Shown: piece by piece, positions 1 to 64,000 of the stretch
Position numbering within the stretch: the stretch's first letter is position 1
Layout: each line of letters begins with the position of its first letter
IMG/VR virus record: IMGVR_UViG_3300043642_000037
Location: 1-64,000 of that record
Source of the DNA: a virus
Taxonomy: Duplodnaviria; Caudoviricetes
Length of the DNA: 64,000 nt
Strand: one strand, 5' to 3'
Program-made: the position numbers and the translations under genes
The notes under the pieces: model-generated
Seen by the model: the letters and a program-made list of their open reading frames with translations, nothing else
Told to the model about the DNA's origin: nothing
The model's database searches: none

Positions 1-127
1 CGATTCGCCATGAGGTTCTCGGCGGAAACAAAACTGCATGTGGCATGTCCGTCTTCGTGTTTGACGAATCACAGGTTCGGAGTGTCAGGGACGTCGACTG
101 CATGACTTGCCTGGTCAAGCGGGGCGC
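1..127 (+). repeat. Exact 127-bp direct repeat, copy 1 (copy 2 at 1468..1594); may extend upstream of the window
   Basis: Base-by-base identity of 1..127 with 1468..1594. Confidence 0.95.
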
Positions 128-134
128 CACCTGA
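1..134 (+). CDS. 5'-truncated member of the H..C..VDCMTCLV mini-protein family
   Basis: The frame from nt 3 reads IRHEVLGGNKTACGMSVFVFDESQVRSVRDVDCMTCLVKRGAT*, the same C-terminal domain as 1173..1604. Confidence 0.75.
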   Translation, partial: IRHEVLGGNKTACGMSVFVFDESQVRSVRDVDCMTCLVKRGAT

Positions 135-293
135 CATACCCCTCGAGCGGTTCAGATCCCCGCCGCGAACGCGGATCGACAGACCAAGCCGAGTCACCAG
201 GCGCTCTATACGACCAAAATCGTACCGATCGCCAACCTCGATCATCACCTGGTCGAACACGGGGCCGGGGTAACATGCTTATAGGATAAGAAC

Positions 294-650
294 ATGGCGG
301 ATGACTTTGAGTTCGACCCATGGCAGTACAGGGACGGCTGGGAGAGCGAGCGCACGTTCACGGACCCGAACGGCGTCACGCACGAGGCGCTCCTCGCGAC
401 GCTCACCCCGCACCCATCCATCGACGCGCTCTCCCTGTGCGGGATCATCCGAACGCCTCCGATCGTCATCGACAAGACCATCGACAAGCTGCGCGTCCTC
501 GCGGGCTCCACCGCGGCCGATGGCGTCGACTGCATGACCTGCATTGTCGCCCGCGTCCGCATCGACAACATGATGGAGGACGCCCCGCCGGGGCTCAACC
601 CCAACTACCCGTTGATCACGCTGGACGTGAGGATAACCTCGTGGTCGTGA
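294..650 (+). CDS. VDCMTC-family putative zinc-binding protein
   Basis: GVTH...SLCG...VDCMTCIV; preceded by the palindrome GCTTAT-AGG-ATAAG. Confidence 0.8.
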   Translation: MADDFEFDPWQYRDGWESERTFTDPNGVTHEALLATLTPHPSIDALSLCGIIRTPPIVIDKTIDKLRVLAGSTAADGVDCMTCIVARVRIDNMMEDAPPGLNPNYPLITLDVRITSWS

Positions 651-859
651 AGCCTGTCGACGTCAACTGCATGGCCTGCCTGGTGACCGGCGTGGACACG
701 CCCATCGGCTGGCGAGACCCGTTGGGCATTGTCCACCGCGTGCGCTGGCGGACGCGCGGCGGGTGCTACAAGCTGTGCGACTTTCGCGACGACGCCAAGA
801 TGCGCGACGGCGCCAGGCCCATCGACGTCGACGCGCTGATCTCGGTGGAGGAGCCATGA
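647..859 (+). CDS. VDCMTC-family protein, permuted order (CxxC first)
   Basis: GTGA overlap with the previous stop; MKPVDVNCMACLV...GIVH...KLC. Confidence 0.7.
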   Translation: MKPVDVNCMACLVTGVDTPIGWRDPLGIVHRVRWRTRGGCYKLCDFRDDAKMRDGARPIDVDALISVEEP

Positions 860-1176
860 AGGAACATATGAAATCCAACGACACCAACGTACTGATCGGT
901 AAATTTGTTATCGTCCGCTCCAATGGCGCCGGAGTTCTCGCAGGAACCCTCGAAGCAAGGAGAGGGGACGAGGTGGTGTTGAAGAACGCCTATCGCATTT
1001 GGCAGTGGGGCGGCGCGAACACGCTAACCGAACTTGCCCTGCGAGGCGCGAGCATGGAGCAAACCACCCGTATCAGCGAGCCGTTAACAGGATTGCAACT
1101 AGTCCTCCACGTACTGGAGGTGTTAGAGACTTCGGCGGATGCCCAGCGCAACCTTTCCACCCCGAGGTGGCTGTGA
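856..1176 (+). CDS. Conserved phage protein (DUF6948-like)
   Basis: IGKFVIVRSNGAGVLAGTL...VVLKNAYRIWQWGGANTLTELA pattern; ATGA-coupled; followed by a G-D/Y-G repeat gene, as is usual for this family. Confidence 0.7.
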   Translation: MKEHMKSNDTNVLIGKFVIVRSNGAGVLAGTLEARRGDEVVLKNAYRIWQWGGANTLTELALRGASMEQTTRISEPLTGLQLVLHVLEVLETSADAQRNLSTPRWL

Positions 1177-1604
1177 CTTCTTGGTTGGTCAACGACGGCA
1201 ACGGCAACGGCTACGGCGACGGCTACGGCGACGGCTACGGCGGCGGCAACGGCAGCGGCGGCGGCAACGGCAACGGCAACGGCAACGGCGACGGCAACGG
1301 CGACGGCTACGGCGACGGCTACGGCAACGGCCACGGCAGCGGCGGCGGCAACGGCTACGGCGACGGCAACGGCGACGGCAACGGCGACGGCGACGGCTAC
1401 GGCTACGGCAACGGCGACGGCAACGGCGACGGCAACGGCGACGGCGGCTTGTTCACCGAGGACCTCACGATTCGCCATGAGGTTCTCGGCGGAAACAAAA
1501 CTGCATGTGGCATGTCCGTCTTCGTGTTTGACGAATCACAGGTTCGGAGTGTCAGGGACGTCGACTGCATGACTTGCCTGGTCAAGCGGGGCGCATGCCC
1601 ATGA
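1173..1604 (+). CDS. Gly-Asp/Asn/Tyr repeat protein fused to a VDCMTC domain
   Basis: GNGYGDG repeats followed by RH...TACG...DVDCMTCLV; GTGA start overlap. Confidence 0.8.
   Translation: MTSWLVNDGNGNGYGDGYGDGYGGGNGSGGGNGNGNGNGDGNGDGYGDGYGNGHGSGGGNGYGDGNGDGNGDGDGYGYGNGDGNGDGNGDGGLFTEDLTIRHEVLGGNKTACGMSVFVFDESQVRSVRDVDCMTCLVKRGACP
1195..1447 (+). repeat. Imperfect hexanucleotide (GGC-NAC) tandem repeat encoding G-N/D/Y
   Basis: Visible ggcaac/ggcgac/ggctac run. Confidence 0.95.
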
Positions 1605-1834
1605 AAAACCAACGAACCCACGCTCTCGGCGTCCCGCTTCGCAGGCCCGGCAAGTTCCGCAGACAGGTCCGCATCGACCGCATCACCCACGCGTACAACA
1701 ACGGATACGTGAAGACGCAGACGCTGTGCGGGATTCTCTACACCCACAAGGAGCACCTGGTGAGGAACCGAACCATGCTGGCCCGGCGGACGTCGAGGGA
1801 CGTCGACTGCATGACATGCCTGGTGCTGCTATGA
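1601..1834 (+). CDS. VDCMTC-family protein
   Basis: RITH...TLCG...DVDCMTCLV; ATGA overlaps at both ends. Confidence 0.8.
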   Translation: MKNQRTHALGVPLRRPGKFRRQVRIDRITHAYNNGYVKTQTLCGILYTHKEHLVRNRTMLARRTSRDVDCMTCLVLL

Positions 1835-2070
1835 TCGTCGCCGGCATCGACCCCTCCTACGACCGAATCCTGGCCGCCTACCGGGGCGATCTGCAGGTCC
1901 GGATCAACGAAGTCATCCACGGCCACGACGGAAAGGCAGGCCTGCCTCGCACGCGGTGCGGCATTCGCTGGATCGCGGGCGTCATAGTGCCGCAGACGTT
2001 CCCGCGGGGCGTTCCCACCGAGGACGCCGTGGACTGCATGACGTGCCTGGTGCTCGAGGCGCGATCATGA
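1831..2070 (+). CDS. VDCMTC-family protein
   Basis: EVIH...TRCG...AVDCMTCLV; ATGA overlaps. Confidence 0.8.
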   Translation: MIVAGIDPSYDRILAAYRGDLQVRINEVIHGHDGKAGLPRTRCGIRWIAGVIVPQTFPRGVPTEDAVDCMTCLVLEARS

Positions 2071-2255
2071 CGCCGAACCTGCGCCTGGCGAACGACGCGG
2101 TCGTCCACCACAGGGACCCGGACATGGTCTGGATGGCGACCCTGTGCGGCCTGCGAAGGACGTCCGAGGACCGCGCCGCCCACAGGCTGACGCAGACCGC
2201 CGACGCAGTCGACTGCATGACCTGCCTGGTCCTCAAGGCGCAGAGACCCCCGTGA
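2067..2255 (+). CDS. VDCMTC-family protein
   Basis: AVVH...TLCG...AVDCMTCLV. Confidence 0.8.
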   Translation: MTPNLRLANDAVVHHRDPDMVWMATLCGLRRTSEDRAAHRLTQTADAVDCMTCLVLKAQRPP

Positions 2256-2592
2256 CGCGAGACGTGGACTGCATAGCCTGCCTGGTCAAGCTCGCGCGTG
2301 GGTGTCCGACGACCGGACGGGCGAGGATCCCCCATTCTGGGGCCGAATCATCGTGACCGGCGGGATCACCCGCGCGACCCACAGGCCTGGCGGCGATGTC
2401 AACTGCATGGCCTGTCTTGTCAAGCGCGCAGAGGGATGCCCGACCTACGACTGCATGGCGTGCCTGGGGCTCGTTAGACGGCCCATGAGGGCGGATCAAC
2501 CTCGGGGCCCACGGGACCAATCGAAACGGCGGACAGGTCGGGAGCCGCGGCAAGTCCGATACCGACCGTCGCGGTGTGGCCGAAGGCGGTGA
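2252..2592 (+). pseudogene. Degenerate or fragmented VDCMTC-family remnants (three motif copies)
   Basis: VDCIACLVKLARGCPT (2252..2356), then in another frame VNCMACLVKRAEGCPT and YDCMACL; runs into a convergent gene. Confidence 0.55.
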
Positions 2593-2806
2593 TCGTGGAC
2601 AAGACGATCGGGTTGTTGAGATTGACTCCGCTCAACGAGAGCGCGACCGCCGCGGCTTCCCGAGGGTTGTCGGGATTGATGAACGTCTTTAGCGCCGCGG
2701 GATTCGACGAGCCCGGGGTCACCGGGGTCGTCAGGTCAGCCTGACCCGCGACGTTGGTGACGGAGAATGGGTAGACCAGCGCCTTGGTGACTCGAATATT
2801 GGGCAT
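2474..2806 (-). CDS. Hypothetical protein
   Basis: MPNIRVTKALVYPF...; protein-like composition, unlike the alternative frames. Confidence 0.6.
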   Translation of the reverse strand: MPNIRVTKALVYPFSVTNVAGQADLTTPVTPGSSNPAALKTFINPDNPREAAAVALSLSGVNLNNPIVLSTITAFGHTATVGIGLAAAPDLSAVSIGPVGPEVDPPSWAV

Positions 2807-2855
2807 CGGACGAAGACTACGCATGGACGAGTACGGAACGCAAGGGCCGGCCGGC

Positions 2856-3188
2856 TCAGGCCGGTTCCCAGGTAGCCCCGGGCACCTTGTCGAAGCACTG
2901 CGCGTAGCACTTGCCGTCGCTCGGCGCGGTCCCGACGCCCGCTGTGATCGCGGCCGCGCGCTGGCCGGCGTCGAGGGCGACGTACGTGACGTTCGAGCCG
3001 TCCGCCGGCGTGCGAACGTTCGCGGCGGGGCACGCGACCGTGGCGATGTTGTCGTTCAGGAAGGCCTCGAGGTCCGCCTGGTCGACGTTGCTCACCAGGT
3101 GGCACCAGTTGTCGTTGTTGGGGTTGATTCCCGGGGGATGGAAGTCCCCCATGGTGTGGTGGACGATGGGGCCGATGTATCGGGTCAT
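2856..3188 (-). CDS. DUF4031-like protein
   Basis: WCHLVS...DLEAF...YVAL...RAAAITAG pattern. Confidence 0.55.
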   Translation of the reverse strand: MTRYIGPIVHHTMGDFHPPGINPNNDNWCHLVSNVDQADLEAFLNDNIATVACPAANVRTPADGSNVTYVALDAGQRAAAITAGVGTAPSDGKCYAQCFDKVPGATWEPA

Positions 3189-3404
3189 GGACCCGGTTCG
3201 TACCACGCGAGGTTTACGAGGTAAACACGGAGCGCGAGGCGTCGACGCGCTAGAAGACCTTCACCGTGCGGCCGGCCATGACCCACAAGGTCACCAGGAT
3301 GCCGCACCACATGAGCGCGCGGCCGACCTCCGCGACCTTGGTGTTCGACGCGAGCGCGTGGATGAGCACGCCCACGACCGCGACGAGCAGGGGAACGATG
3401 GCGA

Positions 3405-3581
3405 TCATCGGGAGAGGCTAGCATGCTCGACGAGTGTGGGACTGTGCGTTACGGCTTCCCGAACCCGAACGTCGAGCCAGTCGCGAACGACATCATCGAG
3501 GCTGAGCCCCTTGCGCCGTGCGAACGCCGTGAGGGCTGGGATCAGCAGCGCGGGGAGTTGGACTTCTACCAGGGTCGCCAT
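3405..3581 (-). CDS. Ribbon-helix-helix (CopG-like) DNA-binding protein
   Basis: VEVQLP...ALTAFARRKGLSLDDVVRDWL. Confidence 0.5.
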   Translation of the reverse strand: MATLVEVQLPALLIPALTAFARRKGLSLDDVVRDWLDVRVREAVTHSPTLVEHASLSR

Positions 3582-3904
3582 GCGCGAAGAGTACCTGTCG
3601 ACCAACGGCATGCACAACCTGCTGCGTACGGATAAGGAAAAACACATGCTGACTATCAAGGAGGCCAGGGAGCATCGCGCGCCTGCGCACGGACGGGCTC
3701 CCATGGCACATCAGGCTCGAGGCCAACAACCCGAGCAGAGGCGGTCTGCCGCCCGACGGGTTCAAGCACGACGGCGGGCGATACGCGTCGTCGCCCTGCA
3801 CGAGATCGACGAGCAGCTGACGGTGGACGGCGTCCGACGGCGGGAGCCGCACCTGATCGACAGCGGCGGCAACTGGAGGCCCATACTCAAGAGCGTCGAG
3901 GACC

Positions 3905-4153
3905 ATGCCGGATAGTCACCTGGTGAACTGCATGAACTGCCTTGTGTCGCCCAGCATGCAGAGTCTCGAGATCGAGCTTGCGTCGCCGGACTTGCAAGTC
4001 GCGCGGATTCGCGGGGTCACGCACGCGGTGCGGTCGAGAAACGCGAACCAAAAAATCATCGCGGGGTGGACCCTGTGTATGCTGGAGTTTCGACGCGTCG
4101 GCGACAGCAACGTCGAGTGCAACGGCGAGAGTTGGGCTATTCCGATTGAGTGA
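3905..4153 (+). CDS. VDCMTC-family protein, permuted order
   Basis: LVNCMNCLV at the N-terminus, then GVTH...TLC; GAGG RBS upstream. Confidence 0.7.
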   Translation: MPDSHLVNCMNCLVSPSMQSLEIELASPDLQVARIRGVTHAVRSRNANQKIIAGWTLCMLEFRRVGDSNVECNGESWAIPIE

Positions 4154-4583
4154 GCAGCGAGGGAGACTGGTCCATAGGGCGAAGGTCGTCTCGCCTGAGA
4201 GTGCGCCCCGAGTCCGTTATCAGCAGGGCCCGCAACGCGCGCTCCAAAATCGTTCGGTCTGCGTTCTCGATACGAACGAAACCGAACGATGGCGCGCCCC
4301 ACGCGACCACGAAACCCTCCCAACGAGGAAAGGCGACGGCGCCATCGGTCCAGGCAACGGAACGGGCTCGCTCTCCGTGCTGACCATTGGTCATCTCGTC
4401 GAGAAGTTCAAACTCGTCCGCCCACGGAACACAAAGCACGAAGTTCGCGAAGTGGTGCTCGTCGGCCCACACGTTCGCCTCGCGGGCCGCGGTCTCTACA
4501 CGCCTGTTGAACGTCGAGATCATGTTCATGGTCGGCACCATAGTTGTGCGGGCGATGGGTGTCTCGGGTTGCTCGTCGTTCAT
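4137..4583 (-). CDS. Hypothetical protein
   Basis: MNDEQPETP...; ATG abuts the GTTTAC-TAG-GTAAAC palindrome. Confidence 0.6.
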   Translation of the reverse strand: MNDEQPETPIARTTMVPTMNMISTFNRRVETAAREANVWADEHHFANFVLCVPWADEFELLDEMTNGQHGERARSVAWTDGAVAFPRWEGFVVAWGAPSFGFVRIENADRTILERALRALLITDSGRTLRRDDLRPMDQSPSLLTQSE

Positions 4584-4620
4584 GTTTACTAGGTAAACAC
4601 GTCTCGCGATGGCGAACAAG

Positions 4621-5445
4621 TCAGTAGGGTTGACCAAGCACCGGGCGCTCACGGTCCCCTCGGTAGCTCCGGCCCTTGATGCGCGGTCTGAAGCGCGGGA
4701 CGCGGATGCGCTGCTCGCCAAGCGCGCGGTCCTGGAACTCACGGACCTTGTCTCGAGGCAAGAAGCCGTCGACCAGGAGAGAGACGCGAAGCTCGCGGTT
4801 GAGGGCCGAGATGCGAACCTTGACCTGCTTCTTGGTGCGCCGGCCATGCAGATGGTCCTGAAGAACGATCGACCATTCGCGGTCGGTAAGGGGTGCGTGC
4901 CTACCCTCGTGCTCGCCGAAGGCACGGAGACCGAACCAGCTGCGGATGACAGCGTCCTCCTGGGGCAACCAGCGGCGAGCCCAGCCCTGGCGTGCTTGGG
5001 AGGGGGGCCGTTCAGCTTGGGGTGTTTTCCCCACCTGAACACGGCCCTCGTTGACCGCGTGGAGAAACGAGGCAAACGCCGCAACGGTGGCTGGCAGGGC
5101 CAAAAGAGGCCCCATTTCGCGCAGGAACGACGTGGAGTAGAAACCGCGACCCTCACGCACTGTGATCTCCTTGGAGGGCTTGAAGAAGCCCAGGCGTGCT
5201 TCACGGCGTACGGCCAGCGCGACACGTACCAGGTCCCGCTCAATACCCGAGGGGAAGACGGTAAGGTCGGGTCTAAACACACAAGGGGGCAGAGCTGTAA
5301 GCCATCGACCACGACCGCGAAGCATGGGGACTCCTGCAAAAATCTTAGGAATTCCATGTGCTTCACGTTCAAAAAAAGTCAGGGCAAGGTCCGAAGCCCA
5401 GTCGTCAACGTGAATGTCGTTCGCGTACAGGATGTGTTTGGGCAT
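4621..5445 (-). CDS. Hypothetical protein (Trp/Arg-rich, possibly DNA-binding), next to the AT-rich region
   Basis: Long ORF MPKHILYAND...; diverges from the AT-rich intergenic region. Confidence 0.6.
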   Translation of the reverse strand: MPKHILYANDIHVDDWASDLALTFFEREAHGIPKIFAGVPMLRGRGRWLTALPPCVFRPDLTVFPSGIERDLVRVALAVRREARLGFFKPSKEITVREGRGFYSTSFLREMGPLLALPATVAAFASFLHAVNEGRVQVGKTPQAERPPSQARQGWARRWLPQEDAVIRSWFGLRAFGEHEGRHAPLTDREWSIVLQDHLHGRRTKKQVKVRISALNRELRVSLLVDGFLPRDKVREFQDRALGEQRIRVPRFRPRIKGRSYRGDRERPVLGQPY

Positions 5446-5469
5446 AAAAAACGACCAACCTTCGTTTAG

Positions 5470-6010
5470 CAGACTTAACCAGGGGGTCTTATATCGAAAA
5501 AACAAGGCTTAACGGATTCGCATAACTGTTTGTAATTATTACAAACATGGCCCCAGAAATAGGGCTTAGTATAAACAGCTTGTTACATCATGTAAACATA
5601 AAGATCAGTTGACAGGGCCTAATTGCTAATTCCCGTTATACACGTATAAAAAACGGAGTTTCCTTGAGTAAACCTCCCTTGGCACGATTCGTGGCGCTCA
5701 TGTAGAAGGGTTACCTGTGCAGCCTTTCGGTATAAGGACATACAGGTAACCCTTTCCTTGAGTGAACCCCAAAATCACCTCGCGCCTAGGGAATATGTAT
5801 TTAGCCCCTTCACCTCAATCATTCGCCGCAACCCCCGCCAACCCCCTTATATTATATATCACTGTAATCTGTAATAGGTAGGTAGGTAGGCGAAGCCGCT
5901 GTTGAATCCGTGATGCCTTTAACCGGCATTTCGTGGTGTAAAGCCCTACCGGTTGCCGCGGCTAAACGAAGCAGGTTTTTCGTTAACGAACAACAAAGGC
6001 GAGAACTATG
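5470..6010. promoter_or_regulatory. AT-rich divergent intergenic region with inverted and direct repeats; candidate origin or major control region
   Basis: Clearly AT-rich versus flanks; IR 5527..5547, IR 5706..5754, DR TTTCCTTGAGTRAACC at 5659 and 5753. Confidence 0.55.
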
Positions 6011-6012
6011 AC

Positions 6013-6600
6013 ATGCCTGCCCTAGACACTCACAGAAAACTGAGGCCGCACCCCACCGCGCGGCTTGCGGATAATCTCCCACCTGCAGGTCTTGTGGCTC
6101 GGTACATCATACCTGTAGGCCAAGGACCGAACGCGCCCCACCTCTTCTGGGTGGACCGTAAACCGAACCGCGGATTCGATGCGGGGGGGCAGGCGACGTT
6201 CCGTTGGCGGGACCGCACCTACAACGTCGCACGTGTCCTGCTTCAGCACCGGCTCAAGCACCGGGTGGTTCGTGCGGTGAACGCGTGCGGTCTGCCTCAA
6301 TGCGTGAAGCCCGAGCACTGGAGCGTCGAGCCCGCGTTCCTGGGCGTGGTCGCGCGGCCGGCGGGGCTCGCCACGGTCAAGGTCGGCGACGCGTGGCGGC
6401 TGTCGATCGGCGGCGCGATCGTCGATCGGGACATGGTGTTCGTGGCGACCATTCAGCTCCGGGGTAGTCTTCGCCACATCGTGCGAGCCCTGCGCGAGGA
6501 CGCCGAGACCGCGTTCCTCACGGCGTGCGGCCAGCTCGCCGACCCCGCGCTCGTGGTCGCGTCGTCGGAGGACGCGACGTGTCCGGGCTGCGTGTCGTGA
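6013..6600 (+). CDS. Degenerate HNH-like domain plus C-terminal H..TACG..CPGC zinc site
   Basis: NACGLPQCVKPEHW resembles the HNH C-x4-CVNPxHL motif; C-terminal RH...TACG...ATCPGC. Confidence 0.6.
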   Translation: MPALDTHRKLRPHPTARLADNLPPAGLVARYIIPVGQGPNAPHLFWVDRKPNRGFDAGGQATFRWRDRTYNVARVLLQHRLKHRVVRAVNACGLPQCVKPEHWSVEPAFLGVVARPAGLATVKVGDAWRLSIGGAIVDRDMVFVATIQLRGSLRHIVRALREDAETAFLTACGQLADPALVVASSEDATCPGCVS

Positions 6601-6779
6601 GCGGTCTCGCGCAGTCATTCTTTCGCAAGGCGGGCGTCGTTCACGTCGGTCGCGTGGTCGGCAACTGCGTTCGGCTCCTCTGCGATCCGTTTTCTCCGTC
6701 GCTGAGGTCCTCCGTTCTCTACACGGAAGATCCAGTCGACTGCATGAACTGTCTGGTGAAGGAAGCAAGGAGACTATGA
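6597..6779 (+). CDS. VDCMTC-family protein
   Basis: GVVH...LLCD...PVDCMNCLV; GTGA overlap. Confidence 0.75.
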   Translation: MSGLAQSFFRKAGVVHVGRVVGNCVRLLCDPFSPSLRSSVLYTEDPVDCMNCLVKEARRL

Positions 6780-6960
6780 TGAAGACCGCAACGAGATTCG
6801 GCGTCGAGAAGTCCGACTCGGGCATCGCTCTCACCTGCTACGAGGGCTTAGAGAATCGTCGCGCGTGGGAGGCTCTTCGATTCCCCGTGCACCCGAAGCA
6901 TGACGACGCCCGCTCGGCGCACGACGTCGACGTCCAGTTCACCGTGATTCTCCCGAGCCT

Positions 6961-7170
6961 GTGACCATGGCGACCAGGAACGCGGTGCTGACCGCGATCA
7001 CGCTCGAGGTTCGGTGTCCTCACTGCGGTGCCGCGCAGCCGGCTCCCGACGGGTCGGAGGTCATTGACGTCCCCACAGCCAAGGAGATGTGCACGGGCGA
7101 TCGCATCCTGTGTGTGGCATGCGATGAGCCTATTCGTATGACCTGGCACGACAAGGTCGTGACTGGCTGA
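6961..7170 (+). CDS. Zinc-ribbon protein
   Basis: CPHCG...CVACD. Confidence 0.6.
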   Translation: MTMATRNAVLTAITLEVRCPHCGAAQPAPDGSEVIDVPTAKEMCTGDRILCVACDEPIRMTWHDKVVTG

Positions 7171-7305
7171 TCGAGCGCGTTCGATGCGTCCAAAATGTTG
7201 CTACCAAGGAAACCCTCTCATGAATGACAATCGTTGTTATCTGTCAAATGTCGTCTCTGCATGGTACGGCGTCGACTTGGTCGCTGGCCACTGTGAGGTG
7301 TCGTA

Positions 7306-8256
7306 ATGGCTCGCCGTCGCCTTAGTGTTCACCTGTCAGCGAAGCTGTGCTTACTCATGATTCCGTGCCTGGGGATCACGGCGTTTGTGATCTCCTACAA
7401 CGAGACGGAGGTTGTTTCCGGGCTCGTGCTCAAAGAAGCGAGAACAGCAGCGCTACAAGGAGCGGCCGCTTATGGCACAGCTCTGGACGCCGCCGTGGAT
7501 GGCGGTGCTCTTTCACTGGATGAAATACTTTCTCCAGAATTGGAAGTGATCGTGTACCCGTTTCACGTCGAGGAGACGAGGTACACCAACAAGTTAAGTA
7601 AGTACATGAGGTCTCATGGTGTACAGAAATGGCAGGACGCGGCCCGTAACGCGGGAGGATTCCTGTTTTTCTCTGGAATGAGCGTCACTGGACTCGTTCC
7701 GGTGACAAATTCATTTCAGGATCTACCGCCACGTGGCGACAGCACGCCCGAGGACGCCGCGTGGGATCGCGCGTTCTCTAGGGGTGGTCGGCAGTACCGT
7801 GGGGGCGAGCAGAAGCGGGCAGTGGAGTTCGAGGCTACTGCTACGGAGACTACGCTGGTGCAGCCGTATAAGCGTGACACTGGCGAGTGGGCGTGGGACG
7901 TCGCTGCTCCGATCTTGGTTAAAGGCCACCATTTTGGTGGTCTCCGCGTCGGGGTCTCCCGCGACGTGATCGATCGACAGAACCATAGACTGATCCTTGG
8001 GCTTTCGCTTCTGTTCGGTGTGTTGGCTGTTTCGTTCACGGTGTTCGTATTCTTGTTCCTGCGTCTCTCGATTCGGCCACTGGTCGAGCTGTCGCAAACG
8101 GTCCGGGAGTTGAGCGTCTGCTCATCATACGAAGCGCTCGGTGTACGCATCATTTCCACTAGTGATGATGAAATCGGCGAAATGGTGGACAGTGCTAACC
8201 GCCTAAGAGTTAGCCTGTACAAGGCTATGGAATTGATAGAAAAGGGACTGCTATGA
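7306..8256 (+). CDS. Two-TM sensor with periplasmic domain and HAMP, no output domain (truncated chemoreceptor-like)
   Basis: N-terminal TM; YKRDTGE..DVAAPI.VKG.HFGG.R.G sensor motif; second TM; RPLVEL...DDEIGEM...NRL HAMP. Confidence 0.7.
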   Translation: MARRRLSVHLSAKLCLLMIPCLGITAFVISYNETEVVSGLVLKEARTAALQGAAAYGTALDAAVDGGALSLDEILSPELEVIVYPFHVEETRYTNKLSKYMRSHGVQKWQDAARNAGGFLFFSGMSVTGLVPVTNSFQDLPPRGDSTPEDAAWDRAFSRGGRQYRGGEQKRAVEFEATATETTLVQPYKRDTGEWAWDVAAPILVKGHHFGGLRVGVSRDVIDRQNHRLILGLSLLFGVLAVSFTVFVFLFLRLSIRPLVELSQTVRELSVCSSYEALGVRIISTSDDEIGEMVDSANRLRVSLYKAMELIEKGLL

Positions 8257-9473
8257 TCATCGTTACCGGACTCCGGCTCGTGTTTGCGTTCACTGCGCTT
8301 CTGTTGTCGTCTGTTGCTGCGGCTGGTCCAGTGGACATCGTCTACCGCAGCTTTAGCGCATCAGCTGCCATCGGCCCGCCGGCAGATGTGTTCGCCGCGG
8401 ATCTGCGCGACGTCACGCGCGTCTCGCTTGGACCCTCGAACGAGGTTCGCTTCGTTCGTCTGCCCGGCACACCGTCCATCCCGGCCCGGTTCGCGGGGGA
8501 CATCATGTCTGCGGTGTCAGCCAGTGCAGCCCATGGAGGCTTCGATGCGGCATACGTCTCGGGTAGCGATCTCAACCGCGCTTGGGGGTTCATCGTAAAC
8601 TCGGGCGTGCCGTTTGGTCCGACATTTGACGAGTTCCTTGGCTTCCTATACGGACGGAATCTTGTGCAGGAACTTCTCGATCAGCGCGGCCGCAACGTCG
8701 TGGCGATCCCGATTGTCGGAAGCACGGAGCAGCTCTCGGGCTACTTCCCCGAGCCGATAGGCGATGTGCGGGGACGCCGTGGCATCGGCTTGACCGGGCT
8801 ATGCGAGCAGCACTGGGTGCTACGCTACCTGCCGCCGGGCGAGAACGTGATCAACCAGGCCTGTGATGACCTCGTTGCCAGCGGCTACATTCGCCACAAG
8901 AACCTCAGCTTCATTCAGGCGGTCGCGGGCGGAGGTTCGCTCGTTGATGCGGTCAAGGCCGGAACACTCAACGGTTTTGAGTTCGCCACGCCGCTTGACG
9001 ACGTATCGCAGCTGTTCGGCTCGGCCGACAATCCGACCACCGTCGGGATCCGTTACGTCCATGCGCCAGGCTGGCACCAGCAGTTTCTGATTACATGGAT
9101 GGTCATCAACAGGCAGGTGTGGAGTTCACTCAGCGCTGGGCAGAGGGTGATGATCGCTACGGAGGCTCGATGGAGCGTGCTTTCGTCCTATGCGCAGAAC
9201 ATGCGCCAGCAGGGCCCCGCGCTGAAGGTTATCCTCGATTCGGGTGTGGTCATGTCGCAGTGGCCAGCTCGAGACCTGGCTCGACTCCGCGATGCGACTA
9301 TCAAGGCAGTCAATGCCAGGGCGACCGATCAGTCGCTCTCCGCCGCGGACCGCTCCGATTATTCCAGGGTGCTCGAGGCCCTCAGGATATACGTGCGCGC
9401 GAATGCCGCGTACTGGGACACCGCTATTGATACACACGGCAGGTTCTCCGGATGGGAAGGATGGACACCGTGA
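8253..9473 (+). CDS. TRAP-transporter solute-binding protein (DctP/TakP-like)
   Basis: Signal peptide; SGVPFG, G.L.GFEF..P.DD, PGWHQ motifs. Confidence 0.7.
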   Translation: MIIVTGLRLVFAFTALLLSSVAAAGPVDIVYRSFSASAAIGPPADVFAADLRDVTRVSLGPSNEVRFVRLPGTPSIPARFAGDIMSAVSASAAHGGFDAAYVSGSDLNRAWGFIVNSGVPFGPTFDEFLGFLYGRNLVQELLDQRGRNVVAIPIVGSTEQLSGYFPEPIGDVRGRRGIGLTGLCEQHWVLRYLPPGENVINQACDDLVASGYIRHKNLSFIQAVAGGGSLVDAVKAGTLNGFEFATPLDDVSQLFGSADNPTTVGIRYVHAPGWHQQFLITWMVINRQVWSSLSAGQRVMIATEARWSVLSSYAQNMRQQGPALKVILDSGVVMSQWPARDLARLRDATIKAVNARATDQSLSAADRSDYSRVLEALRIYVRANAAYWDTAIDTHGRFSGWEGWTP

Positions 9474-9709
9474 AACCGATCGCGATCTTGTTATTCGTAT
9501 CCGCGTGCATCGACGCGCGTTCCAGCGCTGTGCGTTCCAGCGCCGTTGATCTGTGCGGCGATCCGCCTGTGATCCGTGGGACAGCGGTCTTTGCGACCAC
9601 TGTACAGGACCAGAACTATTTCTGCTTCCTGGATGACGGTCAGTTGCAGCTCGAGGCGGACATCAGCCTGACTCGTCAGTGGGTGCAGTGTGTTATCGAA
9701 GCCCGTTGA
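9470..9709 (+). CDS. Small lipoprotein
   Basis: MKPIAILLFVSAC lipobox-like; GTGA coupling. Confidence 0.55.
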   Translation: MKPIAILLFVSACIDARSSAVRSSAVDLCGDPPVIRGTAVFATTVQDQNYFCFLDDGQLQLEADISLTRQWVQCVIEAR

Positions 9710-10001
9710 CGCCGGGCTCGAGGCCTTCGTCGAGAAGGTGCTGCCGACGGCCAGGCCTCGGTGTGTTGTGAGGCCTCGGTTCGTTCACAATAACGTCGTC
9801 CACCTCGGGCACCGCGTGGACACCGAGGACGGGTCTCGGGTCTACTTCCTGTGCGAGAATAAGATGCTTCTCGGCGCGTTGTTCGGCGGGCCTGGACACG
9901 ACAAGCTGCCGATGTACGAGCCGGGCGTTGAGGCGTTCCACGTCTTCGACGACGCGGATTGCATGACGTGCATTGTGGTCGAGGGGCGGCGTCGTGGCTG
10001 A
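9690..10001 (+). CDS. VDCMTC-family protein (start uncertain)
   Basis: NVVH...FLCE...DADCMTCIV. Confidence 0.7.
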   Translation: MLSKPVDAGLEAFVEKVLPTARPRCVVRPRFVHNNVVHLGHRVDTEDGSRVYFLCENKMLLGALFGGPGHDKLPMYEPGVEAFHVFDDADCMTCIVVEGRRRG

Positions 10002-10205
10002 GCGCGTCCTCTACGAGGGTATGGTCCACTTGGCCGAGCGCGTGATGATAGGCATTGACTGGAAGCAGGCTCCTCGACGCGGGAGCCGTTCGTCAGGTTT
10101 CTCTGCACCGAGCTGCTTCACCCTGTGAAGTCGGCCGAGTTCGCTCGCGCCGACGTCAACTGCATGTCGTGCCTGGTGACCCGGGCGCGAAAGGAGACAG
10201 GATGA
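9994..10205 (+). pseudogene. Frameshifted VDCMTC-family gene
   Basis: MAERVLYEGMVH... in one frame, FLCTELL...DVNCMSCLV...* in another. Confidence 0.6.
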
Positions 10206-10465
10206 ACGAGGACAAGCAAGGCGTGTGGAAGGTGACGCACGTGAAGGACGACGTCGAGACGGTCCTGCTGGTCACCGCGATCGGCGAGCGCGACGCTCGG
10301 CGGCAGGCAATGGAGCACATGTATCCCCCTGACAACGGCAACAACTGGACGGTCATGTACTGGATGAAGATACGCAGCTGTTCGATCAGCTCCATACCTT
10401 TCCGTCCTGACACGCCGTACCGGCTGTACGCGCTCAACCGTCGCACGGGCGAGATGACGCCCTGA
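10202..10465 (+). CDS. Hypothetical protein
   Basis: AGGAG RBS; ATGA overlap; MNEDKQGVWKV... Confidence 0.6.
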   Translation: MNEDKQGVWKVTHVKDDVETVLLVTAIGERDARRQAMEHMYPPDNGNNWTVMYWMKIRSCSISSIPFRPDTPYRLYALNRRTGEMTP

Positions 10466-10479
10466 AAGGTCGATGACCA

Positions 10480-10770
10480 ATGTTCGCATTCGGTGACAAG
10501 GAGTGGCCCGGCATCGCCAAGCTCAACGAGGAATCTGGCGAGCTGGTGCAGGTGATCGGCAAGCTCATGATGACGCACGGCAAGGCCGAGTACTGGAACG
10601 GCGTCGACCTCCGGGTCAACCTCGTCCAGGAGATGGCCGACGCCGCCGCGGCGATCGACTTCGTGATGGAGCACGCGCTGACCGAGGTCGAGCGTCACAC
10701 GCTGATCGCCCGGCTCAAGGAGAAGTTCGCGCTGTACGAGACGTGGCACGCGGAGCAGGCTGCGCCGTGA
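10480..10770 (+). CDS. MazG-like nucleotide pyrophosphohydrolase
   Basis: KLNEESGEL...K...QEMAD all-alpha NTP-PPase motif. Confidence 0.75.
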   Translation: MFAFGDKEWPGIAKLNEESGELVQVIGKLMMTHGKAEYWNGVDLRVNLVQEMADAAAAIDFVMEHALTEVERHTLIARLKEKFALYETWHAEQAAP

Positions 10771-10795
10771 CGTGCCTTGTTCGCTTGGTGCCGCA

Positions 10796-11161
10796 ATGAG
10801 GAATAAGCGCAAGCGGGCGAACGCGGTGATCGTCGACGGCATCGTTCACGCGATCGGCAAGCTCGAGCCCGAGCAGCGGTTCGTCGCCGCGATAGACGAG
10901 CCCGCAGCCAGGCTCTGGATGGGCGCGCTTGGGGAATACCCGCTGCGTCGAAGTACGCGTGCTCAGCGCAAGGCGGACAAGGCCCGCGCGATTCGCGAGC
11001 GGCTCGAGCCGCGGGTGAGCCTGCTGTGCGACGCGCAGCCCCGCATGATCCTGGCGTGGCCTGGTCAGACGCCGTTCCGTCTGCCGCCGTGGCGTCGCGT
11101 GCCCCGCACGCACGCGTTGGTTAACTGCATGGCGTGCCTGGTCGCAGGGAGCCGAGCGTGA
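10796..11161 (+). CDS. VDCMTC-family protein
   Basis: DGIVH...LLCD...LVNCMACLV. Confidence 0.75.
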   Translation: MRNKRKRANAVIVDGIVHAIGKLEPEQRFVAAIDEPAARLWMGALGEYPLRRSTRAQRKADKARAIRERLEPRVSLLCDAQPRMILAWPGQTPFRLPPWRRVPRTHALVNCMACLVAGSRA

Positions 11162-11556
11162 GGAAGTCGATGCTCCACGGCAACCGAGCGTGGCGGCCGA
11201 TCCGCGCCGTCGCGGGCATCGTGCACCACGCGACTCCGCTGACCAAAAAAGAGGCGGAGTACCTGTTTCGCCTGGCCGACACTGTCCGCGCGGTCGTCGA
11301 GTGCGGAGAGTGCGGTGCCAAGGTCGGCGCGGAGTGCGTGCGCAAGAAGGACAAGCAGCCGATGGCGAATCACAGCTACCGGGTTCGCCAGGCTCGCCTG
11401 CTGTTCGAGCAGCGCGTCCTGCCCAAGCTCGATCGTCTGCACCAGACGCTGTGCACCGCGGGGTCGGGACCCGGTCACGTGGTTTTCAACCAGGCGGACG
11501 ACCCGGACGTCGATTGCATGTCGTGCCTGGTCGTCATAGCCAAGCAGCAAGGGTGA
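11158..11556 (+). CDS. VDCMTC-family protein with a nested CxxC..C..H zinc finger
   Basis: GIVH...[CGECGAKVGAEC...NH..R]...TLC...DVDCMSCLV. Confidence 0.75.
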   Translation: MRKSMLHGNRAWRPIRAVAGIVHHATPLTKKEAEYLFRLADTVRAVVECGECGAKVGAECVRKKDKQPMANHSYRVRQARLLFEQRVLPKLDRLHQTLCTAGSGPGHVVFNQADDPDVDCMSCLVVIAKQQG

Positions 11557-12521
11557 CAATATGAAACTCATGGTCGCGATTCTCGTTGTGCTTTCTGCCT
11601 GCAAGGCCCGCGTGGTGCAATGGGACGGCATTCCTGCCGACATCGTCAACGTCGAGACCGTCTGCCCGGCGAAGCCGTGATGCAAGGCCTCGATCGAACG
11701 CTGGTCACCGAGGGCTATCCGACCGAGCCCGGCCTGCACCTGCTGTGGTCGGATCACAACGGGTGGCCGGTCATCGCCATCGTGCGCGTGCAGGTTGGCG
11801 ACAATCGCGCGGTCACGTGGTGGCAGGGCGTCGGCGGCACGGACCGCTGGCAGGGGCTTCCGAAGATGTTCCGCTTCGCCTACGACAAGTACCTCGGCGG
11901 CTCGCGCTGCTCGCCCGCGGCATTCGCTCACTACGAGGCCTTGTGGGCTCGAACGTCCGACGAGGTCAAGGCGATGCTTGCCAAGGCGCGCTTGTGAGCG
12001 CGCCTTTCCTCGGTCACGACGATCCCCTGCCCGGCGCCATGAGCGAGCTGGTGTCGGCGCAGTCGTCGCTCAACATGCACGCCGACCCGATTCCGGGCGC
12101 GACCGGCTACGTTAGCGAGACCGACGCCAACGTCAAGCACGCGATGGAGCACATCCACGCCGCGTTCGAGCTGCTGGACAGGGCGTGGAAGGCCCGCGAG
12201 GCCGATCGCACGAAGTTCCATCGCGCGCAGCAGAAGCTGTCCGAGCGCTCGCCGAACGCGGGCTGCGCCGAGTACGCCGGCGCCGCCGCCGCGCTGCTCG
12301 CGCTTGATCGCCGGGGACTCTCGGAGTCCGACGAGGCCGAGGCGCTGCGGGACTCGATGGACGCGCGGTGGTACGGGATGTCGGGCGCTGACCAGGCGCA
12401 CGCGCGGGCGCTGGTCGCCCTCCTGGCCGAGCAGTTCGAGAGCGCCGGGCACGATCCCGGGGACGAAGCTCGCTAGACTCGTGGTTCACGAGATAAACTT
12501 CTCAGGAAAGGTCGGTGACGC

Positions 12522-12962
12522 ATGAGCTACGTCAGGAGCGCGTTTTTCGTCGTGCTGGGCCTCGTCACGGGGGCCGTGGTTGAGTTGTCGATCGTGCGCG
12601 CGGTTCGCGACGAGAAGGCCGGGCCGCCGACGCTGTCCGTCCATCACGAGCGTACGTCGACCGTCCGCTCGCGGTGCGACGAGTGTCCTCAGCCGGGCGA
12701 CGTGATCAAGGCCAGCGTTCGCGGGCCCTCGAGCATGGTGCGCGGCGTCTCCGTGTATCGCGAGGAGGGGTTCGTCAGGAGCTGCTTCGGCTGCGACGAC
12801 CTTTCGATGACCGCTGACCTGCTGGGTCGCTACCTGGTGGTCGGGTTCCAGATGAGCCGCGCGGCCTCGTGCGTGCTGCCCTGCGGGAGCTACGACGGCG
12901 ATGTCGTGGCGCTTCAGCGATGCGGCGCGGTCTTGGTCACGTCGGAAGTCATCATTCGATGA
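12522..12962 (+). CDS. Membrane-anchored Cys-rich protein
   Basis: N-terminal hydrophobic helix and several Cys; palindrome upstream at 12484. Confidence 0.55.
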   Translation: MSYVRSAFFVVLGLVTGAVVELSIVRAVRDEKAGPPTLSVHHERTSTVRSRCDECPQPGDVIKASVRGPSSMVRGVSVYREEGFVRSCFGCDDLSMTADLLGRYLVVGFQMSRAASCVLPCGSYDGDVVALQRCGAVLVTSEVIIR

Positions 12963-13842
12963 GCGAGTGCCAGGGCTTTCGCTGCGACCGCTGCGGCGTC
13001 CGAACGCTGGCTTCGGAGGACGGCTCCAACACCCCGGACGGCTGGAGCGTGATCAAGGTCATGCGAAAGAGTCCGTTCCACGCCGCGCTAAAAGACCTCT
13101 GTCCGGAGTGCACCGAGCTGGTGTTCTCCGCGCTTTACGTAAGGACTGTCCCATGAACAACAAGGCTCCGACGACCACTCAGATTGGCATGCCAGCCGTG
13201 TCGCGCTCGCCCGCGCGGATCGCGGCGGACCCGGTCCGTCTTCTTCGCTTCGCCCGCAAGGCCGCCATCGTGTTCGCCGAGAGCGGTGCGCCCAACACCG
13301 CCGCGGTGTGCGAGGCCTACGTCCATGCGATGGCGGAGAACCACCACCTTCGCCGGCAGCTCGCCTCGGTCCAGGCATGGAGCGAGGAACCGACACGGCG
13401 GGTCAACTCCGAGGACCATAACCCGTTGTCCATTCCCGAAAAGGGCTCCGCCAACAACGTGAACCCAGAGCGGGAGGAGGCGGTTCTCGCCTTTGGCGAA
13501 GGACCGTCGCAGCCGTGACCGGAGATGCGCCCAGCGGTACGTTCGAGGAGGCGGTCAGGCACCGCGCGAGCGGTGTCGGGCTCGTTCCGATCGGCCTGAT
13601 CAAGCGGCTGACGCCGGCCGAGTGGGGTCAGATACGAGTGCTGACCCAGGGCGGGGCTCGGCGCCTCGTGGCCATCTACGACGCGGCCCCGCCGATCGCG
13701 TCGCGAACCAAGACGCCGACGATGGACTCGTCGGCGATCGATCGGCTGCTGAAGGAGGTCGAGCATGGGCATTGAGCACCAGGAGGCCGAGCGGCTGGCC
13801 GCGCGGCTCGAGGCGACGGCTGAACGAAAAGGAAACCAGAGC

Positions 13843-15921
13843 ATGACCAACGAGTTCCCGCCCTTCGCGAAGACCGTGGCCGCGTCCTTTCAGGCCGTCA
13901 CCAAGGCTCCGCAGGCCTACGTCACGGGCGTCGACGGCGACGCGCTGTACCAGCGCTACCTGGCCGCGTTTCCCGAGGGCGCCAACCCCATCTTCAACAA
14001 GCAGACCGAGCACGAGTGCTCGTGTTGTCGGCACTTCATTCGGCGCGTGGGCAACGTCGTCTCCGTCGACGACAGGGGCGTCATTCACACCATCTGGGAC
14101 GAAGCCGCTGGGCGGGCGCCGTACCCGTACGATCGCGTGGCATCCGCGCTGCGCGACGCCGTGCTCAGCGCGGACATCTCCGACCTCTACCGGGTCGGTC
14201 CGAAGGAGAACAGCTTCGGCGCGGCCACCACGAGATCGCTCGATGCCGGCGGCAAGGTGCTGACCTGGAACCACCTCTACACGGACGTGATTTCCAAGGT
14301 GCTGCAGGCCGCGTCGCCCGACCAGGTCCGCGGCGACTACCGCACGACGGTGCAGGTGTTCACGCGCGGCCTCGTCGAGCTGGCGCCCGCGGCGCTGGAC
14401 ACGGTGCTGTCGCTCATCGAGGCCAACAACCTGTACCGCGGCGCCGAGCACAAGGCCGCGGTCGTGGAGTTCCAGAGGGCGCAGCGGGCGTACCTGACCA
14501 AGGACCCGCGCGAGCAGTCCATCTTCGCGTGGACCCACGCCACCGGCCCCGCGTCCCGCTTCCGCAACACGGTCATCGGCACCCTCGTGCAGGACCTCAG
14601 TGAGGGTGTGGACGTCGAGCGCGCGGTCGCCTCGTTCGAGGCGAAGGTCGCGCCGAGCAACTACAAGCGGACCTCGGCGGTCATCACGCCGGCCATGGTC
14701 AAGAACGCGATGAGGACCATCGAGGAACTGGGGCTCGAGTCCGCGCTGGAGCGACGCTTCGCGACCATCGCCGACATCTCGGTCAACGACGTGAAGTGGG
14801 TCGACGGCAACGTCAAGCCAGCCATGAAGGGTGGGCTCGGCGATGTCCTGATGAAGGCCGCGGTCACGGCGAACCCCCAGAGCACGAAGAAGGACGAGGA
14901 GCGCGCCGAGGACGTCGGGCTCGAGGCCTTCGTCGAGAAGGTGCTGCCGACGGCCACGGGCATGGAGGTCCTGTTCAAGGGCGGGCACCTCGGCAACCTG
15001 ATGTCACTGACGGCGCCTGTACACCCGGAGCCCAAGCAACTGTTCCGCTGGGACAACGACTTCGCGTGGAGCTACGGCGGCAACGTCACCGACTCGATCG
15101 CTGAGCGGGTGAAGAAGGCCGGCGGCAAGGTCGAGGGCGCTACGTTGAGGGTTTCCCTCTCCTGGTTCAACTTCGACGACCTCGACCTGCACGTTCACGA
15201 GCCGCCGGGTCGAGGCATCGCGGGCGTTCGAGATCACATCTACTTCGGTAACAAGCGCGGCGCCAGCGGTGGCGTCCTCGACGTCGACATGAACGCGGGT
15301 GGTGGCCGCACGCGCGAGGCCGTCGAGAACGTCGTTTGGATGGACAAGATGCCGAGCGGCCCCTACAAGGTCGTCGTCAACAACTACTGCCTTCGCGAGA
15401 CGAGCAACTCCGGCTTCGTCGTCGAGGTCGAGTGCGCGGGCAAGCTCTCGCACTTCTCCTTCAACAAGACCGTTCGCAACCAGCAGAATGTCGAGGTCGT
15501 GACGCTGCACATGAAGGAGGGTGTCATCGAGCGCGTCGAGATCGGCGACGCCGCGATCACGGCCTCGAACATCGCCGTGACGAAGTGGGGCCTCACGACC
15601 GAGCAGTACGTCAAGGTCGACGCTGTCACGCTGAGCCCCAACTACTGGGGCGACAACGCCGTGGGCAACAAGCACACGTTCTTCGTCCTGAGCGGGTGCA
15701 GGAACGACGAGCCCACCCGCGGCATCTACAACGAGTTCCTGCACTCGCGCCTCGAGCCGCATCGCAAGGTGTTCGAGGTGATCGGGGACAAGACCAAGTG
15801 CCAGCCCACGCACGGGCAGCTGTCGGGCCTGGGCTTCTCGTCGACGAAGCGTACGAGCTTCGTCGTCCGGGTCCAGCAGGGCAGGACGCAGCGGCTGTTC
15901 AACGTCCACGTCGGGGCTTAG
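13843..15921 (+). CDS. Large conserved phage protein with a YfaP/DUF2135-like domain
   Basis: HECSCCRHFIR; SLSWFNFDDLDLH...LDVDMNAG...AVENVVW; RBS AAAGGA before ATG 13843. Confidence 0.75.
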   Translation: MTNEFPPFAKTVAASFQAVTKAPQAYVTGVDGDALYQRYLAAFPEGANPIFNKQTEHECSCCRHFIRRVGNVVSVDDRGVIHTIWDEAAGRAPYPYDRVASALRDAVLSADISDLYRVGPKENSFGAATTRSLDAGGKVLTWNHLYTDVISKVLQAASPDQVRGDYRTTVQVFTRGLVELAPAALDTVLSLIEANNLYRGAEHKAAVVEFQRAQRAYLTKDPREQSIFAWTHATGPASRFRNTVIGTLVQDLSEGVDVERAVASFEAKVAPSNYKRTSAVITPAMVKNAMRTIEELGLESALERRFATIADISVNDVKWVDGNVKPAMKGGLGDVLMKAAVTANPQSTKKDEERAEDVGLEAFVEKVLPTATGMEVLFKGGHLGNLMSLTAPVHPEPKQLFRWDNDFAWSYGGNVTDSIAERVKKAGGKVEGATLRVSLSWFNFDDLDLHVHEPPGRGIAGVRDHIYFGNKRGASGGVLDVDMNAGGGRTREAVENVVWMDKMPSGPYKVVVNNYCLRETSNSGFVVEVECAGKLSHFSFNKTVRNQQNVEVVTLHMKEGVIERVEIGDAAITASNIAVTKWGLTTEQYVKVDAVTLSPNYWGDNAVGNKHTFFVLSGCRNDEPTRGIYNEFLHSRLEPHRKVFEVIGDKTKCQPTHGQLSGLGFSSTKRTSFVVRVQQGRTQRLFNVHVGA

Positions 15922-16195
15922 ATGAATCCGCGCGCCATCATTGACGCGGAAACGCGCGGCTTTCGCACGCGACCGATTCGGTGGCGACGCGCGACGGAAC
16001 ACTTCGTCAGCTCTCACTGCGGCTTCTGGCACATCACACCGATTTATGGCGGATTGACGCGTCCAGAGTCGTACGAGCTGTGGTTCGGTGCGAGTGCGCG
16101 CAGACGGGTCGGAAGCGGTCAAACGCAGCGCGAGTGCAAGGCCGTCGCGGAAGACCTGTAGTCCAGTTTCAACCAGGTTGACAACAGAAAGAGAA

Positions 16196-16606
16196 ATGAC
16201 CATGCAGAACATCTTCGAGTACGCCACCCGCAACAAGCTCCGCTTCACGTCCGTCCGCGGGGTGATGTCCGTCGAGCAGCTGTGGGACATTCCGCTCCGC
16301 TCGCGCGATGGGTTCGATCTCAACGCCGTCGCCAAGGCCGCCAACAAGGCGCTCGGGGACGCGTCGGAGGAGAACTTCGTCGAGACCACGAAGTCGGCGG
16401 CGCACGCCTACTGCGAGGCGGTCCTGGAGATCGTCAAGTACGTCATCAACGTCAAGGTCGCCGAGGAGGAGGCCGCGAAGACGCGCGCCGCCAAGAAGCA
16501 GGAGAAGGAGAAGCTGCTCGCCATCCTCGCGGAGAAGCAGGACGGCAAGCTGTCCGAGCTGTCCGAGAGGGAGCTGCAGAAGCGCATCGCCGCGCTGGAC
16601 GACTAA
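16196..16606 (+). CDS. Conserved phage coiled-coil protein (probable partner of the previous gene)
   Basis: NIFEYATRNKLRF.S.RG...VEQLWD.PL; Lys/Glu-rich tail. Confidence 0.7.
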   Translation: MTMQNIFEYATRNKLRFTSVRGVMSVEQLWDIPLRSRDGFDLNAVAKAANKALGDASEENFVETTKSAAHAYCEAVLEIVKYVINVKVAEEEAAKTRAAKKQEKEKLLAILAEKQDGKLSELSERELQKRIAALDD

Positions 16607-16662
16607 TCCTGCGCTTTCCTCTTGGGTTTCGGCGCCGGTCGCCTTAGTTTATCCGGTAAACC

Positions 16663-16899
16663 ATGCCAAAAAAGACCAAGGCGCCCGGCGTCAAGCGTTC
16701 CCCCGAGGACATCCAGAAGTTGATGGACAAGTTCGTCGGCTTCGTCAAGAAGAACCCCGGTCTGCGCATCGAGCAGATCAACGCTCAGCTTGGCACGAGC
16801 ACCAAGGACCTGGTGATCCCGGTCCGGCGACTCATCGCTGCCAAGCAGATCCGGACCAAGGGGGAGAAGCGAGCGACGACTTACGAGGCGAAGCGCTGA
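16663..16899 (+). CDS. Small basic wHTH DNA-binding protein of myxobacterial type
   Basis: KRSPED...NPGLRIEQI...LG.STKDL..P...L......KGEKRATTY. Confidence 0.65.
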   Translation: MPKKTKAPGVKRSPEDIQKLMDKFVGFVKKNPGLRIEQINAQLGTSTKDLVIPVRRLIAAKQIRTKGEKRATTYEAKR

Positions 16900-17177
16900 C
16901 GTGTCGCGCCTGTTCGAGCCCAGCTTGGTGTACCCGTCCGACTCCGAGGGCGGGCGCTACGTCGAGTTCGAGGGCCCCGTCGTCGAGGTCGGCGCGCCCC
17001 TCGACGCGACCAGCGACTTCCTGGAGACGCCGGTCACCGTGCGGACCGAGAAGGGTGACCTCCGTGGGTGGGCGAGCTTTCCGGCGCGATGGGGAGCGCC
17101 CGCGGTCGGAGACCGAGCGACCATCAGGGTGTACGACAGCGGGGGAGGCTGGTACCCCGACGACAAGGTCACAGGCT

Positions 17178-17250
17178 GGATCCGTGGCGCAGCGGTCAGA
17201 GCGGACGGCGCGTAACCGGTTTATTCCTGGTGAAAATCCAGGCGGGTCCA
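17178..17250 (+). tRNA. Degenerate tRNA-like gene (Thr, anticodon CGU if functional)
   Basis: Acceptor GGATCCG/CGGGTCC; T arm CCTGG-TGAAAAT-CCAGG; mismatches in D and anticodon stems; G at position 33. Confidence 0.5.
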
Positions 17251-17368
17251 CCGGCCTCGAACCAGGCCTTACAGGGAGTGCGGGCGCGTTGGTCAACGTG
17301 ACCCCGCGTGCGCCCCAGGTTACCAAACGTCAGGGTTCAAGGCGTGACAGCCGGAGAGACGGCGCTTC

Positions 17369-17455
17369 GACCGGGTAGCTTAGCGGCAGAGCCCGTGCCC
17401 CGCCATGATGCTGCGGGACAACCACGGAACGCAGGTTCAAGTCCTGCCCCGGTCA
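17369..17455 (+). tRNA. tRNA-like RNA with an enlarged anticodon arm
   Basis: Acceptor GACCGGG/CCCGGTC; TAGCTTAGCGGCAGAGC D arm; GCAGG-TTCAAGT-CCTGC T arm; 25 nt between CCGTG and CACGG. Confidence 0.6.
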
Positions 17456-17473
17456 CGCTACGATAGGGATCCG

Positions 17474-17770
17474 ATGCCCCTCCCTCGATTCTTCCAGCTC
17501 AACGACCTCAGCGACGAGCGGCACTGCCTGGTCGTCGCGGAGGACCTGGATCACGCTCGTCAGGTAGTTCGCGACGTCGCCATGGAGTTCGACGGCGAGT
17601 ACGCGTACCGCCTCGACGAGGCAGAGGCTCGAGGCATCGCCGTGTGGATGGAGCTGGCTGACACGGACGCGGCGCGGAACTCGGTGCGCACCAGCCTGAG
17701 CGCGCGCGGTCACATCGCGCGGCCGCTGGTCCAATGCGAGCTGTGGGAGTGGTTCTCGACGATCGATTAG
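17474..17770 (+). CDS. Hypothetical protein between tRNA genes
   Basis: MPLPRFFQLN...; its stop codon overlaps the 5' end of tRNA-Arg. Confidence 0.55.
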   Translation: MPLPRFFQLNDLSDERHCLVVAEDLDHARQVVRDVAMEFDGEYAYRLDEAEARGIAVWMELADTDAARNSVRTSLSARGHIARPLVQCELWEWFSTID

Positions 17771-17834
17771 CTCAGCCGGACAGAGCGGCGCTTTCCTAAA
17801 GCGCAGGTCGCAGGTTCGACTCCTGCATCGATCA
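17761..17834 (+). tRNA. tRNA-Arg(CCU)
   Basis: Full cloverleaf: GATCGAT/ATCGATC, GCTC/GAGC, GCGCT-TTCCTAA-AGCGC, GCAGG-TTCGACT-CCTGC; no encoded CCA. Confidence 0.9.
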
Positions 17835-17845
17835 CGGAGGCATTG

Positions 17846-18220
17846 ATGGCGAACAAGCTGAAGGCACAGAACCAGGAGATCCGGGCCGAGATCGCGAGGA
17901 AGATCGCGGAGGACCTCAGGCGGAAGAATCCCGGCTGGTCGCCGCAGAAGATCAACGACGCGGCTTTCAAGGCCGCGGATCTGCAGATCAAGCAAGGCTA
18001 TGCGAAGCCACCCAAGCCGTTGGCGGCGACCCCCGAGCCCAAGGAGGCGGAGGCGCGGGACGCGCTTGCACGAAAATGGGCCAAGGCGCTGGCACGGCAG
18101 AATCCGAGCTGGTCCGAGCAACGCGTTGGAACGGCTGCCTACAGGGCCGCAGACGATCAAATGCGACGAGATGCAGGCGAGGTCACGGAGGTCGACGCCT
18201 CACACGGTTCGCGACGTTGA
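17846..18220 (+). CDS. Protein with an internal duplication (RKIA..L.RKNPGWS / RKWA..L.RQNPSWS)
   Basis: GGAGG RBS; two similar helical repeats. Confidence 0.6.
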   Translation: MANKLKAQNQEIRAEIARKIAEDLRRKNPGWSPQKINDAAFKAADLQIKQGYAKPPKPLAATPEPKEAEARDALARKWAKALARQNPSWSEQRVGTAAYRAADDQMRRDAGEVTEVDASHGSRR

Positions 18221-19066
18221 GCACCGTCGACGTGGTCGTGATGGACGTGTTCGACTCGACGTCGAAGCTCTGCGCGGATCTCGCGAGGGCGCTGTGCTCG
18301 CGCGGCTACAACGTCAATCACCTGCGCGAGGCGTCGGCCAAGAAGGCGACGCGCTACCTGGTTCGATGACTCGCCCGACGGACGCAGTAGCGGTCACGAG
18401 GACCAGAAGGCCGCCTCGACCGCCGCCTCGACCGCGACCACGTCCAGCTGGGGTTGCACACGCGGACGACGGATGCGCACGGTGATCGCCTCCGGGTCTG
18501 AGCGCGCGTCTTGCGCGGGGTCGAGCGGGGCCCGCAGATTTTTCGCGCTCTGTCGACCTACAAGTCCCTGTATCAACGAAATTAGGCGCATGGCATTGAA
18601 CAACAGCAATAACGAGACCAAGAGGACGGCCGCGTTCGAGATCGGCGACAAGGTCGAGCACACGAACTCGCATCGAATCGGCGCGGTCCAGGAGGTCCGT
18701 CCCTGGCGTGACGGCACGCTCGAGCTGCGCGTGCACGTCGAGGCGCTCGACGTCTGGTGGAATTCTCAGCACGTCAGGAACCTGACTGAGGAAAACGTTA
18801 TGAAGATGCTAGAGGTCACGATCACAATCAAGCTGAAGGTCCGGGACACCGACGATAAGCTCAGCGATTGCCTGGCTGCCATGGACGCGGCGAAGGACCT
18901 TCTGGCCGAGACGCCGGGGCACGTGCTGCTCCGCGCCCGCCAAGGTCAGTTCGGCGGGACGCTGGTGTCGATAACGCGGTTGCGGCGGATGCGGTGGGGC
19001 GGGATCATGGACGCCGGCGAGTCCTCGCCGCCGCTCGCGGTCGACGCGTCCGTCGAGGAGTAGTCG

Positions 19067-19816
19067 ATGCCTCGCGAGACACCGAAGCTTGTCCTGACGT
19101 CGGCGAAGGCCGCCGCGACCACGTACTCGTTTCAGACGACCGGGGATGGGTTCAGGTCCTGGGCCCTGTGCACGGTCAACGACCAGACGGGTGAGCTGCT
19201 CATCACGAGCGACTGGGGCAGCTGGTCGCATCGCTGGCACGCCTCTCCTGAGGCGCTCGGCGCGCCGACGCTGACCGCGTTCATCGGCGGTCGCGGGGAC
19301 ATCGACTACCTCGCGCGCAAGCTCCAGAAGGAGGGCCGCGCGGGCGTGTGCTTCTCCGCGCTGAAGACGGCGCGGGAGCTGAACCGCCTGCTCTGCGCCC
19401 GGCGGCTCGAGGATGGTCGCGAGCAGCTGGAGAACCGGCGCGAGCCGGAGGACTGGGGGCGCCAGCGGGACCGCTACACGGAGGCCGGGCTTCCCCTGTT
19501 CAGTCATCGCACGGTACCGACACCGAGCTGGAAGGATCCGACGCGGACCGAGCGGCTTCGGTACCTGACCGCGGAGAAGGCCCGCGAGCTGTGGGACGCG
19601 ATCGAGTCTCTGGGCGACGAGTGCGATCGCAGCTCGGACCTGTTCTGGGAGCGTCTGCCCTCGATCTCCGGGTTCACCGACTACGTCACCGACGATCCCT
19701 GGGGGCACGGGCAGACCGAGCAGACCTTCGAGGACAAGGCGCTGCGCGACATCGTGCTGCCTGCGCTGATCGCGGCGTGCAAGACGGTAGCGGCGGCGCG
19801 CGAGGAGGCCCCGTGA
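19067..19816 (+). CDS. Conserved phage hypothetical protein
   Basis: GELLITSDWGSWSHRW...DYLARKL pattern; GAGGAG RBS. Confidence 0.6.
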   Translation: MPRETPKLVLTSAKAAATTYSFQTTGDGFRSWALCTVNDQTGELLITSDWGSWSHRWHASPEALGAPTLTAFIGGRGDIDYLARKLQKEGRAGVCFSALKTARELNRLLCARRLEDGREQLENRREPEDWGRQRDRYTEAGLPLFSHRTVPTPSWKDPTRTERLRYLTAEKARELWDAIESLGDECDRSSDLFWERLPSISGFTDYVTDDPWGHGQTEQTFEDKALRDIVLPALIAACKTVAAAREEAP

Positions 19817-20250
19817 GCGACACGTACTACTACTACTACTACTACTACTTCGAGTGCCTGAACTGCGACTGCGGGCGCGACGTCGTTCTCGACATCCGGG
19901 TCAAGGATGGCGGGAAGGCGTTCATCGCCTTCGACTGTCCGGTCTGCCGCAAGCCCATGGACTTTCGCGGGCGGGACGCCGCTGACGCCGACGGCTACCC
20001 GGTCCGCGTGCAGCCTGAGCTGGTCCGCGAGATGATCAAGCTCGTGTGGATGCAGGTCGGCAGGATGAAGAACCCGTGGACCAACGTCGCGATGTCCGCC
20101 GACGACGATGCGGCAATCCAGCGCGCGCTGACTTGGTATTCGATGCAGATCGAGCTGGGTCGCGCGATGTTTGCGGTCGTCTGCGGCGGAGAGACCGCGA
20201 CCGAGAAGCTCCTGCGACGGGGCCTCGATTTCCTGCGGGGGCGACCGTGA
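19813..20250 (+). CDS. Zinc-ribbon protein with a poly-Tyr tract
   Basis: (TAC)8 at 19825..19848; CLNC...CPVC. Confidence 0.6.
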   Translation: MSDTYYYYYYYYFECLNCDCGRDVVLDIRVKDGGKAFIAFDCPVCRKPMDFRGRDAADADGYPVRVQPELVREMIKLVWMQVGRMKNPWTNVAMSADDDAAIQRALTWYSMQIELGRAMFAVVCGGETATEKLLRRGLDFLRGRP

Positions 20251-23200
20251 CGATCTACGACCGAACCGGCGACGTCGTCACCATCAACCGCCTGGCCACG
20301 ATCGAGGACGTCGAGAAGCTCGAGGGCCGAGACTTAGACGCGCGGGATCTTGAGGCCCTCGAGAACGGGTCCTACGTCGTCGTGATGCAGGACGACGGGT
20401 CCGAGCGCCTGTATCACCAGGCGTTCTTGCGGGCTACGAACGGGTCGGTGGAGATCGGCCAGGTGATCGACGCCATGATCGCGGCCCAGGACGCGGTCAT
20501 GAAGGCTACGGCGTCAGCACCCGCTCGGTTTCCGCCGACGCACGTCATCGACCAGGCCGGTCAGCCGTACGGGTCGGAGCGCCGCTGCTGCAACCGTTGC
20601 GGGCAGATGTTGGTGCCGGGCATGATCGTCGTCGACTCGGTTGCGGCGTGGTCGGATCTGCCGCCGGAGCGGCGATGCGACAGAAAGGAAGCTCGATGAA
20701 GGCCTACGAAGAGTTCCACTCGACCCGAGAGGAGCACGGCCTCCTCGAGCGCGAGCTGGTGATGCAGACCGTCCGCGCGTGCAAGACGATGACCTACCGC
20801 GACGACGTGCTCGAGTCGCAGATGCGCCTGTTGCTGACGAAGGAAGGCAGCGGATGAACGGGTACCTTGCGTGCGACTACTGCGGCAAGGAGATCGACGA
20901 CACGCCCGAGGACAACGTTTGGCACGGCGTGACTCCGTACCCCGGCGATCCGGACCACACGGGGCTGTGCCTCGCGTGCGGCGGGGACCCGGAGGCCCGT
21001 GCGATCCGCAAACGCATGGGTTGGGCGTTGACCGCGTTCGTCGACGCCCGCATCCCGATCATCCGGAACGCGCTCAAGCCCGCGAATCTGGCGAGCTTCG
21101 AGAAGATGACCTACGAGGAGAAGGCCAACGTGGTGACGCGGATGGTCGTCCGCGGTGTGATCGTGTGACCGTGGTGTCCCCTCAGGACGCGCAAGGGCTG
21201 GCCTGGCGCGCAGGCGAAGTGATACGCTGCTTATCTCATAAGCGGAGGACACCCATGGGACACGACATACGCTCGACCCCGGAGGCGTTGGCGCAGGTCC
21301 GCGCCGTCATAGCGACAGTGGAGGACAAGAGCGAGACCGTGCGGCACGGTCGAGCGGTCCGGAAGTACCGGGAGGAGCGCGAGTTCGCTGGCGCCGAGGA
21401 CCCGCCGTGGTGGGTCGACCTCGGTGGCGAGGGCGAGCCATGCTAGCCCAGGCCGTCGCGTCGGTGGCGGGGACTCGTCGATGAGCCTCGGAGCCATCAC
21501 GCCGCCGGGCATCGGATTCGGGGCTGGCTGGAAGAACTCGCGCGCCAAGGCTCGTCGCCGAGCCGCCATCGCCCGATGGGCCATGGCGCAGCAGGCGATC
21601 GGAGACGCGGAGGTTACCGCGCAGATGGTGACGTCCTATCAGATTCGCGCTCTGTGGCGCCTCTGCATGGACGGTTCTCCGCTCGCGGAGGACTGCGCGG
21701 TCGCTCTTGGCGAGCTTGTTCTCGCCGACGGAGATCTCGACGACAACAAGGCTATGGCGATCGACAGGATCGTCGACGCCATCAACACGCGGGTCCGATC
21801 TCGCGCCAAGGAGACCTGACATGCAAGCCCTCATCGTGATCGTTCTGTGCGCGGCCGCCGGGGTCATCTACGTCATTTATTGTGTCCGAAAGGACCGTCG
21901 CGTCGAACGAGAGCTTCAGGTCGTTGTGACGACGCTGTCTCCGGGACCGAAGGTCCGCGAGATGACGACTATGAGGCCTAACCCGATGCGGTCTCGCAGC
22001 CTGGCTAGTGGATCGCAACCGACGTTCACGCCGGCCGAGGTGGACTCGGCCGTCCTGGGGCGCGCGGACACGGAGCTGCACCACGCGACCCCAGCCTGCG
22101 CCGGGGCCCCGTCGCACGATACGTTCAGTGGCGGGCATCATGATGCCTGCTCGACGCACGACTCGTCGTACGGCGAGGGGTTCGACGGAGGCGGTCACCG
22201 CGGGGGCTGACCCGGATGGCGACAGCTCCTTGGTATAAGCAATCGAAGGAGAGCGTCATGAAGGACGACGTTACGCGTCGCGTCGCCGGCCCCGCGGTCG
22301 CTGCGTTCGACGCGCAAGTTGAGGCCGAGGAGGCCGGTGTCTTGTTCACGCCCGATCAGTGGTCTTTCGCGCGCAGGACCCGCCTGGATAGGTTGCCGAC
22401 GCCGCGGGCGCGCGGGTCGGTGCCGCCGCCGACGACGACAGCGCCCGCGACGTCGGAGCGCGTCACGCAGGAGATGGCGGCGGAGGATCTGGAGAGCCTG
22501 GTCCGGCGCTGCAGGAGAAGCCTGGCGCACACCTGCCCTGCCAGGCCAAAATAGCGCATGTTTCCTCGTTCGCGCGTCGGCCGAAAGCCGGATGACTCTA
22601 CGCGCGATGATCGACGGCCAAGGGCGGACGTTGCGGGCAGGACGCCCTCCGTTGAGCGACGAGGTCTTTTTTCCCGACTCAAGGAAAGCGAGACGGCATG
22701 GCGATAGCGAAGACGGACGGCGTCAATCTCGGACAGGCTCAGGCGATCGCCGGGACCGAAGAGCCAGATCCACGACGACAAGGACCACGCCTCCGGCGAC
22801 TTGGTGATCAAACGCTGGTTCGCGGAGAAGGAGGGCTTAATATGATGCGACTAATACTCATACGATTCGGGATTGTACTAACGATATCATTGCTGACGTT
22901 TATGATTCTACATTTGCTTTCCTATTCAAATTTAGACGATGAACAGAGGGGGTTAATCGCTGGCATGGTCGCCGGTATTCTTACCGGAGCCGTTTCGACT
23001 CACATGAAATAGACAATGAAGGAGGGATATACGGTGGAGAACGAGGAGTATGTGCCCACGCTGGCGGAGTGGGATGAGCTGGTCCTGCTCTGGAATCGAT
23101 CCCGGACGATGTTCTCGAGCACTCTCGCCATCGGCGTCGTGCCGAGGGCCGCGTGGGTGACGAAGAACTTCGTCGAGGCGCACCCCGGTCGGGCGCCGCA

Positions 23201-24081
23201 CCGGGCCGTGTACGCCTGGTTGACGAAGAACCTCGAGGTCGCGCGAGGGTCATCTCCCGCGTCCGGTCTCAAGGCGACCGTCTGGCACGACGAGCCGACC
23301 GCGGTCCACAAGCGAGCCTCGAAAGGAACCCCGCATGAGCACATCACGACGTCCGCTGGCCCCGACGCCCCTGAGGCACTGGCCGCCTGTCCGCGCGTCC
23401 ATCGACAAGGATGACGTGACGGTCATCTTCACGACCGGCGAGCCCGACGGCCTGGACGGAGCCATGGCGACGTGCGCTAGCGCGGCCGAGGCGTCGGCTC
23501 TCGCGCAGTTCGTCAATAGGCAGAGCTGCGTCCCGGTGACGCCGACGCCCACGCCTGATCAACGGCGAACGAGTCGCGGATGAGCCCCGCCGCGCAGGAC
23601 GTCGCGGCCGTCGCGATGGTCATCTACGGGCTGATCGTGCTGTGGGTGGCGTTCCGACCCAAAAAATAAGTGTAGGGTTTCGGGTTGGTTCGCCGCCTTA
23701 CCGGTGCCGGCGGCCCTATATTTTGGAGGTGACGACCATTACGTGCCCCAGCCCCAAATGCCCGATGTGCCAGCGCGAAAGGTGCCTGGCGTGCGATCAA
23801 CTCGACGACCGACCCCTGCCAGGATGCGCGCACGACCGTCTCGAGCGTCACGAGAAACCGCATCTCGCCGTGGACCGATCCCACACGGTCCGATTGGACG
23901 AGGGGAGCGAGTTCCTGGAAAGCGCGCGGGGTGGCCGGACGCCGACCAAGCCCATGCTGCGCCTGACGGGCGGCTCGATCGACGCGGACTTCGCCGACGC
24001 CGACGCGGCGGCTGAGTTCCTTGAGATGGTCGCGCGCGTCCTGCGCGAGAAGAAGAAACTTCGAATCATCATCGAATAGTA

Positions 24082-24675
24082 ATGCGCTACTACCTGGACA
24101 CTGAGTTCGACGAGGACAAGGATCACCTTGTCCTGTTGAGCTTTGCGCTGCGCGCCGCCGACGGGCGCGAGCTGTACCTGGTCTCGACGGACTTCAGCAC
24201 TGCGACATGCACCCCGTGGGTGCAGGCCAACGTGCTTCCGCATCTGCACGCGCTCGCCTCAAAGGGCGACCTGCAAGCTGCGTACCTCATGTCCAAGGAC
24301 CGGTTCGCCGAGCAGATCGAGCTGTTCCTCTGCAACGACGGGAGCCCCGAGTTCTGGGGCTACTACTGCGCCTACGACTGGTTCCTGTTCTGCCGGCTGT
24401 GGGGTGGCATACTTCGAATGCCCAACCGCTTCCCGAAGGTCTGCTACGACCTCGAGCAGCTCGCTGGCGTCCTGCTGCCAGGCGTGAGCTACAAGAGCGA
24501 CAACCCGCCGGAGCAGCCGGAGCACAACGCGCTGGCCGACGCCCGCTGGAATGACCAGCTGTTTCGGTGGATCCTGGAGAAGGCAGATGCGCAGGCTGAG
24601 CGCGACGGTCATCAAAGCCCCGAGCTGCGGCGCGGGGTCGACTCGTTTATATCAAACGCGAGGTTCACCAAATGA
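24082..24675 (+). CDS. DEDDh 3'-5' exonuclease (Rv2179c/RNase AS-like)
   Basis: YYLDTEF, WGYYCAYDW, HNALADARW. Confidence 0.85.
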   Translation: MRYYLDTEFDEDKDHLVLLSFALRAADGRELYLVSTDFSTATCTPWVQANVLPHLHALASKGDLQAAYLMSKDRFAEQIELFLCNDGSPEFWGYYCAYDWFLFCRLWGGILRMPNRFPKVCYDLEQLAGVLLPGVSYKSDNPPEQPEHNALADARWNDQLFRWILEKADAQAERDGHQSPELRRGVDSFISNARFTK

Positions 24676-25180
24676 GCGACATCGACAGGCTGCAGGACGC
24701 GGTGATGGTCGCCGTCGCGAAGGCGGCCGCGCATGGGGGCACCGCCCTGGGCCTCGGCGACGCGATCGACTCGATCCCCAGCGCGCTGATCGGGCTGCGC
24801 CACGCCGCGCGGCTCGACTTCGTGGATCGGTACGCCACGGCCAGCAAGGCGCTCCACGGGAACTGGACCAGACGGGTCGGGACGCCGGGCTACGCGAAGC
24901 CGCTGTGGATGGCGATCGACAACGCGATGACCGCGTTCGCTCGGGAGGTCTCCATCAGCGTCGGCTTCGAGGGATCGTGGGTCCCCGTAGAGCGCCCCGC
25001 GCGCCCGGCGCGGGTCGGGGACTATTACAGGTTCACCTACCTGAACGAGCCGCAGTTTGACAGGGTGCTCCGCGTCGAGCGGACGCTTGGGGATGGCCCG
25101 GAGGGCCTGGTGTTCTTCGAGGACCACAGCCTCGGCAAGCAGAAGAACCTGGGCAAGCCGGGCGCGGAGAGGGTGCCCGT

Positions 25181-25567
25181 GTGATCACGGCCGACCAGCT
25201 GCTCCTTCACATCGTCGGCGACTACGTCATCCAAAGTGATTGGATGGCCACCGAGAAGACCAAGCGCAGCCTCGCCGCTCTCGCGCACGTCGTCTCCTAC
25301 GCGCTGCCGTTCCTCCTGCTCACGCGATCGATCGCCGCGCTGGCGGTGATCGCCGGCACCCACTTCGTCATCGATCGGTGGCGGCTCGCGCGGTACGTGT
25401 GCTGGGCGAAGAACCGCGTCTGGCCCGGCTGGCGACCGTGGTCCGAGTGCGTCGGGACTGGGTACCCGGCGGATCGGCCGCCCTGGCTCACGACGTGGCT
25501 GATGATCGTCGTCGACAACACGATGCACGTGGTCATCAACGGCGCGGCGCTGAAGTGGCTGGCGTAG
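25181..25567 (+). CDS. DUF3307-family membrane protein
   Basis: HIVGDYVIQSDWMA..K, H...Y, THF.ID, DN.MH. Confidence 0.8.
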   Translation: MITADQLLLHIVGDYVIQSDWMATEKTKRSLAALAHVVSYALPFLLLTRSIAALAVIAGTHFVIDRWRLARYVCWAKNRVWPGWRPWSECVGTGYPADRPPWLTTWLMIVVDNTMHVVINGAALKWLA

Positions 25568-25756
25568 CCCCGGCGCACGACGTGCCCGCGGCGGGGACCC
25601 TCGTGCAGATATCGTACTGCGCCCGGTGCGGCGCCGCGTACTTCGACCGCGGGCCGTGCGTTCCCGACGGTCAGGAGAAGATCCGGCGTCGCGCTCCGCC
25701 GTTGCCGAGCCGACGATAGGGATGGACTTGCCGCGCGCGGTGCGTATCTTGTCCTC

Positions 25757-26086
25757 ATGGGCCTGCCTGTCAACCACGCGCTCCGAGGCGTCGCCGAGCC
25801 GACGCTCGACGAGGTCATGCGCCTGGTCGAGTTGGCGGACACCGGCGGGCACTGGTACTGGCTCGGTGATGTCGCCAGGGATGGTCTCGACCCGGTCCCG
25901 GTGATCAAGCGGGACGGTAGCCAGTGGGTCGTCGTCCGGCTCCTGGTCCCCGCGACTGGACGGGTTCGCCGCGTGAACCGCTGCGGGCTCCGCACGTGCG
26001 TCAACCCGGACCACTGGGCCGTGGTTCACGTCGAGGACGGGGTGACGCTGACCGACTTTGACGGCGCCGGCTGGCGTCGAGCGTGA
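25757..26086 (+). CDS. Degenerate HNH-like protein (paralog of the 6013 N-terminal domain)
   Basis: HWYWLG...NRCGLRTCVNPDHW. Confidence 0.6.
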   Translation: MGLPVNHALRGVAEPTLDEVMRLVELADTGGHWYWLGDVARDGLDPVPVIKRDGSQWVVVRLLVPATGRVRRVNRCGLRTCVNPDHWAVVHVEDGVTLTDFDGAGWRRA

Positions 26087-26557
26087 GTTCGGCTAACGCG
26101 ATAGTTCGACCATCGGACGCGGTTTGTCGTCGGCGCATGGGTGCCTCAATTCGCTGCACGTAGGATCGCGCGAGCTGGTCCATCGTGTATATGGTGAGTT
26201 GTCCCGTCTCGATCGAGCGATGCGAGCCGGAGCGTGGAGGTGCGCGCGCGGCGTCGGCGGGTTGGCGTGGCGCCAGGGTCGGGTTCCTCCTCGCTCGAGA
26301 GACGCCTCCGAAAGGAACGACCCAATGAGCCTTCCCGAGAGCTTCATCCGACCGCCGACGCACGAGGAGACCGCCGCTGACGTCGCGGACGCCGCGGCCG
26401 TCGAGAGCCCATCTCCGGCGCCCGCGGCGCGGCTGGTCGCGCGGATGTTCTGGTGGCTGGCGCACCACGCCGTGGCTCGACCGCTCGCCCTGGTGTTTCC
26501 GGTCCGCCACATGTTCCGGTTCTCGGCGTGGACGCTCGGCCGGCGTAATATGTAGGC

Positions 26558-26824
26558 ATGAACCACGGAAGCCGACGGGGGCTGATCGGCCTCCCCGAGG
26601 GCGCCAGGCGCCCCTCTACGCCGATCGAGCGCCTGACCTTCAGGCGGGACGGAATCACGCACCGGGCCGCCAAGCAGCGCGGCGCCGGCTGCATCGGCGG
26701 AATCGACAACTGGTGGCTGGAGTCGTGCTGCGGCATCCAGGTCGTCATGACGTCGATGGCCTCGCCGACGGGGCTCGTCGACTGTATGACGTGCCTCGTG
26801 CTGTCCGACTTTCTGATCGACTAA
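26558..26824 (+). CDS. VDCMTC-family protein
   Basis: DGITH...SCCG...LVDCMTCLV. Confidence 0.8.
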   Translation: MNHGSRRGLIGLPEGARRPSTPIERLTFRRDGITHRAAKQRGAGCIGGIDNWWLESCCGIQVVMTSMASPTGLVDCMTCLVLSDFLID

Positions 26825-26839
26825 ACAAGGAGATTCGAT

Positions 26840-27103
26840 GTGATGGACGTCGACTGCCTGTGCTGCATCCCCGCCTCCGCGCCCGCGCGCGTTCGCGAGG
26901 ACGGCTCGTGGAGGGACGCCGCCGGCGTGGTTCACGCGGTGAACGCGACGGGGGTCGAGCCCGACATCGACTTCGGTCGCGAGACTGCCTGTGGCTCCGC
27001 TTCGTGGGATCCGGACAGCCCGCGTGACTATCCGGCCTCGACTGACGAGGACGTCGACTGCATGACGTGCATCGTCAGGCTGGCGAGGCCATGCCGAGCG
27101 TAG
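26840..27103 (+). CDS. VDCMTC-family protein with the motif at both ends
   Basis: DVDCLCCIP...GVVH...TACG...DVDCMTCIV; AGGAG RBS. Confidence 0.8.
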   Translation: MMDVDCLCCIPASAPARVREDGSWRDAAGVVHAVNATGVEPDIDFGRETACGSASWDPDSPRDYPASTDEDVDCMTCIVRLARPCRA

Positions 27104-27339
27104 CGGAGGTTCTGCTGCGCGCGATGACGATATCCGACGACGAGCAGCGCAGGTCATTCCTGGTGGACAACCCGGTCATCGTGCGTCGGCATGGAATGGT
27201 CCATCGGGTCGCCGGGTACGAGCGTAGGTCGGCCACCTGGATGACGTTCTGCGGAGTCTCGTACGAGGGCAACGCGTACGAGGACGACGTCGGCGAGGGT
27301 GAGATCGACTGCATGACGTGCCTGGTGGCGCGGCGATGA
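27091..27339 (+). CDS. VDCMTC-family protein
   Basis: GMVH...TFCG...EIDCMTCLV. Confidence 0.8.
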   Translation: MPSVAEVLLRAMTISDDEQRRSFLVDNPVIVRRHGMVHRVAGYERRSATWMTFCGVSYEGNAYEDDVGEGEIDCMTCLVARR

Positions 27340-27599
27340 ACGCTGACGACGCCTGGGCGCTCGGTCGACTCGTCGAGTTCCCGGAGCTGGAGGAGTGCAC
27401 CTCTGTGCGCGTGACGATCGATGGGATCACGCATCGCGCGCTGAGCGAGGACGCCACCGGATGGCGGACCCTCTGCCGGTCGCACCGCTTGGCTGTCTTC
27501 GGCGGCCGCGCGTACGCCATCATCGGTGTGCCGCTGCACACCTACGACTTCTCTGCAGCCGACGTCGACTGCCTGTGCTGCATCCCCGCAGGGGGATGA
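27336..27599 (+). CDS. VDCMTC-family protein
   Basis: DGITH...TLC...DVDCLCCIP; ATGA overlaps. Confidence 0.8.
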   Translation: MNADDAWALGRLVEFPELEECTSVRVTIDGITHRALSEDATGWRTLCRSHRLAVFGGRAYAIIGVPLHTYDFSAADVDCLCCIPAGG

Positions 27600-28297
27600 C
27601 CTATCATTTCGTGGTGAACCCCCTGTCTTTTTTGGCCATCCTGGAGCACGTGGAAGCCGCCGCGCCGCGCCGCCCGTGGACCACGTCGGTCAAGACCGCG
27701 GAAATCAAGACGGGTCCCCGGACGTTCTTCGTACACGTCCGGGTCCCCGATAACGTCGCGGGTCGCCTTCGCGAGGTACAGAGGCAGGTCATCCCGGACG
27801 CCGCGCGTCACCAGGAGATCGACCACGTCACGCTGGTACACGTGCCCAAGCCCCGTGAGGACGAGCACCGTCCGGATCGGGTGAACGAGGCGATCGACGC
27901 GCTCCGGGCCGTCGGCGCCGACCACGAGCCGATTCGCGCGCGGATCCAGGGCTGGGGCTACTTCGACGGCGCCGAGAAGGATGGCAAGGGCACGACCGCG
28001 CTCGTGGCGCTGCTGGACGCGCCCGGGCTGGAGCACCTGCACGTGGGTATGTCGAACGCGCTCAAGGAGCACGGCATCAAGCCGAGCGAGGCCCACGTGT
28101 TCACGCCACACATCACGCTGGGGTACCTCGAGCAGCACGGTCGGGCCGATCGACCGCTGCCGCCGCTGTCGGGCAGCTTCACGATTGACAGGGTGCACGT
28201 CGCTACGCGCGGGCACCACGAGGTCCCGTTGACGGGCGGGGCGGGTCTCGCGAAGGCCGCTGCGCTTCATGTGCTGAACATGAAAGGAGTTGCGTAA
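27596..28297 (+). CDS. 2H phosphoesterase (2'-5' RNA ligase/Acb1-like fold)
   Basis: Two HxT motifs, HVTL and PHITLGY. Confidence 0.8.
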   Translation: MTYHFVVNPLSFLAILEHVEAAAPRRPWTTSVKTAEIKTGPRTFFVHVRVPDNVAGRLREVQRQVIPDAARHQEIDHVTLVHVPKPREDEHRPDRVNEAIDALRAVGADHEPIRARIQGWGYFDGAEKDGKGTTALVALLDAPGLEHLHVGMSNALKEHGIKPSEAHVFTPHITLGYLEQHGRADRPLPPLSGSFTIDRVHVATRGHHEVPLTGGAGLAKAAALHVLNMKGVA

Positions 28298-29286
28298 TGG
28301 CGATGCCTACTGCTGTCAAGTCGTGGGCGGCCGGTCTGCTTCCGAACCAGCGAATCACGTTCGTTTCGCTGTTGACGACGCTCGGGACGTACATCACCGG
28401 GATCGCGAATCAGCTCATCAGCAGGGGTTATACCTGCGTCGGATCGAGCAACGGGGTCACAGCGGCGATGGACGGCGTCAACCGCTGCACCACGCCTTCG
28501 GGCTTCGCGGTCCGCGCTGCGAACACGACTACCGCGCAATCATGGATTGTAATCTCCGACGGCGTAACGCAGACGCTGTTCACATTCACCGGGGCGTCCG
28601 ATGACATCGCCCGGATCTCGTTCTCGCCCGGATCCTTGTTCGTTGTGGCGGGAACCGCGACGTTTGCCCCGACCGCGACCGACGAGCAGGTATTCATCAG
28701 TACAGTATCGCTCATTGGCGCTACCGCCTCATCGGACCGCGTGTTCACCGTCTGGGTGGACAGTACGCACCGCCTCTGGCGTGCCGCTATTTTCCGTGCC
28801 AGCATCGTGGCGGCCCCGCTGATCGGCACCGAGTTGTTCGACGCATCGCCATTGATTGGCGTCTCCGCGTTGCCCGCAGTGTGGGGCTTTGCGCAGGCCG
28901 CGAGTCTACTCGCAGCAACCAACAGTGCTGGTGCATACAGCGCGAATGCGGTCGGTGGCCTGTGCAAGACGAGCGGGAACGCGAGCACGCAGCTTGGCGG
29001 GACCATCCTGGCGATCAATGGCGCCTTAAACGACCCGGCTATCCTAACGGCCAATGGTAGCCTGTTCGCGGTGCGGTCGCTCGGGCTCGCAAGTGTAAGC
29101 GGTGGGTGCGTCGGCATTGTCGGCAACCGGTTCGACTGGTACGCCAGCAGCGACTCCCAGGTCTGCGGCGCGCTCGGCGGCGCCGCGACCGGCAAGGACT
29201 GGGTGCAGCTCAACAATTCGTCTTCTGGCGCCGCCGGAGTTCTGTGGCCTTGGGATGGTGTAACCGCTAGCTGCGTGACGGCATGA
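28297..29286 (+). CDS. Probable virion/tail-associated beta-rich protein
   Basis: Ser/Thr/Gly/Ala-rich, GSSNG motif, AAAGGAG RBS. Confidence 0.5.
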   Translation: MAMPTAVKSWAAGLLPNQRITFVSLLTTLGTYITGIANQLISRGYTCVGSSNGVTAAMDGVNRCTTPSGFAVRAANTTTAQSWIVISDGVTQTLFTFTGASDDIARISFSPGSLFVVAGTATFAPTATDEQVFISTVSLIGATASSDRVFTVWVDSTHRLWRAAIFRASIVAAPLIGTELFDASPLIGVSALPAVWGFAQAASLLAATNSAGAYSANAVGGLCKTSGNASTQLGGTILAINGALNDPAILTANGSLFAVRSLGLASVSGGCVGIVGNRFDWYASSDSQVCGALGGAATGKDWVQLNNSSSGAAGVLWPWDGVTASCVTA

Positions 29287-29411
29287 CCATTAATGGGACT
29301 CAGTTAACTGATACAACGGTGTTTCTGGGACGGTTGTGTTTACACGGCGGACTGCTTTTAGCCGATCGGCCCTCTATAATTTTGCTGTTGACCAACGGGA
29401 TCAGCCGGGGG

Positions 29412-30374
29412 ATGACTTTGATTGAAGCAACGCAAGGCATAGCCAAGCATGTCTCAACAATAATTAGAGACGCTAGCACGGGGCTCGGAGCCAACCTCAC
29501 GCCTGCTCTGCTTGCGGCCCTGGTTGTCCAACTAAAAAAAGGCGGCCTCACTGTTTACGCAACCGTAGCCCCCGTGTTGACAGCGGTCGGAAGCTCGGGA
29601 TTGCTGGACTTGGCATTGACCGGCGTTCATCTCGACACCTTTGGGGTTTCCGCGATTAATATTACGGGGCCTGGGATCGTGCCCAATGACGATTTATTTA
29701 TCGATGTAATCGCGGTGAATAAAACAGATGTGGTTCGCGGTGGAATGACCGCTCTTCCAAACGTTGTTGCCGCCGCCAGCGGTGGACTGCCTACCATAGG
29801 CGTTACGATTCCAAACGCAACCGCCGGAACGTCGCTTGGTTTGGCACTAAAACAGAACGTCGATGATGCAACCGCCGGCGTCACCACCGCTGTGAACTCA
29901 CACACTGACACCGCGACGTCTGGCGTCACCACCGCTGTGAACTCACACACTGACACCGCGACGTCTGGCGTCACCACCGCTGTGAACTCACACACTGATA
30001 CCGCGACGTCTGGCGTCACCACCGCTGTGAACTCACATACAGATGCTGCCACCTCAGGTATCGCCTCGGCTGAAACCGTGCGTGACGCCGTGTTGAATGC
30101 GTTGATGCAAGACCATGCTACGCCAGGAAGCGTTGCTGATGGCATTGCCATTGCGTCTGGTCTTCTTCAGGGAAATTTTTTGATGGACAACGTCAACAAC
30201 ACAGACTCCAATGGGCAAACCGCCGCGCGGATCCGGTTATGGCGAAGCTCCGCGGCGCTTGCGAGCGCGACGCCTGGTGGAACAGGCGAAGGAGAGTTCG
30301 CTATGTTTTCGGTTTCAACCTCGTATTCGAGCCCGGGTAAGATTTTAGTTCATCGCGTTACGAGAATCGCATGA
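29412..30374 (+). CDS. Probable virion protein with 15-aa tandem repeats
   Basis: GVTTAVNSHTDTATS x4; the start may instead be 29283. Confidence 0.55.
   Translation: MTLIEATQGIAKHVSTIIRDASTGLGANLTPALLAALVVQLKKGGLTVYATVAPVLTAVGSSGLLDLALTGVHLDTFGVSAINITGPGIVPNDDLFIDVIAVNKTDVVRGGMTALPNVVAAASGGLPTIGVTIPNATAGTSLGLALKQNVDDATAGVTTAVNSHTDTATSGVTTAVNSHTDTATSGVTTAVNSHTDTATSGVTTAVNSHTDAATSGIASAETVRDAVLNALMQDHATPGSVADGIAIASGLLQGNFLMDNVNNTDSNGQTAARIRLWRSSAALASATPGGTGEGEFAMFSVSTSYSSPGKILVHRVTRIA
29877..30056 (+). repeat. 45-bp tandem repeat x4
   Basis: ggcgtcaccaccgctgtgaactcacacactgacaccgcgacgtct units. Confidence 0.9.
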
Positions 30375-31222
30375 GCGGCTCCAGTCTTGTAACCAAAGGA
30401 CTCGTTGTTCCAGGGGCCCCGGCGAGCGGGCCTTCTGAAATATCCATCTTACCCTCGGGGTTTGCCGTCCGAACGGCGTTCTCGACGATTCAATCAGGGG
30501 CCCGGGTGACCGTAGTGGTCCCCACTGCGATCAACACCTGCCTCATCGCCGCGGAGAACATCACCGACAACCTGCGGGCGCAGCAGGCCAGCGATCTCGA
30601 GCTGCCATCGCTGTACAAGCGGGCGTTCCTCGTGGCCTACGAGACGGACGAGATCGCCCTCGTCCGGAGGTGACCGCCATGGATGACGTGGAACCCCGCG
30701 CTCGGGACATCGCCAACCTCCGGATCGAGGTCAGCACGCTGTCGGAGCAGGTCAGCGGGGCCTCGCTGCCCAAGGCGCTCGCCTCGATCCGGTGCACGGT
30801 GACGATGGCGGCGATCCTGGTGTCCGTCGCACTGCTCGCGTCGTCCGCCATCCACGCGTGCGCCGCGCGGGAGGTCAGGGATCTCCGCGGCCGCGTCGAG
30901 CGCCTGGAGGCCCGCGAACCGAATACTCCGATGCGTTGACCTTCATGATGTTGGATGGCGTGGGGTCACGCTGCTTTATCCCCTGGAAATGTTTATCGGA
31001 CGAGCAAAGCATGGGGACGCTCTTGCACCTCGTTTCACGCTCTGCGAAGAATAGGTGATGGTTGATGAAGACCCTCTCGGTACGTATTGGCGGGCCGGTG
31101 ATGGTTGAGACGAAACCAGGTCGGTTTGTTCGGCCAACTGACCCCGACGGGTCTCGTGATGAGTACGAGGCGCGGTTGCGCCTCGGTGCGTGTTCACCTC
31201 TTGAAAAAAAGGATGCAAAATA

Positions 31223-31708
31223 ATGGCAAGGCCGGACTGGGACACCTACTTCATGCGCGTGGCGTACCTCGTGGCGACGAGGGCGACCTGCGATCGCAAG
31301 CACGTCGGTGCGCTCGTCGTCGATCCCTACCACCGGATCGTCGCGACCGGGTACAACGGCGCCCCGTCGGGCATGCCGAGCTGCGACGAGGTTGGGCACG
31401 AGCTGAACGACAACCACTGCGTCAGGTCGCTTCACGCCGAGTCCAACGCGATCGACTTCGCGGGCCGGCTGGCGATGGGGTGTACGATCTACGTCACGGT
31501 GACCCCGTGCTACGACTGCGCGAAGCGGATCGTCAACGCGGGCATCGCGCGGGTCGTCTGGGACGAGTTCTACGCGGGTCGGTACGGCAAGAGCGGGCAG
31601 GTGGGCGAGTTCCTGGGCTCGGCGGGCATCGAGACGTCGCAGATGGCCCCGGACCAGATGCTCGCGTTCAGGAGCTTCCTGAAGACCCTCGACACCCCGG
31701 CCGCCTGA
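31223..31708 (+). CDS. dCMP deaminase
   Basis: RPDWD.YF, TGYNG, HAESNAI, PCYDC zinc deaminase motifs. Confidence 0.9.
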   Translation: MARPDWDTYFMRVAYLVATRATCDRKHVGALVVDPYHRIVATGYNGAPSGMPSCDEVGHELNDNHCVRSLHAESNAIDFAGRLAMGCTIYVTVTPCYDCAKRIVNAGIARVVWDEFYAGRYGKSGQVGEFLGSAGIETSQMAPDQMLAFRSFLKTLDTPAA

Positions 31709-31713
31709 TCAAC

Positions 31714-32067
31714 GTGCGGAACGACCAGCTCGAGGCGATCTCCCGCGCGGCGCTCGCGCACGACGTCGATCCGACGCCCTGGGACGACGCGCCCGCGTGG
31801 CGCCGCGCGGCGATGACCGCGGTGGCGCTGGCCTCGATAGGCGCGTCGGGGCTCAGCCGCGCGGATCACGCGTTCTCCGCGTGGTTCCTGTCGATGACCA
31901 CGTCCGGGTGGAAGTGGGGACCGGTCTTCGACGAGCGGGAGCGCATGCACCCCGGCATCGTCACGTACGGCGGCGGTCTTCCGCGCGCGGACACGCCGCG
32001 CTGGACGGCCCTGGTGGACGCCGTTCGCGCGGAAGCTAAGGTCGTCGGCCTGTGGGTGACCGAGTGA
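31714..32067 (+). CDS. RyR-domain-like phage protein
   Basis: H..W......GWKWGPV.D.....HP.IV.Y..LP. Confidence 0.6.
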   Translation: MRNDQLEAISRAALAHDVDPTPWDDAPAWRRAAMTAVALASIGASGLSRADHAFSAWFLSMTTSGWKWGPVFDERERMHPGIVTYGGGLPRADTPRWTALVDAVRAEAKVVGLWVTE

Positions 32068-32930
32068 GCGCCGTGTTCGTCTTCGGCAGCAACCTGGCCG
32101 GCCGTCACGGCAAGGGCGCCGCGCTGGACGCTCGGGTCAAGCACGGAGCGCGGCTCGGCGTCGGCGAGGGGCGGACGGGAAACGCGTACGCCATCCCGAC
32201 CAAGGACGCGCAGCTGCGCACGAGGCCCCTCGAGGGTGTTCGCGCTTCTGTGGAGACGTTCAAGCGCTATGCGACGGCCAATCCTGACCTTGTTTTTCAG
32301 GTCACGCGGGTGGGCTGTGGGTTGGCGGGATACACAGATAGTCAGATTGGTCCGATGTTTTCGGATGCGCCGGATAATTGCATGCTGCCTGAGGAATGGG
32401 TTTGTTTCCGAATGTCTGAAAAAGACCAACATGGTTCGTTTACGGACAAAATCGCGCAGGGAGAAGTCATCGCGTTCACTGGTCATCGACCGGACAAGCT
32501 CGGTGGATGGAACCTGGCACATCCGGTCGTAGGCCAGGTCAAGCTCGCCATACGAGGCTCGCTAGTCGACCTTCAGCCGTCGATGGTGATATCGGGGATG
32601 GCGCTTGGCGTGGACCAGTGGGCGGCCCGTGAGAGCGTCGCCATCGGCGTTCCGTTCACGGCCGCGCTGCCGTGCGACGACATGGACGCGGCCTGGCCCC
32701 CGCGGTCGCGGGCTGAGTTTCGCGAGCTGCTGGCGCTCGCGGCGCGCGTGCACGTCGTCTCGCCTGGGCCGTATAGGCCGTGGAAGATGCAGCGAAGGAA
32801 CGAGTGGATGGTGGACAACTCGCAGCGGCTCGTCACCGTGCACGACGGCTCGTCGGGCGGGACCTTCAACTGCATCATGTACGCCGAGAGCGTGGGACGC
32901 CTGATCCACCCGCTTCGCTGGCGGGAATGA
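32064..32930 (+). CDS. Fusion of a Macro-like phage domain (FVFGSN..G.HG.GAA) and a SLOG/YspA-like domain
   Basis: VFVFGSNLAGRHGKGAA...YAIPT...VGCGLAG; then IAFTGHRP...ISGMALGVDQWAA...RNEWMVD...GGT. Confidence 0.8.
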   Translation: MSAVFVFGSNLAGRHGKGAALDARVKHGARLGVGEGRTGNAYAIPTKDAQLRTRPLEGVRASVETFKRYATANPDLVFQVTRVGCGLAGYTDSQIGPMFSDAPDNCMLPEEWVCFRMSEKDQHGSFTDKIAQGEVIAFTGHRPDKLGGWNLAHPVVGQVKLAIRGSLVDLQPSMVISGMALGVDQWAARESVAIGVPFTAALPCDDMDAAWPPRSRAEFRELLALAARVHVVSPGPYRPWKMQRRNEWMVDNSQRLVTVHDGSSGGTFNCIMYAESVGRLIHPLRWRE

Positions 32931-32977
32931 TCCGATTCGCGTTGACGGACGCTCGTGGTCTACCCGATAAACATCAC

Positions 32978-33205
32978 ATGCCGAAGATTGCAACCAAATT
33001 CACCGCTGACACGATCATCAAGGTCGGTCGTCGGAGCCTAGTCGTGAAGACGCCGATCGATCTCGCGGACATCCGCGGCGACGACGCGGGCGCCGTCATG
33101 ACGGAGTTCGCGAGCGCCAAGGTCCGGGACTCGATGAAGGTGTCGATCGCCAACCTTCCGGCGTTGAAGAAGGCCCACAAGGCGTACAAGAAGGCGCATC
33201 CGTAG
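32978..33205 (+). CDS. Small basic protein
   Basis: MPKIATKF...; palindrome at 32958..32972 just upstream. Confidence 0.55.
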   Translation: MPKIATKFTADTIIKVGRRSLVVKTPIDLADIRGDDAGAVMTEFASAKVRDSMKVSIANLPALKKAHKAYKKAHP

Positions 33206-33225
33206 CCCGCGAGGAGCCGCGGGGC

Positions 33226-33325
33226 CCCTGGTTGACCTTTTCCGGGCTGAGGCTGGAACAGGTCAACCAGGGGTTTATCTTTTCCGGGCTGAGGCTGGAA
33301 CAGGTCAACCAGGGGTTTATCTTTT
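33226..33325 (+). terminator. Hairpin (14-bp arms) plus T tract, with a 42-bp tandem duplication of the 3' arm
   Basis: CCCCTGGTTGACCT...AGGTCAACCAGGGG-TTTAT; 42-bp unit at 33237 and 33279. Confidence 0.65.
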
Positions 33326-33671
33326 TGGAGGGGAGGCCAAAAAAGGTCGCCAAATCGGGCAAAAGACCCCGAGGAGAAACATGCCTGATCCCAAAACCCG
33401 CGAGCTTCCCAATCCGATCGAGGAGACCATCAACTGGTGCCGGCACAATCGGCCTGACTGCGTCGAGCATCTCGAGCGCATCTACAGGACCAATCGCAAC
33501 AAGTCGGACGAGAGCAGCCAGGCGTTCCTGCTCCTGATCTCGCTCGGCTTCGCCGCCGGGCGCGTGTTCCAGGCCGCGCCTGCTCACGATGAGGTCCCGC
33601 TGCTCAGCAAGTCGCCCTATCATTAGAAACACCCCACAAAGGGGCATAAGGCATTGAGGAGGAAAACGTCC

Positions 33672-34508
33672 ATGAACGCTTTTGTTGCGGTGTTTCTAGT
33701 CATGTTTATGGCCGCCTGCAGCGCGGACGCGCAGGACGGCTCGGTGCTTCGAGGTCCCCCGGGGCCCGACGGGATGGTTGGTTCCGCAGGACCCGCGGGG
33801 CCCGCGGGGCCCGCGGGTCCTGCCGGGGTCGCTGGTCCCGCGGGCCGACAGGGTGATCACGGCGCACCCGGCGCGACGGGGTCACCCGGACCGCAAGGCT
33901 CGCCCGGCCCCCAGGGCTTTCCTGGGCCTCAGGGACCCCTCGGTCCTGTGGGACCCGCGGGCGCGTCGATCGTCGGCCCGTCAGGACCCACGGGCCTCCA
34001 GGGTCCGCAAGGCCCCTCGGGAACAGGCCCCGCGGGCCCCGCAGGACCTCGCGGCAATGCCGGACCCGCGGGCCCCGCGCCCATCGCGTACGCGAAGGAC
34101 GGTCACCGGCTCGGGCTGTTCGTGGGCAGCGTCAGCTTTCCTACGGCCAGCGTTGGGATGACCGGCTCGTTCGTGACGTTCGGTACCGATGCGTTCTCGG
34201 TGTCGGACGGGCTGTTCGTGTCGATGGCACCGACGCCGATCTACTTCACGCAGGCGGGATGTCTCGGCCAGGCGTTCATCGCGGCGGCCGACGCCGACGG
34301 CGGAATCGCGAACCAGCTCTGGTGGACGACGACGCAGATCTACCAGCGGGGCTCGACCACGGCGACGAACATACAGGCCGCGTCTAAAATGGTCGCGGAC
34401 ACGTGTGTGGGCGTCGGCATTACGACGATCTCGACCTACGTCGCCTTCGTCCTCCCCGTCGCGTACAACATGAAGTCCACGCTGCCGTGGACGATCGTCA
34501 TCGAGTAG
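33672..34508 (+). CDS. Collagen-like (Gly-X-Y) lipoprotein
   Basis: [16 protein letters not shown] lipobox; long GPxGPx run; C-terminal globular domain. Confidence 0.8.
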
Positions 34509-34693
34509 CTCACACAAACGTCGCCTTCGTCCTCCCCCGACGAAGCCGCAGGCGAAACCGGGTCGAGTCACCTCCCCCACTGAACGCTCGACCCGTTCCG
34601 GTCGGAACTGCCCTACCGACGCTGAAGAAGCCAGGGCACGTGGAAGGCAGTAAGCGCGTAGGCTATTCCGGCCTGCGCGAGTTGTTACCAAAC

Positions 34694-34711
34694 CGCCCTG
34701 TTCGGGCAAGG
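34694..34711 (+). promoter_or_regulatory. 18-bp leader CGCCCTGTTCGGGCAAGG (copy 1; also 36495..36512 and 38137..38154)
   Basis: Identical in three places, each 7-8 nt before an ATG. Confidence 0.85.
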
Positions 34712-34718
34712 AGATATT

Positions 34719-35546
34719 ATGCGTATTTCTCATCGCTGTGTTGTTTCGTTTATTGCAGTTCTGTTCATGTTGTTTATTTCATCCATGGCATATGCTGCGG
34801 ACACGGCGGCACCTGCGGGCGCGGCTCAGCCTGTTGGTGCCGCAGGCATCATTGCTGCCATCGCTGCGGGTCTTGCCGCGGTCGTGACAGCCGCTGCTGC
34901 GCTGGTGAGCGCATCCCGCAGTGGCCGCGCAGCCGCGGCCGCGACCGAACATGCCGCGACCGCAACTGCAACTGCAACGGTGGCTGTTGCGCAGTCTGCA
35001 GCTGCCGACGCTCGCGCTGCGGCGGCAGAGACCCGCGCGGCCGCGGCTGCGCAGTGGGCTGATCGCCTTGCTAGCGCGCATCAGGATGGTGTGGTTCTCT
35101 TATTGACTTATCCCGGCGTGGCCAAAAGTTCACGAGAGCTGCTGACGACTAACGGTTGGCGCGTTCTGGCGTACGCGGTGACAGATGCAGAGCTTGCACG
35201 CGGCGAACTGCTTCCGGGCGGTGAGCGTTTGCTTGCGGATGTCGCCGCGGCCGACGCTGTTGTTGTGGAGGGTCTCGATGAGGCACACGTGGCTCAGCTG
35301 GCTGGCATGCGCGACCTTCGTGATCGTGTGCGGGCGGGCGCGTCGGTGTGCTTGTACACCGGAGGTCGTAATTATCGGTATGATCTCACCCTCTGGGGGG
35401 AGTGTGACCAGGGCGTCACAATGCCCGTCACAGTTGAGGCGGCTGTTAGAGGGTCGCTTGCTCGTCGCGAGGCGACTAGTCGTCGTCAGGGTATTCGTCC
35501 AGGTCAGTTAGCCGCCGCGCGAGAGGCCCTGATTCATTGTCAGTAA
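34719..35546 (+). CDS. Membrane protein with Ala-rich linker
   Basis: Signal/TM segments; follows the 18-bp leader. Confidence 0.6.
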   Translation: MRISHRCVVSFIAVLFMLFISSMAYAADTAAPAGAAQPVGAAGIIAAIAAGLAAVVTAAAALVSASRSGRAAAAATEHAATATATATVAVAQSAAADARAAAAETRAAAAAQWADRLASAHQDGVVLLLTYPGVAKSSRELLTTNGWRVLAYAVTDAELARGELLPGGERLLADVAAADAVVVEGLDEAHVAQLAGMRDLRDRVRAGASVCLYTGGRNYRYDLTLWGECDQGVTMPVTVEAAVRGSLARREATSRRQGIRPGQLAAAREALIHCQ

Positions 35547-35566
35547 AAACTACAGGAGAGACCCAA

Positions 35567-36430
35567 ATGAACGATCCATTCGGTGGTTATCAGCCTCAAG
35601 TGCCGCTTCGCACGCACCTCACGATGCAGATTGGTGGGTTCAGCTGCCAGTTGAACATGCCGGTCGCGACGCGCTCGCAGTACGTTGGCGGCGCCGAGGT
35701 GACCTCCCGTCTCGCGCCCTCCGCGCCGGTCGGGGTGCTTCGCGTCGACGACTATCCGGGATGCCCGGCCGACTGGGCTCGCAGCAACCATACGCGAGCG
35801 AGCTACTTCTTCGCGGCCCAGCCGGGCCACATGGTCTGGCTGGACCTGCGCGCGTGCGAGCAGAACACGCATCACGTCGCCGCGCTCATATCGGCGCAGG
35901 GCATCAACGCGATCACCGGCGCGCAGATGACCCCGCCGCCGCGCCTCGAGCAGCGACCGGCGCAGAACTACATCGCCACGACGTCGGTCAGCCCCGGTCG
36001 GTTCTGGCGCGACGGGTTCTGCGGGCGCGACGGACAGACCCGGGAGTTCCTGTTCACCGAGGACGTGGGGCGCGGCGTCGCCGCCCAGGTCATCGGCGAG
36101 GATCGCGTGCATGCGTTCGGCATCGCGCTGTTCAAGTCGGCCCAGCCCAAGCCGCGCCCGGCGTACAGCGGGTATCGCGGTGGCGGCCAGATGATGGGCG
36201 GCCTCGAGGGCGTGACCCGCGGCGCGAGCCGCGGCATGGAGGTCGGCGCCGGTGCGCTGGTCAGCCAGCAGGTGGAGCAGGACAGCAGCGCGCCGGGCTT
36301 CTGGCACGGGGCCCCCGACGCCGTGTTCGTGCTGTACTACGTCAGCGCGGAGGAGCTTGCGGCGATTGTTGGCCACGGCTCGACGCCGCAGTCCGAGGGA
36401 TTCATTCCGGGGCCTGTCGGCAACCCCTGA
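35567..36430 (+). CDS. Uncharacterised conserved protein (INAITG..QNY..W.DG..REF..GAG...Q family)
   Basis: AGGAGA RBS; motif pattern resembles an uncharacterised bacterial/fungal family. Confidence 0.55.
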   Translation: MNDPFGGYQPQVPLRTHLTMQIGGFSCQLNMPVATRSQYVGGAEVTSRLAPSAPVGVLRVDDYPGCPADWARSNHTRASYFFAAQPGHMVWLDLRACEQNTHHVAALISAQGINAITGAQMTPPPRLEQRPAQNYIATTSVSPGRFWRDGFCGRDGQTREFLFTEDVGRGVAAQVIGEDRVHAFGIALFKSAQPKPRPAYSGYRGGGQMMGGLEGVTRGASRGMEVGAGALVSQQVEQDSSAPGFWHGAPDAVFVLYYVSAEELAAIVGHGSTPQSEGFIPGPVGNP

Positions 36431-36520
36431 GGCTGTCTCGAGACGGCTGACCTTCGGGAGAACGATAATCAGAGTCCTGATCGGACTCAAATCACGCCCT
36501 GTTCGGGCAAGGGACTAGAC

Positions 36521-38134
36521 ATGCTTTCAACCGAATTTGATGAATATGGAGTAGATTTTGCTGAGGGGCTCAAGGCACTGCGCCGGTGGGACCGGTCGAT
36601 TGCGCCGAGCGTCAAACAGTATTATACTGACCGGTCATATTCGCAAGCTGTTCGCCGATTGGCTCGATATAGCCAGTCTGGTATGGATGCCATCGACGGC
36701 AGGATCCTAGCGGCGGGTTGGTGCTGGGCGTCGCCCCGCAGGTTCCATGATGCGCTCCCGTCGTTTCTGCACTTCTGGCAGCGGGCCGTCGACCGACCCG
36801 CTATCGTTGGCAGCAGCCATAATATCGTCGACCCGGCCGACGCCTATGCTGCGTGGACTCTCGGTGTGCCGGCGGCTGCCCTGCGATTGGCGTTGATACG
36901 TGTGATCGTCCAGGAGGCGGGACGGGCCCGCCGTGCCTCGCCTGAGGCGCCTTACCCGCGTCGCATCACTCGGACGAGGCACGATAAATTGGTCCGCGCG
37001 GGGCGCGCCGCCGCTCGGACGTCAGCTGGCCTCGTCGTCGACTCGGGCGGTCATCCGCTGCGCGGTCACACCCTCGGTCTCGACGCGTGGGCGGCTCTTG
37101 GTAGGGTCTCTCCAGAGATGCAGCGCGCCGTCCTATGGTCCGTGCAGTTCATGGCGCCCGGACTGATTCGATCCAGGGATCTCCCATGGGACGTCGCGCG
37201 CCGTCGGTGCAGTGGGCCGGTTGCCCGCTCGGCATGGGCGACCGGGCGGCGACAGGTGGAGATACTCTGCGCGCAGGGGCGTCTGGGGCCATGGTCGCTA
37301 TGGTTGCCTAGCGATCGGCGCGCGCTCGAGCTTTCGCGCGGTGTCCCGCCAACTGAGATGGCGCGGTACGCCCTTATGCGGTCGCACTATCATATAGGTG
37401 AGCTTACTACGCGAGAGGCCGGAATTTGGGTGTCAGCGGGACGCCCTGAGATTAGGCAATGGTACGTTGACCGCGCGTGCGACGGAGTGCGGCCCGCGAT
37501 GGTCGCTGACATGCGATCGATCGTGGGTTCTGCGCGCAGTCTGCGTGTGATCAGGTGGCTGGAGTCCGTCAGCCGCCACCAGGCGCAGTGGGACGCGCTG
37601 ACGAGGCAGCGTCCGCTGCCCCCGGCGGTGGCGCGGCATGCCCCGCTCGGGGCAACGTACCAGCTGGCGGCGCGTGTCGACGAGATCACTGACGCCGACA
37701 TCCCGTTGCTATCGGCGGGCCCGGTGGCTGTCCTCGAGCGCGCTGCGGCGCGGTGGACACGTGAGCAGGAGGAGCGGCTCGTTGCAGATGCAACGCCATT
37801 CGCCGAAGTCGCGCCGTGGCGCGACGCTAAGGTTGTCATTGACACGACGGCGACGATCATCGTGTCCGTAATTCGGACACCGGCGTCACTGGTGCAACTT
37901 GGGCGCGAGGAGGGGCACTGCGTTGGCGGCTATGCCCAGCTGATCTCGGCCGGGACCTCGGTGATTTGTACCGCGACGGATGGTTCGGGACTCCGGTCGA
38001 CCGCGGAGATCGACCCGCGACGCATGCGCGTCGCACAGCACTTTGCGGCGGCCAATACGGCGCCATCATGGCTCTCAGCCCATCGTCAAGGATTGGATGC
38101 CTGGCTCCAAATGGGTCCAATACAGCACTACTGA
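36521..38134 (+). CDS. Protein with a C-terminal PcfJ-like domain
   Basis: L...G.EEGHCVGGY......G.S.I.......RST.EI........Q.....N. Confidence 0.65.
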   Translation: MLSTEFDEYGVDFAEGLKALRRWDRSIAPSVKQYYTDRSYSQAVRRLARYSQSGMDAIDGRILAAGWCWASPRRFHDALPSFLHFWQRAVDRPAIVGSSHNIVDPADAYAAWTLGVPAAALRLALIRVIVQEAGRARRASPEAPYPRRITRTRHDKLVRAGRAAARTSAGLVVDSGGHPLRGHTLGLDAWAALGRVSPEMQRAVLWSVQFMAPGLIRSRDLPWDVARRRCSGPVARSAWATGRRQVEILCAQGRLGPWSLWLPSDRRALELSRGVPPTEMARYALMRSHYHIGELTTREAGIWVSAGRPEIRQWYVDRACDGVRPAMVADMRSIVGSARSLRVIRWLESVSRHQAQWDALTRQRPLPPAVARHAPLGATYQLAARVDEITDADIPLLSAGPVAVLERAAARWTREQEERLVADATPFAEVAPWRDAKVVIDTTATIIVSVIRTPASLVQLGREEGHCVGGYAQLISAGTSVICTATDGSGLRSTAEIDPRRMRVAQHFAAANTAPSWLSAHRQGLDAWLQMGPIQHY

Positions 38135-38161
38135 AACGCCCTGTTCGGGCAAGGATTCAAC

Positions 38162-39655
38162 ATGCGAAACTCAGATCGTCAGTACATTCCCACCATGCCG
38201 GCCAAGCCGGCTCCATCTCTCTGGCAGCGCGTCCGCAGCGCCGCCTCGACCGCGGTCGCCGCGGTGCGCTCGGCTGGCGCACGGGTCATCGCCTTCGTCG
38301 CGCGCAAGGCGACCGGCGCCCGCGCGGCACTTTCCCGCGTGGCCCGCGCCGCGATGACTCGGCGGCCCTGGGTCCTGACCCGTCAGGGCGCGGGCCACGC
38401 CGCCACCCGCGCCACCGTCTGGTGCCGGGACACGTGGCACCGCGTGGTTCGTCCGTTCATGCGCGTTCGCGTGACCGTGCTGGGTATTGGCGCGGCCGTG
38501 ATCGGGCTCGTTGCCGCGCCCATCACGACCCTCACGGTCATGGCGGGCGCGGGCGCGGCCCTGCTCGGGCTCTCTCGGCTCATTTCCGCTCTCGAGAGTT
38601 CGGATCGGCGCGCCGCCCGCGTCGCGCTGCTCGTCATCGAATACGCCGCCCAGGCGCTCCGCGCCGTCGCGTACGCGGTCGCCGGCGGCGTCGTGATCGC
38701 CATCAGCATGGTGTCGATTCCCTTCGCCCTGACGGAGATTGCCGAGCTGGTTCTGCGCTACCTCGACGTGCCGCATGCCACCTCGCTCGCGGCCCTCGCG
38801 TTCTTCGTGATGACCGCGAGCTGGGGGCTGGCCGTTATCGAGGTCGCCTGGCTGGCGCTCGTTCATGACAGCGTCCGCAAGCCGGGCGCCGGCGTGCGGC
38901 AGGAAATCCCGCTCATCCGCATCGACGCCGATTGCGCGTGGAATGGAACCGAGGTCGTTGATCTCGTTCCAGGCACCGCGTTGGCCAGCGAGGAAGAGAT
39001 GAAGAGCACGTTCGAGATGACGGACATCGAGTCCACCCCCGCCCCCGCGGGCACCCCGTGCGTGGGTTGCGATCTCGAGGATCGAAGCCCCCGGTACCGC
39101 ATCGGCAACATGTCGTCGCTGTGCGGCGACTGCTTCAAGTGCCTCGTCGACGACGAGCTGATCACCGCGGCTGACCGCGGCGAGGTCAGCGCGGAGGACG
39201 TGCTCGCCGCGGCTCGCGCGGGCATTCAGGTCCCGGCCTACGTCATCATCGCGACGGGTGCCCGCCTGCGCAGCACGCGCATCGACCTCGACCGCGAGGC
39301 GATTACTTGCCGGACCGAGGCTCGCGTGCTCAGCGAGCAGGACACGTCCAAGGTCCACTGGGCTGAGACGGGCTGGTGGTTCGACGCGCGGGGGAGCCGT
39401 CGGGCTCGCCGTTGGCACGGCTTCGTCGCGGGTCGCGCGGTCGCGGAAGTTGACTACGCGTACGAGCGCGACGTTCGTGGATTCTACGTCGTCTCTCCCT
39501 CGCGCGAGGGCTCGCCCGCGCGGGGGATGGGTCCGTACCGCGCGCTCGCGTACGCGCAGGAAGTCGCGGCTGACGAGATCGCGGATCGCGTCATGACGCC
39601 GATCATCAAGACGGCGCGCCCCCAAGCCGCGCCTGTCGCAGGGTTCGCGTGGTGA
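38162..39655 (+). CDS. Multi-TM protein with CxxC..CxxC in the soluble part
   Basis: Hydrophobic helices in the N-terminal half; CVGC...CGDC. Confidence 0.6.
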   Translation: MRNSDRQYIPTMPAKPAPSLWQRVRSAASTAVAAVRSAGARVIAFVARKATGARAALSRVARAAMTRRPWVLTRQGAGHAATRATVWCRDTWHRVVRPFMRVRVTVLGIGAAVIGLVAAPITTLTVMAGAGAALLGLSRLISALESSDRRAARVALLVIEYAAQALRAVAYAVAGGVVIAISMVSIPFALTEIAELVLRYLDVPHATSLAALAFFVMTASWGLAVIEVAWLALVHDSVRKPGAGVRQEIPLIRIDADCAWNGTEVVDLVPGTALASEEEMKSTFEMTDIESTPAPAGTPCVGCDLEDRSPRYRIGNMSSLCGDCFKCLVDDELITAADRGEVSAEDVLAAARAGIQVPAYVIIATGARLRSTRIDLDREAITCRTEARVLSEQDTSKVHWAETGWWFDARGSRRARRWHGFVAGRAVAEVDYAYERDVRGFYVVSPSREGSPARGMGPYRALAYAQEVAADEIADRVMTPIIKTARPQAAPVAGFAW

Positions 39656-40984
39656 CCGTCGACGAGGCGCTGCGAGCCCTCCCCGATCTTCGCGCGCGCG
39701 TGGATGCCGACGACGACTATTTGCGCGAGGTCATCCGTCGGACCGAGCGCGTGCTGGGAGACCTCCGGCCCGGCTCACTCTTTGTTCCGTACTCGGTGAA
39801 CGGCTCGCGCCGACAGATCCAGCTCCGTCAGTCCCGTGACGCCCGATGGCACGTGGCATGGCAGGGTGAGGATGGTCACTCGGTCGCGCTGCTCAGCGCC
39901 CCGCGGGGCGTCCGCGTGGAGGCATTCACGTCGATGCCCTGGGACGGCCACGAGTCTCCGATTGCGCCGATCGAGGCGCTGGTCATCGGCGTCAACCGCG
40001 AGCTGTCCTCGGCCGTGACGAATCGCGGTCCGCTGATGGAGGTCGCCCGGCGATTGGAGGCCGTGATCGAGGTGGCCGCGCGCAAGCCCCGCGGCAAGGG
40101 TTCGGATTGACCCTCGCGTTTGACGACATCCGGCACGGGTCATGGTCGTGTCGGTGGGGTCAATGGCTGATTCTCGTGCGAGAGCAGCCGGCCGGCTGGG
40201 TCGTGGTAGTCTGGGAATTGCAACCGGACGCCTCCATGACGACTCGAAATCCAATCGCCACGGCGAAGGGCATGGACTCAGCGCAGCACGCGGTGACGCA
40301 CGCGTGCGACGTGCTCAGATCGGCCGGGGTCACCCTGCTGGTGTCCGGCGTGCCCCAACGGCTGGAGAAGTTCCTCTCGTTCACGCCCGCGCCGCAGGAG
40401 GTCCCGTGAGGCTGTTCGTGGTCGAAGACCTCGGCGAGCGGGGCGCGGATGGGCGCTACGAGACGATGGAATCGCTCACCGAGCGCCTTGGCCGCGACTG
40501 GACGGCGCCCAGCGTCCGCGCGCTGGACGAGGCGCTGCTCGCGACCATCAACGTCGCCCACGTCGGGATGGTCCTGCGGTATCGGCGGGGGTGGGTGTTC
40601 CTGGCGGAGGATTCAACGTGAGCAGGTTGCTCTACCTCCCCATCATCGGAGTGATCGCTCTGGTGCTTGGTAGCTGGGAGCAATCGAGCGAGAACGTGAA
40701 CGACGCAGGCTCGTGTCATTGTTCGCTCGCTCTTGCAGCAGGTGCTGTATGGGATCGCTCTTGGCAGCGGCGGTTCGCACTGACGCCGCGGATGACGCAG
40801 GGCATTCTCGGCGGTCACACCGCGGCGCGATGCGCGCACGAACTGTCGACGTGAGTCGAAGTCGAGTAGAGGAGGCGCATGTTTGCATGCACGAGCGGCG
40901 AAGCGTTACTGGCGGGATAACCCCGGCACAGGTGCAGCTTCGCCGCTTGTTTTTTTGGCCGATGCTTATAAGATAAGCATCCCC

Positions 40985-41815
40985 ATGAAGGCCTCTCCGA
41001 TCGTGAAGTGGGCGGGCGGCAAGACCAAGCTGCTTCCTCGACTGATGGCCCGCGCGCCCGCGCGATTTCGCCGGTACTACGAGCCGTTCATGGGGGGTGC
41101 GGCGCTGTTCTTCGCGCTGGAGCCCGCAGCCGCGTCGATCGGCGACGTCAACGTCGCCCTGGTCACCCTGTATCGCGCGGTGGCCTCCGAGCTGAGCGAG
41201 GTGATTCGCGTCGCGCTCGCGCACAAGGCCGAGCACGCCGAGGTCTCGTACTACTACGACGTTCGTCGCCGATGGAACGACCCGACGGTCCGCGCCGCGA
41301 TGAGCCCGGCGGAGATCGCGGGGACGTTCGTCTACCTCAACAAGACGTGCTTCAACGGCCTGTGGCGAGAGAACAAGAGCGGCGGGTTCAACGTCCCCCG
41401 AGGCGACTACGCTAACCCCACGATCGTCGACGAGGACGAGCTTCGCGCCGCCGGCGCCGCCCTGGCCAAGGCTCGGATCACGTGCGGCACGTTCCAGGAC
41501 ACCACCGCGGACGCCGGGAGCGGCGACTTCGCGTACTTCGATCCGCCGTACGATCCGCTCTCCGAGACCTCGAGCTTCACGTCCTACGCGGCGACCCCCT
41601 TCGGCAAGAAGGAGCAGCGCGCGCTCGCCGAGCACGCCCGCGCGCTGGACGCCCGGGGCGTGTTCGTCATGCTCTCCAACAACGACACGCCGCTGATCCG
41701 GGATCTCTACGACGGGTTCGTGATCGAGACGGCCCCGTGCGCGAGGTCCATCAACAGCAAGGCGGAGGGGCGCGGCAAGGTTGACGAAGTGATCATCACC
41801 AGCAGGAGAGCGTGA
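40985..41815 (+). CDS. dam: DNA adenine methyltransferase (Dam/D12 class)
   Basis: KWAGGK, YYEPFMGGAA, FNGLWR.N..G.FNVP.G, YFDPPY, MLSN. Confidence 0.92.
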   Translation: MKASPIVKWAGGKTKLLPRLMARAPARFRRYYEPFMGGAALFFALEPAAASIGDVNVALVTLYRAVASELSEVIRVALAHKAEHAEVSYYYDVRRRWNDPTVRAAMSPAEIAGTFVYLNKTCFNGLWRENKSGGFNVPRGDYANPTIVDEDELRAAGAALAKARITCGTFQDTTADAGSGDFAYFDPPYDPLSETSSFTSYAATPFGKKEQRALAEHARALDARGVFVMLSNNDTPLIRDLYDGFVIETAPCARSINSKAEGRGKVDEVIITSRRA

Positions 41816-42421
41816 ATGAAGCGACCCAGAATCCTGATCGACGTCGACGGCCCGATGGCCGACTTCGTGGCGCCGGCCCTCGAGGCCATATTCCAGGTCA
41901 CGGGCCGGAGGTTCAACGCCTCCGATCACGTGAACGGCTGGGATCTCTTCGCGGGGCTCGGTCTCTCCGACGAGGAGACCAAGGAGGTGTTCCGCGTCAT
42001 GCAGGTCCCGGGCTTGTGCCTCGGGATCCCGATGGTTCAGGGGGCTCGCGAGGGCATCGAGGAGCTGCGTAAGTTCGCTGACGTGTGGGCCGTGACCTCG
42101 CCGTTCGGCGGCGAGCACTGGATGCACGAGCGCGACGCTTGGCTCGTCCGAAACCTGGGATTCCAGAAGAAGGACGTCCTGCACGTGCGCGGGGAGTCGA
42201 AGCACGGCGTGTACGGCAACATGCTGATCGAGGACAAGACCGAGACGCTGCGGGCGTGGCAGGCCGCGTGGCCGATGGAGACGGCGCTGCTGTTCGAGCT
42301 GTCGTACAATCGCAACGACGGATGGGCCGGCGCGGCGGTCGACGACTGGCCAAGCCTGGTCTCCTGGGCCTCGACGTTCTTCACGGGGGACCACTCTAAG
42401 GCGCGCGAGCTGCGGACTTGA
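41816..42421 (+). CDS. 5'(3')-deoxyribonucleotidase (HAD)
   Basis: ILIDVDG..ADF, VTSP, LIEDK, YN. Confidence 0.85.
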   Translation: MKRPRILIDVDGPMADFVAPALEAIFQVTGRRFNASDHVNGWDLFAGLGLSDEETKEVFRVMQVPGLCLGIPMVQGAREGIEELRKFADVWAVTSPFGGEHWMHERDAWLVRNLGFQKKDVLHVRGESKHGVYGNMLIEDKTETLRAWQAAWPMETALLFELSYNRNDGWAGAAVDDWPSLVSWASTFFTGDHSKARELRT

Positions 42422-42696
42422 TCCTGGTCGTGCACTGCCGACGATCGCACTACGACGTCCTGATCGATCGGACCACGAAGTGGGGTAATCCGTTCACGCA
42501 CGTCCGTGATCGGCAGACCCGCGCGAGCTTCCTGATTCCGACGCGCGACGAGGCGATCGCCGCGTACGAAGCCTGGCTGCTGGCCCAGCCACACCTGGTT
42601 GCCTCGCTGCCCGAGCTTCGCGACAAGATCCTGGGGTGCTGGTGTCGACCGCAGACGTGCCACGGCGACGTCCTCGTTCGCCTGGCGAACCAATGA
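42418..42696 (+). CDS. DUF4326-family protein
   Basis: DV.I.R..KWGNPF...LGCWC.P..CHGDVL. Confidence 0.85.
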   Translation: MILVVHCRRSHYDVLIDRTTKWGNPFTHVRDRQTRASFLIPTRDEAIAAYEAWLLAQPHLVASLPELRDKILGCWCRPQTCHGDVLVRLANQ

Positions 42697-42897
42697 AGGG
42701 CCCCGCATGAGCAAGCTCGAGGATCTCCTCACGGATTTGACGACGCAGGTGTCCCGTCTGGCCTTCGCCGTCGAGGCGCTCGCGAGCAACCAAGGCGTCC
42801 CATCGCAGCACACCCCCTGCAGAGGCTGCGGATGCCGACTGACCGCCGTCTTTCTACCATTCACCACCTGCCCCGTGTGCAGGACGGAGAACGCACG

Positions 42898-43167
42898 ATG
42901 AGCGACATCGAATCGAAGCTGAGCGACCTCCAGCTCAAGGTCTACGACCAAGTCCGGCTCGCCGGATGGGACGGAAAGACCACGGACGAGATCGAGGCGA
43001 CCCTCGGGCTCACGCATCAGTCGGTGTCGGCCCGGGTCAACGAGCTGAAGAACTGGAAGCCGGATCCCCTGATCGAGCGCCGGGGCGTCACGCGGAAGAC
43101 CCGCGCGGGCCGTCCCGCGGACGTGTACGTGCTGGCGGGCCTCCGCGCGGCCACCGAGCGGAAGTGA
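42898..43167 (+). CDS. Winged-helix DNA-binding protein
   Basis: G.TTDEIE..LGL.HQSVSARVNEL......R.T..GR.A.VY. Confidence 0.75.
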   Translation: MSDIESKLSDLQLKVYDQVRLAGWDGKTTDEIEATLGLTHQSVSARVNELKNWKPDPLIERRGVTRKTRAGRPADVYVLAGLRAATERK

Positions 43168-44070
43168 CTACGGGGGCGACGACAGCGCGAAGCGCGTCGC
43201 GGCTCCGACCTTGCCGTCGGCCACCAGCCCGTGCCCGCGTTGGAACGTCCTGACTGCCTGATCGGTCATCGGACCGAACACGCCGTCCTGGGAGACCTTC
43301 ACGCCGTGAACTACGAGGTCGGCCTGCAGGACCATGACGTCCGTGCCGGTCATGCGCGGCTGCGCGAGGAGCAGCAGGCGAGGCTCAGCGGAGCCCGGAC
43401 GCTCGGAGCCGGGCCAGTGAGGTCCTCCGGTGACGCAGTCGTCGCCGTAGCCGTGGTCGACGATGTTGTCGGTGGTGTTGCGCTCCTTGTACGACGTCCA
43501 GTCCATTCGATATCGCTGGATCGTGAGCCTGGCGAACCCCATGCCCTTGTTGTGGGCGATGGCCAGGTAGGCGCGAATGACGCCCCCCGGCCAGCGACGA
43601 CCGCTGAGGTCCACGTGGTCGGGATCCGGCGTGGCGTCCGAGAGCCCGGCCGCGGCCCGGAGCCCTCGGCGGTTGTCCTCGGCCATGCGCACCATGCACT
43701 CCGTGGCCTTGTCGAGGTCGATCATGTCCTCCAGGCGGAACCCGTATCGCCGGGCCTCCTCGTCGCCGATCTGGTAGGGGCCCACCGACACGAAGCCGGG
43801 CGGGCACGACGCCGTCGCGATCTCGGTGTCCCACTCGTTCAGGCACCCGGCCTCGTGGAAGCAGGTCGCCACGTGGTATCGCGGGTCGACGGCGGTTTGG
43901 CCGAGGCGGGTCCGCGCGCGGACCACGGCGTCGAGCACCTGCTGGCCCGTCAGGCGCACGGCCGCGCGGCGGTCGGTGGTCGGCGGTAGGCCGTCGCGGA
44001 CGTACTCCTCGACTCGGGATGGGAGTAGCTTGGTCGGGTAGTGCTGCTCGTGTTGGGGGTAGATGACCAT
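43168..44070 (-). CDS. Endolysin: lysozyme/SLT-like domain plus C-terminal peptidoglycan-binding domain
   Basis: HE...SVGPYQI...AHNKG; G.DV..LQ..L...DGVFGP.T..AVR.FQ..GL.ADG.VG..T. Confidence 0.8.
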   Translation of the reverse strand: MVIYPQHEQHYPTKLLPSRVEEYVRDGLPPTTDRRAAVRLTGQQVLDAVVRARTRLGQTAVDPRYHVATCFHEAGCLNEWDTEIATASCPPGFVSVGPYQIGDEEARRYGFRLEDMIDLDKATECMVRMAEDNRRGLRAAAGLSDATPDPDHVDLSGRRWPGGVIRAYLAIAHNKGMGFARLTIQRYRMDWTSYKERNTTDNIVDHGYGDDCVTGGPHWPGSERPGSAEPRLLLLAQPRMTGTDVMVLQADLVVHGVKVSQDGVFGPMTDQAVRTFQRGHGLVADGKVGAATRFALSSPP

Positions 44071-44158
44071 CGCCACAAGGATAGGTCGAAAGGGGCTCGC
44101 CCACTTTTTTTGGCCCTTCTAGCCTATACTTGTGACGACCTTCCCGGAGGAGATTCAC

Positions 44159-45049
44159 ATGCCCCTGCTGACCATAGTCAACTTGCACACCAGCTCCGTG
44201 TCGTTTCAGGATCCGACGGGATTGTACGGCACCACGATTTCCGTGGCTGGATCGGCCACGTTTGGCCCGTCGTCGATCTCGCTGCCCGCGCTCGGCGCCC
44301 TCGAGTCCCAGCTGATCGCGGAGACCCTCGCCGGGAATGTCACATGGACGGTGGCGGACGACCCCTCGTCTGCAGTCGACACGTTGCCGGAGCACGAGAC
44401 CACGGTTCTCATCACCCCATACAACGCCGTGGCGGGCGATCAGGACATTCTGACCAACCTGACCACGCCGGGCGCGGTGTCGGTGGTGCTATCTGCGTCC
44501 GCGAAGATCGGCCAGCTGGTCAAGATCATCGATCTCAAGGGTGACGCCGCCTCAAACAATATCACCGTCACCGTGGCCGGCGGAGGCACGATCAACGGGG
44601 GTGCCAGCGCAGTCATCAACGTCAACAAGGGGTGGGTGTTCTTGCTGAAGGTCAGCGCCACGGCGTGGGTGTCGATTGCGGCCGCGGTGGTATCTACGGC
44701 CGCGGCGGGTGGCGACCTTACGGGCAACTACCCCAACCCTACGCTGGCCGCGATTTTCGCGAGCGCGCCCCAGGCGCTGTCGGGCGCCGGCGCGGTCAAT
44801 GTCACGACACGCACGACGCTCTTCACGTCGACCGGCGCGGCGCAGGCGCTGACGCTCGCGAATGGCACCAAGACCGGGCAACGCAAGACCGTTCATCACA
44901 CGGTCGACGGAGGCTCGGGCGTTCTGACGCCGGCTACCGCGGGCAACTTCGCCACCGTGACGTTCACCAACGTTCACGACTGGGCCGAGCTGGAGTGGTC
45001 AGGCGCTGCGTGGAACGTCGTCGCCTTTGGCGGCGCGACCATTGCGTAG
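44159..45049 (+). CDS. Probable virion structural/decoration protein
   Basis: Thr/Ala/Gly-rich beta-type sequence, GGDLTGNYPNPT motif; CCTATACTT and GGAGGAG upstream. Confidence 0.6.
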   Translation: MPLLTIVNLHTSSVSFQDPTGLYGTTISVAGSATFGPSSISLPALGALESQLIAETLAGNVTWTVADDPSSAVDTLPEHETTVLITPYNAVAGDQDILTNLTTPGAVSVVLSASAKIGQLVKIIDLKGDAASNNITVTVAGGGTINGGASAVINVNKGWVFLLKVSATAWVSIAAAVVSTAAAGGDLTGNYPNPTLAAIFASAPQALSGAGAVNVTTRTTLFTSTGAAQALTLANGTKTGQRKTVHHTVDGGSGVLTPATAGNFATVTFTNVHDWAELEWSGAAWNVVAFGGATIA

Positions 45050-45849
45050 TGTCGGATGGCCGACCAGCATGCCGACACCGGCCGGCCGATGCCGGCCGAG
45101 CTTCAGTCCGACACGGAGCCGCGGTACCACGCACTCCCGACGACCGCCCGGCAGATCTCGCTGCGGAACACCGGGGTCAACACTCTGTGGGTGTCCTTCG
45201 ACAAGGAATCGTGGTTCGACGTCGCGTGCGGGACTTCGTGGGACGACCGGGTCAACGCGCCAGGCTTCTGGCACTGCACCCAGGTCGGGCGGACCTCGCT
45301 CGTGGTTAACGCGCTTGCGTTGAACTTTGTTGGCGTGCGACCCCCGAAAGACACGGTGTAATATTCCTTACACTCATTACCCCAAACTTTCGGCCAACAT
45401 CATTGCCGCGTGGGTTCAGCCGCCACCGCCGGACGCCGCGCCGTTTCTCAACTTCCCGCGGTTCTCGACTCTCAACAGGTTCGATCGCCCGATCGAGCCT
45501 GGCGAGTCGTCCGTTGTTCACCACGACGGACAGAACTTCACGCGCTTCTACGGCACCATCGCCGCGGACCAGCCGCTGGAGGTCACGTTCTCCTTCTCGA
45601 ATGAGGAGACCGATCCCGACGGACGATGGGTCACGGACGACAACGTCGATCGCCTCCACTACGACGGAGAGGCGCTGCGCCAGCTCTACGCCCCGGACAA
45701 GCAGGGCCCCTCGGGCAAGTACTTCGTCATGATCTACGGGCGGTGGCTGCGCATCGAGGTCAAGAACGTGGGGAAGGCCCCGACCAAGGAGCTGCGCGTG
45801 TTCGTGCGAGCCTCGGTGTTCTGACCGTGCTCGTGTGATAAGCATCGGC

Positions 45850-46071
45850 ATGGCCAAGCACCCCGTGCGATCTCCTGTGGGCGGCAGCGTGTGGGCGCAC
45901 TCGGTCGGGGTCGGCCAGCAGGTGGTCGAGGGCGCCACGCTGATGATCGTCGAGGTGATGAAGACGGAGTTTCCCGTCGAGTCGCCCGTCGCGGGCGTCG
46001 TGACGTGGCTGGCCGCGTGCGGCGACGCGATAGACGCCGACGCGCTGGTCGCTATCGTAGATTTTTTTTGA
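45850..46071 (+). CDS. Stand-alone biotin/lipoyl-carrier domain protein
   Basis: VRSP..GSVW...V..G..V..G..L.IVEVMKTE.PV.SP..GVV. Confidence 0.8.
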   Translation: MAKHPVRSPVGGSVWAHSVGVGQQVVEGATLMIVEVMKTEFPVESPVAGVVTWLAACGDAIDADALVAIVDFF

Positions 46072-48586
46072 AGAGAGATGACAGACGTCCCAGTAGACCC
46101 GGTGTTTGTTCACCTAGAATTGGTGCGCCTAATAGTTGTTTCGCGAAGGCGGGCGCATCGTGATGTAACGCGTTAACTGTCGGCGCGTGCTGCAATACGT
46201 GGGGAGGTAGGTCACCTCTTAGGACGTTAGGGCCTTTGGTCAGTTGAAATTTGCCTGGCGAAAGGAGTGGTTTGTAGGTCGAAAGCGGCTCAGCGGGTAT
46301 TGCTTTCGCATCAATGACTTTTTCGTAAATTGGAGAATTTCCAACCTCCGATTTTCCGGAGTTTTTGGGTTGGTGAATTTTTTGGCCTCTTGGGTCCTCC
46401 GATATATGAGGAGTCCATGAGCCTTGATTTTCATCAGGGATTTTAGCTAATTCATATGCGTTTAAACGTGCGGCGCTGGTTCCAGACTGACTTAGGCTTT
46501 GCGCGTATCCGCTAGATACGTTCGGGATCCCTGAAAACCACCTCGGGCCCGTTCCTTCGTGGCTGGTTGGATTTGCGCCCCGCCAAGCAATCCGATCAGG
46601 ATGCACCCCTGGTTGGGTTGATGCGACATTAGGATCATCTATGAATGGCACATGTACGACGTCTGTAGCTTTGTGTCTTCCTGAGGATTGAAGTTTGTCG
46701 ATTTCATCTGTGGGCCGTCCGACTGACCCTTTCAATGAATTCGGGATTTCTTTGTTTTGCCTTCTAAGCGCTCTGGTTTTTTCTCTGCCATCTTCGTAGG
46801 TCGGTGAAAAATCGTGCTGATATTTTTCGTTGGCCAGTTCTTGTGTAGGTGAAGTGTTGAAGTCGAGTAAATCAGGTGTCAACGCTTCGGAGGCGGGTCG
46901 CCAAAGTGGTCCTAGTGAATTGTTGGATGACGGCGTAATGGCGCGTCTTGCACTATTCGTGTTGCGCAGTGCTTGTTCAATTCTCGTCGTTTGGCGTTTC
47001 CCGATCGCAGTTTTTTCGTTCGCCATCTTCGAGGCTCTCGACATCGCGCGAGCCGCCATGACGCCCAGCGGGACCGAGGCGCCGAGCGCGAGGGTTTGGC
47101 CCGGCGACAGCGGATTCTTCAGGTACGGCGTCCAGCCTCCGCCGGTCGTGCGTCGGCCGGAGTGCAGGGTCAGCAGCTTCTCGTGACGGGACAGGCCTGA
47201 CGGGTCGATGCCGGCCGCCTGCAACCGTTGGTCAAGCTGGTTCCCCCAGCCCTCACGCGGTCGGAGCTTCATGACCGCCCCGTTGCCCATGTCGACCTCG
47301 TCCCCGTCAAGCGTGTCGAATCCGAGGTCCGCAACCCCGAGTGACTTGTCGAGGTCCATCATGTCCCCGATGTAGGCCGCGTTTCCTCGATGATTGAGCT
47401 GCTCGCGGAGCTTGCTCGGGTCGCGGCGCAGGTGAATCTGCGCGTCGAACAGCTCGGGGTCGTGCGTGCGGTTGAGGAGGTAGTGCTCCATGATCTCGCC
47501 GGCTCTCGGGGCGTGCGGCATCTTCTCGACGTTTCGTCCGAGCCCGATGGTCGACTTCCACGCGTTGCCGGGCTCCCAGTCGAGCCCGTAGTGAGTCATT
47601 CCGGTCTGGTGCGCGAGTGCGCGAGCGAGCGTCGTCTTGCCTGAGCCGGGCGGCGCGTCGATGCCGATCCGAAGCGTGCGAGGGTCCAGCCCGCGGCTCG
47701 TCAGGTGCTGGTGTATCGCCTGCGCCTGCTGAAGCACCTGGTCGGGGATCGCGCCGCTGGTGTCCTGGTCCTGCGTGGAGCCCTTCCCCGCCATCAGGTT
47801 GTGGAGGTTCGACTGAATGCCTGGCTTGGAGGCCAACATGCCTGCGCCAAGCGCGAGAGGGATGCCGACGCCAACCGCGGTCGGTAGTGCGGCGCCTGTC
47901 TTGCTCATCTGGAATTTCGCTCGAGGAAATTGTCGCGGTCCTGCTGCTGCTGCTGCGGCTTGTCCAGGAGGTACGCCGCGGGGCAATACCGCGGTGGGCA
48001 CGTCCCGCGGGGTCATTGGTTGTTGTGGCGCTATTGCTGCTTGACCTTTTGGCAGTACCGCTGTTGCTTGTCCTTGTTGCGGCGCTATTGCTGCTTGACC
48101 TTTTGGCAATACCGCTGTTGCTTGCCCTTGTTGTGGGCGGATGGCGGTGGGCTGCGCTTGTGCGTGTGCTCTTTCCTGTGCTACCCAATCGCCCCGGTCT
48201 GACCGCTGCCCGAACGCTGCGTCGATCCGCTGCTGCGCCGTGGGCTGCCCCGCAGGCGTGTTGTGCACCAATCTCCGTTGTTCCAGGACCCTGTCAAAGC
48301 GCGCTGGTGCCTTATCGGACATTGCTGACGTGGTGTGCTCCTCCCCCGCCCAGGGGAGACGATGAGCAAGATTCTGCATCGCCGACACTTGCGGAGTTTG
48401 AGGGAGCACGCCGGGTTCGCGCACGTAGGAGGACAGCCCCGGCTTGAAGATGGCCTGAGGCTGCGCTGCGATGTGGTCGAACGCGTTCGGGGCGAACGTG
48501 CGGCCTGCGCGCGTGCCTGCGTTCTGAAGGGCGCGCGCGTAGGTGCTGCCCGAGATCGCGAACTTCATCCACGGCTGCCAGGGCAC
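46052..48586 (-). CDS. Multidomain probable virion protein: low-complexity N-terminus, P-loop kinase-like domain, AT-richer C-terminal domain (possible ADP-ribosyltransferase)
   Basis: GIDAPPGSGKTT; 18-aa repeats; AWRG...WFS..P..S.GYA...YE.V. Confidence 0.65.
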   Translation of the reverse strand: MPWQPWMKFAISGSTYARALQNAGTRAGRTFAPNAFDHIAAQPQAIFKPGLSSYVREPGVLPQTPQVSAMQNLAHRLPWAGEEHTTSAMSDKAPARFDRVLEQRRLVHNTPAGQPTAQQRIDAAFGQRSDRGDWVAQERAHAQAQPTAIRPQQGQATAVLPKGQAAIAPQQGQATAVLPKGQAAIAPQQPMTPRDVPTAVLPRGVPPGQAAAAAAGPRQFPRAKFQMSKTGAALPTAVGVGIPLALGAGMLASKPGIQSNLHNLMAGKGSTQDQDTSGAIPDQVLQQAQAIHQHLTSRGLDPRTLRIGIDAPPGSGKTTLARALAHQTGMTHYGLDWEPGNAWKSTIGLGRNVEKMPHAPRAGEIMEHYLLNRTHDPELFDAQIHLRRDPSKLREQLNHRGNAAYIGDMMDLDKSLGVADLGFDTLDGDEVDMGNGAVMKLRPREGWGNQLDQRLQAAGIDPSGLSRHEKLLTLHSGRRTTGGGWTPYLKNPLSPGQTLALGASVPLGVMAARAMSRASKMANEKTAIGKRQTTRIEQALRNTNSARRAITPSSNNSLGPLWRPASEALTPDLLDFNTSPTQELANEKYQHDFSPTYEDGREKTRALRRQNKEIPNSLKGSVGRPTDEIDKLQSSGRHKATDVVHVPFIDDPNVASTQPGVHPDRIAWRGANPTSHEGTGPRWFSGIPNVSSGYAQSLSQSGTSAARLNAYELAKIPDENQGSWTPHISEDPRGQKIHQPKNSGKSEVGNSPIYEKVIDAKAIPAEPLSTYKPLLSPGKFQLTKGPNVLRGDLPPHVLQHAPTVNALHHDAPAFAKQLLGAPILGEQTPGLLGRLSSLFKKNLR

Positions 48587-48587
48587 G

Positions 48588-48866
48588 CTAGCCTCCCGCG
48601 GGGTTCATCATGGGCGGGGGAGCCGACGGCGCGCCCGCAAGCTCGGGGGCCACCGTGGACCCCGCGCCGAACGATGGAAGCGGCGGCATGGGGGTCGTGC
48701 CATCCAGCGCCGCGGGCGGTCCGGGTGCGGGAGGCTGCGCGGCTTCGGGCAGGACGTCCTTCCCGCTCTCGACGTCGGCGACGAACTGGTCGACCTGCGT
48801 GGGTGGGCCGAGCGCGAACTTCCGGAACGCGGCCCGGCGGCCCTCGAGATATGCCGACTTGATCAT
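48588..48866 (-). CDS. Small Pro-rich virion-module protein with the shared N-terminal motif
   Basis: MIKSAYLEGRRAAFRKFAL. Confidence 0.6.
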   Translation of the reverse strand: MIKSAYLEGRRAAFRKFALGPPTQVDQFVADVESGKDVLPEAAQPPAPGPPAALDGTTPMPPLPSFGAGSTVAPELAGAPSAPPPMMNPAGG

Positions 48867-49276
48867 TGGATGAAGCTCCCCGGCAGCGGCGCGTACGCCA
48901 GTCGCCCGTCGTCGCTGGGCTCGCGCGCGTGCAGCATGGACGCGCCGACGGCGCCGAGACCCATCAACCCGAGGGTTCCCGTTGACGGAATCGCCCGCTT
49001 CGCCGCGCGTCCGATGCTGGATCCCATCGCGAGACCGCGATCCAGCATCGAGGGTCCCGCGGGGGACGCCGCGGGGACGCGCGGGATGGCTGCCGGCGGA
49101 GACGCGGCGGCCGCGGGAGCCGGCATGCTCGACGGTCGCATGCTCGGCGCGGACATCACGCCGGGCCGCGCGATCGGCAGGGGCACGTGCGGGCTGAACC
49201 CGGCCACGCGGATCCCGAAGCGGGTCAGGGCCACCTGGCCTCCCGCGTGAACCGACTGACGAATGGCGCCCGACAC
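48863..49276 (-). CDS. Small Pro/Ala-rich virion-module protein with the shared N-terminal motif
   Basis: IRQSVHAGGQVALTRFGIRVA. Confidence 0.6.
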   Translation of the reverse strand: MSGAIRQSVHAGGQVALTRFGIRVAGFSPHVPLPIARPGVMSAPSMRPSSMPAPAAAASPPAAIPRVPAASPAGPSMLDRGLAMGSSIGRAAKRAIPSTGTLGLMGLGAVGASMLHAREPSDDGRLAYAPLPGSFIQ

Positions 49277-49277
49277 G

Positions 49278-49646
49278 CTAGCCCACCGCGATGAACACGA
49301 CGGTGGCCGCGCCCGTCGTGGTGATGAGCGCGGCGGTTAGGAAGCCCTGCGCGCTGTTCATCCACAGGAAGTAGCCGGTGCCCGCGGCTAGGGGCCAGGC
49401 GTCCGTGCCGCCGTTGAACTTGGCGGTGCAGGTGCCCGCCATGCACTTCACCATGACGCCCTTGGCGCCGCCCGACGTGAGCGTTCCGAGGTTGACGGTG
49501 TCATCGGTGACCGCGCCGTCGTACTTGCGGATGAAGTCTGCCTTGGCTCCGTACGGAAAATTGACACCCAGGTCGATGGGGGCCGACGGTCCGGCGTCCT
49601 CGAGAGGGGTCGACAGCTTGCCTGCGACGGTGAAGTTCTGCGCCAT
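49278..49646 (-). CDS. Probable structural beta-sandwich protein
   Basis: MAQNFTVAGK...; GGAGG RBS and CCTATACTT upstream. Confidence 0.6.
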   Translation of the reverse strand: MAQNFTVAGKLSTPLEDAGPSAPIDLGVNFPYGAKADFIRKYDGAVTDDTVNLGTLTSGGAKGVMVKCMAGTCTAKFNGGTDAWPLAAGTGYFLWMNSAQGFLTAALITTTGAATVVFIAVG

Positions 49647-49689
49647 GGGTCCGGGCCTCCACCACAAGTATAGGGCGAGACCGACGACG

Positions 49690-50352
49690 TCAGCGACGTG
49701 CGTTTCGCCCGAGGCCGAGGCCGAACAGCGCTCGACGCGACGATCGCATCTGTCCGACCTGCTGCCATGTCCGGGTGTCCGAGTCGTAGCGCTGCGCGTA
49801 CCCGCCATCGCGAACCTCCCACGGACGACGACACAGGCCGAGATGGTCGTAGCGGGCGGCGGACGTCACGGACGGCGGCTCGCTCCACGCAGGGAGGCAG
49901 AAGTTCGACACCGAGACGCCGTCGATGGCGTACGTGTCCGCCTCGACCGCGTCGCAGATCTCCACCGCCCACCACGTGCCGTCGTCATCTTGAACGCCTC
50001 GCCGGAGCCACGGGTCCGCGAGGGTTTCGAGAATCTCGTGCGAGGCCGTGACGGTCCATGGGACGCCGTCCTGCGCGTCGAGCAGTGGGAAGTCGAACAT
50101 CAGTGGGGTCCCGGATGGCGTGACCTGGTGGACGCCGAGCGCGCCTTCCAGCGTCGGCGTCCTGCGCAGCTCGAGGACCCAGTCGCCCGCGCGGGCCGGT
50201 CCGGACAGCGCGACCGCGCGGACGGTCGCGGACACTCCCCAGCACGGGAAGAAGTGCTCGAGAACCTGCCGCTGCAGGGCGGACGCCGCGCGGGCCAGCT
50301 CCGCGGGCTCGACCCCCGTGTCGACGTCCACGATCGCGATCGCGAAGCTCAC
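49690..50352 (-). CDS. Zincin-like putative metallopeptidase (HExxE variant)
   Basis: LG.H...TASHEILETLADP...EICD.VE. Confidence 0.6.
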   Translation of the reverse strand: MSFAIAIVDVDTGVEPAELARAASALQRQVLEHFFPCWGVSATVRAVALSGPARAGDWVLELRRTPTLEGALGVHQVTPSGTPLMFDFPLLDAQDGVPWTVTASHEILETLADPWLRRGVQDDDGTWWAVEICDAVEADTYAIDGVSVSNFCLPAWSEPPSVTSAARYDHLGLCRRPWEVRDGGYAQRYDSDTRTWQQVGQMRSSRRALFGLGLGRNARR

Positions 50353-50717
50353 TTGTACGCGAAGCCCTGGGCGTCGATGAACGACCGTGCCCGACGAGCC
50401 GACACGGACGGCGCGGCGGCCTGCGCTCCGGCCGGATGGGCGGTGAGCGCGTCGTAGGTCGCCTTGGCGGCGCAGGCCAGCGTGTCCTTGCCGTACTTCG
50501 TTCCGATTTCGAGGAGCTTGTCGGTCCAGCCATCCGCGCCGGCCTGGATGACTGCCATGACGTCCTGGAAGATCGTCATGCCGACCTCCGGGACGGTTCT
50601 GCCGATGTCCACGGTGGCGCAGTCGTAGGCGACCTGCTTGACCTGCGCGGCCTGGGTTCCTCCGCAGCTGATCGATAGGGCGAGGACGAGGGTGATCATG
50701 CACGTGACGAGCTTCAT
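50349..50717 (-). CDS. Lipoprotein
   Basis: MKLVTCMITLVLALSISC lipobox. Confidence 0.6.
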   Translation of the reverse strand: MKLVTCMITLVLALSISCGGTQAAQVKQVAYDCATVDIGRTVPEVGMTIFQDVMAVIQAGADGWTDKLLEIGTKYGKDTLACAAKATYDALTAHPAGAQAAAPSVSARRARSFIDAQGFAYK

Positions 50718-51253
50718 GGAGCGATTCCTTGCGTGTTCGTGTTGACGATGGTTCCAGCGGCCGCCACCGCGGCGCCCGGCTGTATCACGGAAGTGATCTT
50801 CTCGACGCCGTACGACGGCTCGGTCTTGGTCGTTGTGGTCGTGACGGGTCCGTTCGCTACTTTCATAGACAACACTGAGCTTTCGATGTACGAGAGCAGC
50901 AGCCTGACGACCGCGTCATTGTCCTTCAGGCCGAGCACGACCATAAGCTCGCGGAGGCCCTTCTCCCCCAGGTGTGACTTGAGGGTCGCCAGCGCCTGAT
51001 CCCGCGCTGCCAGCAGCGCGGCCTTGTCCGCCTTGTCGGGCAGCGAGGACACGACGGTCTGCTGGACCTCCTGGACCACGTTGAAGGCGAGCTGCGCCAG
51101 ACGATCGAGCACGCCGGTGACCGCGTCGTTGCGCACCTTGGATCGGACCCAGGCGCCGAGATGGGCCGCCGCCCACGTGACGAACACGGCGAACGCCGGC
51201 GCGAGCACGCCCTTGATCAGCATCATTCCGAACGTCTCGATCTGGTCTTGCAT
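50714..51253 (-). CDS. Holin-like protein (single N-terminal TM)
   Basis: TM followed by ...LA...VQEVQQT.V...K...A...L......IES.V, an LL-H-type holin-like pattern. Confidence 0.55.
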   Translation of the reverse strand: MQDQIETFGMMLIKGVLAPAFAVFVTWAAAHLGAWVRSKVRNDAVTGVLDRLAQLAFNVVQEVQQTVVSSLPDKADKAALLAARDQALATLKSHLGEKGLRELMVVLGLKDNDAVVRLLLSYIESSVLSMKVANGPVTTTTTKTEPSYGVEKITSVIQPGAAVAAAGTIVNTNTQGIAP

Positions 51254-51510
51254 CAGAAGCTTCCTTTGTTGGCTGGGACGGACACGGACCGCCTCTCCGC
51301 GGGTCGATCTCCGTGGGAGTGGACGAAGCCCGCCTTCTTGGTCAGGGACTTGCGGTGCATCGGCACGATGATGTGGATCAGCTTGGCGCCCACGAGCGCG
51401 TCCGCGACGACGCCGCCGCAGGACGGGCACGGCACCGGCTCGTCGGACGTCATCCGCGTGAACTCGAACCGCTCCCCGCAGGGGCACTCGTAGTCGTCGA
51501 TCCTGGGCAT
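51253..51510 (-). CDS. FmdB-family zinc-ribbon protein
   Basis: MP..DYEC.CG..FE......CPSCG. Confidence 0.75.
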   Translation of the reverse strand: MPRIDDYECPCGERFEFTRMTSDEPVPCPSCGGVVADALVGAKLIHIIVPMHRKSLTKKAGFVHSHGDRPAERRSVSVPANKGSF

Positions 51511-51528
51511 GTACCCCGGAATGATAGG

Positions 51529-53283
51529 TCAACAGAGGTCGGACGTGGGGATCACGTTGGTCTCGCCCTGGTTCGGGTTCGCCGGGTCCTCGGCCGCCAC
51601 CGGGACGCCCCCGACGGATATCACCGGAGTGACCGGCGCGGGCGGGCGGCCAGTCAGAGGGTCGACGGCGACGGTCGACCCGCCGGCCGCCGGGGCGATC
51701 GGGCGCATCCCGGGCCCGAACACGGTCGCCTCCGCCTGCGTGACGACCGTGTCGATCGCGGTGAGCACGGACAGCAGAGGGTTGCCGTCGTCGGCGGGGC
51801 CGACCAGGGACCCGAACAGCGCGATGACCGGCGCCAGGTCGGCCAGTCGCGGCGCGCCGGCGACCACGCACACGCCGCACACGTATTCCCCGGCGTCGAA
51901 CGGCGGACGCGCGGGGTCCGACAGGTCGCCGAGCCGTCGCGCCAGCTCGGCGGCCAGGAAAGCGTTGCCGCCCGTGTCGCTGGTGAGCTGTATGGCGTGC
52001 AGCGAGGGCAGCGGGCGGGAAAGGGAGGCCTGCAGCCTGTCGACGTCGGCGAGCAGGTCTCCCGCGCGGGCCGACAGACGCTGGGCCATGTTGGCGGCGT
52101 CCTTCATCGCAGCCTTGAGTCTCGAGGTCGGGCTCGGTCGACCCTCGACAAGTGACTCGAGCTGCGCCAGGACGCGCCGGACCACGTCCGAGAGCCCGGG
52201 GAACACGTCCATCGCGGCGCCGACCGATCGCCAGTCGGGCGGAGATCCGGAGGCCGTGGGGGGCGGCGCGGAGGCCGCGACCTTGGCCATGCCCGACACC
52301 TGGTCGAACGGCATGACGACCGTTCCCGACGGCTCGACCACGTCGATCTCCCACGCGACGCAGTAGTACAGCGGTGCCGTCGGGTCCGGCGGCGGATCCG
52401 CGTCCAGGAACCTCGAGTTGAGGCCCGACCCGACCGCGACAACCTCGGCTCCGGGCGCGGTCATGCCCTCCGTGAGATCCTGCGTCGAAAACAGGTCCAG
52501 CACGCCGCGGACGGAGGTCGCCGCGCTCTTGGTGACGCGGAGGACGGCGTAGCGCCGCACGGCCATGGACAGCCCCGGGAAGTAGGGGAGCGCGATCACG
52601 CCCTGCGGAGGGTCCCACGACACTTGGACCGCGATTCGACCGCCCGCGGCCGCGGCGACGGGACGAGCGATCACGCCCTGCGGGATCGGAAGGACCCGAC
52701 CACCCGCGCCCCCGCCGGATCCCGCGGGACGGACCAGCTGGTCGATCACGGAGGCCGCGTGCGCCGCCGATGCGTAGGACGACGCCCCGGCCATGATGAC
52801 GGTCATCGTCACGGCGTCCGACTGGTTGACGAACTGAGGCCGGTTGGGATCCCCGACGTCGAACAGCGACTCGAGAAACGCCCGATAGAATCCCGCGTTC
52901 CCTCCGATGCCGGAGACGAGCGCCTGGTAGGCCTCGGCCGTGCCGGCCGTGGGTCCGAGCCGAACGTCGAGCCACGCCTGGAGGTCCTCCACGGTGGCGG
53001 GCGCTCTGGGCGGCGGTTGATCGGGGATGATTTTTGAGATGGGGATTAGCGCGACGTGAGCTTTGGTGCCGGTCACGAGCGCGTCGAGAGCCGCGACGAT
53101 TGCCCCCGCGGCCACCGATGCCGGATCCGGCAAGTTGGGCAGGGCGGGCACGGACGCGACCGCGTCGATGCCGTCCTGCATCGCCTGGATCGCGCCCGTC
53201 GCCAGGTGCGCCGCACTCCTCACGGCCGTGATGAGGTCAGCTGGAATCAGCTTGCCCGCGTCTATCACGCTCCACTGCGTCAT
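51529..53283 (-). CDS. Probable baseplate-associated protein
   Basis: Long ORF downstream of the Gp5-like gene; assignment by context only. Confidence 0.5.
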   Translation of the reverse strand: MTQWSVIDAGKLIPADLITAVRSAAHLATGAIQAMQDGIDAVASVPALPNLPDPASVAAGAIVAALDALVTGTKAHVALIPISKIIPDQPPPRAPATVEDLQAWLDVRLGPTAGTAEAYQALVSGIGGNAGFYRAFLESLFDVGDPNRPQFVNQSDAVTMTVIMAGASSYASAAHAASVIDQLVRPAGSGGGAGGRVLPIPQGVIARPVAAAAGGRIAVQVSWDPPQGVIALPYFPGLSMAVRRYAVLRVTKSAATSVRGVLDLFSTQDLTEGMTAPGAEVVAVGSGLNSRFLDADPPPDPTAPLYYCVAWEIDVVEPSGTVVMPFDQVSGMAKVAASAPPPTASGSPPDWRSVGAAMDVFPGLSDVVRRVLAQLESLVEGRPSPTSRLKAAMKDAANMAQRLSARAGDLLADVDRLQASLSRPLPSLHAIQLTSDTGGNAFLAAELARRLGDLSDPARPPFDAGEYVCGVCVVAGAPRLADLAPVIALFGSLVGPADDGNPLLSVLTAIDTVVTQAEATVFGPGMRPIAPAAGGSTVAVDPLTGRPPAPVTPVISVGGVPVAAEDPANPNQGETNVIPTSDLC

Positions 53284-53423
53284 GTCACTCCTCGAGCAGG
53301 CGAACGGTCCTTGCGATCGCGGTCATTCGTTGAGCAGCCTCGAGACGGTCGAGGCGCGCCTTGAGGGATAGTAGGCGAACCAGAACCTCGCCAAGCGCGG
53401 GTCGACCCTTGGACCACCCGGGG

Positions 53424-54827
53424 TCAGTCATTTCCGACCTTGGTGGACTCGTAGGGGAACCCCTGCGCGACGAGGATGATGAACTTTTGCATCAGCGCCA
53501 GCTGCGTCGCCAGCCCTATGGGGTTGCTCGGCACGAGGGCCCCGATTGCCGTTACCAGGTGGGTCATGAACTCCGCGTGGTCCCGCAGGTACGCGTCGAA
53601 CAGTGGCAGCGGGTGGCGACCGTTCGGCCCGAGCAGCACCTTGCTTCCGTCGATCCCGGCCCTTCCGGAGGCCTTGATCCTGGCGTCGCCCGTGATGTTG
53701 ACGTCCATGCCCCCGCCGATCTTCGCGGTCGCCTTGTCGCCGACGTCGAGGCTGGCGGTCTCGCCGACCTTCGCCGTCAGCTTTCCGGTCACCACGCCGA
53801 CCGCGTCGCCGCCAACGCTCTCCGCGGAGTCCCCGATCGTCGATCGCACGCGATCGGCGCCGGCGATCACCGTGTCGGTGCCGCCCACCTGGGTGGTCCT
53901 GTCCCCGTCGATCGTCGCGATCTTCACCCCGTGAACCGTGACCTGGTCGTCGCCTCCGATGTCCGTCCTGCGGTCCCGGGCCACGTCGTGACGCGTCTCG
54001 CCGACGCCAGCGGCCCCGGACGACACGTCCACGCCGCCGTCGCCGTACAGCTGAACGCGGCCATCCGATCCGGCGTGCAGGCGAAACAGGACGCGGCCCT
54101 TGGGCTCGGCGATGACGAAGTCGAGGATGTCCCCCGTGGACCCGAGGTCGAGCCGGATGGTCCAGTTCTGCTCGTCCATGCCGGTCTCGGTGGCCTGCAC
54201 GGATCCCGCGCGCAGGACGAACGACGTGCGTCCCTGGTCGTTCTGGACGCGGGACACCCCGAAGTCCGATATCGACTCGATTCGGCGGGCGACGTGCTGG
54301 AGCACGCCGGACATGCCGAACGATCGCGTCTGCGCGGTCGGGCTGCCAACCAAGGTCAGTCCGCCGCCCAGCACTGCGACGTGGTTGCCGTGGGCGCCCA
54401 CGTGGGCCCAGTCTCCCTGGCTCATGTCGGTGGGCGCGAGCGGTGGCTTGTAACTGTTCCCACCGGAGGTCGCTTGCGTTGGATCCGCGTCCCCGTATCC
54501 CTCGACGCCGGTGAGCGAGGGTGGCGAGATCGCAGTTTGGGGAGGCCCGACGAAATCGATGCATCCGACGATCACGGGAAACCCGAGGTCCCAGGAGACG
54601 ACGACGGACGTGCCGGTCTCGAGGTGATCGTAGCTCCCCCCCGAAGGCCTCATCTGCGGGACGTCGCGCAGCGGTTGACCGGCGTGAGTCCTGACGGTCG
54701 AGGTGTGGGTAGCGGAGTTGTACTCGACAACCACGCCCAGCTGCCAGCGCATCCCCTCCGGCGCGGTCCTGGAGAGTCCCGCGGCCCCGATGTTCGCGGC
54801 ACCCGGGGTGTGGAGAGGATCGCGCAC
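53424..54827 (-). CDS. Baseplate central spike (Gp5/VgrG-like)
   Basis: N-terminal OB-fold-like region and C-terminal 8-residue [VI]GG/[VI]DG beta-helix repeats. Confidence 0.75.
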   Translation of the reverse strand: MRDPLHTPGAANIGAAGLSRTAPEGMRWQLGVVVEYNSATHTSTVRTHAGQPLRDVPQMRPSGGSYDHLETGTSVVVSWDLGFPVIVGCIDFVGPPQTAISPPSLTGVEGYGDADPTQATSGGNSYKPPLAPTDMSQGDWAHVGAHGNHVAVLGGGLTLVGSPTAQTRSFGMSGVLQHVARRIESISDFGVSRVQNDQGRTSFVLRAGSVQATETGMDEQNWTIRLDLGSTGDILDFVIAEPKGRVLFRLHAGSDGRVQLYGDGGVDVSSGAAGVGETRHDVARDRRTDIGGDDQVTVHGVKIATIDGDRTTQVGGTDTVIAGADRVRSTIGDSAESVGGDAVGVVTGKLTAKVGETASLDVGDKATAKIGGGMDVNITGDARIKASGRAGIDGSKVLLGPNGRHPLPLFDAYLRDHAEFMTHLVTAIGALVPSNPIGLATQLALMQKFIILVAQGFPYESTKVGND

Positions 54828-54841
54828 GCGGGAATCGTAGC

Positions 54842-55174
54842 CTAGTCGTCGCTCGGCTTCGACACGTTCATTGGAGGAATCGAGTACATGTCACGTCTTG
54901 CGTCGGGGAATCGCTGCCGGGACCAGTGAAACGAGAGGTAGAAGTTCACGATGACGAACGCGTTGACCGCGATCGTCAGCATGCGCACAGTCTCCCACGC
55001 GCCTTGGCCCATCGCGGTCAGCGCCGTCGTGATGTTTCCGTAGATCAGCGCGGAGATCGTCGCGCAGATCGCGAGGCTGACTGGGTTGCGCCGGCTGTGC
55101 CACCCGCGCAGGAAGCGGATGAGTAGGGGGACCCACGCGAGCGCGAGTGCCGTCGGGACGATGACGTAGACCAT
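54842..55174 (-). CDS. Small three-TM membrane protein
   Basis: Three hydrophobic segments. Confidence 0.55.
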   Translation of the reverse strand: MVYVIVPTALALAWVPLLIRFLRGWHSRRNPVSLAICATISALIYGNITTALTAMGQGAWETVRMLTIAVNAFVIVNFYLSFHWSRQRFPDARRDMYSIPPMNVSKPSDD

Positions 55175-55414
55175 TGGACCTTCCTCACTTTTTCACGACG
55201 CTGGGATCCACCAGGGGAAATGTCCCGGTCGCGTCCTTCCCAAACATTTCCCGGTGTCGATCGAAGGTCAGCTTCGCGAGGTCGTTAATTTGCTGGGTGG
55301 TCTTCGCGAGCTTGATCTTACTCCGTCGGCCACTGCGAAGCTCGGCTCGCACGATCGCCGTCAGCACGACGACGAGCATGAGTGTTGAGATCCAGACCGC
55401 CATGGTGCCTCCGT

Positions 55415-55720
55415 TTACGCTACGTCTTTCCCGCCGACCTGACCCAGCCCCGTCCTCGTTCGCGTTCGCCCCATCGACAGCTCGTCCACGGACCGCGACA
55501 TGATGGTGACGATGGTCAGCAGCTTGTTGATGCTCTCGGTGAACGCGTCCATCCGGCGCTCGAGACGCCACATGAACCACACCGACACGAATATCGGGAA
55601 CCCGAACTCTCGAAGCAGCCCGGTGACGTCGGTCAGGCTCACGCCGGCCTCGCCTCCCCCCGTCGCGCCCGTCAACAACAGGACGATCAGGATCAGCAGC
55701 GTGACGTTGAAGACCCGCAT
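55415..55720 (-). CDS. Small membrane protein (YvrJ/holin-like)
   Basis: EFGFPIFVSVWFMWRLERRMD. Confidence 0.55.
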   Translation of the reverse strand: MRVFNVTLLILIVLLLTGATGGGEAGVSLTDVTGLLREFGFPIFVSVWFMWRLERRMDAFTESINKLLTIVTIMSRSVDELSMGRTRTRTGLGQVGGKDVA

Positions 55721-55723
55721 GCC

Positions 55724-56488
55724 TCAGACCGCCGTGACGCCCGGCGACGCCGTGGCGTCCGCGTTCTCGATGTCGGTCTCCGTGCCGTCGATGAAGTTGA
55801 GCACCCTGTCGAGATCGGTCTTCACGATGCCGTTGCCTGCCGCGTGCGGGCGAACGCCGGCCGGCGTGTCTGCGCCGTAGGGCAGGAGACGATCCGCCAT
55901 GCCGGACACGTTCTCGAGGATCAGATTTTGCCCGGCGTTGAACCCGATGGCGTAGCTGGTGATCATGCTCAGCTCCGCGTAGAAGCCGCCGCAGAACGCA
56001 TGCGACTTGTCGCGGAACACGGTGGCGAGTCCGACCGGGACGAGGAAAAGCTCGCTGTCCAGGTTGATGTAGAACTTCTGCCCGCTCCGGTTGGTGTCGG
56101 CCGCCGGGTCATCGAACTGGCTGGGGTCGATCCCCCCGATGACCGCGTTGTGATAGAGCACGCGCAGCAGGTTCCTGCCGTTGACGAACAGGCGACCCAT
56201 CGACCACTGGGTCTGCGCCTTGCCGGAGACGTAGAACGACCTGCCCGACCCGATCGCCATCATCGGCTGCGTCGGCTTGGTCTGCGTGAAGTTGACGGCC
56301 TGGAGCATGCCGATCGGCAGCATGTTCGCCGCGCCACCCTCCTTGAGGCTGTGCTTTCGCGCCGGCCCCGCGAGGGTGAGCGTGTCGTCCGGATGCGCGG
56401 CCGTGTAGGCCGCGTTGTCCATCACCCGCTCGACGTACGACTCCTGGAACCGCCAGGTATCGAAACTCTTCACTACACCGAGTGCCAT
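55724..56488 (-). CDS. Tail tube protein
   Basis: IG.LQ..N..Q......AIGS.R...V.G.......R....G.NLLR.LY pattern; downstream of the sheath. Confidence 0.75.
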   Translation of the reverse strand: MALGVVKSFDTWRFQESYVERVMDNAAYTAAHPDDTLTLAGPARKHSLKEGGAANMLPIGMLQAVNFTQTKPTQPMMAIGSGRSFYVSGKAQTQWSMGRLFVNGRNLLRVLYHNAVIGGIDPSQFDDPAADTNRSGQKFYINLDSELFLVPVGLATVFRDKSHAFCGGFYAELSMITSYAIGFNAGQNLILENVSGMADRLLPYGADTPAGVRPHAAGNGIVKTDLDRVLNFIDGTETDIENADATASPGVTAV

Positions 56489-56496
56489 GGTGCTCC

Positions 56497-57084
56497 TTAC
56501 CGTCGAGCGAACTCGAGCCCTTTGACGTTACCCATCGTAGCGCCCAGCCCAGAGAGAATTGTGGTGAGAGGAATGTTCAGGGGCCCCATGACGGGGTGAC
56601 CGACGATCTTGTCGATGACGTGACCGACGCCGTGACCGACGAGACCTCCGCCGAGCGTGCCCAGTCCCTGTCCGGCGACGTTCTTGGCGATGTCGCCGGT
56701 GGACTGGTTGTTGCGGATGCCATCGGCGACGGGCCAGCCCAGGCCGCCAAGGTCCCCACCGACGATGTCTCCGAAGTGGCTGCCCTGCTTCATTGCGGGC
56801 TGCAGCATGTGTGCGCCCTGGAGCGCCCACGGCGGAATGTCCATGGACGTCGAGTCGATCGCGTACGGCGCACCTGGTGGCACGTTCTCGACGCGCTCTC
56901 GGATGAGTTGCCCCCCGATGCCGCCACTGATAGCACCGAGTACGCCACCGAGTTCCGGGCCAAGTCCGGGGTACCGCGCGCCGAGGGCCCGACCCGCGTA
57001 GCCGCCGAGCGCTGGCGCGGCGACGGAGGGTACGATGCCTGCGAAGCTGGCGGTTCGCCGGAAGAACTGCTCGGGTCCGCTCAT
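56497..57084 (-). CDS. Gly-zipper virion-module protein
   Basis: GxxxG repeats. Confidence 0.6.
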   Translation of the reverse strand: MSGPEQFFRRTASFAGIVPSVAAPALGGYAGRALGARYPGLGPELGGVLGAISGGIGGQLIRERVENVPPGAPYAIDSTSMDIPPWALQGAHMLQPAMKQGSHFGDIVGGDLGGLGWPVADGIRNNQSTGDIAKNVAGQGLGTLGGGLVGHGVGHVIDKIVGHPVMGPLNIPLTTILSGLGATMGNVKGLEFARR

Positions 57085-57386
57085 AGGATCCTCGGCGCGC
57101 CGGGCGGAACGCGCGGCAGGCTCGCCTTGGAGAGGTGCTTGACCAGGGCGTCGGCGGGCGTCTGCACGGGGCTGACGACGCGACGAAGCGCGTTGACCGG
57201 GGCCGCGCCGAAGCTCTCGAGCGCTGGCAGCACGCGGGGTGACACGGCGTTGAGCGCGCCGCGCGCGACCGAGCCGCCGGCTGCCGTGCCGAGGACCCCG
57301 AGGATCGTCTCGAGCGTCGAGGCCTCGCGAATGGCGAAGCGTCGAGCAGCCTTGAGGGCGCCATCTTTCACGGCGTCACGCATCAT
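57081..57386 (-). CDS. Small virion-module protein with the shared N-terminal motif
   Basis: MRDAVKDGALKAARRFAIREA. Confidence 0.6.
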   Translation of the reverse strand: MMRDAVKDGALKAARRFAIREASTLETILGVLGTAAGGSVARGALNAVSPRVLPALESFGAAPVNALRRVVSPVQTPADALVKHLSKASLPRVPPGAPRIL

Positions 57387-58120
57387 CCCATCGGTCCCTG
57401 GGACTGCAGCTTGTTGCCGAGCGCGCCTCCCGCCATGCTGGATGCGGCGTCGAACGCCATGCCGCCCATCCCACCGCCGATGCGCGGCAGGATCTTGCCG
57501 GCCATGCCGCCGAGCGCGGCGCCGCCGGCGCCCTTGGCGAGGGCTCCCACGCCGGCACGCGCCAGGGCGGGTCCCGCGATCGAGCCGAGCAGGGGTCCGA
57601 TGAAGGCTTCCTTGACGCCGTATCGCGCGGCCGCGGCCCGCGTGCCGCTGTCCCGCGCGGCGCCGAGCTTGTCAGCGATGCTGTCCTTGTGGCCGCTCTT
57701 CTGCGCGCCGTACATCATGCCGCCCAGGCCGCCGACTCCCGCGCCCACGCCGGCACCCAGCTGCGCGCCGAGCCCCGGGTTGTGCGCGAGCGCGCCGAGC
57801 AGCGCGCCCAGGCCTCCGCCGCTCGCCGCGCCGAGCCCGGCACCTCCGACGCCGCCCAGAACCGAGCCGATGGCCGCGCTGCCCCGCTGGCCGTCGTCGG
57901 CACCCATGGCCGCCCCGATGGGCGCGCCGATGCCGGGGAGCATCAGGCCTCCCGCGAGCGCGCCGAGCCCGGCGTGGTTGGCCAGCTTGTGGCCGGTGCT
58001 TCCGCTGACCTCGACGTGGAGCGTCTCACCGGGCTGTCGTCGGGGGCTTCGCGCGAAGCTCTCCTTGGCGGCCTTGATGATGTCCGCGATGAACTGGTCG
58101 GTCGTTGAGTGCAGGGACAC
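57383..58120 (-). CDS. Gly-zipper virion-module protein with internal KxA sites
   Basis: HKLA, DKLGAARDSGTRAAAARYGVKEA; GxxxG repeats. Confidence 0.65.
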   Translation of the reverse strand: MSLHSTTDQFIADIIKAAKESFARSPRRQPGETLHVEVSGSTGHKLANHAGLGALAGGLMLPGIGAPIGAAMGADDGQRGSAAIGSVLGGVGGAGLGAASGGGLGALLGALAHNPGLGAQLGAGVGAGVGGLGGMMYGAQKSGHKDSIADKLGAARDSGTRAAAARYGVKEAFIGPLLGSIAGPALARAGVGALAKGAGGAALGGMAGKILPRIGGGMGGMAFDAASSMAGGALGNKLQSQGPMG

Positions 58121-58129
58121 GTGATCTCC

Positions 58130-60493
58130 TCAGGCGACGAGATGCAGCTCGATGACGTTGAGGGGCTTGGGCAGCCCGATGCCGAGGTGGGTGACCACCC
58201 GATCACCCGACGTGGGGCTGACCCCCAGATCGTTGATCTGGAACGAGGTGAGCGGCGCGCCGATCTTGGCGACCGAGCGGAGCTTGAGGACGTCGCCTCC
58301 GGTGTTCAGGGCCGCCTGCAGGTACGTCAGGGTGTCCTGCGTGACGTTGTACACGCCGAGGAACACTTGGAGGATGTCGACGAAGAACAGCGCGACGAAG
58401 TCGAAGTTCTTGACCACGGAGTACTCGCCGCTCTCGAGCGTCGTCGTGTCCGTGGTCAGCTGGTGAATGGAGAACGGCAGCGAGGTCGGGGTCGACTGCG
58501 CGAACACGAACCACCCGCCGTTGCTGATGTCGGTCAGCTGGCGATCGGTGAAGTACGTGTTGCTGTCGTAGATCTGGCTGACGCCCGCGATGCCGAGATT
58601 GGTGAAGCCCTGCTGGCTGGGCAGGCCGGCCGTCATGCCGCCGACGGCGGACGCCAGGTACCAGCCAGGCTGCTTGCTGCCGCCGGTCACGCCGGCGACG
58701 TCGCACTTGTCCGGCCACACCAGGATCGTGCGCTTGGATCGGAAGGACTGCGACTGGGCCACCAGCTCCAGCACCTGCTGGTCCTTCGAGAGCGTGCGGA
58801 CGACCTGGTAGTTGACGGTGGAGGTCGAGACCACGGCCCCGCCCGCGCGCTTGACTCCGTGCGGAAGCTCGTTGATGACCGTCGACGCGTCCGGACCGCC
58901 GTTGACGATCTGCAGGCGGTTCTCGCTGAGGACGGCCGCCACGATGACGGTCGTGAATGTGCTCGTGGCGGTGATGGTGGCGTTGGGGTCGACCGGGATG
59001 CGAACGAGGTCGCCGGCGGCCACGCCGCTGGACACGAAGGTGCCGCTGTTGTCCTTCAGGATGAGGAAGAGATCATCGCCTGCGGAGGTGACGACGCCCG
59101 TCAAGGCCGCGGACGCGATGCGCGGCGTCGTCCCGTCGGACTGGGTGATCGAGGCGGTCACGTTGCACGTGCCGGCCCCGGCGAACGGGGTCGAGACGTC
59201 GACCTCGAGGGTGGTCGCGTCGGTCACGGACGCCACCGGGTAGGTCCCCAGCGCGATCGTCCCCGCCGCGCTCGTGACCGTCACGATGAGCTTGTCGCCG
59301 GGAATGACGCCGCCGGTGACCATGCTAGCGATTCCGGTCAGCACGATCTTGGTCAGCGTCGCCGGCGCCGACGAGGTCAGCTGGGTGGACTGGCCCGTGG
59401 CCGACGGCTGGATCAAGGTCTTGGTGATCGGGAGCGTCCCGTTGCCCAGCACGACACGGAAGCGCTGCGGCCGGCCCGTGTTCTCGTCGGGCGTCGCGAG
59501 GCCGAGATTGTCGGCGTTCCACATCGCGAACACGGACACGTTGGTCGTCAGCGGCACGATCGCGTAGACGTCCGGCCGCGCGGTGATGTGGTCGCGCGCC
59601 TGCGTGTGGCCGGGCAGGTCGTCGGTCAGGACGCCGATGAACTGCACGACCGTCGTCGTGTTCTGGAGCGCGACGAACGCGGCCGCGCCGAGCGGGTTGC
59701 GCGCGTCCAGCCGACCGATCTTGGTCTTGATCTGATCGGTCGACTCGACCGTGTCGAGGTCGACCAGGTCCTGTCGCAGCGTCCGGTACTGCACGAAGAC
59801 CTTGGCGTACGACACGGTCTTCGAGCCCTGTCCGACGACGGGGACCGTCACCGAGCCGTTGATCTTGACCGCGTTGCCGCTGATCGTGAAGAACGACGGA
59901 TCGATCTTGACGTCGTTGATCTGCCGCTCGATCCGATACGTCTGGCCGCTGCCCGGGGTGAACCCGGAGGACGGCAGATCCGCGGTGAACCGCAGGCTGG
60001 TGTCGCTGTCGACCGCCAGCACCGTGCGCGCGATGACGTTGGTCGTCCCGTCCTTGACGATCACGCGGTCGCCCGACTTGACCTGTCCGACGCCGGCGGT
60101 GTTCCACGTGGTGCCGGTCGCGGTGAAGGTGTTCGGCGTCGAGGCCGAGGTCACCCCGGTTCCCGCGGTGTTCACGATCGCGCGGGCCTCGTCGAAGAAC
60201 ACGACGACGCTCGCCGCGTCGAGCAGGGCGCCCGGCTTGTTGCTGGGCGGCTCGGCTACCGTGATCACGGCGGAGCCGACCGGCGTCGCCGTGGAGGGGT
60301 TGCCCTCCAGCGCGCCGTAGTCGCTGACGCGAATGTCCGCCTTGTCGGCGTTGGTCGTCGTCCCCGGTTGGAAGTAATCCTGAATCCAGTACGCCGGGCC
60401 GACGACCAGGCAGTTGAGATCCGGGGTCGACGGAGTCACCGTCGGCGTCGCGATCTCTTGGAAGACGAGAACGACCGGTCGAATCAGCGCCAT
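58130..60493 (-). CDS. Contractile tail sheath protein
   Basis: N-terminal RP.V.V.QE; C-terminal HQLTTD....E.S.VK..DFV.........G.YNV...P.N.I.L.L. Confidence 0.85.
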   Translation of the reverse strand: MALIRPVVLVFQEIATPTVTPSTPDLNCLVVGPAYWIQDYFQPGTTTNADKADIRVSDYGALEGNPSTATPVGSAVITVAEPPSNKPGALLDAASVVVFFDEARAIVNTAGTGVTSASTPNTFTATGTTWNTAGVGQVKSGDRVIVKDGTTNVIARTVLAVDSDTSLRFTADLPSSGFTPGSGQTYRIERQINDVKIDPSFFTISGNAVKINGSVTVPVVGQGSKTVSYAKVFVQYRTLRQDLVDLDTVESTDQIKTKIGRLDARNPLGAAAFVALQNTTTVVQFIGVLTDDLPGHTQARDHITARPDVYAIVPLTTNVSVFAMWNADNLGLATPDENTGRPQRFRVVLGNGTLPITKTLIQPSATGQSTQLTSSAPATLTKIVLTGIASMVTGGVIPGDKLIVTVTSAAGTIALGTYPVASVTDATTLEVDVSTPFAGAGTCNVTASITQSDGTTPRIASAALTGVVTSAGDDLFLILKDNSGTFVSSGVAAGDLVRIPVDPNATITATSTFTTVIVAAVLSENRLQIVNGGPDASTVINELPHGVKRAGGAVVSTSTVNYQVVRTLSKDQQVLELVAQSQSFRSKRTILVWPDKCDVAGVTGGSKQPGWYLASAVGGMTAGLPSQQGFTNLGIAGVSQIYDSNTYFTDRQLTDISNGGWFVFAQSTPTSLPFSIHQLTTDTTTLESGEYSVVKNFDFVALFFVDILQVFLGVYNVTQDTLTYLQAALNTGGDVLKLRSVAKIGAPLTSFQINDLGVSPTSGDRVVTHLGIGLPKPLNVIELHLVA

Positions 60494-60545
60494 GGGTGGG
60501 TCTCCGCTGCCATTTGAACGTTGGAAGTATAGGACAGCGCGGGGA

Positions 60546-61247
60546 TCATTCCCTGCGCCGGAGCGCGACGGCCTCGAAGAACTCGGTGGCCGACGACGCG
60601 CCCGACGACGCGATCGCGGTCTCGATCTCCTCGAGCAGAGGGCCTGTGGGCGCGTTGGTGTACCGCACGTTGTTTTGGACGGTGAACGTCACGGGGGTGA
60701 TGAACGTGCCCTTGTCCCTCGGGAACGGCTGGGTGCGTCCGACCGTCGTCGGGGTCATGTCGTGGAAGCCGAACTTGCCCTGGATGAGCCTGTTGCTGGC
60801 GAGCAGAAAGATGCTGACCTGATCGCCGATGATGGCGCTCTCGAGCCGCTTCGCCGCCACGCACTCGATGAGAATCGGAACGGTCTCAAGGTGCCAGAAG
60901 CCGGAGAGCCCGGTGACGTTGTTCTTGCCGACGAAGTCGCCCAGCACGGTTCGGCTGTTGACCTGATCGTCGGCGTCGACGTAGACCGCGGGTCGCTTGT
61001 TCTTGGCCGGGTTCTCCTCGTTGAACGCGCTCTCGATCTCGATCCGGCTGGTGTTGGGATCCGGGTCCCACGGCCAGGGAAAGTCGGCTCCCACGGTCAC
61101 GCGCGCGAACCGCCGGCGTATCACCTCGACGAACACGCCGATCACCGCCAGCTTGGAGCCCGGTCGGATGCTGTCGACCTGCCGCCCCTCGGGCGACGGC
61201 AGAACCTTGGGGTCGGGGACGTATCCTGGATGGATCAGGTCGCTCAT
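60546..61247 (-). CDS. Tail terminator/completion protein (putative)
   Basis: Lies between neck and sheath genes; RPA.YVD...IEC.A....ES pattern. Confidence 0.55.
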   Translation of the reverse strand: MSDLIHPGYVPDPKVLPSPEGRQVDSIRPGSKLAVIGVFVEVIRRRFARVTVGADFPWPWDPDPNTSRIEIESAFNEENPAKNKRPAVYVDADDQVNSRTVLGDFVGKNNVTGLSGFWHLETVPILIECVAAKRLESAIIGDQVSIFLLASNRLIQGKFGFHDMTPTTVGRTQPFPRDKGTFITPVTFTVQNNVRYTNAPTGPLLEEIETAIASSGASSATEFFEAVALRRRE

Positions 61248-62093
61248 CTAGTACAGCCCCGGGCTCTCTATGAGGTCGACCGGGACCTCGTACTCGACGG
61301 CGTTCCTGCCGAGAAGCGACGCGGTCAACTTCTGGTGTACGGTGACCCCCTTCAGCTCGGTCGGCGTCATGCGCTGGACCTCGTAGCGGTCTCCCGATCT
61401 CAGGTCGACAACGACGTCCTTGTACTCCAGCCGTGGGAAGTCCAGCAGGATGTAGTCGGCGTACTTGACGTCGGTTTCGCCGTGGGCGGAGAGCTGCGTC
61501 TGGACGGTCGCTGCCTCGCGGCGCCCTCGCACGCGCACCGGGGACCAGTATCCGTCCTCGAACCCGGTGCCGAAGCAGGTCAGGCAGTGCTCCTGCGTGG
61601 CCTCGCGCAGCGTCGGATCCCAGCAGACGGGGCAACGCGAGCCCCAGCGACGCCGCTTGAGCAGCGACAGCGGAACCCCGTTGAGACGGCGAAACCCCAC
61701 CGACAGATCGCGTAGGAGCTTGCGCTTGAGGAGGCGTGTCCGCTTGTCGAGCCCGGGTTCCACGGGCACGGCCGGGCTCGAGAACGCCGCGGCCCCGCCC
61801 GAGGGCGGGGTCACCGTCACCTTGTAGAATATCTCCCTCGACAGGGAGAATAGGGTGACGGGTTCCCGACCGTTGGCGTTGCTTGGCGGCGACGGCGGGA
61901 GGCCGAACGCCTCGTCGACGAAGTTGTAGGCCTCGCGGAGGCCGACGGCTATCGACTCCCACGGGCCGGCGGGTCCGCCGGCGCGAAACACGTCGACGAA
62001 GAATGCGCCGCTCTCGTCGGACGCCACGTCCCACTGCACGAATACCTTCGTCGGGTACAGCGCGGTCGTGCGCGTGATCGACACGCTGCTCAC
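61248..62093 (-). CDS. Neck/head-completion protein with zinc finger
   Basis: G.RCP.CWD......C..CFGTGF..GY..P. Confidence 0.7.
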   Translation of the reverse strand: MSSVSITRTTALYPTKVFVQWDVASDESGAFFVDVFRAGGPAGPWESIAVGLREAYNFVDEAFGLPPSPPSNANGREPVTLFSLSREIFYKVTVTPPSGGAAAFSSPAVPVEPGLDKRTRLLKRKLLRDLSVGFRRLNGVPLSLLKRRRWGSRCPVCWDPTLREATQEHCLTCFGTGFEDGYWSPVRVRGRREAATVQTQLSAHGETDVKYADYILLDFPRLEYKDVVVDLRSGDRYEVQRMTPTELKGVTVHQKLTASLLGRNAVEYEVPVDLIESPGLY

Positions 62094-62812
62094 GGCGCGA
62101 CGCTCTCGACGCAGGTCGAGTCGACGGCGTTGTCGACTCCGTTGAAGGCTCGATCGATTCGCTGCGAGCCCTCGTCGCCCCAGGCCACCGGCGGCGTCCT
62201 TACCGCGGCGCGCTCTTCATACGGGTTGACGGAGGGTCCACGCTTCTCGGATCCCGGCTGGACCAGACCCGAGACTTTATCGAGCCCCGAGGTCATCTGG
62301 GCAGGCTCGTCGGCGACGCTGTTGATGCCGAGGTGTCGAAGCAGGTCCGCGAACGCGGACGACGCCTGCTCGTCCGCAGGCCTGCCGTCGCGAGCCCGGG
62401 CCAGCGAGCTGTCCGCGCTGGTGGCCGAGCTGTAGTGCGGGCTGGTCGAGGGCCCGCCCTCCTGGGCGTCGTCAGCGGTCATGCCGAGGTTGAAGTTCGC
62501 GCGCTTGATGGGCACCGGGCGCTTGCAGGGCCCGTAGTGCTTGGGCTTGCGGCACGTGCCGCAGACGTCGCTGGCGGACAGCTTTCGCCGCGGCTCCATC
62601 CGCGTCTCGCCCTGCTCGTGACGATCGAAGGTCTGGCTGAGCACCGCCGGCGTCGACGTCGGCGATGGCACCGGCACCGGTGGCGGCGGCGGCTGGCTCT
62701 TCAGGACGGCGCTCTGCTGAACCACCGGGTTGGTCGTGGATGGCCACGCCAGCTTGTGGCGCCGCAGCGCCGCCAGCTGACCGTCGGCGTACGCGCGCTC
62801 GAGGACGCTCAC
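62090..62812 (-). CDS. Virion-module protein with the shared N-terminal motif
   Basis: LERAYADGQLAALRRHKLA; CxxC..H..C. Confidence 0.6.
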   Translation of the reverse strand: MSVLERAYADGQLAALRRHKLAWPSTTNPVVQQSAVLKSQPPPPPVPVPSPTSTPAVLSQTFDRHEQGETRMEPRRKLSASDVCGTCRKPKHYGPCKRPVPIKRANFNLGMTADDAQEGGPSTSPHYSSATSADSSLARARDGRPADEQASSAFADLLRHLGINSVADEPAQMTSGLDKVSGLVQPGSEKRGPSVNPYEERAAVRTPPVAWGDEGSQRIDRAFNGVDNAVDSTCVESVAP

Positions 62813-63162
62813 GGGGAGACCACCGCGCCCGGCAGCGGCATGGACGAGGTGGCGAAGTCGTCCTCGTTGCGCTGGAAGGCCCTGTCGATCACGCTGCGCT
62901 GCCTGCGTCCCTGATCGACCGGGTCCGCGGCACCTGCGCCCGCGCCATCCGTCGAGGTCGACGCGCCCATCCCGACGTTGAACGCGGTCTTCGCCGGCGT
63001 GACGTCGCCTCCGGTCAGCCGCGAGGGCGCCGATCCGGGCTTGGGGATTCCCGGGATCTTGGGCACGCCGATGCCGGCCGACGCGAGCGTCGGTTGACCC
63101 GGCAGGCCGAACGTCGCCAGCGCGACGCGGCCGCCCTGCAGCGCTGCCTGCCGTAGGTTCAC
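62809..63162 (-). CDS. Virion-module protein with the shared N-terminal motif
   Basis: LRQAALQGGRVALATFGL; shares FN.GM and IDRAF with 62090. Confidence 0.6.
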   Translation of the reverse strand: MNLRQAALQGGRVALATFGLPGQPTLASAGIGVPKIPGIPKPGSAPSRLTGGDVTPAKTAFNVGMGASTSTDGAGAGAADPVDQGRRQRSVIDRAFQRNEDDFATSSMPLPGAVVSP

Positions 63163-63173
63163 GAGGTGAAGTC

Positions 63174-63347
63174 CTAGCGCTTGACGAGACCCGCGATCAG
63201 GCCGTCGAGGCCGTGAGCCTGCGGCGTCTGGCTCGGCAGCAATCCGATCTCCTGGGCCTCCTTGTAGACGTCCTCGAGGGACGCGTAGCCTGCTTCCTTG
63301 ATCGCCTTCTGGACGCCGATATCACGCGCGGTTTTGATGTGGCTCAT
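63174..63347 (-). CDS. 57-aa protein absent from the ORF track
   Basis: AGGAGA RBS; MSHIKTARDIGVQKAIKEAGYASLEDVYKEAQEIGLL... Confidence 0.65.
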   Translation of the reverse strand: MSHIKTARDIGVQKAIKEAGYASLEDVYKEAQEIGLLPSQTPQAHGLDGLIAGLVKR

Positions 63348-63372
63348 CGAAGTCTCCTGGCTGGATTGTAGC

Positions 63373-63645
63373 TCATCCGATGACCTCCTGGCCGTACGTG
63401 CCGTCGGCGCGCCCGGGCGCGAGGTGATCGACGTCGGAGACGTTCCACAGCCAGTCGGGCATGTTGGGATCCTGCCCGCCGGGGGCGGATGCCGGCGATC
63501 TCGAGGGGTACTGGAGTCGCTCGGTGCCGTGGCTCTGCTCGTCGCCGCGCGGCGCGACGCCGGGGCTCGCGCCCATGGCGCCGGACAGCTTGAAGCGCGC
63601 CAGCGCGCTCGCGACGCCGGCGCTCCGTGCCGCCCTCAGGCTCAT
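63373..63645 (-). CDS. Small virion-module protein with the shared N-terminal motif
   Basis: MSLRAARSAGVASALARFKLS; ATGA overlap with the upstream stop. Confidence 0.6.
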   Translation of the reverse strand: MSLRAARSAGVASALARFKLSGAMGASPGVAPRGDEQSHGTERLQYPSRSPASAPGGQDPNMPDWLWNVSDVDHLAPGRADGTYGQEVIG

Positions 63646-64000
63646 CGGTTGAATCTCGACACGTTCCGGTACCCCGATCCCAGGGTGCCGTACGCCGACT
63701 CGAGGTTGTTCTGCGTCTTGACGCCTCGCGCCTGCTCGTCCCACTCCTCCTTGAGTCCCTTCGCGAGCTGCGAGTACAGCGCGGACTTGTCGTCGATCCC
63801 GATCGGGCTGACGTCGCCGTCCTGCACGGTGGCCTGGTTCCTCGCCTGGAGGAACGACTCCGTCATGAGCAGGAACCTCGCCGTGCCCACCAGGAGGAGG
63901 TAGCGCAGATGCCGGGGGAACGACATCGGAGTCAGGTTGGTCTGCGGCGTGATCCCGTTGTAGGCGCTGACGGCCATCTCGAGCGCGAAGTTGACTTCCT
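63642..64000 (-). CDS. Head-tail adaptor/neck protein (5'-truncated)
   Basis: A.S.YN...P......LL..GT...LL.......RNQ....DG.....DDK...Y pattern; position in the module. Confidence 0.6.
   Translation of the reverse strand, partial: EVNFALEMAVSAYNGITPQTNLTPMSFPRHLRYLLLVGTARFLLMTESFLQARNQATVQDGDVSPIGIDDKSALYSQLAKGLKEEWDEQARGVKTQNNLESAYGTLGSGYRNVSRFNR

Follow-up and report, generated by a model that had tools for sequence, protein, structure and literature searches.

Comparison with described families

Among named families, the only lead for the small phage proteins described here is zf-HC3 (PF16827), an uncharacterised Pfam family, and the link to it is weak. In both, the proteins are small, stand-alone and of similar length, the name HC3 implying one His and three Cys. 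The genes lie in the window (the whole stretch of DNA that was analysed, 64,000 nucleotides, positions 1 to 64,000 of the virus record IMGVR_UViG_3300043642_000037). Three of 110 members of the phage family matched zf-HC3 (best E 0.013), the sole Pfam family with more than two matches, and no member reached its 25-bit cut-off. Of the window members, 11 were scanned in Pfam (ten at E up to 1, one up to 10) without a match to zf-HC3, and a six-frame search of the whole genome with the PF16827 model returned nothing at E of 10 or below. A mostly Actinomycetota Atlas cluster of 78-aa proteins, 23% of which carry zf-HC3, is the nearest Pfam-bearing cluster to paralogue E by sequence features (score 0.84) and the top structural match to paralogue O (TM 0.54/0.60 over 63 residues, both structures being predicted and the query having a pLDDT of 0.53). 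No zf-HC3 sequences were found in the 1.1-Mb Rhodococcus plasmid pRHL1. To our knowledge, neither a VDCMTCLV signature, nor a phage-only occurrence, nor arrays of 30-60 copies are known for zf-HC3.

Other cysteine-rich families were also compared. The zinc-binding anti-sigma (ZAS) motif, H-x3-C-x2-C, was rejected: at the position four before the first Cys of CxxC, the six commonest residues among 154 motifs are Asp (46 of 154), followed by Ala, Arg, Glu, Gly and Lys, with His not among them, and the invariant His is located 30 or more residues upstream of CxxC. WhiB-like (Wbl) Fe-S proteins, likewise rejected, have four Cys in the spacing C-xn-C-x2-C-x5-C, whereas one His and three Cys with other spacing are found here; Whib is absent from the list of 25 Pfam families obtained for the 110 members (28 matched at E up to 10), and no Whib match was obtained for the window members scanned in Pfam. 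Classical zinc ribbons and treble clefs have two knuckles, each with two close ligands. A single CxxC knuckle is present here, and the median distance between the His and the mid Cys is 14 residues.

At the level of genome organisation, the MGF110/360/505 families of ASFV and the ankyrin/BTB families of poxviruses form co-directional arrays of paralogues in the terminal arms and are thought to be host-facing. The phage array may be regarded as analogous to them in arm position and co-direction, although folds, hosts and gene sizes are unrelated.

Organisation of the array

The record (156,126 bp) derives from an uncultured soil phage of roughly 180 kb. A six-frame regex scan with the strict pattern [VIL][DN]C[MILV]xC[LIV][VPI] detected 19 copies. 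They all lie on the + strand, from 93 to 27,564; the - strand and the rest of the record (128 kb) have no copy. The looser pattern DCxxC[LIVM] contributed the copies at 2449 and 9957, giving 21 in total, all on the + strand (93-27,589). The same pattern also matches once at 39,128, in a sequence unrelated to the family. The copies cluster at 0-2.6 kb, 3.9, 6.7, 9.9-11.5 and 26.8-27.6 kb, in 18-19 ORFs of 26-143 aa that are mostly chained via ATGA or GTGA overlaps, and the starts are preceded by Shine-Dalgarno sites or by this ATGA/GTGA coupling. The original prediction had counted about 21 copies in about 19 ORFs, all on the + strand, in these clusters and with stop-start chaining, and the scan agrees with it on number, position and arrangement. 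The array consists of 18-19 real genes, as follows (HMM, match to the family model; GC2 and GC3, GC at second and third codon positions).

3..134, + strand: 5'-truncated member, cut by the contig start; mid Cys and VDCMTCLV kept; HMM E 8e-10
294..650, + strand: A, 118 aa; domain followed by a C-terminal extension; GC3 0.92; relative P0011 is equal in length
641..859, + strand: B, 72 aa, circularly permuted; order CxxC, GIVH, Cys
1173..1604, + strand: C, 143 aa; N-terminal Gly-rich GNGDGY repeat, then the domain
1601..1834, + strand: D, 77 aa; HMM E 3e-19; ATGA overlap at each end; dN/dS 0.20-0.57
1831..2070, + strand: E, 79 aa, the modelled member; HMM E 2e-17; AlphaFold pLDDT 82.9; dN/dS 0.26-0.41
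2067..2255, + strand: F, 62 aa; HMM E 3e-16; GC3 0.94
2252..2356, + strand: G, 34 aa; CxxC helix and GCP only; GC3 0.71
2353..2592, + strand: H, 79 aa, degenerate; two CxxC motifs and an Arg-rich tail; GC3 0.72, GC2 0.66
3905..4153, + strand: I, 82 aa, circularly permuted; two partial HMM matches in permuted order
6579..6779, + strand: J, 66 aa; HMM E 4e-14; GGAGG 7 nt upstream of the start
9738..10001, + strand: K; start at 9690, 9738 or 9768; motif ADCMTCIV; dN/dS 0.17-0.34
9994..10205, + strand: L, split by a frameshift; break near 10,065-10,075
10796..11161, + strand: M, 121 aa; long His-Cys insert; P0033 has the same architecture
11170..11556, + strand: N, 128 aa; insert with an additional CxxC...C; dN/dS 0.36
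26558..26824, + strand: O, 88 aa; HMM E 5e-12; orthologues 82-94% identical, dN/dS 0.15-0.27
26843..27103, + strand: P, 86 aa; CxxC at both ends; first motif is one copy of a 29-nt perfect repeat
27091..27339, + strand: Q, 82 aa; HMM E 4e-13; dN/dS 0.14-0.33
27336..27599, + strand: R, 87 aa, VDCLCCIPAGG subtype; dN/dS 0.24-0.38

The C-terminal subtype of R is common to the relatives P0029, P0089, P0117 and P0138. One member is frameshifted (9994-10205) and two are degenerate (2252-2592). In the frameshifted gene L, a GMVH half and a C...VNCMSCLV half lie in different frames; its orthologue P0110 is an intact 71-aa protein, and an independent assembly has no indel at this site. The label "MazG-like" for 10480-10770, between L and M, found no support in Pfam (no match at E of 0.01 or below).

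A shared domain with four invariant residues

Aligned with one another, the genes share one unnamed domain of ~55 residues with an invariant His, Cys and CxxC. The start-codon methionine (M1), H, C and CxxC are invariant in a 13-member alignment, with D, M and V of the motif nearly so; H, C and CxxC are likewise invariant in the alignments A1 and A2, and 400 of 411 distinct domain sequences retain all four residues. The spacing between them is variable (5-56 residues from H to C, 12-46 from C to CxxC). This is the pattern, an invariant H/C/CxxC set with loops of variable length, that the original prediction had described. The circularly permuted genes (B and I here, and ~9 in a second phage) carry the same four residues in another order, which argues for a single metal site. 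The orthologue of B in the second phage is 70% identical (dN/dS 0.48), and by comparison with the full-length permuted genes of that phage, G appears to be a shortened version of the permuted form.

AlphaFold modelling of a member, which the original prediction had proposed, yielded a confident model of E (pTM 0.71), in which the block-mean pLDDT is 87-95 across the segments holding the four residues and CxxC lies at the N-terminus of a helix. All four residues lie in high-confidence segments of this model. The His, the Cys and the CxxC knuckle are most likely the ligands of one structural metal ion, probably zinc.

Within the motif, D (137 of 154 copies), M (143 of 154) and T/A/S are nearly as conserved as the cysteines, a near-invariance beyond the needs of a structural zinc knuckle that could reflect a shared partner or shared chemistry. 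On such grounds, D-C-M-T-C-L-V might be a shared recognition element or active site for one common partner (a modifying enzyme, a chaperone, a packaging factor, or a redox or Fe-S centre), with the remainder of each protein being cargo. The position of CxxC at the N-terminus of a helix, which is also the arrangement of thiol-disulfide oxidoreductases, would fit such a role, as would the short genes G and H, which have the motif and lack the His or the mid Cys. However, invariance extends equally to the His and the mid Cys, which are far apart in the sequence, permuted members have the motif at the N-terminus, and the motif-only genes have weak coding statistics. Besides, no radical-SAM, YcaO, lanthipeptide-type or thioredoxin-like gene was found nearby (Pfam on 20 window ORFs and precomputed Pfam calls for neighbours in two relatives). 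The motif opens a predicted core helix at a pLDDT of 95, rather than forming a free tail, and for this reason the alternative raised originally, that it is a shared tag, becomes less likely. We regard a common partner as quite an unlikely explanation.

Searches for related families and structures

The family has no Pfam or PHROGs family above threshold, as the original prediction had anticipated in recognising no named family, and it has no solved structure or cultured representative. No significant match to anything named came from PDB sequence profile searches, Foldseek (run against the PDB and BFVD), VIA-align wide or Atlas, and none of the solved structures matches (Foldseek against the PDB, E above 1; VIA-align, Z 2.6 or below). 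The best BFVD rows, A0A219YA55 (probability 0.96, TM 0.52) and small actinophage proteins, are weak leads. A tblastn search with member E against 50,697 phage records gave nothing meaningful, a megablast of window positions 12,000-20,000 gave no match, and a literature search on phage zinc multigene families retrieved nothing relevant.

The weak fold matches (Z 2.6 or below) include KOW, Hfq/Sm, PAZ and the PylRS tRNA-binding domain, small beta-barrels that are often nucleic-acid binders. Together with the basic members (35%, with 17% above pI 9.5 and D, H and M at 11.1-11.5), they would be compatible with nucleic-acid-binding zinc fingers, in which case the array would encode a set of small regulators of transcription or RNA, each recognising a different phage or host sequence, likened to the zinc-finger expansions of eukaryotes. 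On the other hand, none of these fold matches is significant, 38% of the members, in a family spanning pI 4.1 to 11.5, are acidic, which is unusual for DNA or RNA binders, and it is not obvious why a phage with contigs of ~180-200 kb would need 50 or more regulators. We regard a regulator panel as unlikely.

Coding status, selection and possible recombination

GC3 is 0.78-0.94 in 14 of 18 gene models (given as A-F, I and K-R) and 0.70-0.72 in G, H and J. The dN/dS values against orthologues are 0.14-0.57 for the window genes having orthologues. Codon choice within the motif equals genome-wide usage, so that conservation acts on the peptide, as was originally claimed. The designation of the genes as hypervariable cassettes, on the other hand, is misleading: judged by identity and orthology, these are old paralogues, ~30-37% identical inside one genome, and purifying selection acts on those of the window that have orthologues. 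For most members in the two relatives that are closest to each other, the nearest relative sits in another phage. An arms race would be expected to bring strong positive selection, which neither dN/dS below 1 nor the conservation of orthologues indicates.

The array also contains repeats. Bases 1-127 are 100% identical to 1468-1594, so that the contig start, which truncates the first motif copy, falls within a 127-nt exact repeat; a 29-nt perfect repeat at 26846 and 27561 flanks a three-gene block, a 12/18-nt periodic repeat spans 1153-1499, and assembly graphs break and mis-join at motif copies. The record is interrupted inside the array and under-counts it, and it probably lacks ~30 kb of its own array. 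The 127-nt and 29-nt repeats, the assembly breaks, and the occurrence of permuted, double-motif, truncated and frameshifted members, could suggest a drive at the DNA level, with the 20-30-bp motif serving as a site of recombination by which mini-gene cassettes are shuffled, permuted and duplicated, and with many copies being selfish or decaying passengers rather than useful genes. Nevertheless, the synonymous codons used in the motif match the genomic background, which leaves no extra nucleotide constraint; orthologue pairs are under purifying selection; and most members in the two closest relatives are nearest to another genome and are not recent local duplicates. Recombination at the motif may shape the array without explaining why the proteins are retained, and we consider a purely DNA-level origin improbable, the least probable of the explanations weighed here.

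Relatives and extent of the expansion

The family comprises 146 representative clusters among 1.84 billion proteins and is confined to phage contigs. The relatives' arrays hold far more copies than that of this record, each on one strand: 59 domains in 37 kb in the second phage, 50 in 20 kb in a 204-kb contig and 29 in 20 kb in a 179-kb contig. A scan of 185,579 species genomes for an exact 23-base motif gave a single match; it falls in a 491-aa reading frame that is unrelated and has nothing resembling the family domain nearby. Neither a fusion to a known domain nor a conserved specific partner gene was found, and a search for longer forms returned one 200-aa protein without a Pfam domain.

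Proposed function and implications

Considering the observed family with its conservation pattern, coding status and copy number, we propose that an unnamed metal-held domain was duplicated many times into a panel of mini-proteins, each binding a different target during infection; we hold the chances for and against this proposal to be about even. Weighing against it are the negative results for domain fusions and partner genes, the orthologue dN/dS below 1 and the near-invariance of D, M and T/A/S around the CxxC. The ~55-residue domain would be held by a single structural metal at His, Cys and CxxC, with the CxxC knuckle starting the C-terminal helix, and would have been duplicated repeatedly in a lineage of soil and groundwater phages (contigs of ~180-200 kb), the copies being kept co-directional within one genome arm. 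Since overlapping stop and start codons link many of the genes, joint translation from long transcripts is probable. The metal core would stay constant, with variation from copy to copy in the N-terminal extension, in both loops between the ligands and in surface charge, and a fixed core with varying loops and surface most likely indicates a panel of stable mini-proteins with different targets. A role in host takeover or counter-defence is hypothesised, as is early expression, a timing suggested by gene position.

It is possible, though we are doubtful, that these phages devote about one fifth of the genome to a library of at least 50 mini-binders, zinc-stapled and uniform in structure, with each member adapted to a different host protein; candidate targets would be defence systems and components of the transcription or replication machinery. 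Expansions of this size (50 domains within 20 kb, 59 within 37 kb, possibly one fifth of a genome) are rare among phages. Such a library, if it exists, would give bacterial viruses an equivalent of the multigene families known from giant eukaryotic viruses, and would amount to a new natural binder scaffold. Should each copy bind a specific target, the copies would flag many points of phage-host contact, possibly counter-defence proteins among them, and would represent a compact 55-residue metal-stapled scaffold that tolerates both loop variation and circular permutation.

Extent and coding status of the motif-bearing genes

A six-frame scan with the strict pattern [VIL][DN]C[MILV]xC[LIV][VPI] returned 19 copies of the motif, all on the + strand between positions 93 and 27,564 of the window, and a looser pattern added copies at 2449 and 9957. 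The original prediction of 21 copies confined to one strand is thus reproduced. In the same scan, the motif was absent from the - strand and from the other 128 kb of the virus record, which is a linear IMG/VR sequence of 156,126 bp (completeness 84% by CheckV) with the window as its first 64 kb. A profile HMM of the family recovered the identical set in the record and nothing further, and 18-19 family members were counted in the window.

It is very likely that these genes represent a real protein family. The GC3 of the motif-bearing frames ranges from 0.78 to 0.94 in a genome of 65% GC, with lower values in three gene models, i.e., the short members G and H (2252-2592; 0.71-0.72) and member J (6579-6779; 0.70). 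Start codons are preceded by ribosome-binding sites of the GGAG type or share an ATGA/GTGA overlap with the preceding stop, and dN/dS is 0.14-0.57 for orthologue pairs between the record and other contigs. Synonymous codons within the motif follow the genomic background (GAC 82%, TGC 85%, a CTG/CTC mix); therefore, the motif is conserved as a peptide and not as DNA, which agrees with the earlier claim that selection acts on the peptide.

Some members are irregular. A frameshift interrupts member L (9994-10205); the orthologue P0110 is intact, and an independent assembly of a soil run has no indel at the frameshift site. Members G and H look degenerate, and the first family copy is truncated by the contig start. 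Besides, a 12/18-nt periodic repeat at 1153-1499 codes for a Gly-rich N-terminal tract (GNGDGY) in member C, where a weak Pfam TrAA12 match is probably compositional.

Domain architecture and putative metal site

In an alignment of 13 window paralogues, the start Met, the His, the mid Cys and the CxxC are invariant, and the D, M and V of the motif are nearly so. The same conservation pattern was observed in 110 single-domain members from public data, and all four residues (H, C, CxxC) are kept in 400 of 411 distinct domain sequences.

Spacing of the conserved residues in 411 distinct domain sequences
His to Cys: 5-56 residues, median 14
Cys to CxxC: 12-46 residues, median 23

The AlphaFold model based on the 110-sequence alignment (pLDDT 82.9, pTM 0.71) predicts an N-terminal helix, a His-bearing beta-hairpin, short strands near the mid Cys, another strand and a C-terminal helix starting at the CxxC, with block-mean pLDDT values of 87-95 in the segments containing the four residues. 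Members B and I have a permuted order, in which M-x-D-V-D-C-M-T-C-L-V comes first, followed by G-I-T-H and then the single Cys; this same order recurs in about nine consecutive genes of a related phage. As the permuted members keep the same four residues in a different order, they provide an independent argument for one shared site. Member P has a CxxC at either end. The family proteins probably bind metal. Around the CxxC, the residues D, M and T/A/S are conserved unusually strongly, more than a purely structural role explains. Weighed as a separate possibility was a motif that all members share and one partner reads, or else a redox or Fe-S centre.

Comparison with known families

No Pfam or PHROGs family matched above threshold, in line with the earlier statement that no named family was recognised. 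A sequence relative in the PDB was not found, and significant structural matches were absent (Foldseek E >1; VIA-align Z <=2.6, with various small beta-barrels as partners). A single lead came up repeatedly, namely the Pfam family zf-HC3 (PF16827), an uncharacterised group of short zinc fingers that weakly matched 3 of 110 members (best E 0.013). By sequence features, the Atlas cluster with Pfam annotation that lies closest to paralogue E carries zf-HC3 in 23% of its members; it also ranks first among the structural neighbours of paralogue O (TM 0.54/0.60). The PF16827 model found no match in the whole genome at E <=10, and by the Pfam criterion the family does not belong to zf-HC3, though a distant kinship between the two is plausible. 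The family fits neither the ZAS (H-x3-C-x2-C) nor the WhiB pattern.

Relatives and probably missing part of the array

Searching 1.84 billion representative proteins exhaustively with a profile gave 146 clusters at E <=1e-3. One of them, P0107, looks spurious, and nearly all the remaining ones hold proteins of 58-159 aa with the same signature, some of them with two domains. None of the homologue clusters has a name or a Pfam domain, and no informative fusions of the family domain were found. Among 185,579 species genomes, a 23-base degenerate DNA form of the motif had a single match, which falls in a metagenome-assembled genome of 50% GC, within a 491-aa reading frame that is unrelated and has no family-like domain nearby; judged by this exact pattern, the family was not seen in cellular genomes. 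The 23-base pattern also picked up many copies in an 89.6-kb IMG/VR contig. In metagenomes, a 20-base form yielded 111 stretches, with family domains in 51 loci, all on one strand within each locus. The following contigs, of about 64% GC, derive from soil or groundwater samples.

Family domains detected by HMM in related contigs
89.6-kb IMG/VR contig: 59 domains in 37 kb
179-kb NCBI contig: 29 domains in 20 kb
204-kb ENA contig: 50 domains in 20 kb

We compared the reverse-complemented 89.6-kb contig with the record by tblastx. Its first 8.2 kb correspond to the right end of the record (147,271-155,919), mostly at about 70-90% amino-acid identity, and its 44.2-49.3 kb stretch corresponds to the left end (632-3,424); the intervening 36 kb, without counterpart in the record, hold most of its family genes. 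This bridging, the completeness of 84%, the 179-204 kb length of the relatives' contigs and the start of the record in an exact 127-nt direct repeat (1-127 and 1468-1594; the contig begins within a repeat as long as an assembler k-mer) indicate that the two ends are adjacent in the real genome and that about 30 kb are missing between them, a stretch in which family genes are probably abundant. The 18-19 copies are therefore a lower bound.

Age and divergence of the paralogues

Paralogues within a genome share about 30-37% identity over the domain. The nearest relative lies in another genome for 31 of 44 members in the 89.6-kb contig and for 26 of 27 in the 179-kb contig; in these two mutually closest relatives, median best scores are 74-96 bits between genomes versus 32-34 bits within a genome. 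Only 17 of 45 members of the more distant 204-kb contig are closest to another genome, and the window members have a small between-genome margin. The block of members O-P-Q-R recurs in synteny on a 24.7-kb contig, where identities are 58-89%. The between-genome nearest relatives and this synteny show that the expansion is old and that single copies are maintained, so the description of these genes as hypervariable is not borne out. A cassette system driven mainly by recombination was weighed separately as a rival reading. The family evolves faster than its surroundings, as orthologues of members D, E and F are 57-72% identical versus about 70-90% for flanking genes.

Two further repeats were observed.

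26846-26874 and 27561-27589: perfect 29-nt direct repeat encoding the rare DVDCLCCIP variant; one copy opens gene P, the other closes gene R, and the two bracket a three-gene block
9703-9753 and 14906-14956: 51-nt repeat, 94% identical, both copies encoding the peptide GLEAFVEKVLPTA in frame, one where family gene K is extended upstream and the other in the interior of a conserved 718-aa gene

Gene neighbourhood and possible function

The family genes are co-directional in one genome arm, and their neighbours include small unknown genes, a NUDIX hydrolase, an AAA ATPase, a 2H phosphoesterase and the conserved 718-aa phage protein. Such a layout would be typical of early or host-directed regions, the timing being read from gene position. 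Features observed in this arm and elsewhere in the record were:

10480-10770 (+): ORF with no Pfam match at E <=0.01
13765-15921 (+): 718-aa protein, phrog_1735 match (E 8e-232), no Pfam match
17369-17456 and 17761-17835: tRNA-Gly(GCC) and tRNA-Arg(CCT) genes
24082-24675 (+): sub-threshold match to an Rv2179c-like 3'-5' exoribonuclease domain (E 1.4e-4, 22 bits versus a cut-off of 27)
27596-28297 (+): 2H phosphoesterase / 2'-5' RNA ligase-like gene (Pfam 2_5_RNA_ligase2, E 8e-15), directly 3' of the last family gene and joined to it by an ATGA overlap
85814-90268 (-) of the whole record, outside the window: 1485-aa ORF with the NADYDGD motif of multisubunit RNA polymerase beta-prime

The 718-aa protein is 43-47% identical to inconsistently annotated proteins of several hundred phages, with hosts including Pseudomonas, Salmonella, Klebsiella, Bacillus and Caulobacter. 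DUF8224 proteins adjoin the arrays in two relatives, at positions similar to that of the 718-aa protein.

The members span pI values of 4.1 to 11.5; 38% are acidic and 35% basic. This spread argues against a uniform nucleic-acid-binding role and is as expected of diversified protein-binding surfaces. The alternative that the members are nucleic-acid regulators was also weighed separately. A role of the members as binders is, on these sequence properties, a tentative proposal to which we give somewhat less than even chances.

Overall, there is firm support for a family of small proteins, probably stapled by metal, that is restricted to phages and greatly expanded; its core is fixed, and the loops, extensions and charge vary. 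The best explanation as a whole, which we consider about evenly balanced, is that they would constitute a panel of metal-stapled, target-specific mini-binders acting on the host, for host takeover or counter-defence.

Follow-up and report, generated by a model that had tools for sequence, protein, structure and literature searches.

The stretch of DNA analysed in this study (the window, 64,000 nucleotides) is the first 64 kb of a virus record of 156,126 bp; the G+C content is 66%. The first 28 kb of this 156-kb genome hold all of the 18–19 small plus-strand genes whose products end in a common motif, [VI][DN]-C-M-x-C-[LI]-V, followed by a tail of 2–8 residues, and many genes of this array are joined by stop and start codons overlapping as ATGA or GTGA. 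At the locus described here, the features follow one another on the plus strand. A member of the motif family (9994–10205), which is read in two frames, is followed by a non-family gene of 87 aa (10202–10465), a MazG-like gene of 96 aa (10480–10770), an open reading frame of ten codons (10767–10799), family gene C (10796–11161; 121 aa, ...VNCMACLVAGSRA), which has orthologues in all relatives, and family gene D (11158–11556). The latter combines an N-terminal Phage_zn_bind_8 domain (PF24623, E 4.2e-6, above the gathering score) with the C-terminal motif and was used as synteny anchor.

The MazG-like protein matches PHROG 25433 (E 1.8e-11) and PHROG 4856, nucleoside triphosphate pyrophosphohydrolase (E 2.3e-7). 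PHROG is the sole source of the name, as searches of Pfam and of PDB sequences gave no match; one JGI homologue is named NTP pyrophosphatase, and the acidic stretches NEESGE and QEMAD were recognized by eye only. Public metagenomes contain 52 homologues, most of them exactly 96 aa long; the length of the gene in the window is native and its position is conserved.

In an alignment of 25 family members, a His in the first third of the domain, a Cys and the D-C-M-x-C-(L/I)-V motif are invariant. These mini-proteins have no Pfam family and no PDB sequence match. An AlphaFold model of moderate confidence (pLDDT 72) consists of three strands and a C-terminal helix beginning at the CxxC, and a Foldseek search of this model against the PDB returned no match below E = 1. 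The family may carry a His-Cys3 zinc site. Searching 1.84 billion proteins with the family profile yielded 177 representative clusters with E below 1e-3, mostly of 57–100 aa, with a few called fragments of 33–40 aa. One database protein of 763 aa (P0053) has nine separate stretches that match the profile; it represents either a fused array or several successive genes that the gene caller did not separate. This H-C-CxxC family, with 177 clusters and no known fold or function, is a more interesting object than the locus itself and constitutes a separate finding.

At the DNA level, the pattern TGCATGNNNTGCNTNGT occurs in 14 exact copies on the plus strand, with 0 expected. The overlap ATGA inside the motif, to which the initial annotation had drawn attention, is present in 13 of 18 copies. 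The codon at position x varies between ACT, ACC, ACA and ACG while the residue is constant, so that conservation acts on the protein and not on a DNA site.

The ten-codon frame at 10767–10799 reads GTG ACG TGC CTT GTT CGC TTG GTG CCG CAA TGA, i.e. V/M-T-C-L-V-R-L-V-P-Q-stop. Its GTG (10767–10769) overlaps the TGA of the MazG-like gene (10768–10770) as GTGA, and its own TGA (10797–10799) overlaps the ATG of gene C at 10796 as ATGA. Sequence and overlaps are present as the initial annotation gave them, which had taken the frame for the second half of the family motif plus a short tail, left behind when foreign genes are captured into the array at the motif. The predicted peptide keeps C-L-V and the tail; the family His is missing, as are two of the three Cys (the middle one and the first of CxxC), and it cannot function as a member of the family. 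An in-frame Cys codon upstream (10761–10763) is part of the MazG-like coding sequence, which is read in a different frame, and has the wrong spacing, giving C-A-V-T-C; a full motif with one extra codon was therefore rejected. L027, the closest relative, has GAG where the window has GCG, which makes this Cys codon a by-product of a point change. Also, the predicted RNA fold at the frame is no better than that of shuffled sequences (z = −0.68) and no promoter-like or terminator-like site was found there, by which a regulatory element was rejected.

For scoring half motifs, a 15-nt weight matrix was built from 18 true motif copies. The ten-codon frame scores 14.2 bits, compared with 19.0–24.2 bits for the true copies; three unrelated sites of the genome score at least as high, and genomes simulated with a second-order Markov model contain about 1.15 hits per strand that are as good. 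As a match to half-motif DNA the frame is within chance expectation and not significant, and the idea that half-motif scars exceed chance found no confirmation in these scores. A looser pattern, RTGACNTGCYTNGT, has 8 matches where 0.01 are expected, seven of the eight being complete motifs. The 156-kb genome thus has one half motif, with a score in the chance range. A count over ten sequences of about 290 kb (the window's genome, the 89.6-kb relative G001 and eight loci) gave 107 full motifs and three half-like sites, namely the frame described here, one site far from the array with a 50-residue tail, and a 12-codon frame at the edge of the G001 array. Two array-associated cases beside 107 full motifs do not amount to a recurrence of such scars above chance. 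Since motif statistics cannot decide on the origin of the frame, position and homology with relatives must.

The join was located by a three-way alignment and a listing of gene boundaries. L027 shares 98% MazG-like protein identity with the window, and the flanking DNA is 93% identical in two blocks: window 10249–10771 corresponds to L027 46–568, and window 10768–11572 to L027 1202–2006. Between these blocks L027 holds 637 nt that are absent from the window and contain three reading frames, which we call X, A and B. X (564–797, 77 aa) is a non-family gene without Pfam match whose GTG start overlaps the MazG-like stop; A (794–1036, 80 aa) is a family gene ending in ...VDCMSCLVAQARR; and B (1033–1233, 66 aa) is a family gene ending in ...VDCMACLVRLVPQ, the stop of which overlaps the ATG of the 121-aa gene C. 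All genes of L027 from the MazG-like gene to C are chained by GTGA or ATGA overlaps, and X has a GTGA and an ATGA overlap at its two ends, in L027 and also in contig L035.

The ten-codon frame of the window consists of one piece from each side of these 637 nt. The left piece, GTGAC (10767–10771), represents the first 5 nt of X in L027, and the flank alignment reaches 10771, equivalent to L027 568. The right piece (10772–10799) represents the last 28 nt of the B orthologue, (A/T)-C-L-V-R-L-V-P-Q-stop, and is identical in 27 of 28 nt to L027 1206–1233 at the syntenic position. The fusion is in frame, with the start of X leading directly into the final eight codons of B and its stop. The earlier claim of a scar of a family gene is supported by this match. 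The half-motif origin stands only for G-TGC-CTT-GTT and the tail, which derive from a motif gene, B, and falls for GTGAC, which comes from the gene following the MazG-like gene. Within the scar, as we call the frame from here on, the 'M-T' is composed of GTG and AC from X, with the final G of ACG and everything after it from B, which itself reads M-A at the matching place in L027; judged from this alignment, the 'M-T' of MTCLV is created by the junction and not derived from the motif. Compared with the H...C...DCMxC(L/I)V family, the scar holds C-L-V-R-L-V-P-Q from the member B and is itself a remnant and not a member. It shows what marks a remnant: C-L-V with the tail, the ATGA onto gene C, and homology to gene B of L027.

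At the breakpoint, the comparison between the window and L027 gives TGAC versus TGGC, i.e. 1 nt of strict identity, or 4–5 nt if the ancestral B read ATGACG. The B motif does read ATGACG in L024 and L026, and the boundary between the MazG-like gene and A reads GTGACG in L031/L032, where gene A begins with GTGACG. As L027 differs from the window by 7%, it does not fix the exact breakpoint and the length of the microhomology.

Assembly errors were considered as a source of the junction. A Logan assembly contig of SRR35197335 is 100% identical to window 9724–14161, scar included; this contig may share its sample with the record and serves as a control for the assembler, not for the biology. The scar sequence is no artefact of one assembler. 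The intact arrangement is present in two datasets, L027 being an ENA contig and L035 a JGI contig of 99.9% identity to it.

The gene context of nine relatives, which had been found through homologues of the MazG-like protein, was fetched for comparison. In all nine the MazG-like gene lies at the same place (56–98% protein identity), and the gene next to it downstream is an intact family gene or else X, with family genes behind X. A and B directly follow it in L023, L024, L026 and L031/L032, which share 82–88% MazG-like identity with the window, and a single family gene follows it in L028, L029 and L030 (56–73%). With A and B in these relatives and in L027, intact motif genes do occupy this position, as had been anticipated. 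The B orthologues of L023, L024, L026 and L031 end with CLVRMVPR, CLVRMVPA or CLVLMGSK. The scar is absent from all nine relatives examined. As intervening genes are present in every relative, the state of the window is derived, by loss. The comparison places the deletion after the split of the window's lineage from that of L027.

Further relatives were searched for in several ways. A search anchored on gene D returned only MazG-bearing or truncated contigs, a DNA search of the locus against a deposited phage collection had no match, and scans of IMG/VR with the MazG-like protein, with gene D as single proteins and with a gene D profile found nothing. In the JGI metagenomes the gene D profile found only two contigs, both of known lineages. 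By the motif DNA pattern, one true relative was detected in IMG/VR, G001 (IMGVR_UViG_3300012944_000025; 89.6 kb, more than 25 motif copies). G001 represents 48% of a genome, and neither this locus nor a MazG-like gene is in that part, so that it is unusable as a relative lacking the MazG-like gene.

Taken with the junction, these comparisons indicate that 10767–10799 is very probably a deletion scar of lost phage genes, produced by ordinary gene loss. Breakpoints, identity of the flanks and polarity of the deletion are all shown by the comparison with the relatives. The ancestor would have had the order MazG-like gene, X, A, B, C, D, as L027 still has. A single deletion of 637 nt would have begun after the fifth nucleotide of X, run through the whole of A and ended in B, at the middle codon of the CxxC. 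The start of X, which forms GTGA with the MazG-like stop, would then continue in frame into the remaining eight codons of B, and the retained stop of B would overlap the start of gene C as ATGA. The join was probably illegitimate or microhomology-mediated. The allele may have persisted because ribosomes ending the MazG-like gene would restart at the GTG, read ten codons and stop on the ATG of gene C. If the ancestor was without X, as L023, L024 and L026 are, the deletion would measure about 400 nt, with the junction GTGA joined to CGTGCC. The loss covers two or three small genes, X being included only if the ancestor carried it.

The breakpoints lie at sequences that occur repeatedly in the array, and the deletion could be seen as one case of a recurrent, motif-guided joining, in which the RTGAC of gene boundaries and the ATGAC of motifs provide short homologies for gain and loss of array genes while downstream coupling is kept. 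Of the earlier proposal that the breakpoints are at the motif, the right side holds, as this breakpoint is at the Met codon of the motif, and the left one is not at a motif; both sides of the junction read RTG(A/G)C, and a short-homology join there is possible. A boundary GTGACG as between the MazG-like gene and A of L031/L032 and a B motif ATGACG as in L024 and L026 would offer 5 nt of identity. Paralogous motifs of the family share 24–31 nt at 90–96% identity, and a second array-associated half motif, MTCLVHQNKFTR-stop, without a Cys codon before it, exists in G001, the left side of which is, however, no gene boundary. Just one event has a known state before and after, and RTGAC occurs 75 times on the plus strand of the first 28 kb, so that a breakpoint there is not rare. 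Other truncated members of the family break elsewhere (window 2252 and 2353, and a 50-aa fragment in L026), and this test was chosen after the data were seen. We consider recurrent motif-guided joining unlikely on this balance. If it were true, the motif would shape the plasticity of the genome as well as the function of the protein, and joins would leave short x-C-L-V relay frames which keep downstream genes coupled.

The initial annotation took the MazG-like gene for a foreign one that had come into the array through a crossover at the TGC-ATGA-CG of a family gene, the second half of which was left as the scar. The position of the right breakpoint at the motif Met codon fits this proposal, as do the ATGA within most motif copies and the mosaic nature of the array, which includes several non-family genes. 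The relatives speak against it: the MazG-like gene is in place in all nine, at 56–98% identity and with intact family genes after it, and none of the nine, in a search anchored on MazG, lacks the gene while having an intact motif gene at the site. A crossover inside the motif is contradicted by the junction itself, the left breakpoint of which is the GTGA of a gene boundary, i.e. the start of X or A, and not a first half-motif; nor is a first half-motif found upstream of the MazG-like gene. Gene B, from which the tail was derived, sits 0.4–0.6 kb downstream of the MazG-like gene in the relatives. Capture of a foreign gene at the motif is highly improbable under these circumstances.

Ordinary gene loss also has to be weighed against the reverse polarity, by which the relatives gained X, A and B by insertion into an ancestral ten-codon frame. 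Insertions at the boundary of the MazG-like gene and A do occur, since X, found exactly there in L027 and missing in L023, L024 and L026, was gained. In B, however, the family domain is complete, its invariant His, Cys and CxxC all being present, and the scar corresponds to the last eight codons of B, which cannot plausibly have grown from its own tail. Moreover, A and B are common to lineages far more divergent from the window than L027 is, and the reverse polarity has hardly any probability left. Chance resemblance or an assembly artefact, for which the half-motif score within the chance expectation of the genome could be quoted, is scarcely credible in view of the 27 of 28 nt shared with the 3′ end of B at the syntenic place in a relative with 93% overall identity, of the second, fully identical assembly, and of a junction homology of at most 5 nt, which is too little for a repeat collapse by the assembler.

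Overlapping stop and start codons such as ATGA and GTGA couple translation in phage and bacterial operons. Like the genes of such operons, the scar starts with GTGA (10767–10770) and ends with ATGA (10796–10799), as about ten other boundaries of the array do, and the 20 nt ahead of the gene C start at 10796 contain no AGGAG-like site, unlike those at the starts at 6776 and 10202. Having no clear Shine-Dalgarno sequence, gene C probably relies on coupling through the scar. It would be translated by ribosomes terminating upstream, and the coupling would pass through the ten-codon relic frame. Compared with coupled operons, coupling across a relic frame is in this case a prediction, and the frame had a chance of one in three of being kept anyway; as a single event, the in-frame outcome is therefore no evidence of selection on coupling.

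Mycobacteriophage genomes are mosaics that illegitimate recombination has produced close to gene boundaries; the sites share little if any homology, and the surviving products leave adjacent genes functional (PMC3029335). Mosaic junctions of phages in such places are commonly put down to illegitimate or microhomology-mediated joining (PMC3029335), which the deletion described here fits. The scar resembles these mosaics in that its breakpoints are at or near gene boundaries with little homology (PMC3029335), and a comparable remnant is found in Island3 gp68, the C-terminal 18 residues of which repeat those of the upstream gene (PMC3029335). Unlike the mycobacteriophage mosaics, the scar represents a loss whose state before the event is visible in a 93%-identical relative, and the remnant is a ten-codon frame with overlapping stop and start codons at both ends. 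With integron-like or site-specific cassette capture the array shares small genes on the same strand and a repeat near each gene end; unlike there, the repeat of the array is a protein motif, and presence or absence of genes does not coincide with it. No new recombination system is revealed by the locus. What had been a speculative capture site becomes a documented and recent loss of two or three accessory genes (637 nt) in the fast-evolving early-gene array of an uncultured soil-type phage group, with the alleles before and after the event both in public data. It provides a small and clean example of how a phage array shrinks without breaking its chain of overlapping stop and start codons, and the locus is suited to asking whether coupling via a relic mini-frame matters.

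The surroundings of the scar are also variable. X is an extra gene of L027, and the non-family gene upstream of the MazG-like gene (10202–10465) is found in L026 and L027 (86–87 aa) and absent from L023 and L031. The upstream family gene (9994–10205) is divided into two frames by a 1-nt deletion near 10068, as alignment with L026, L023 and L031 showed, with GCA-GGC in the window versus GCAAGGC or GAATGGC in these relatives. The Logan contig repeats the frameshift sequence, and the gene is either a pseudogene or a sequencing error. Downstream, a small lipoprotein-like gene (MKLM...C..., 11561–11680) encodes 39 aa compared with 82–87 aa in L023, L024 and L027; it has an in-frame internal deletion of 144 nt, with the signal-peptide-like start and the conserved end NIVNVETVCPAKP kept. 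Both the 1-nt and the 144-nt deletion are within 1.7 kb of the scar in the window's lineage. Together, the scar, the neighbouring lesions and the gain and loss of genes look like relaxed selection on an accessory block. On a larger scale, G000 and G001 share 80–95% protein identity in structural and replication genes versus early arrays that align only in patches and at 24–31 nt of motif DNA.

Further rearrangements were observed in the relatives. In L026 (2299–3017), an 86-aa gene (MNEDKQ...) lies between a full family gene and a 5′-truncated copy of the same gene, which encodes 50 aa and overlaps the MazG-like gene by 17 nt. In L023 and L031 this flanking family gene is single and the 86-aa gene is absent. 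The arrangement in L026 has the appearance of a gene gained or lost when family copies recombined. The half motif of G001 is located at about 1365–1403 on the minus strand, as a 12-codon frame, MTCLVHQNKFTR-stop, with a perfect ATG ACC TGC CTG GTG, in front of which GGGGAG stands in place of a Cys codon. This frame is at the array edge and has two neighbours, a GTTTA-N5-TAAAC palindrome and 34 nt left over from a minus-strand gene, the intact form of which is found in the window (2856–3206).

Several repeats were detected elsewhere in the window. A 51-nt stretch coding for GLEAFVEKVLPTA occurs at 9703–9753 and, with 94% identity, at 14906–14956, once inside a 718-aa gene (PHROG 1735) and once just upstream of the family gene ending at 10001, where the copy is a displaced gene fragment. 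The variant motif DVDCLCCIP lies in a perfect direct repeat of 29 nt (26846–26874 and 27561–27589), the two copies of which flank three family genes. From the first base of the record, positions 1–127 are repeated perfectly and in direct orientation at 1468–1594, which duplicates the end of a family gene (...VDCMTCLVKRG...); this 127-nt repeat could be a true duplication or else result from the assembly or from a terminal repeat. Finally, a tandem array with periods of 12 and 18 nt at 1153–1499 codes for a Gly-Asn/Asp-Gly-Tyr repeat, which forms the N-terminal part of the family gene ending at 1604.
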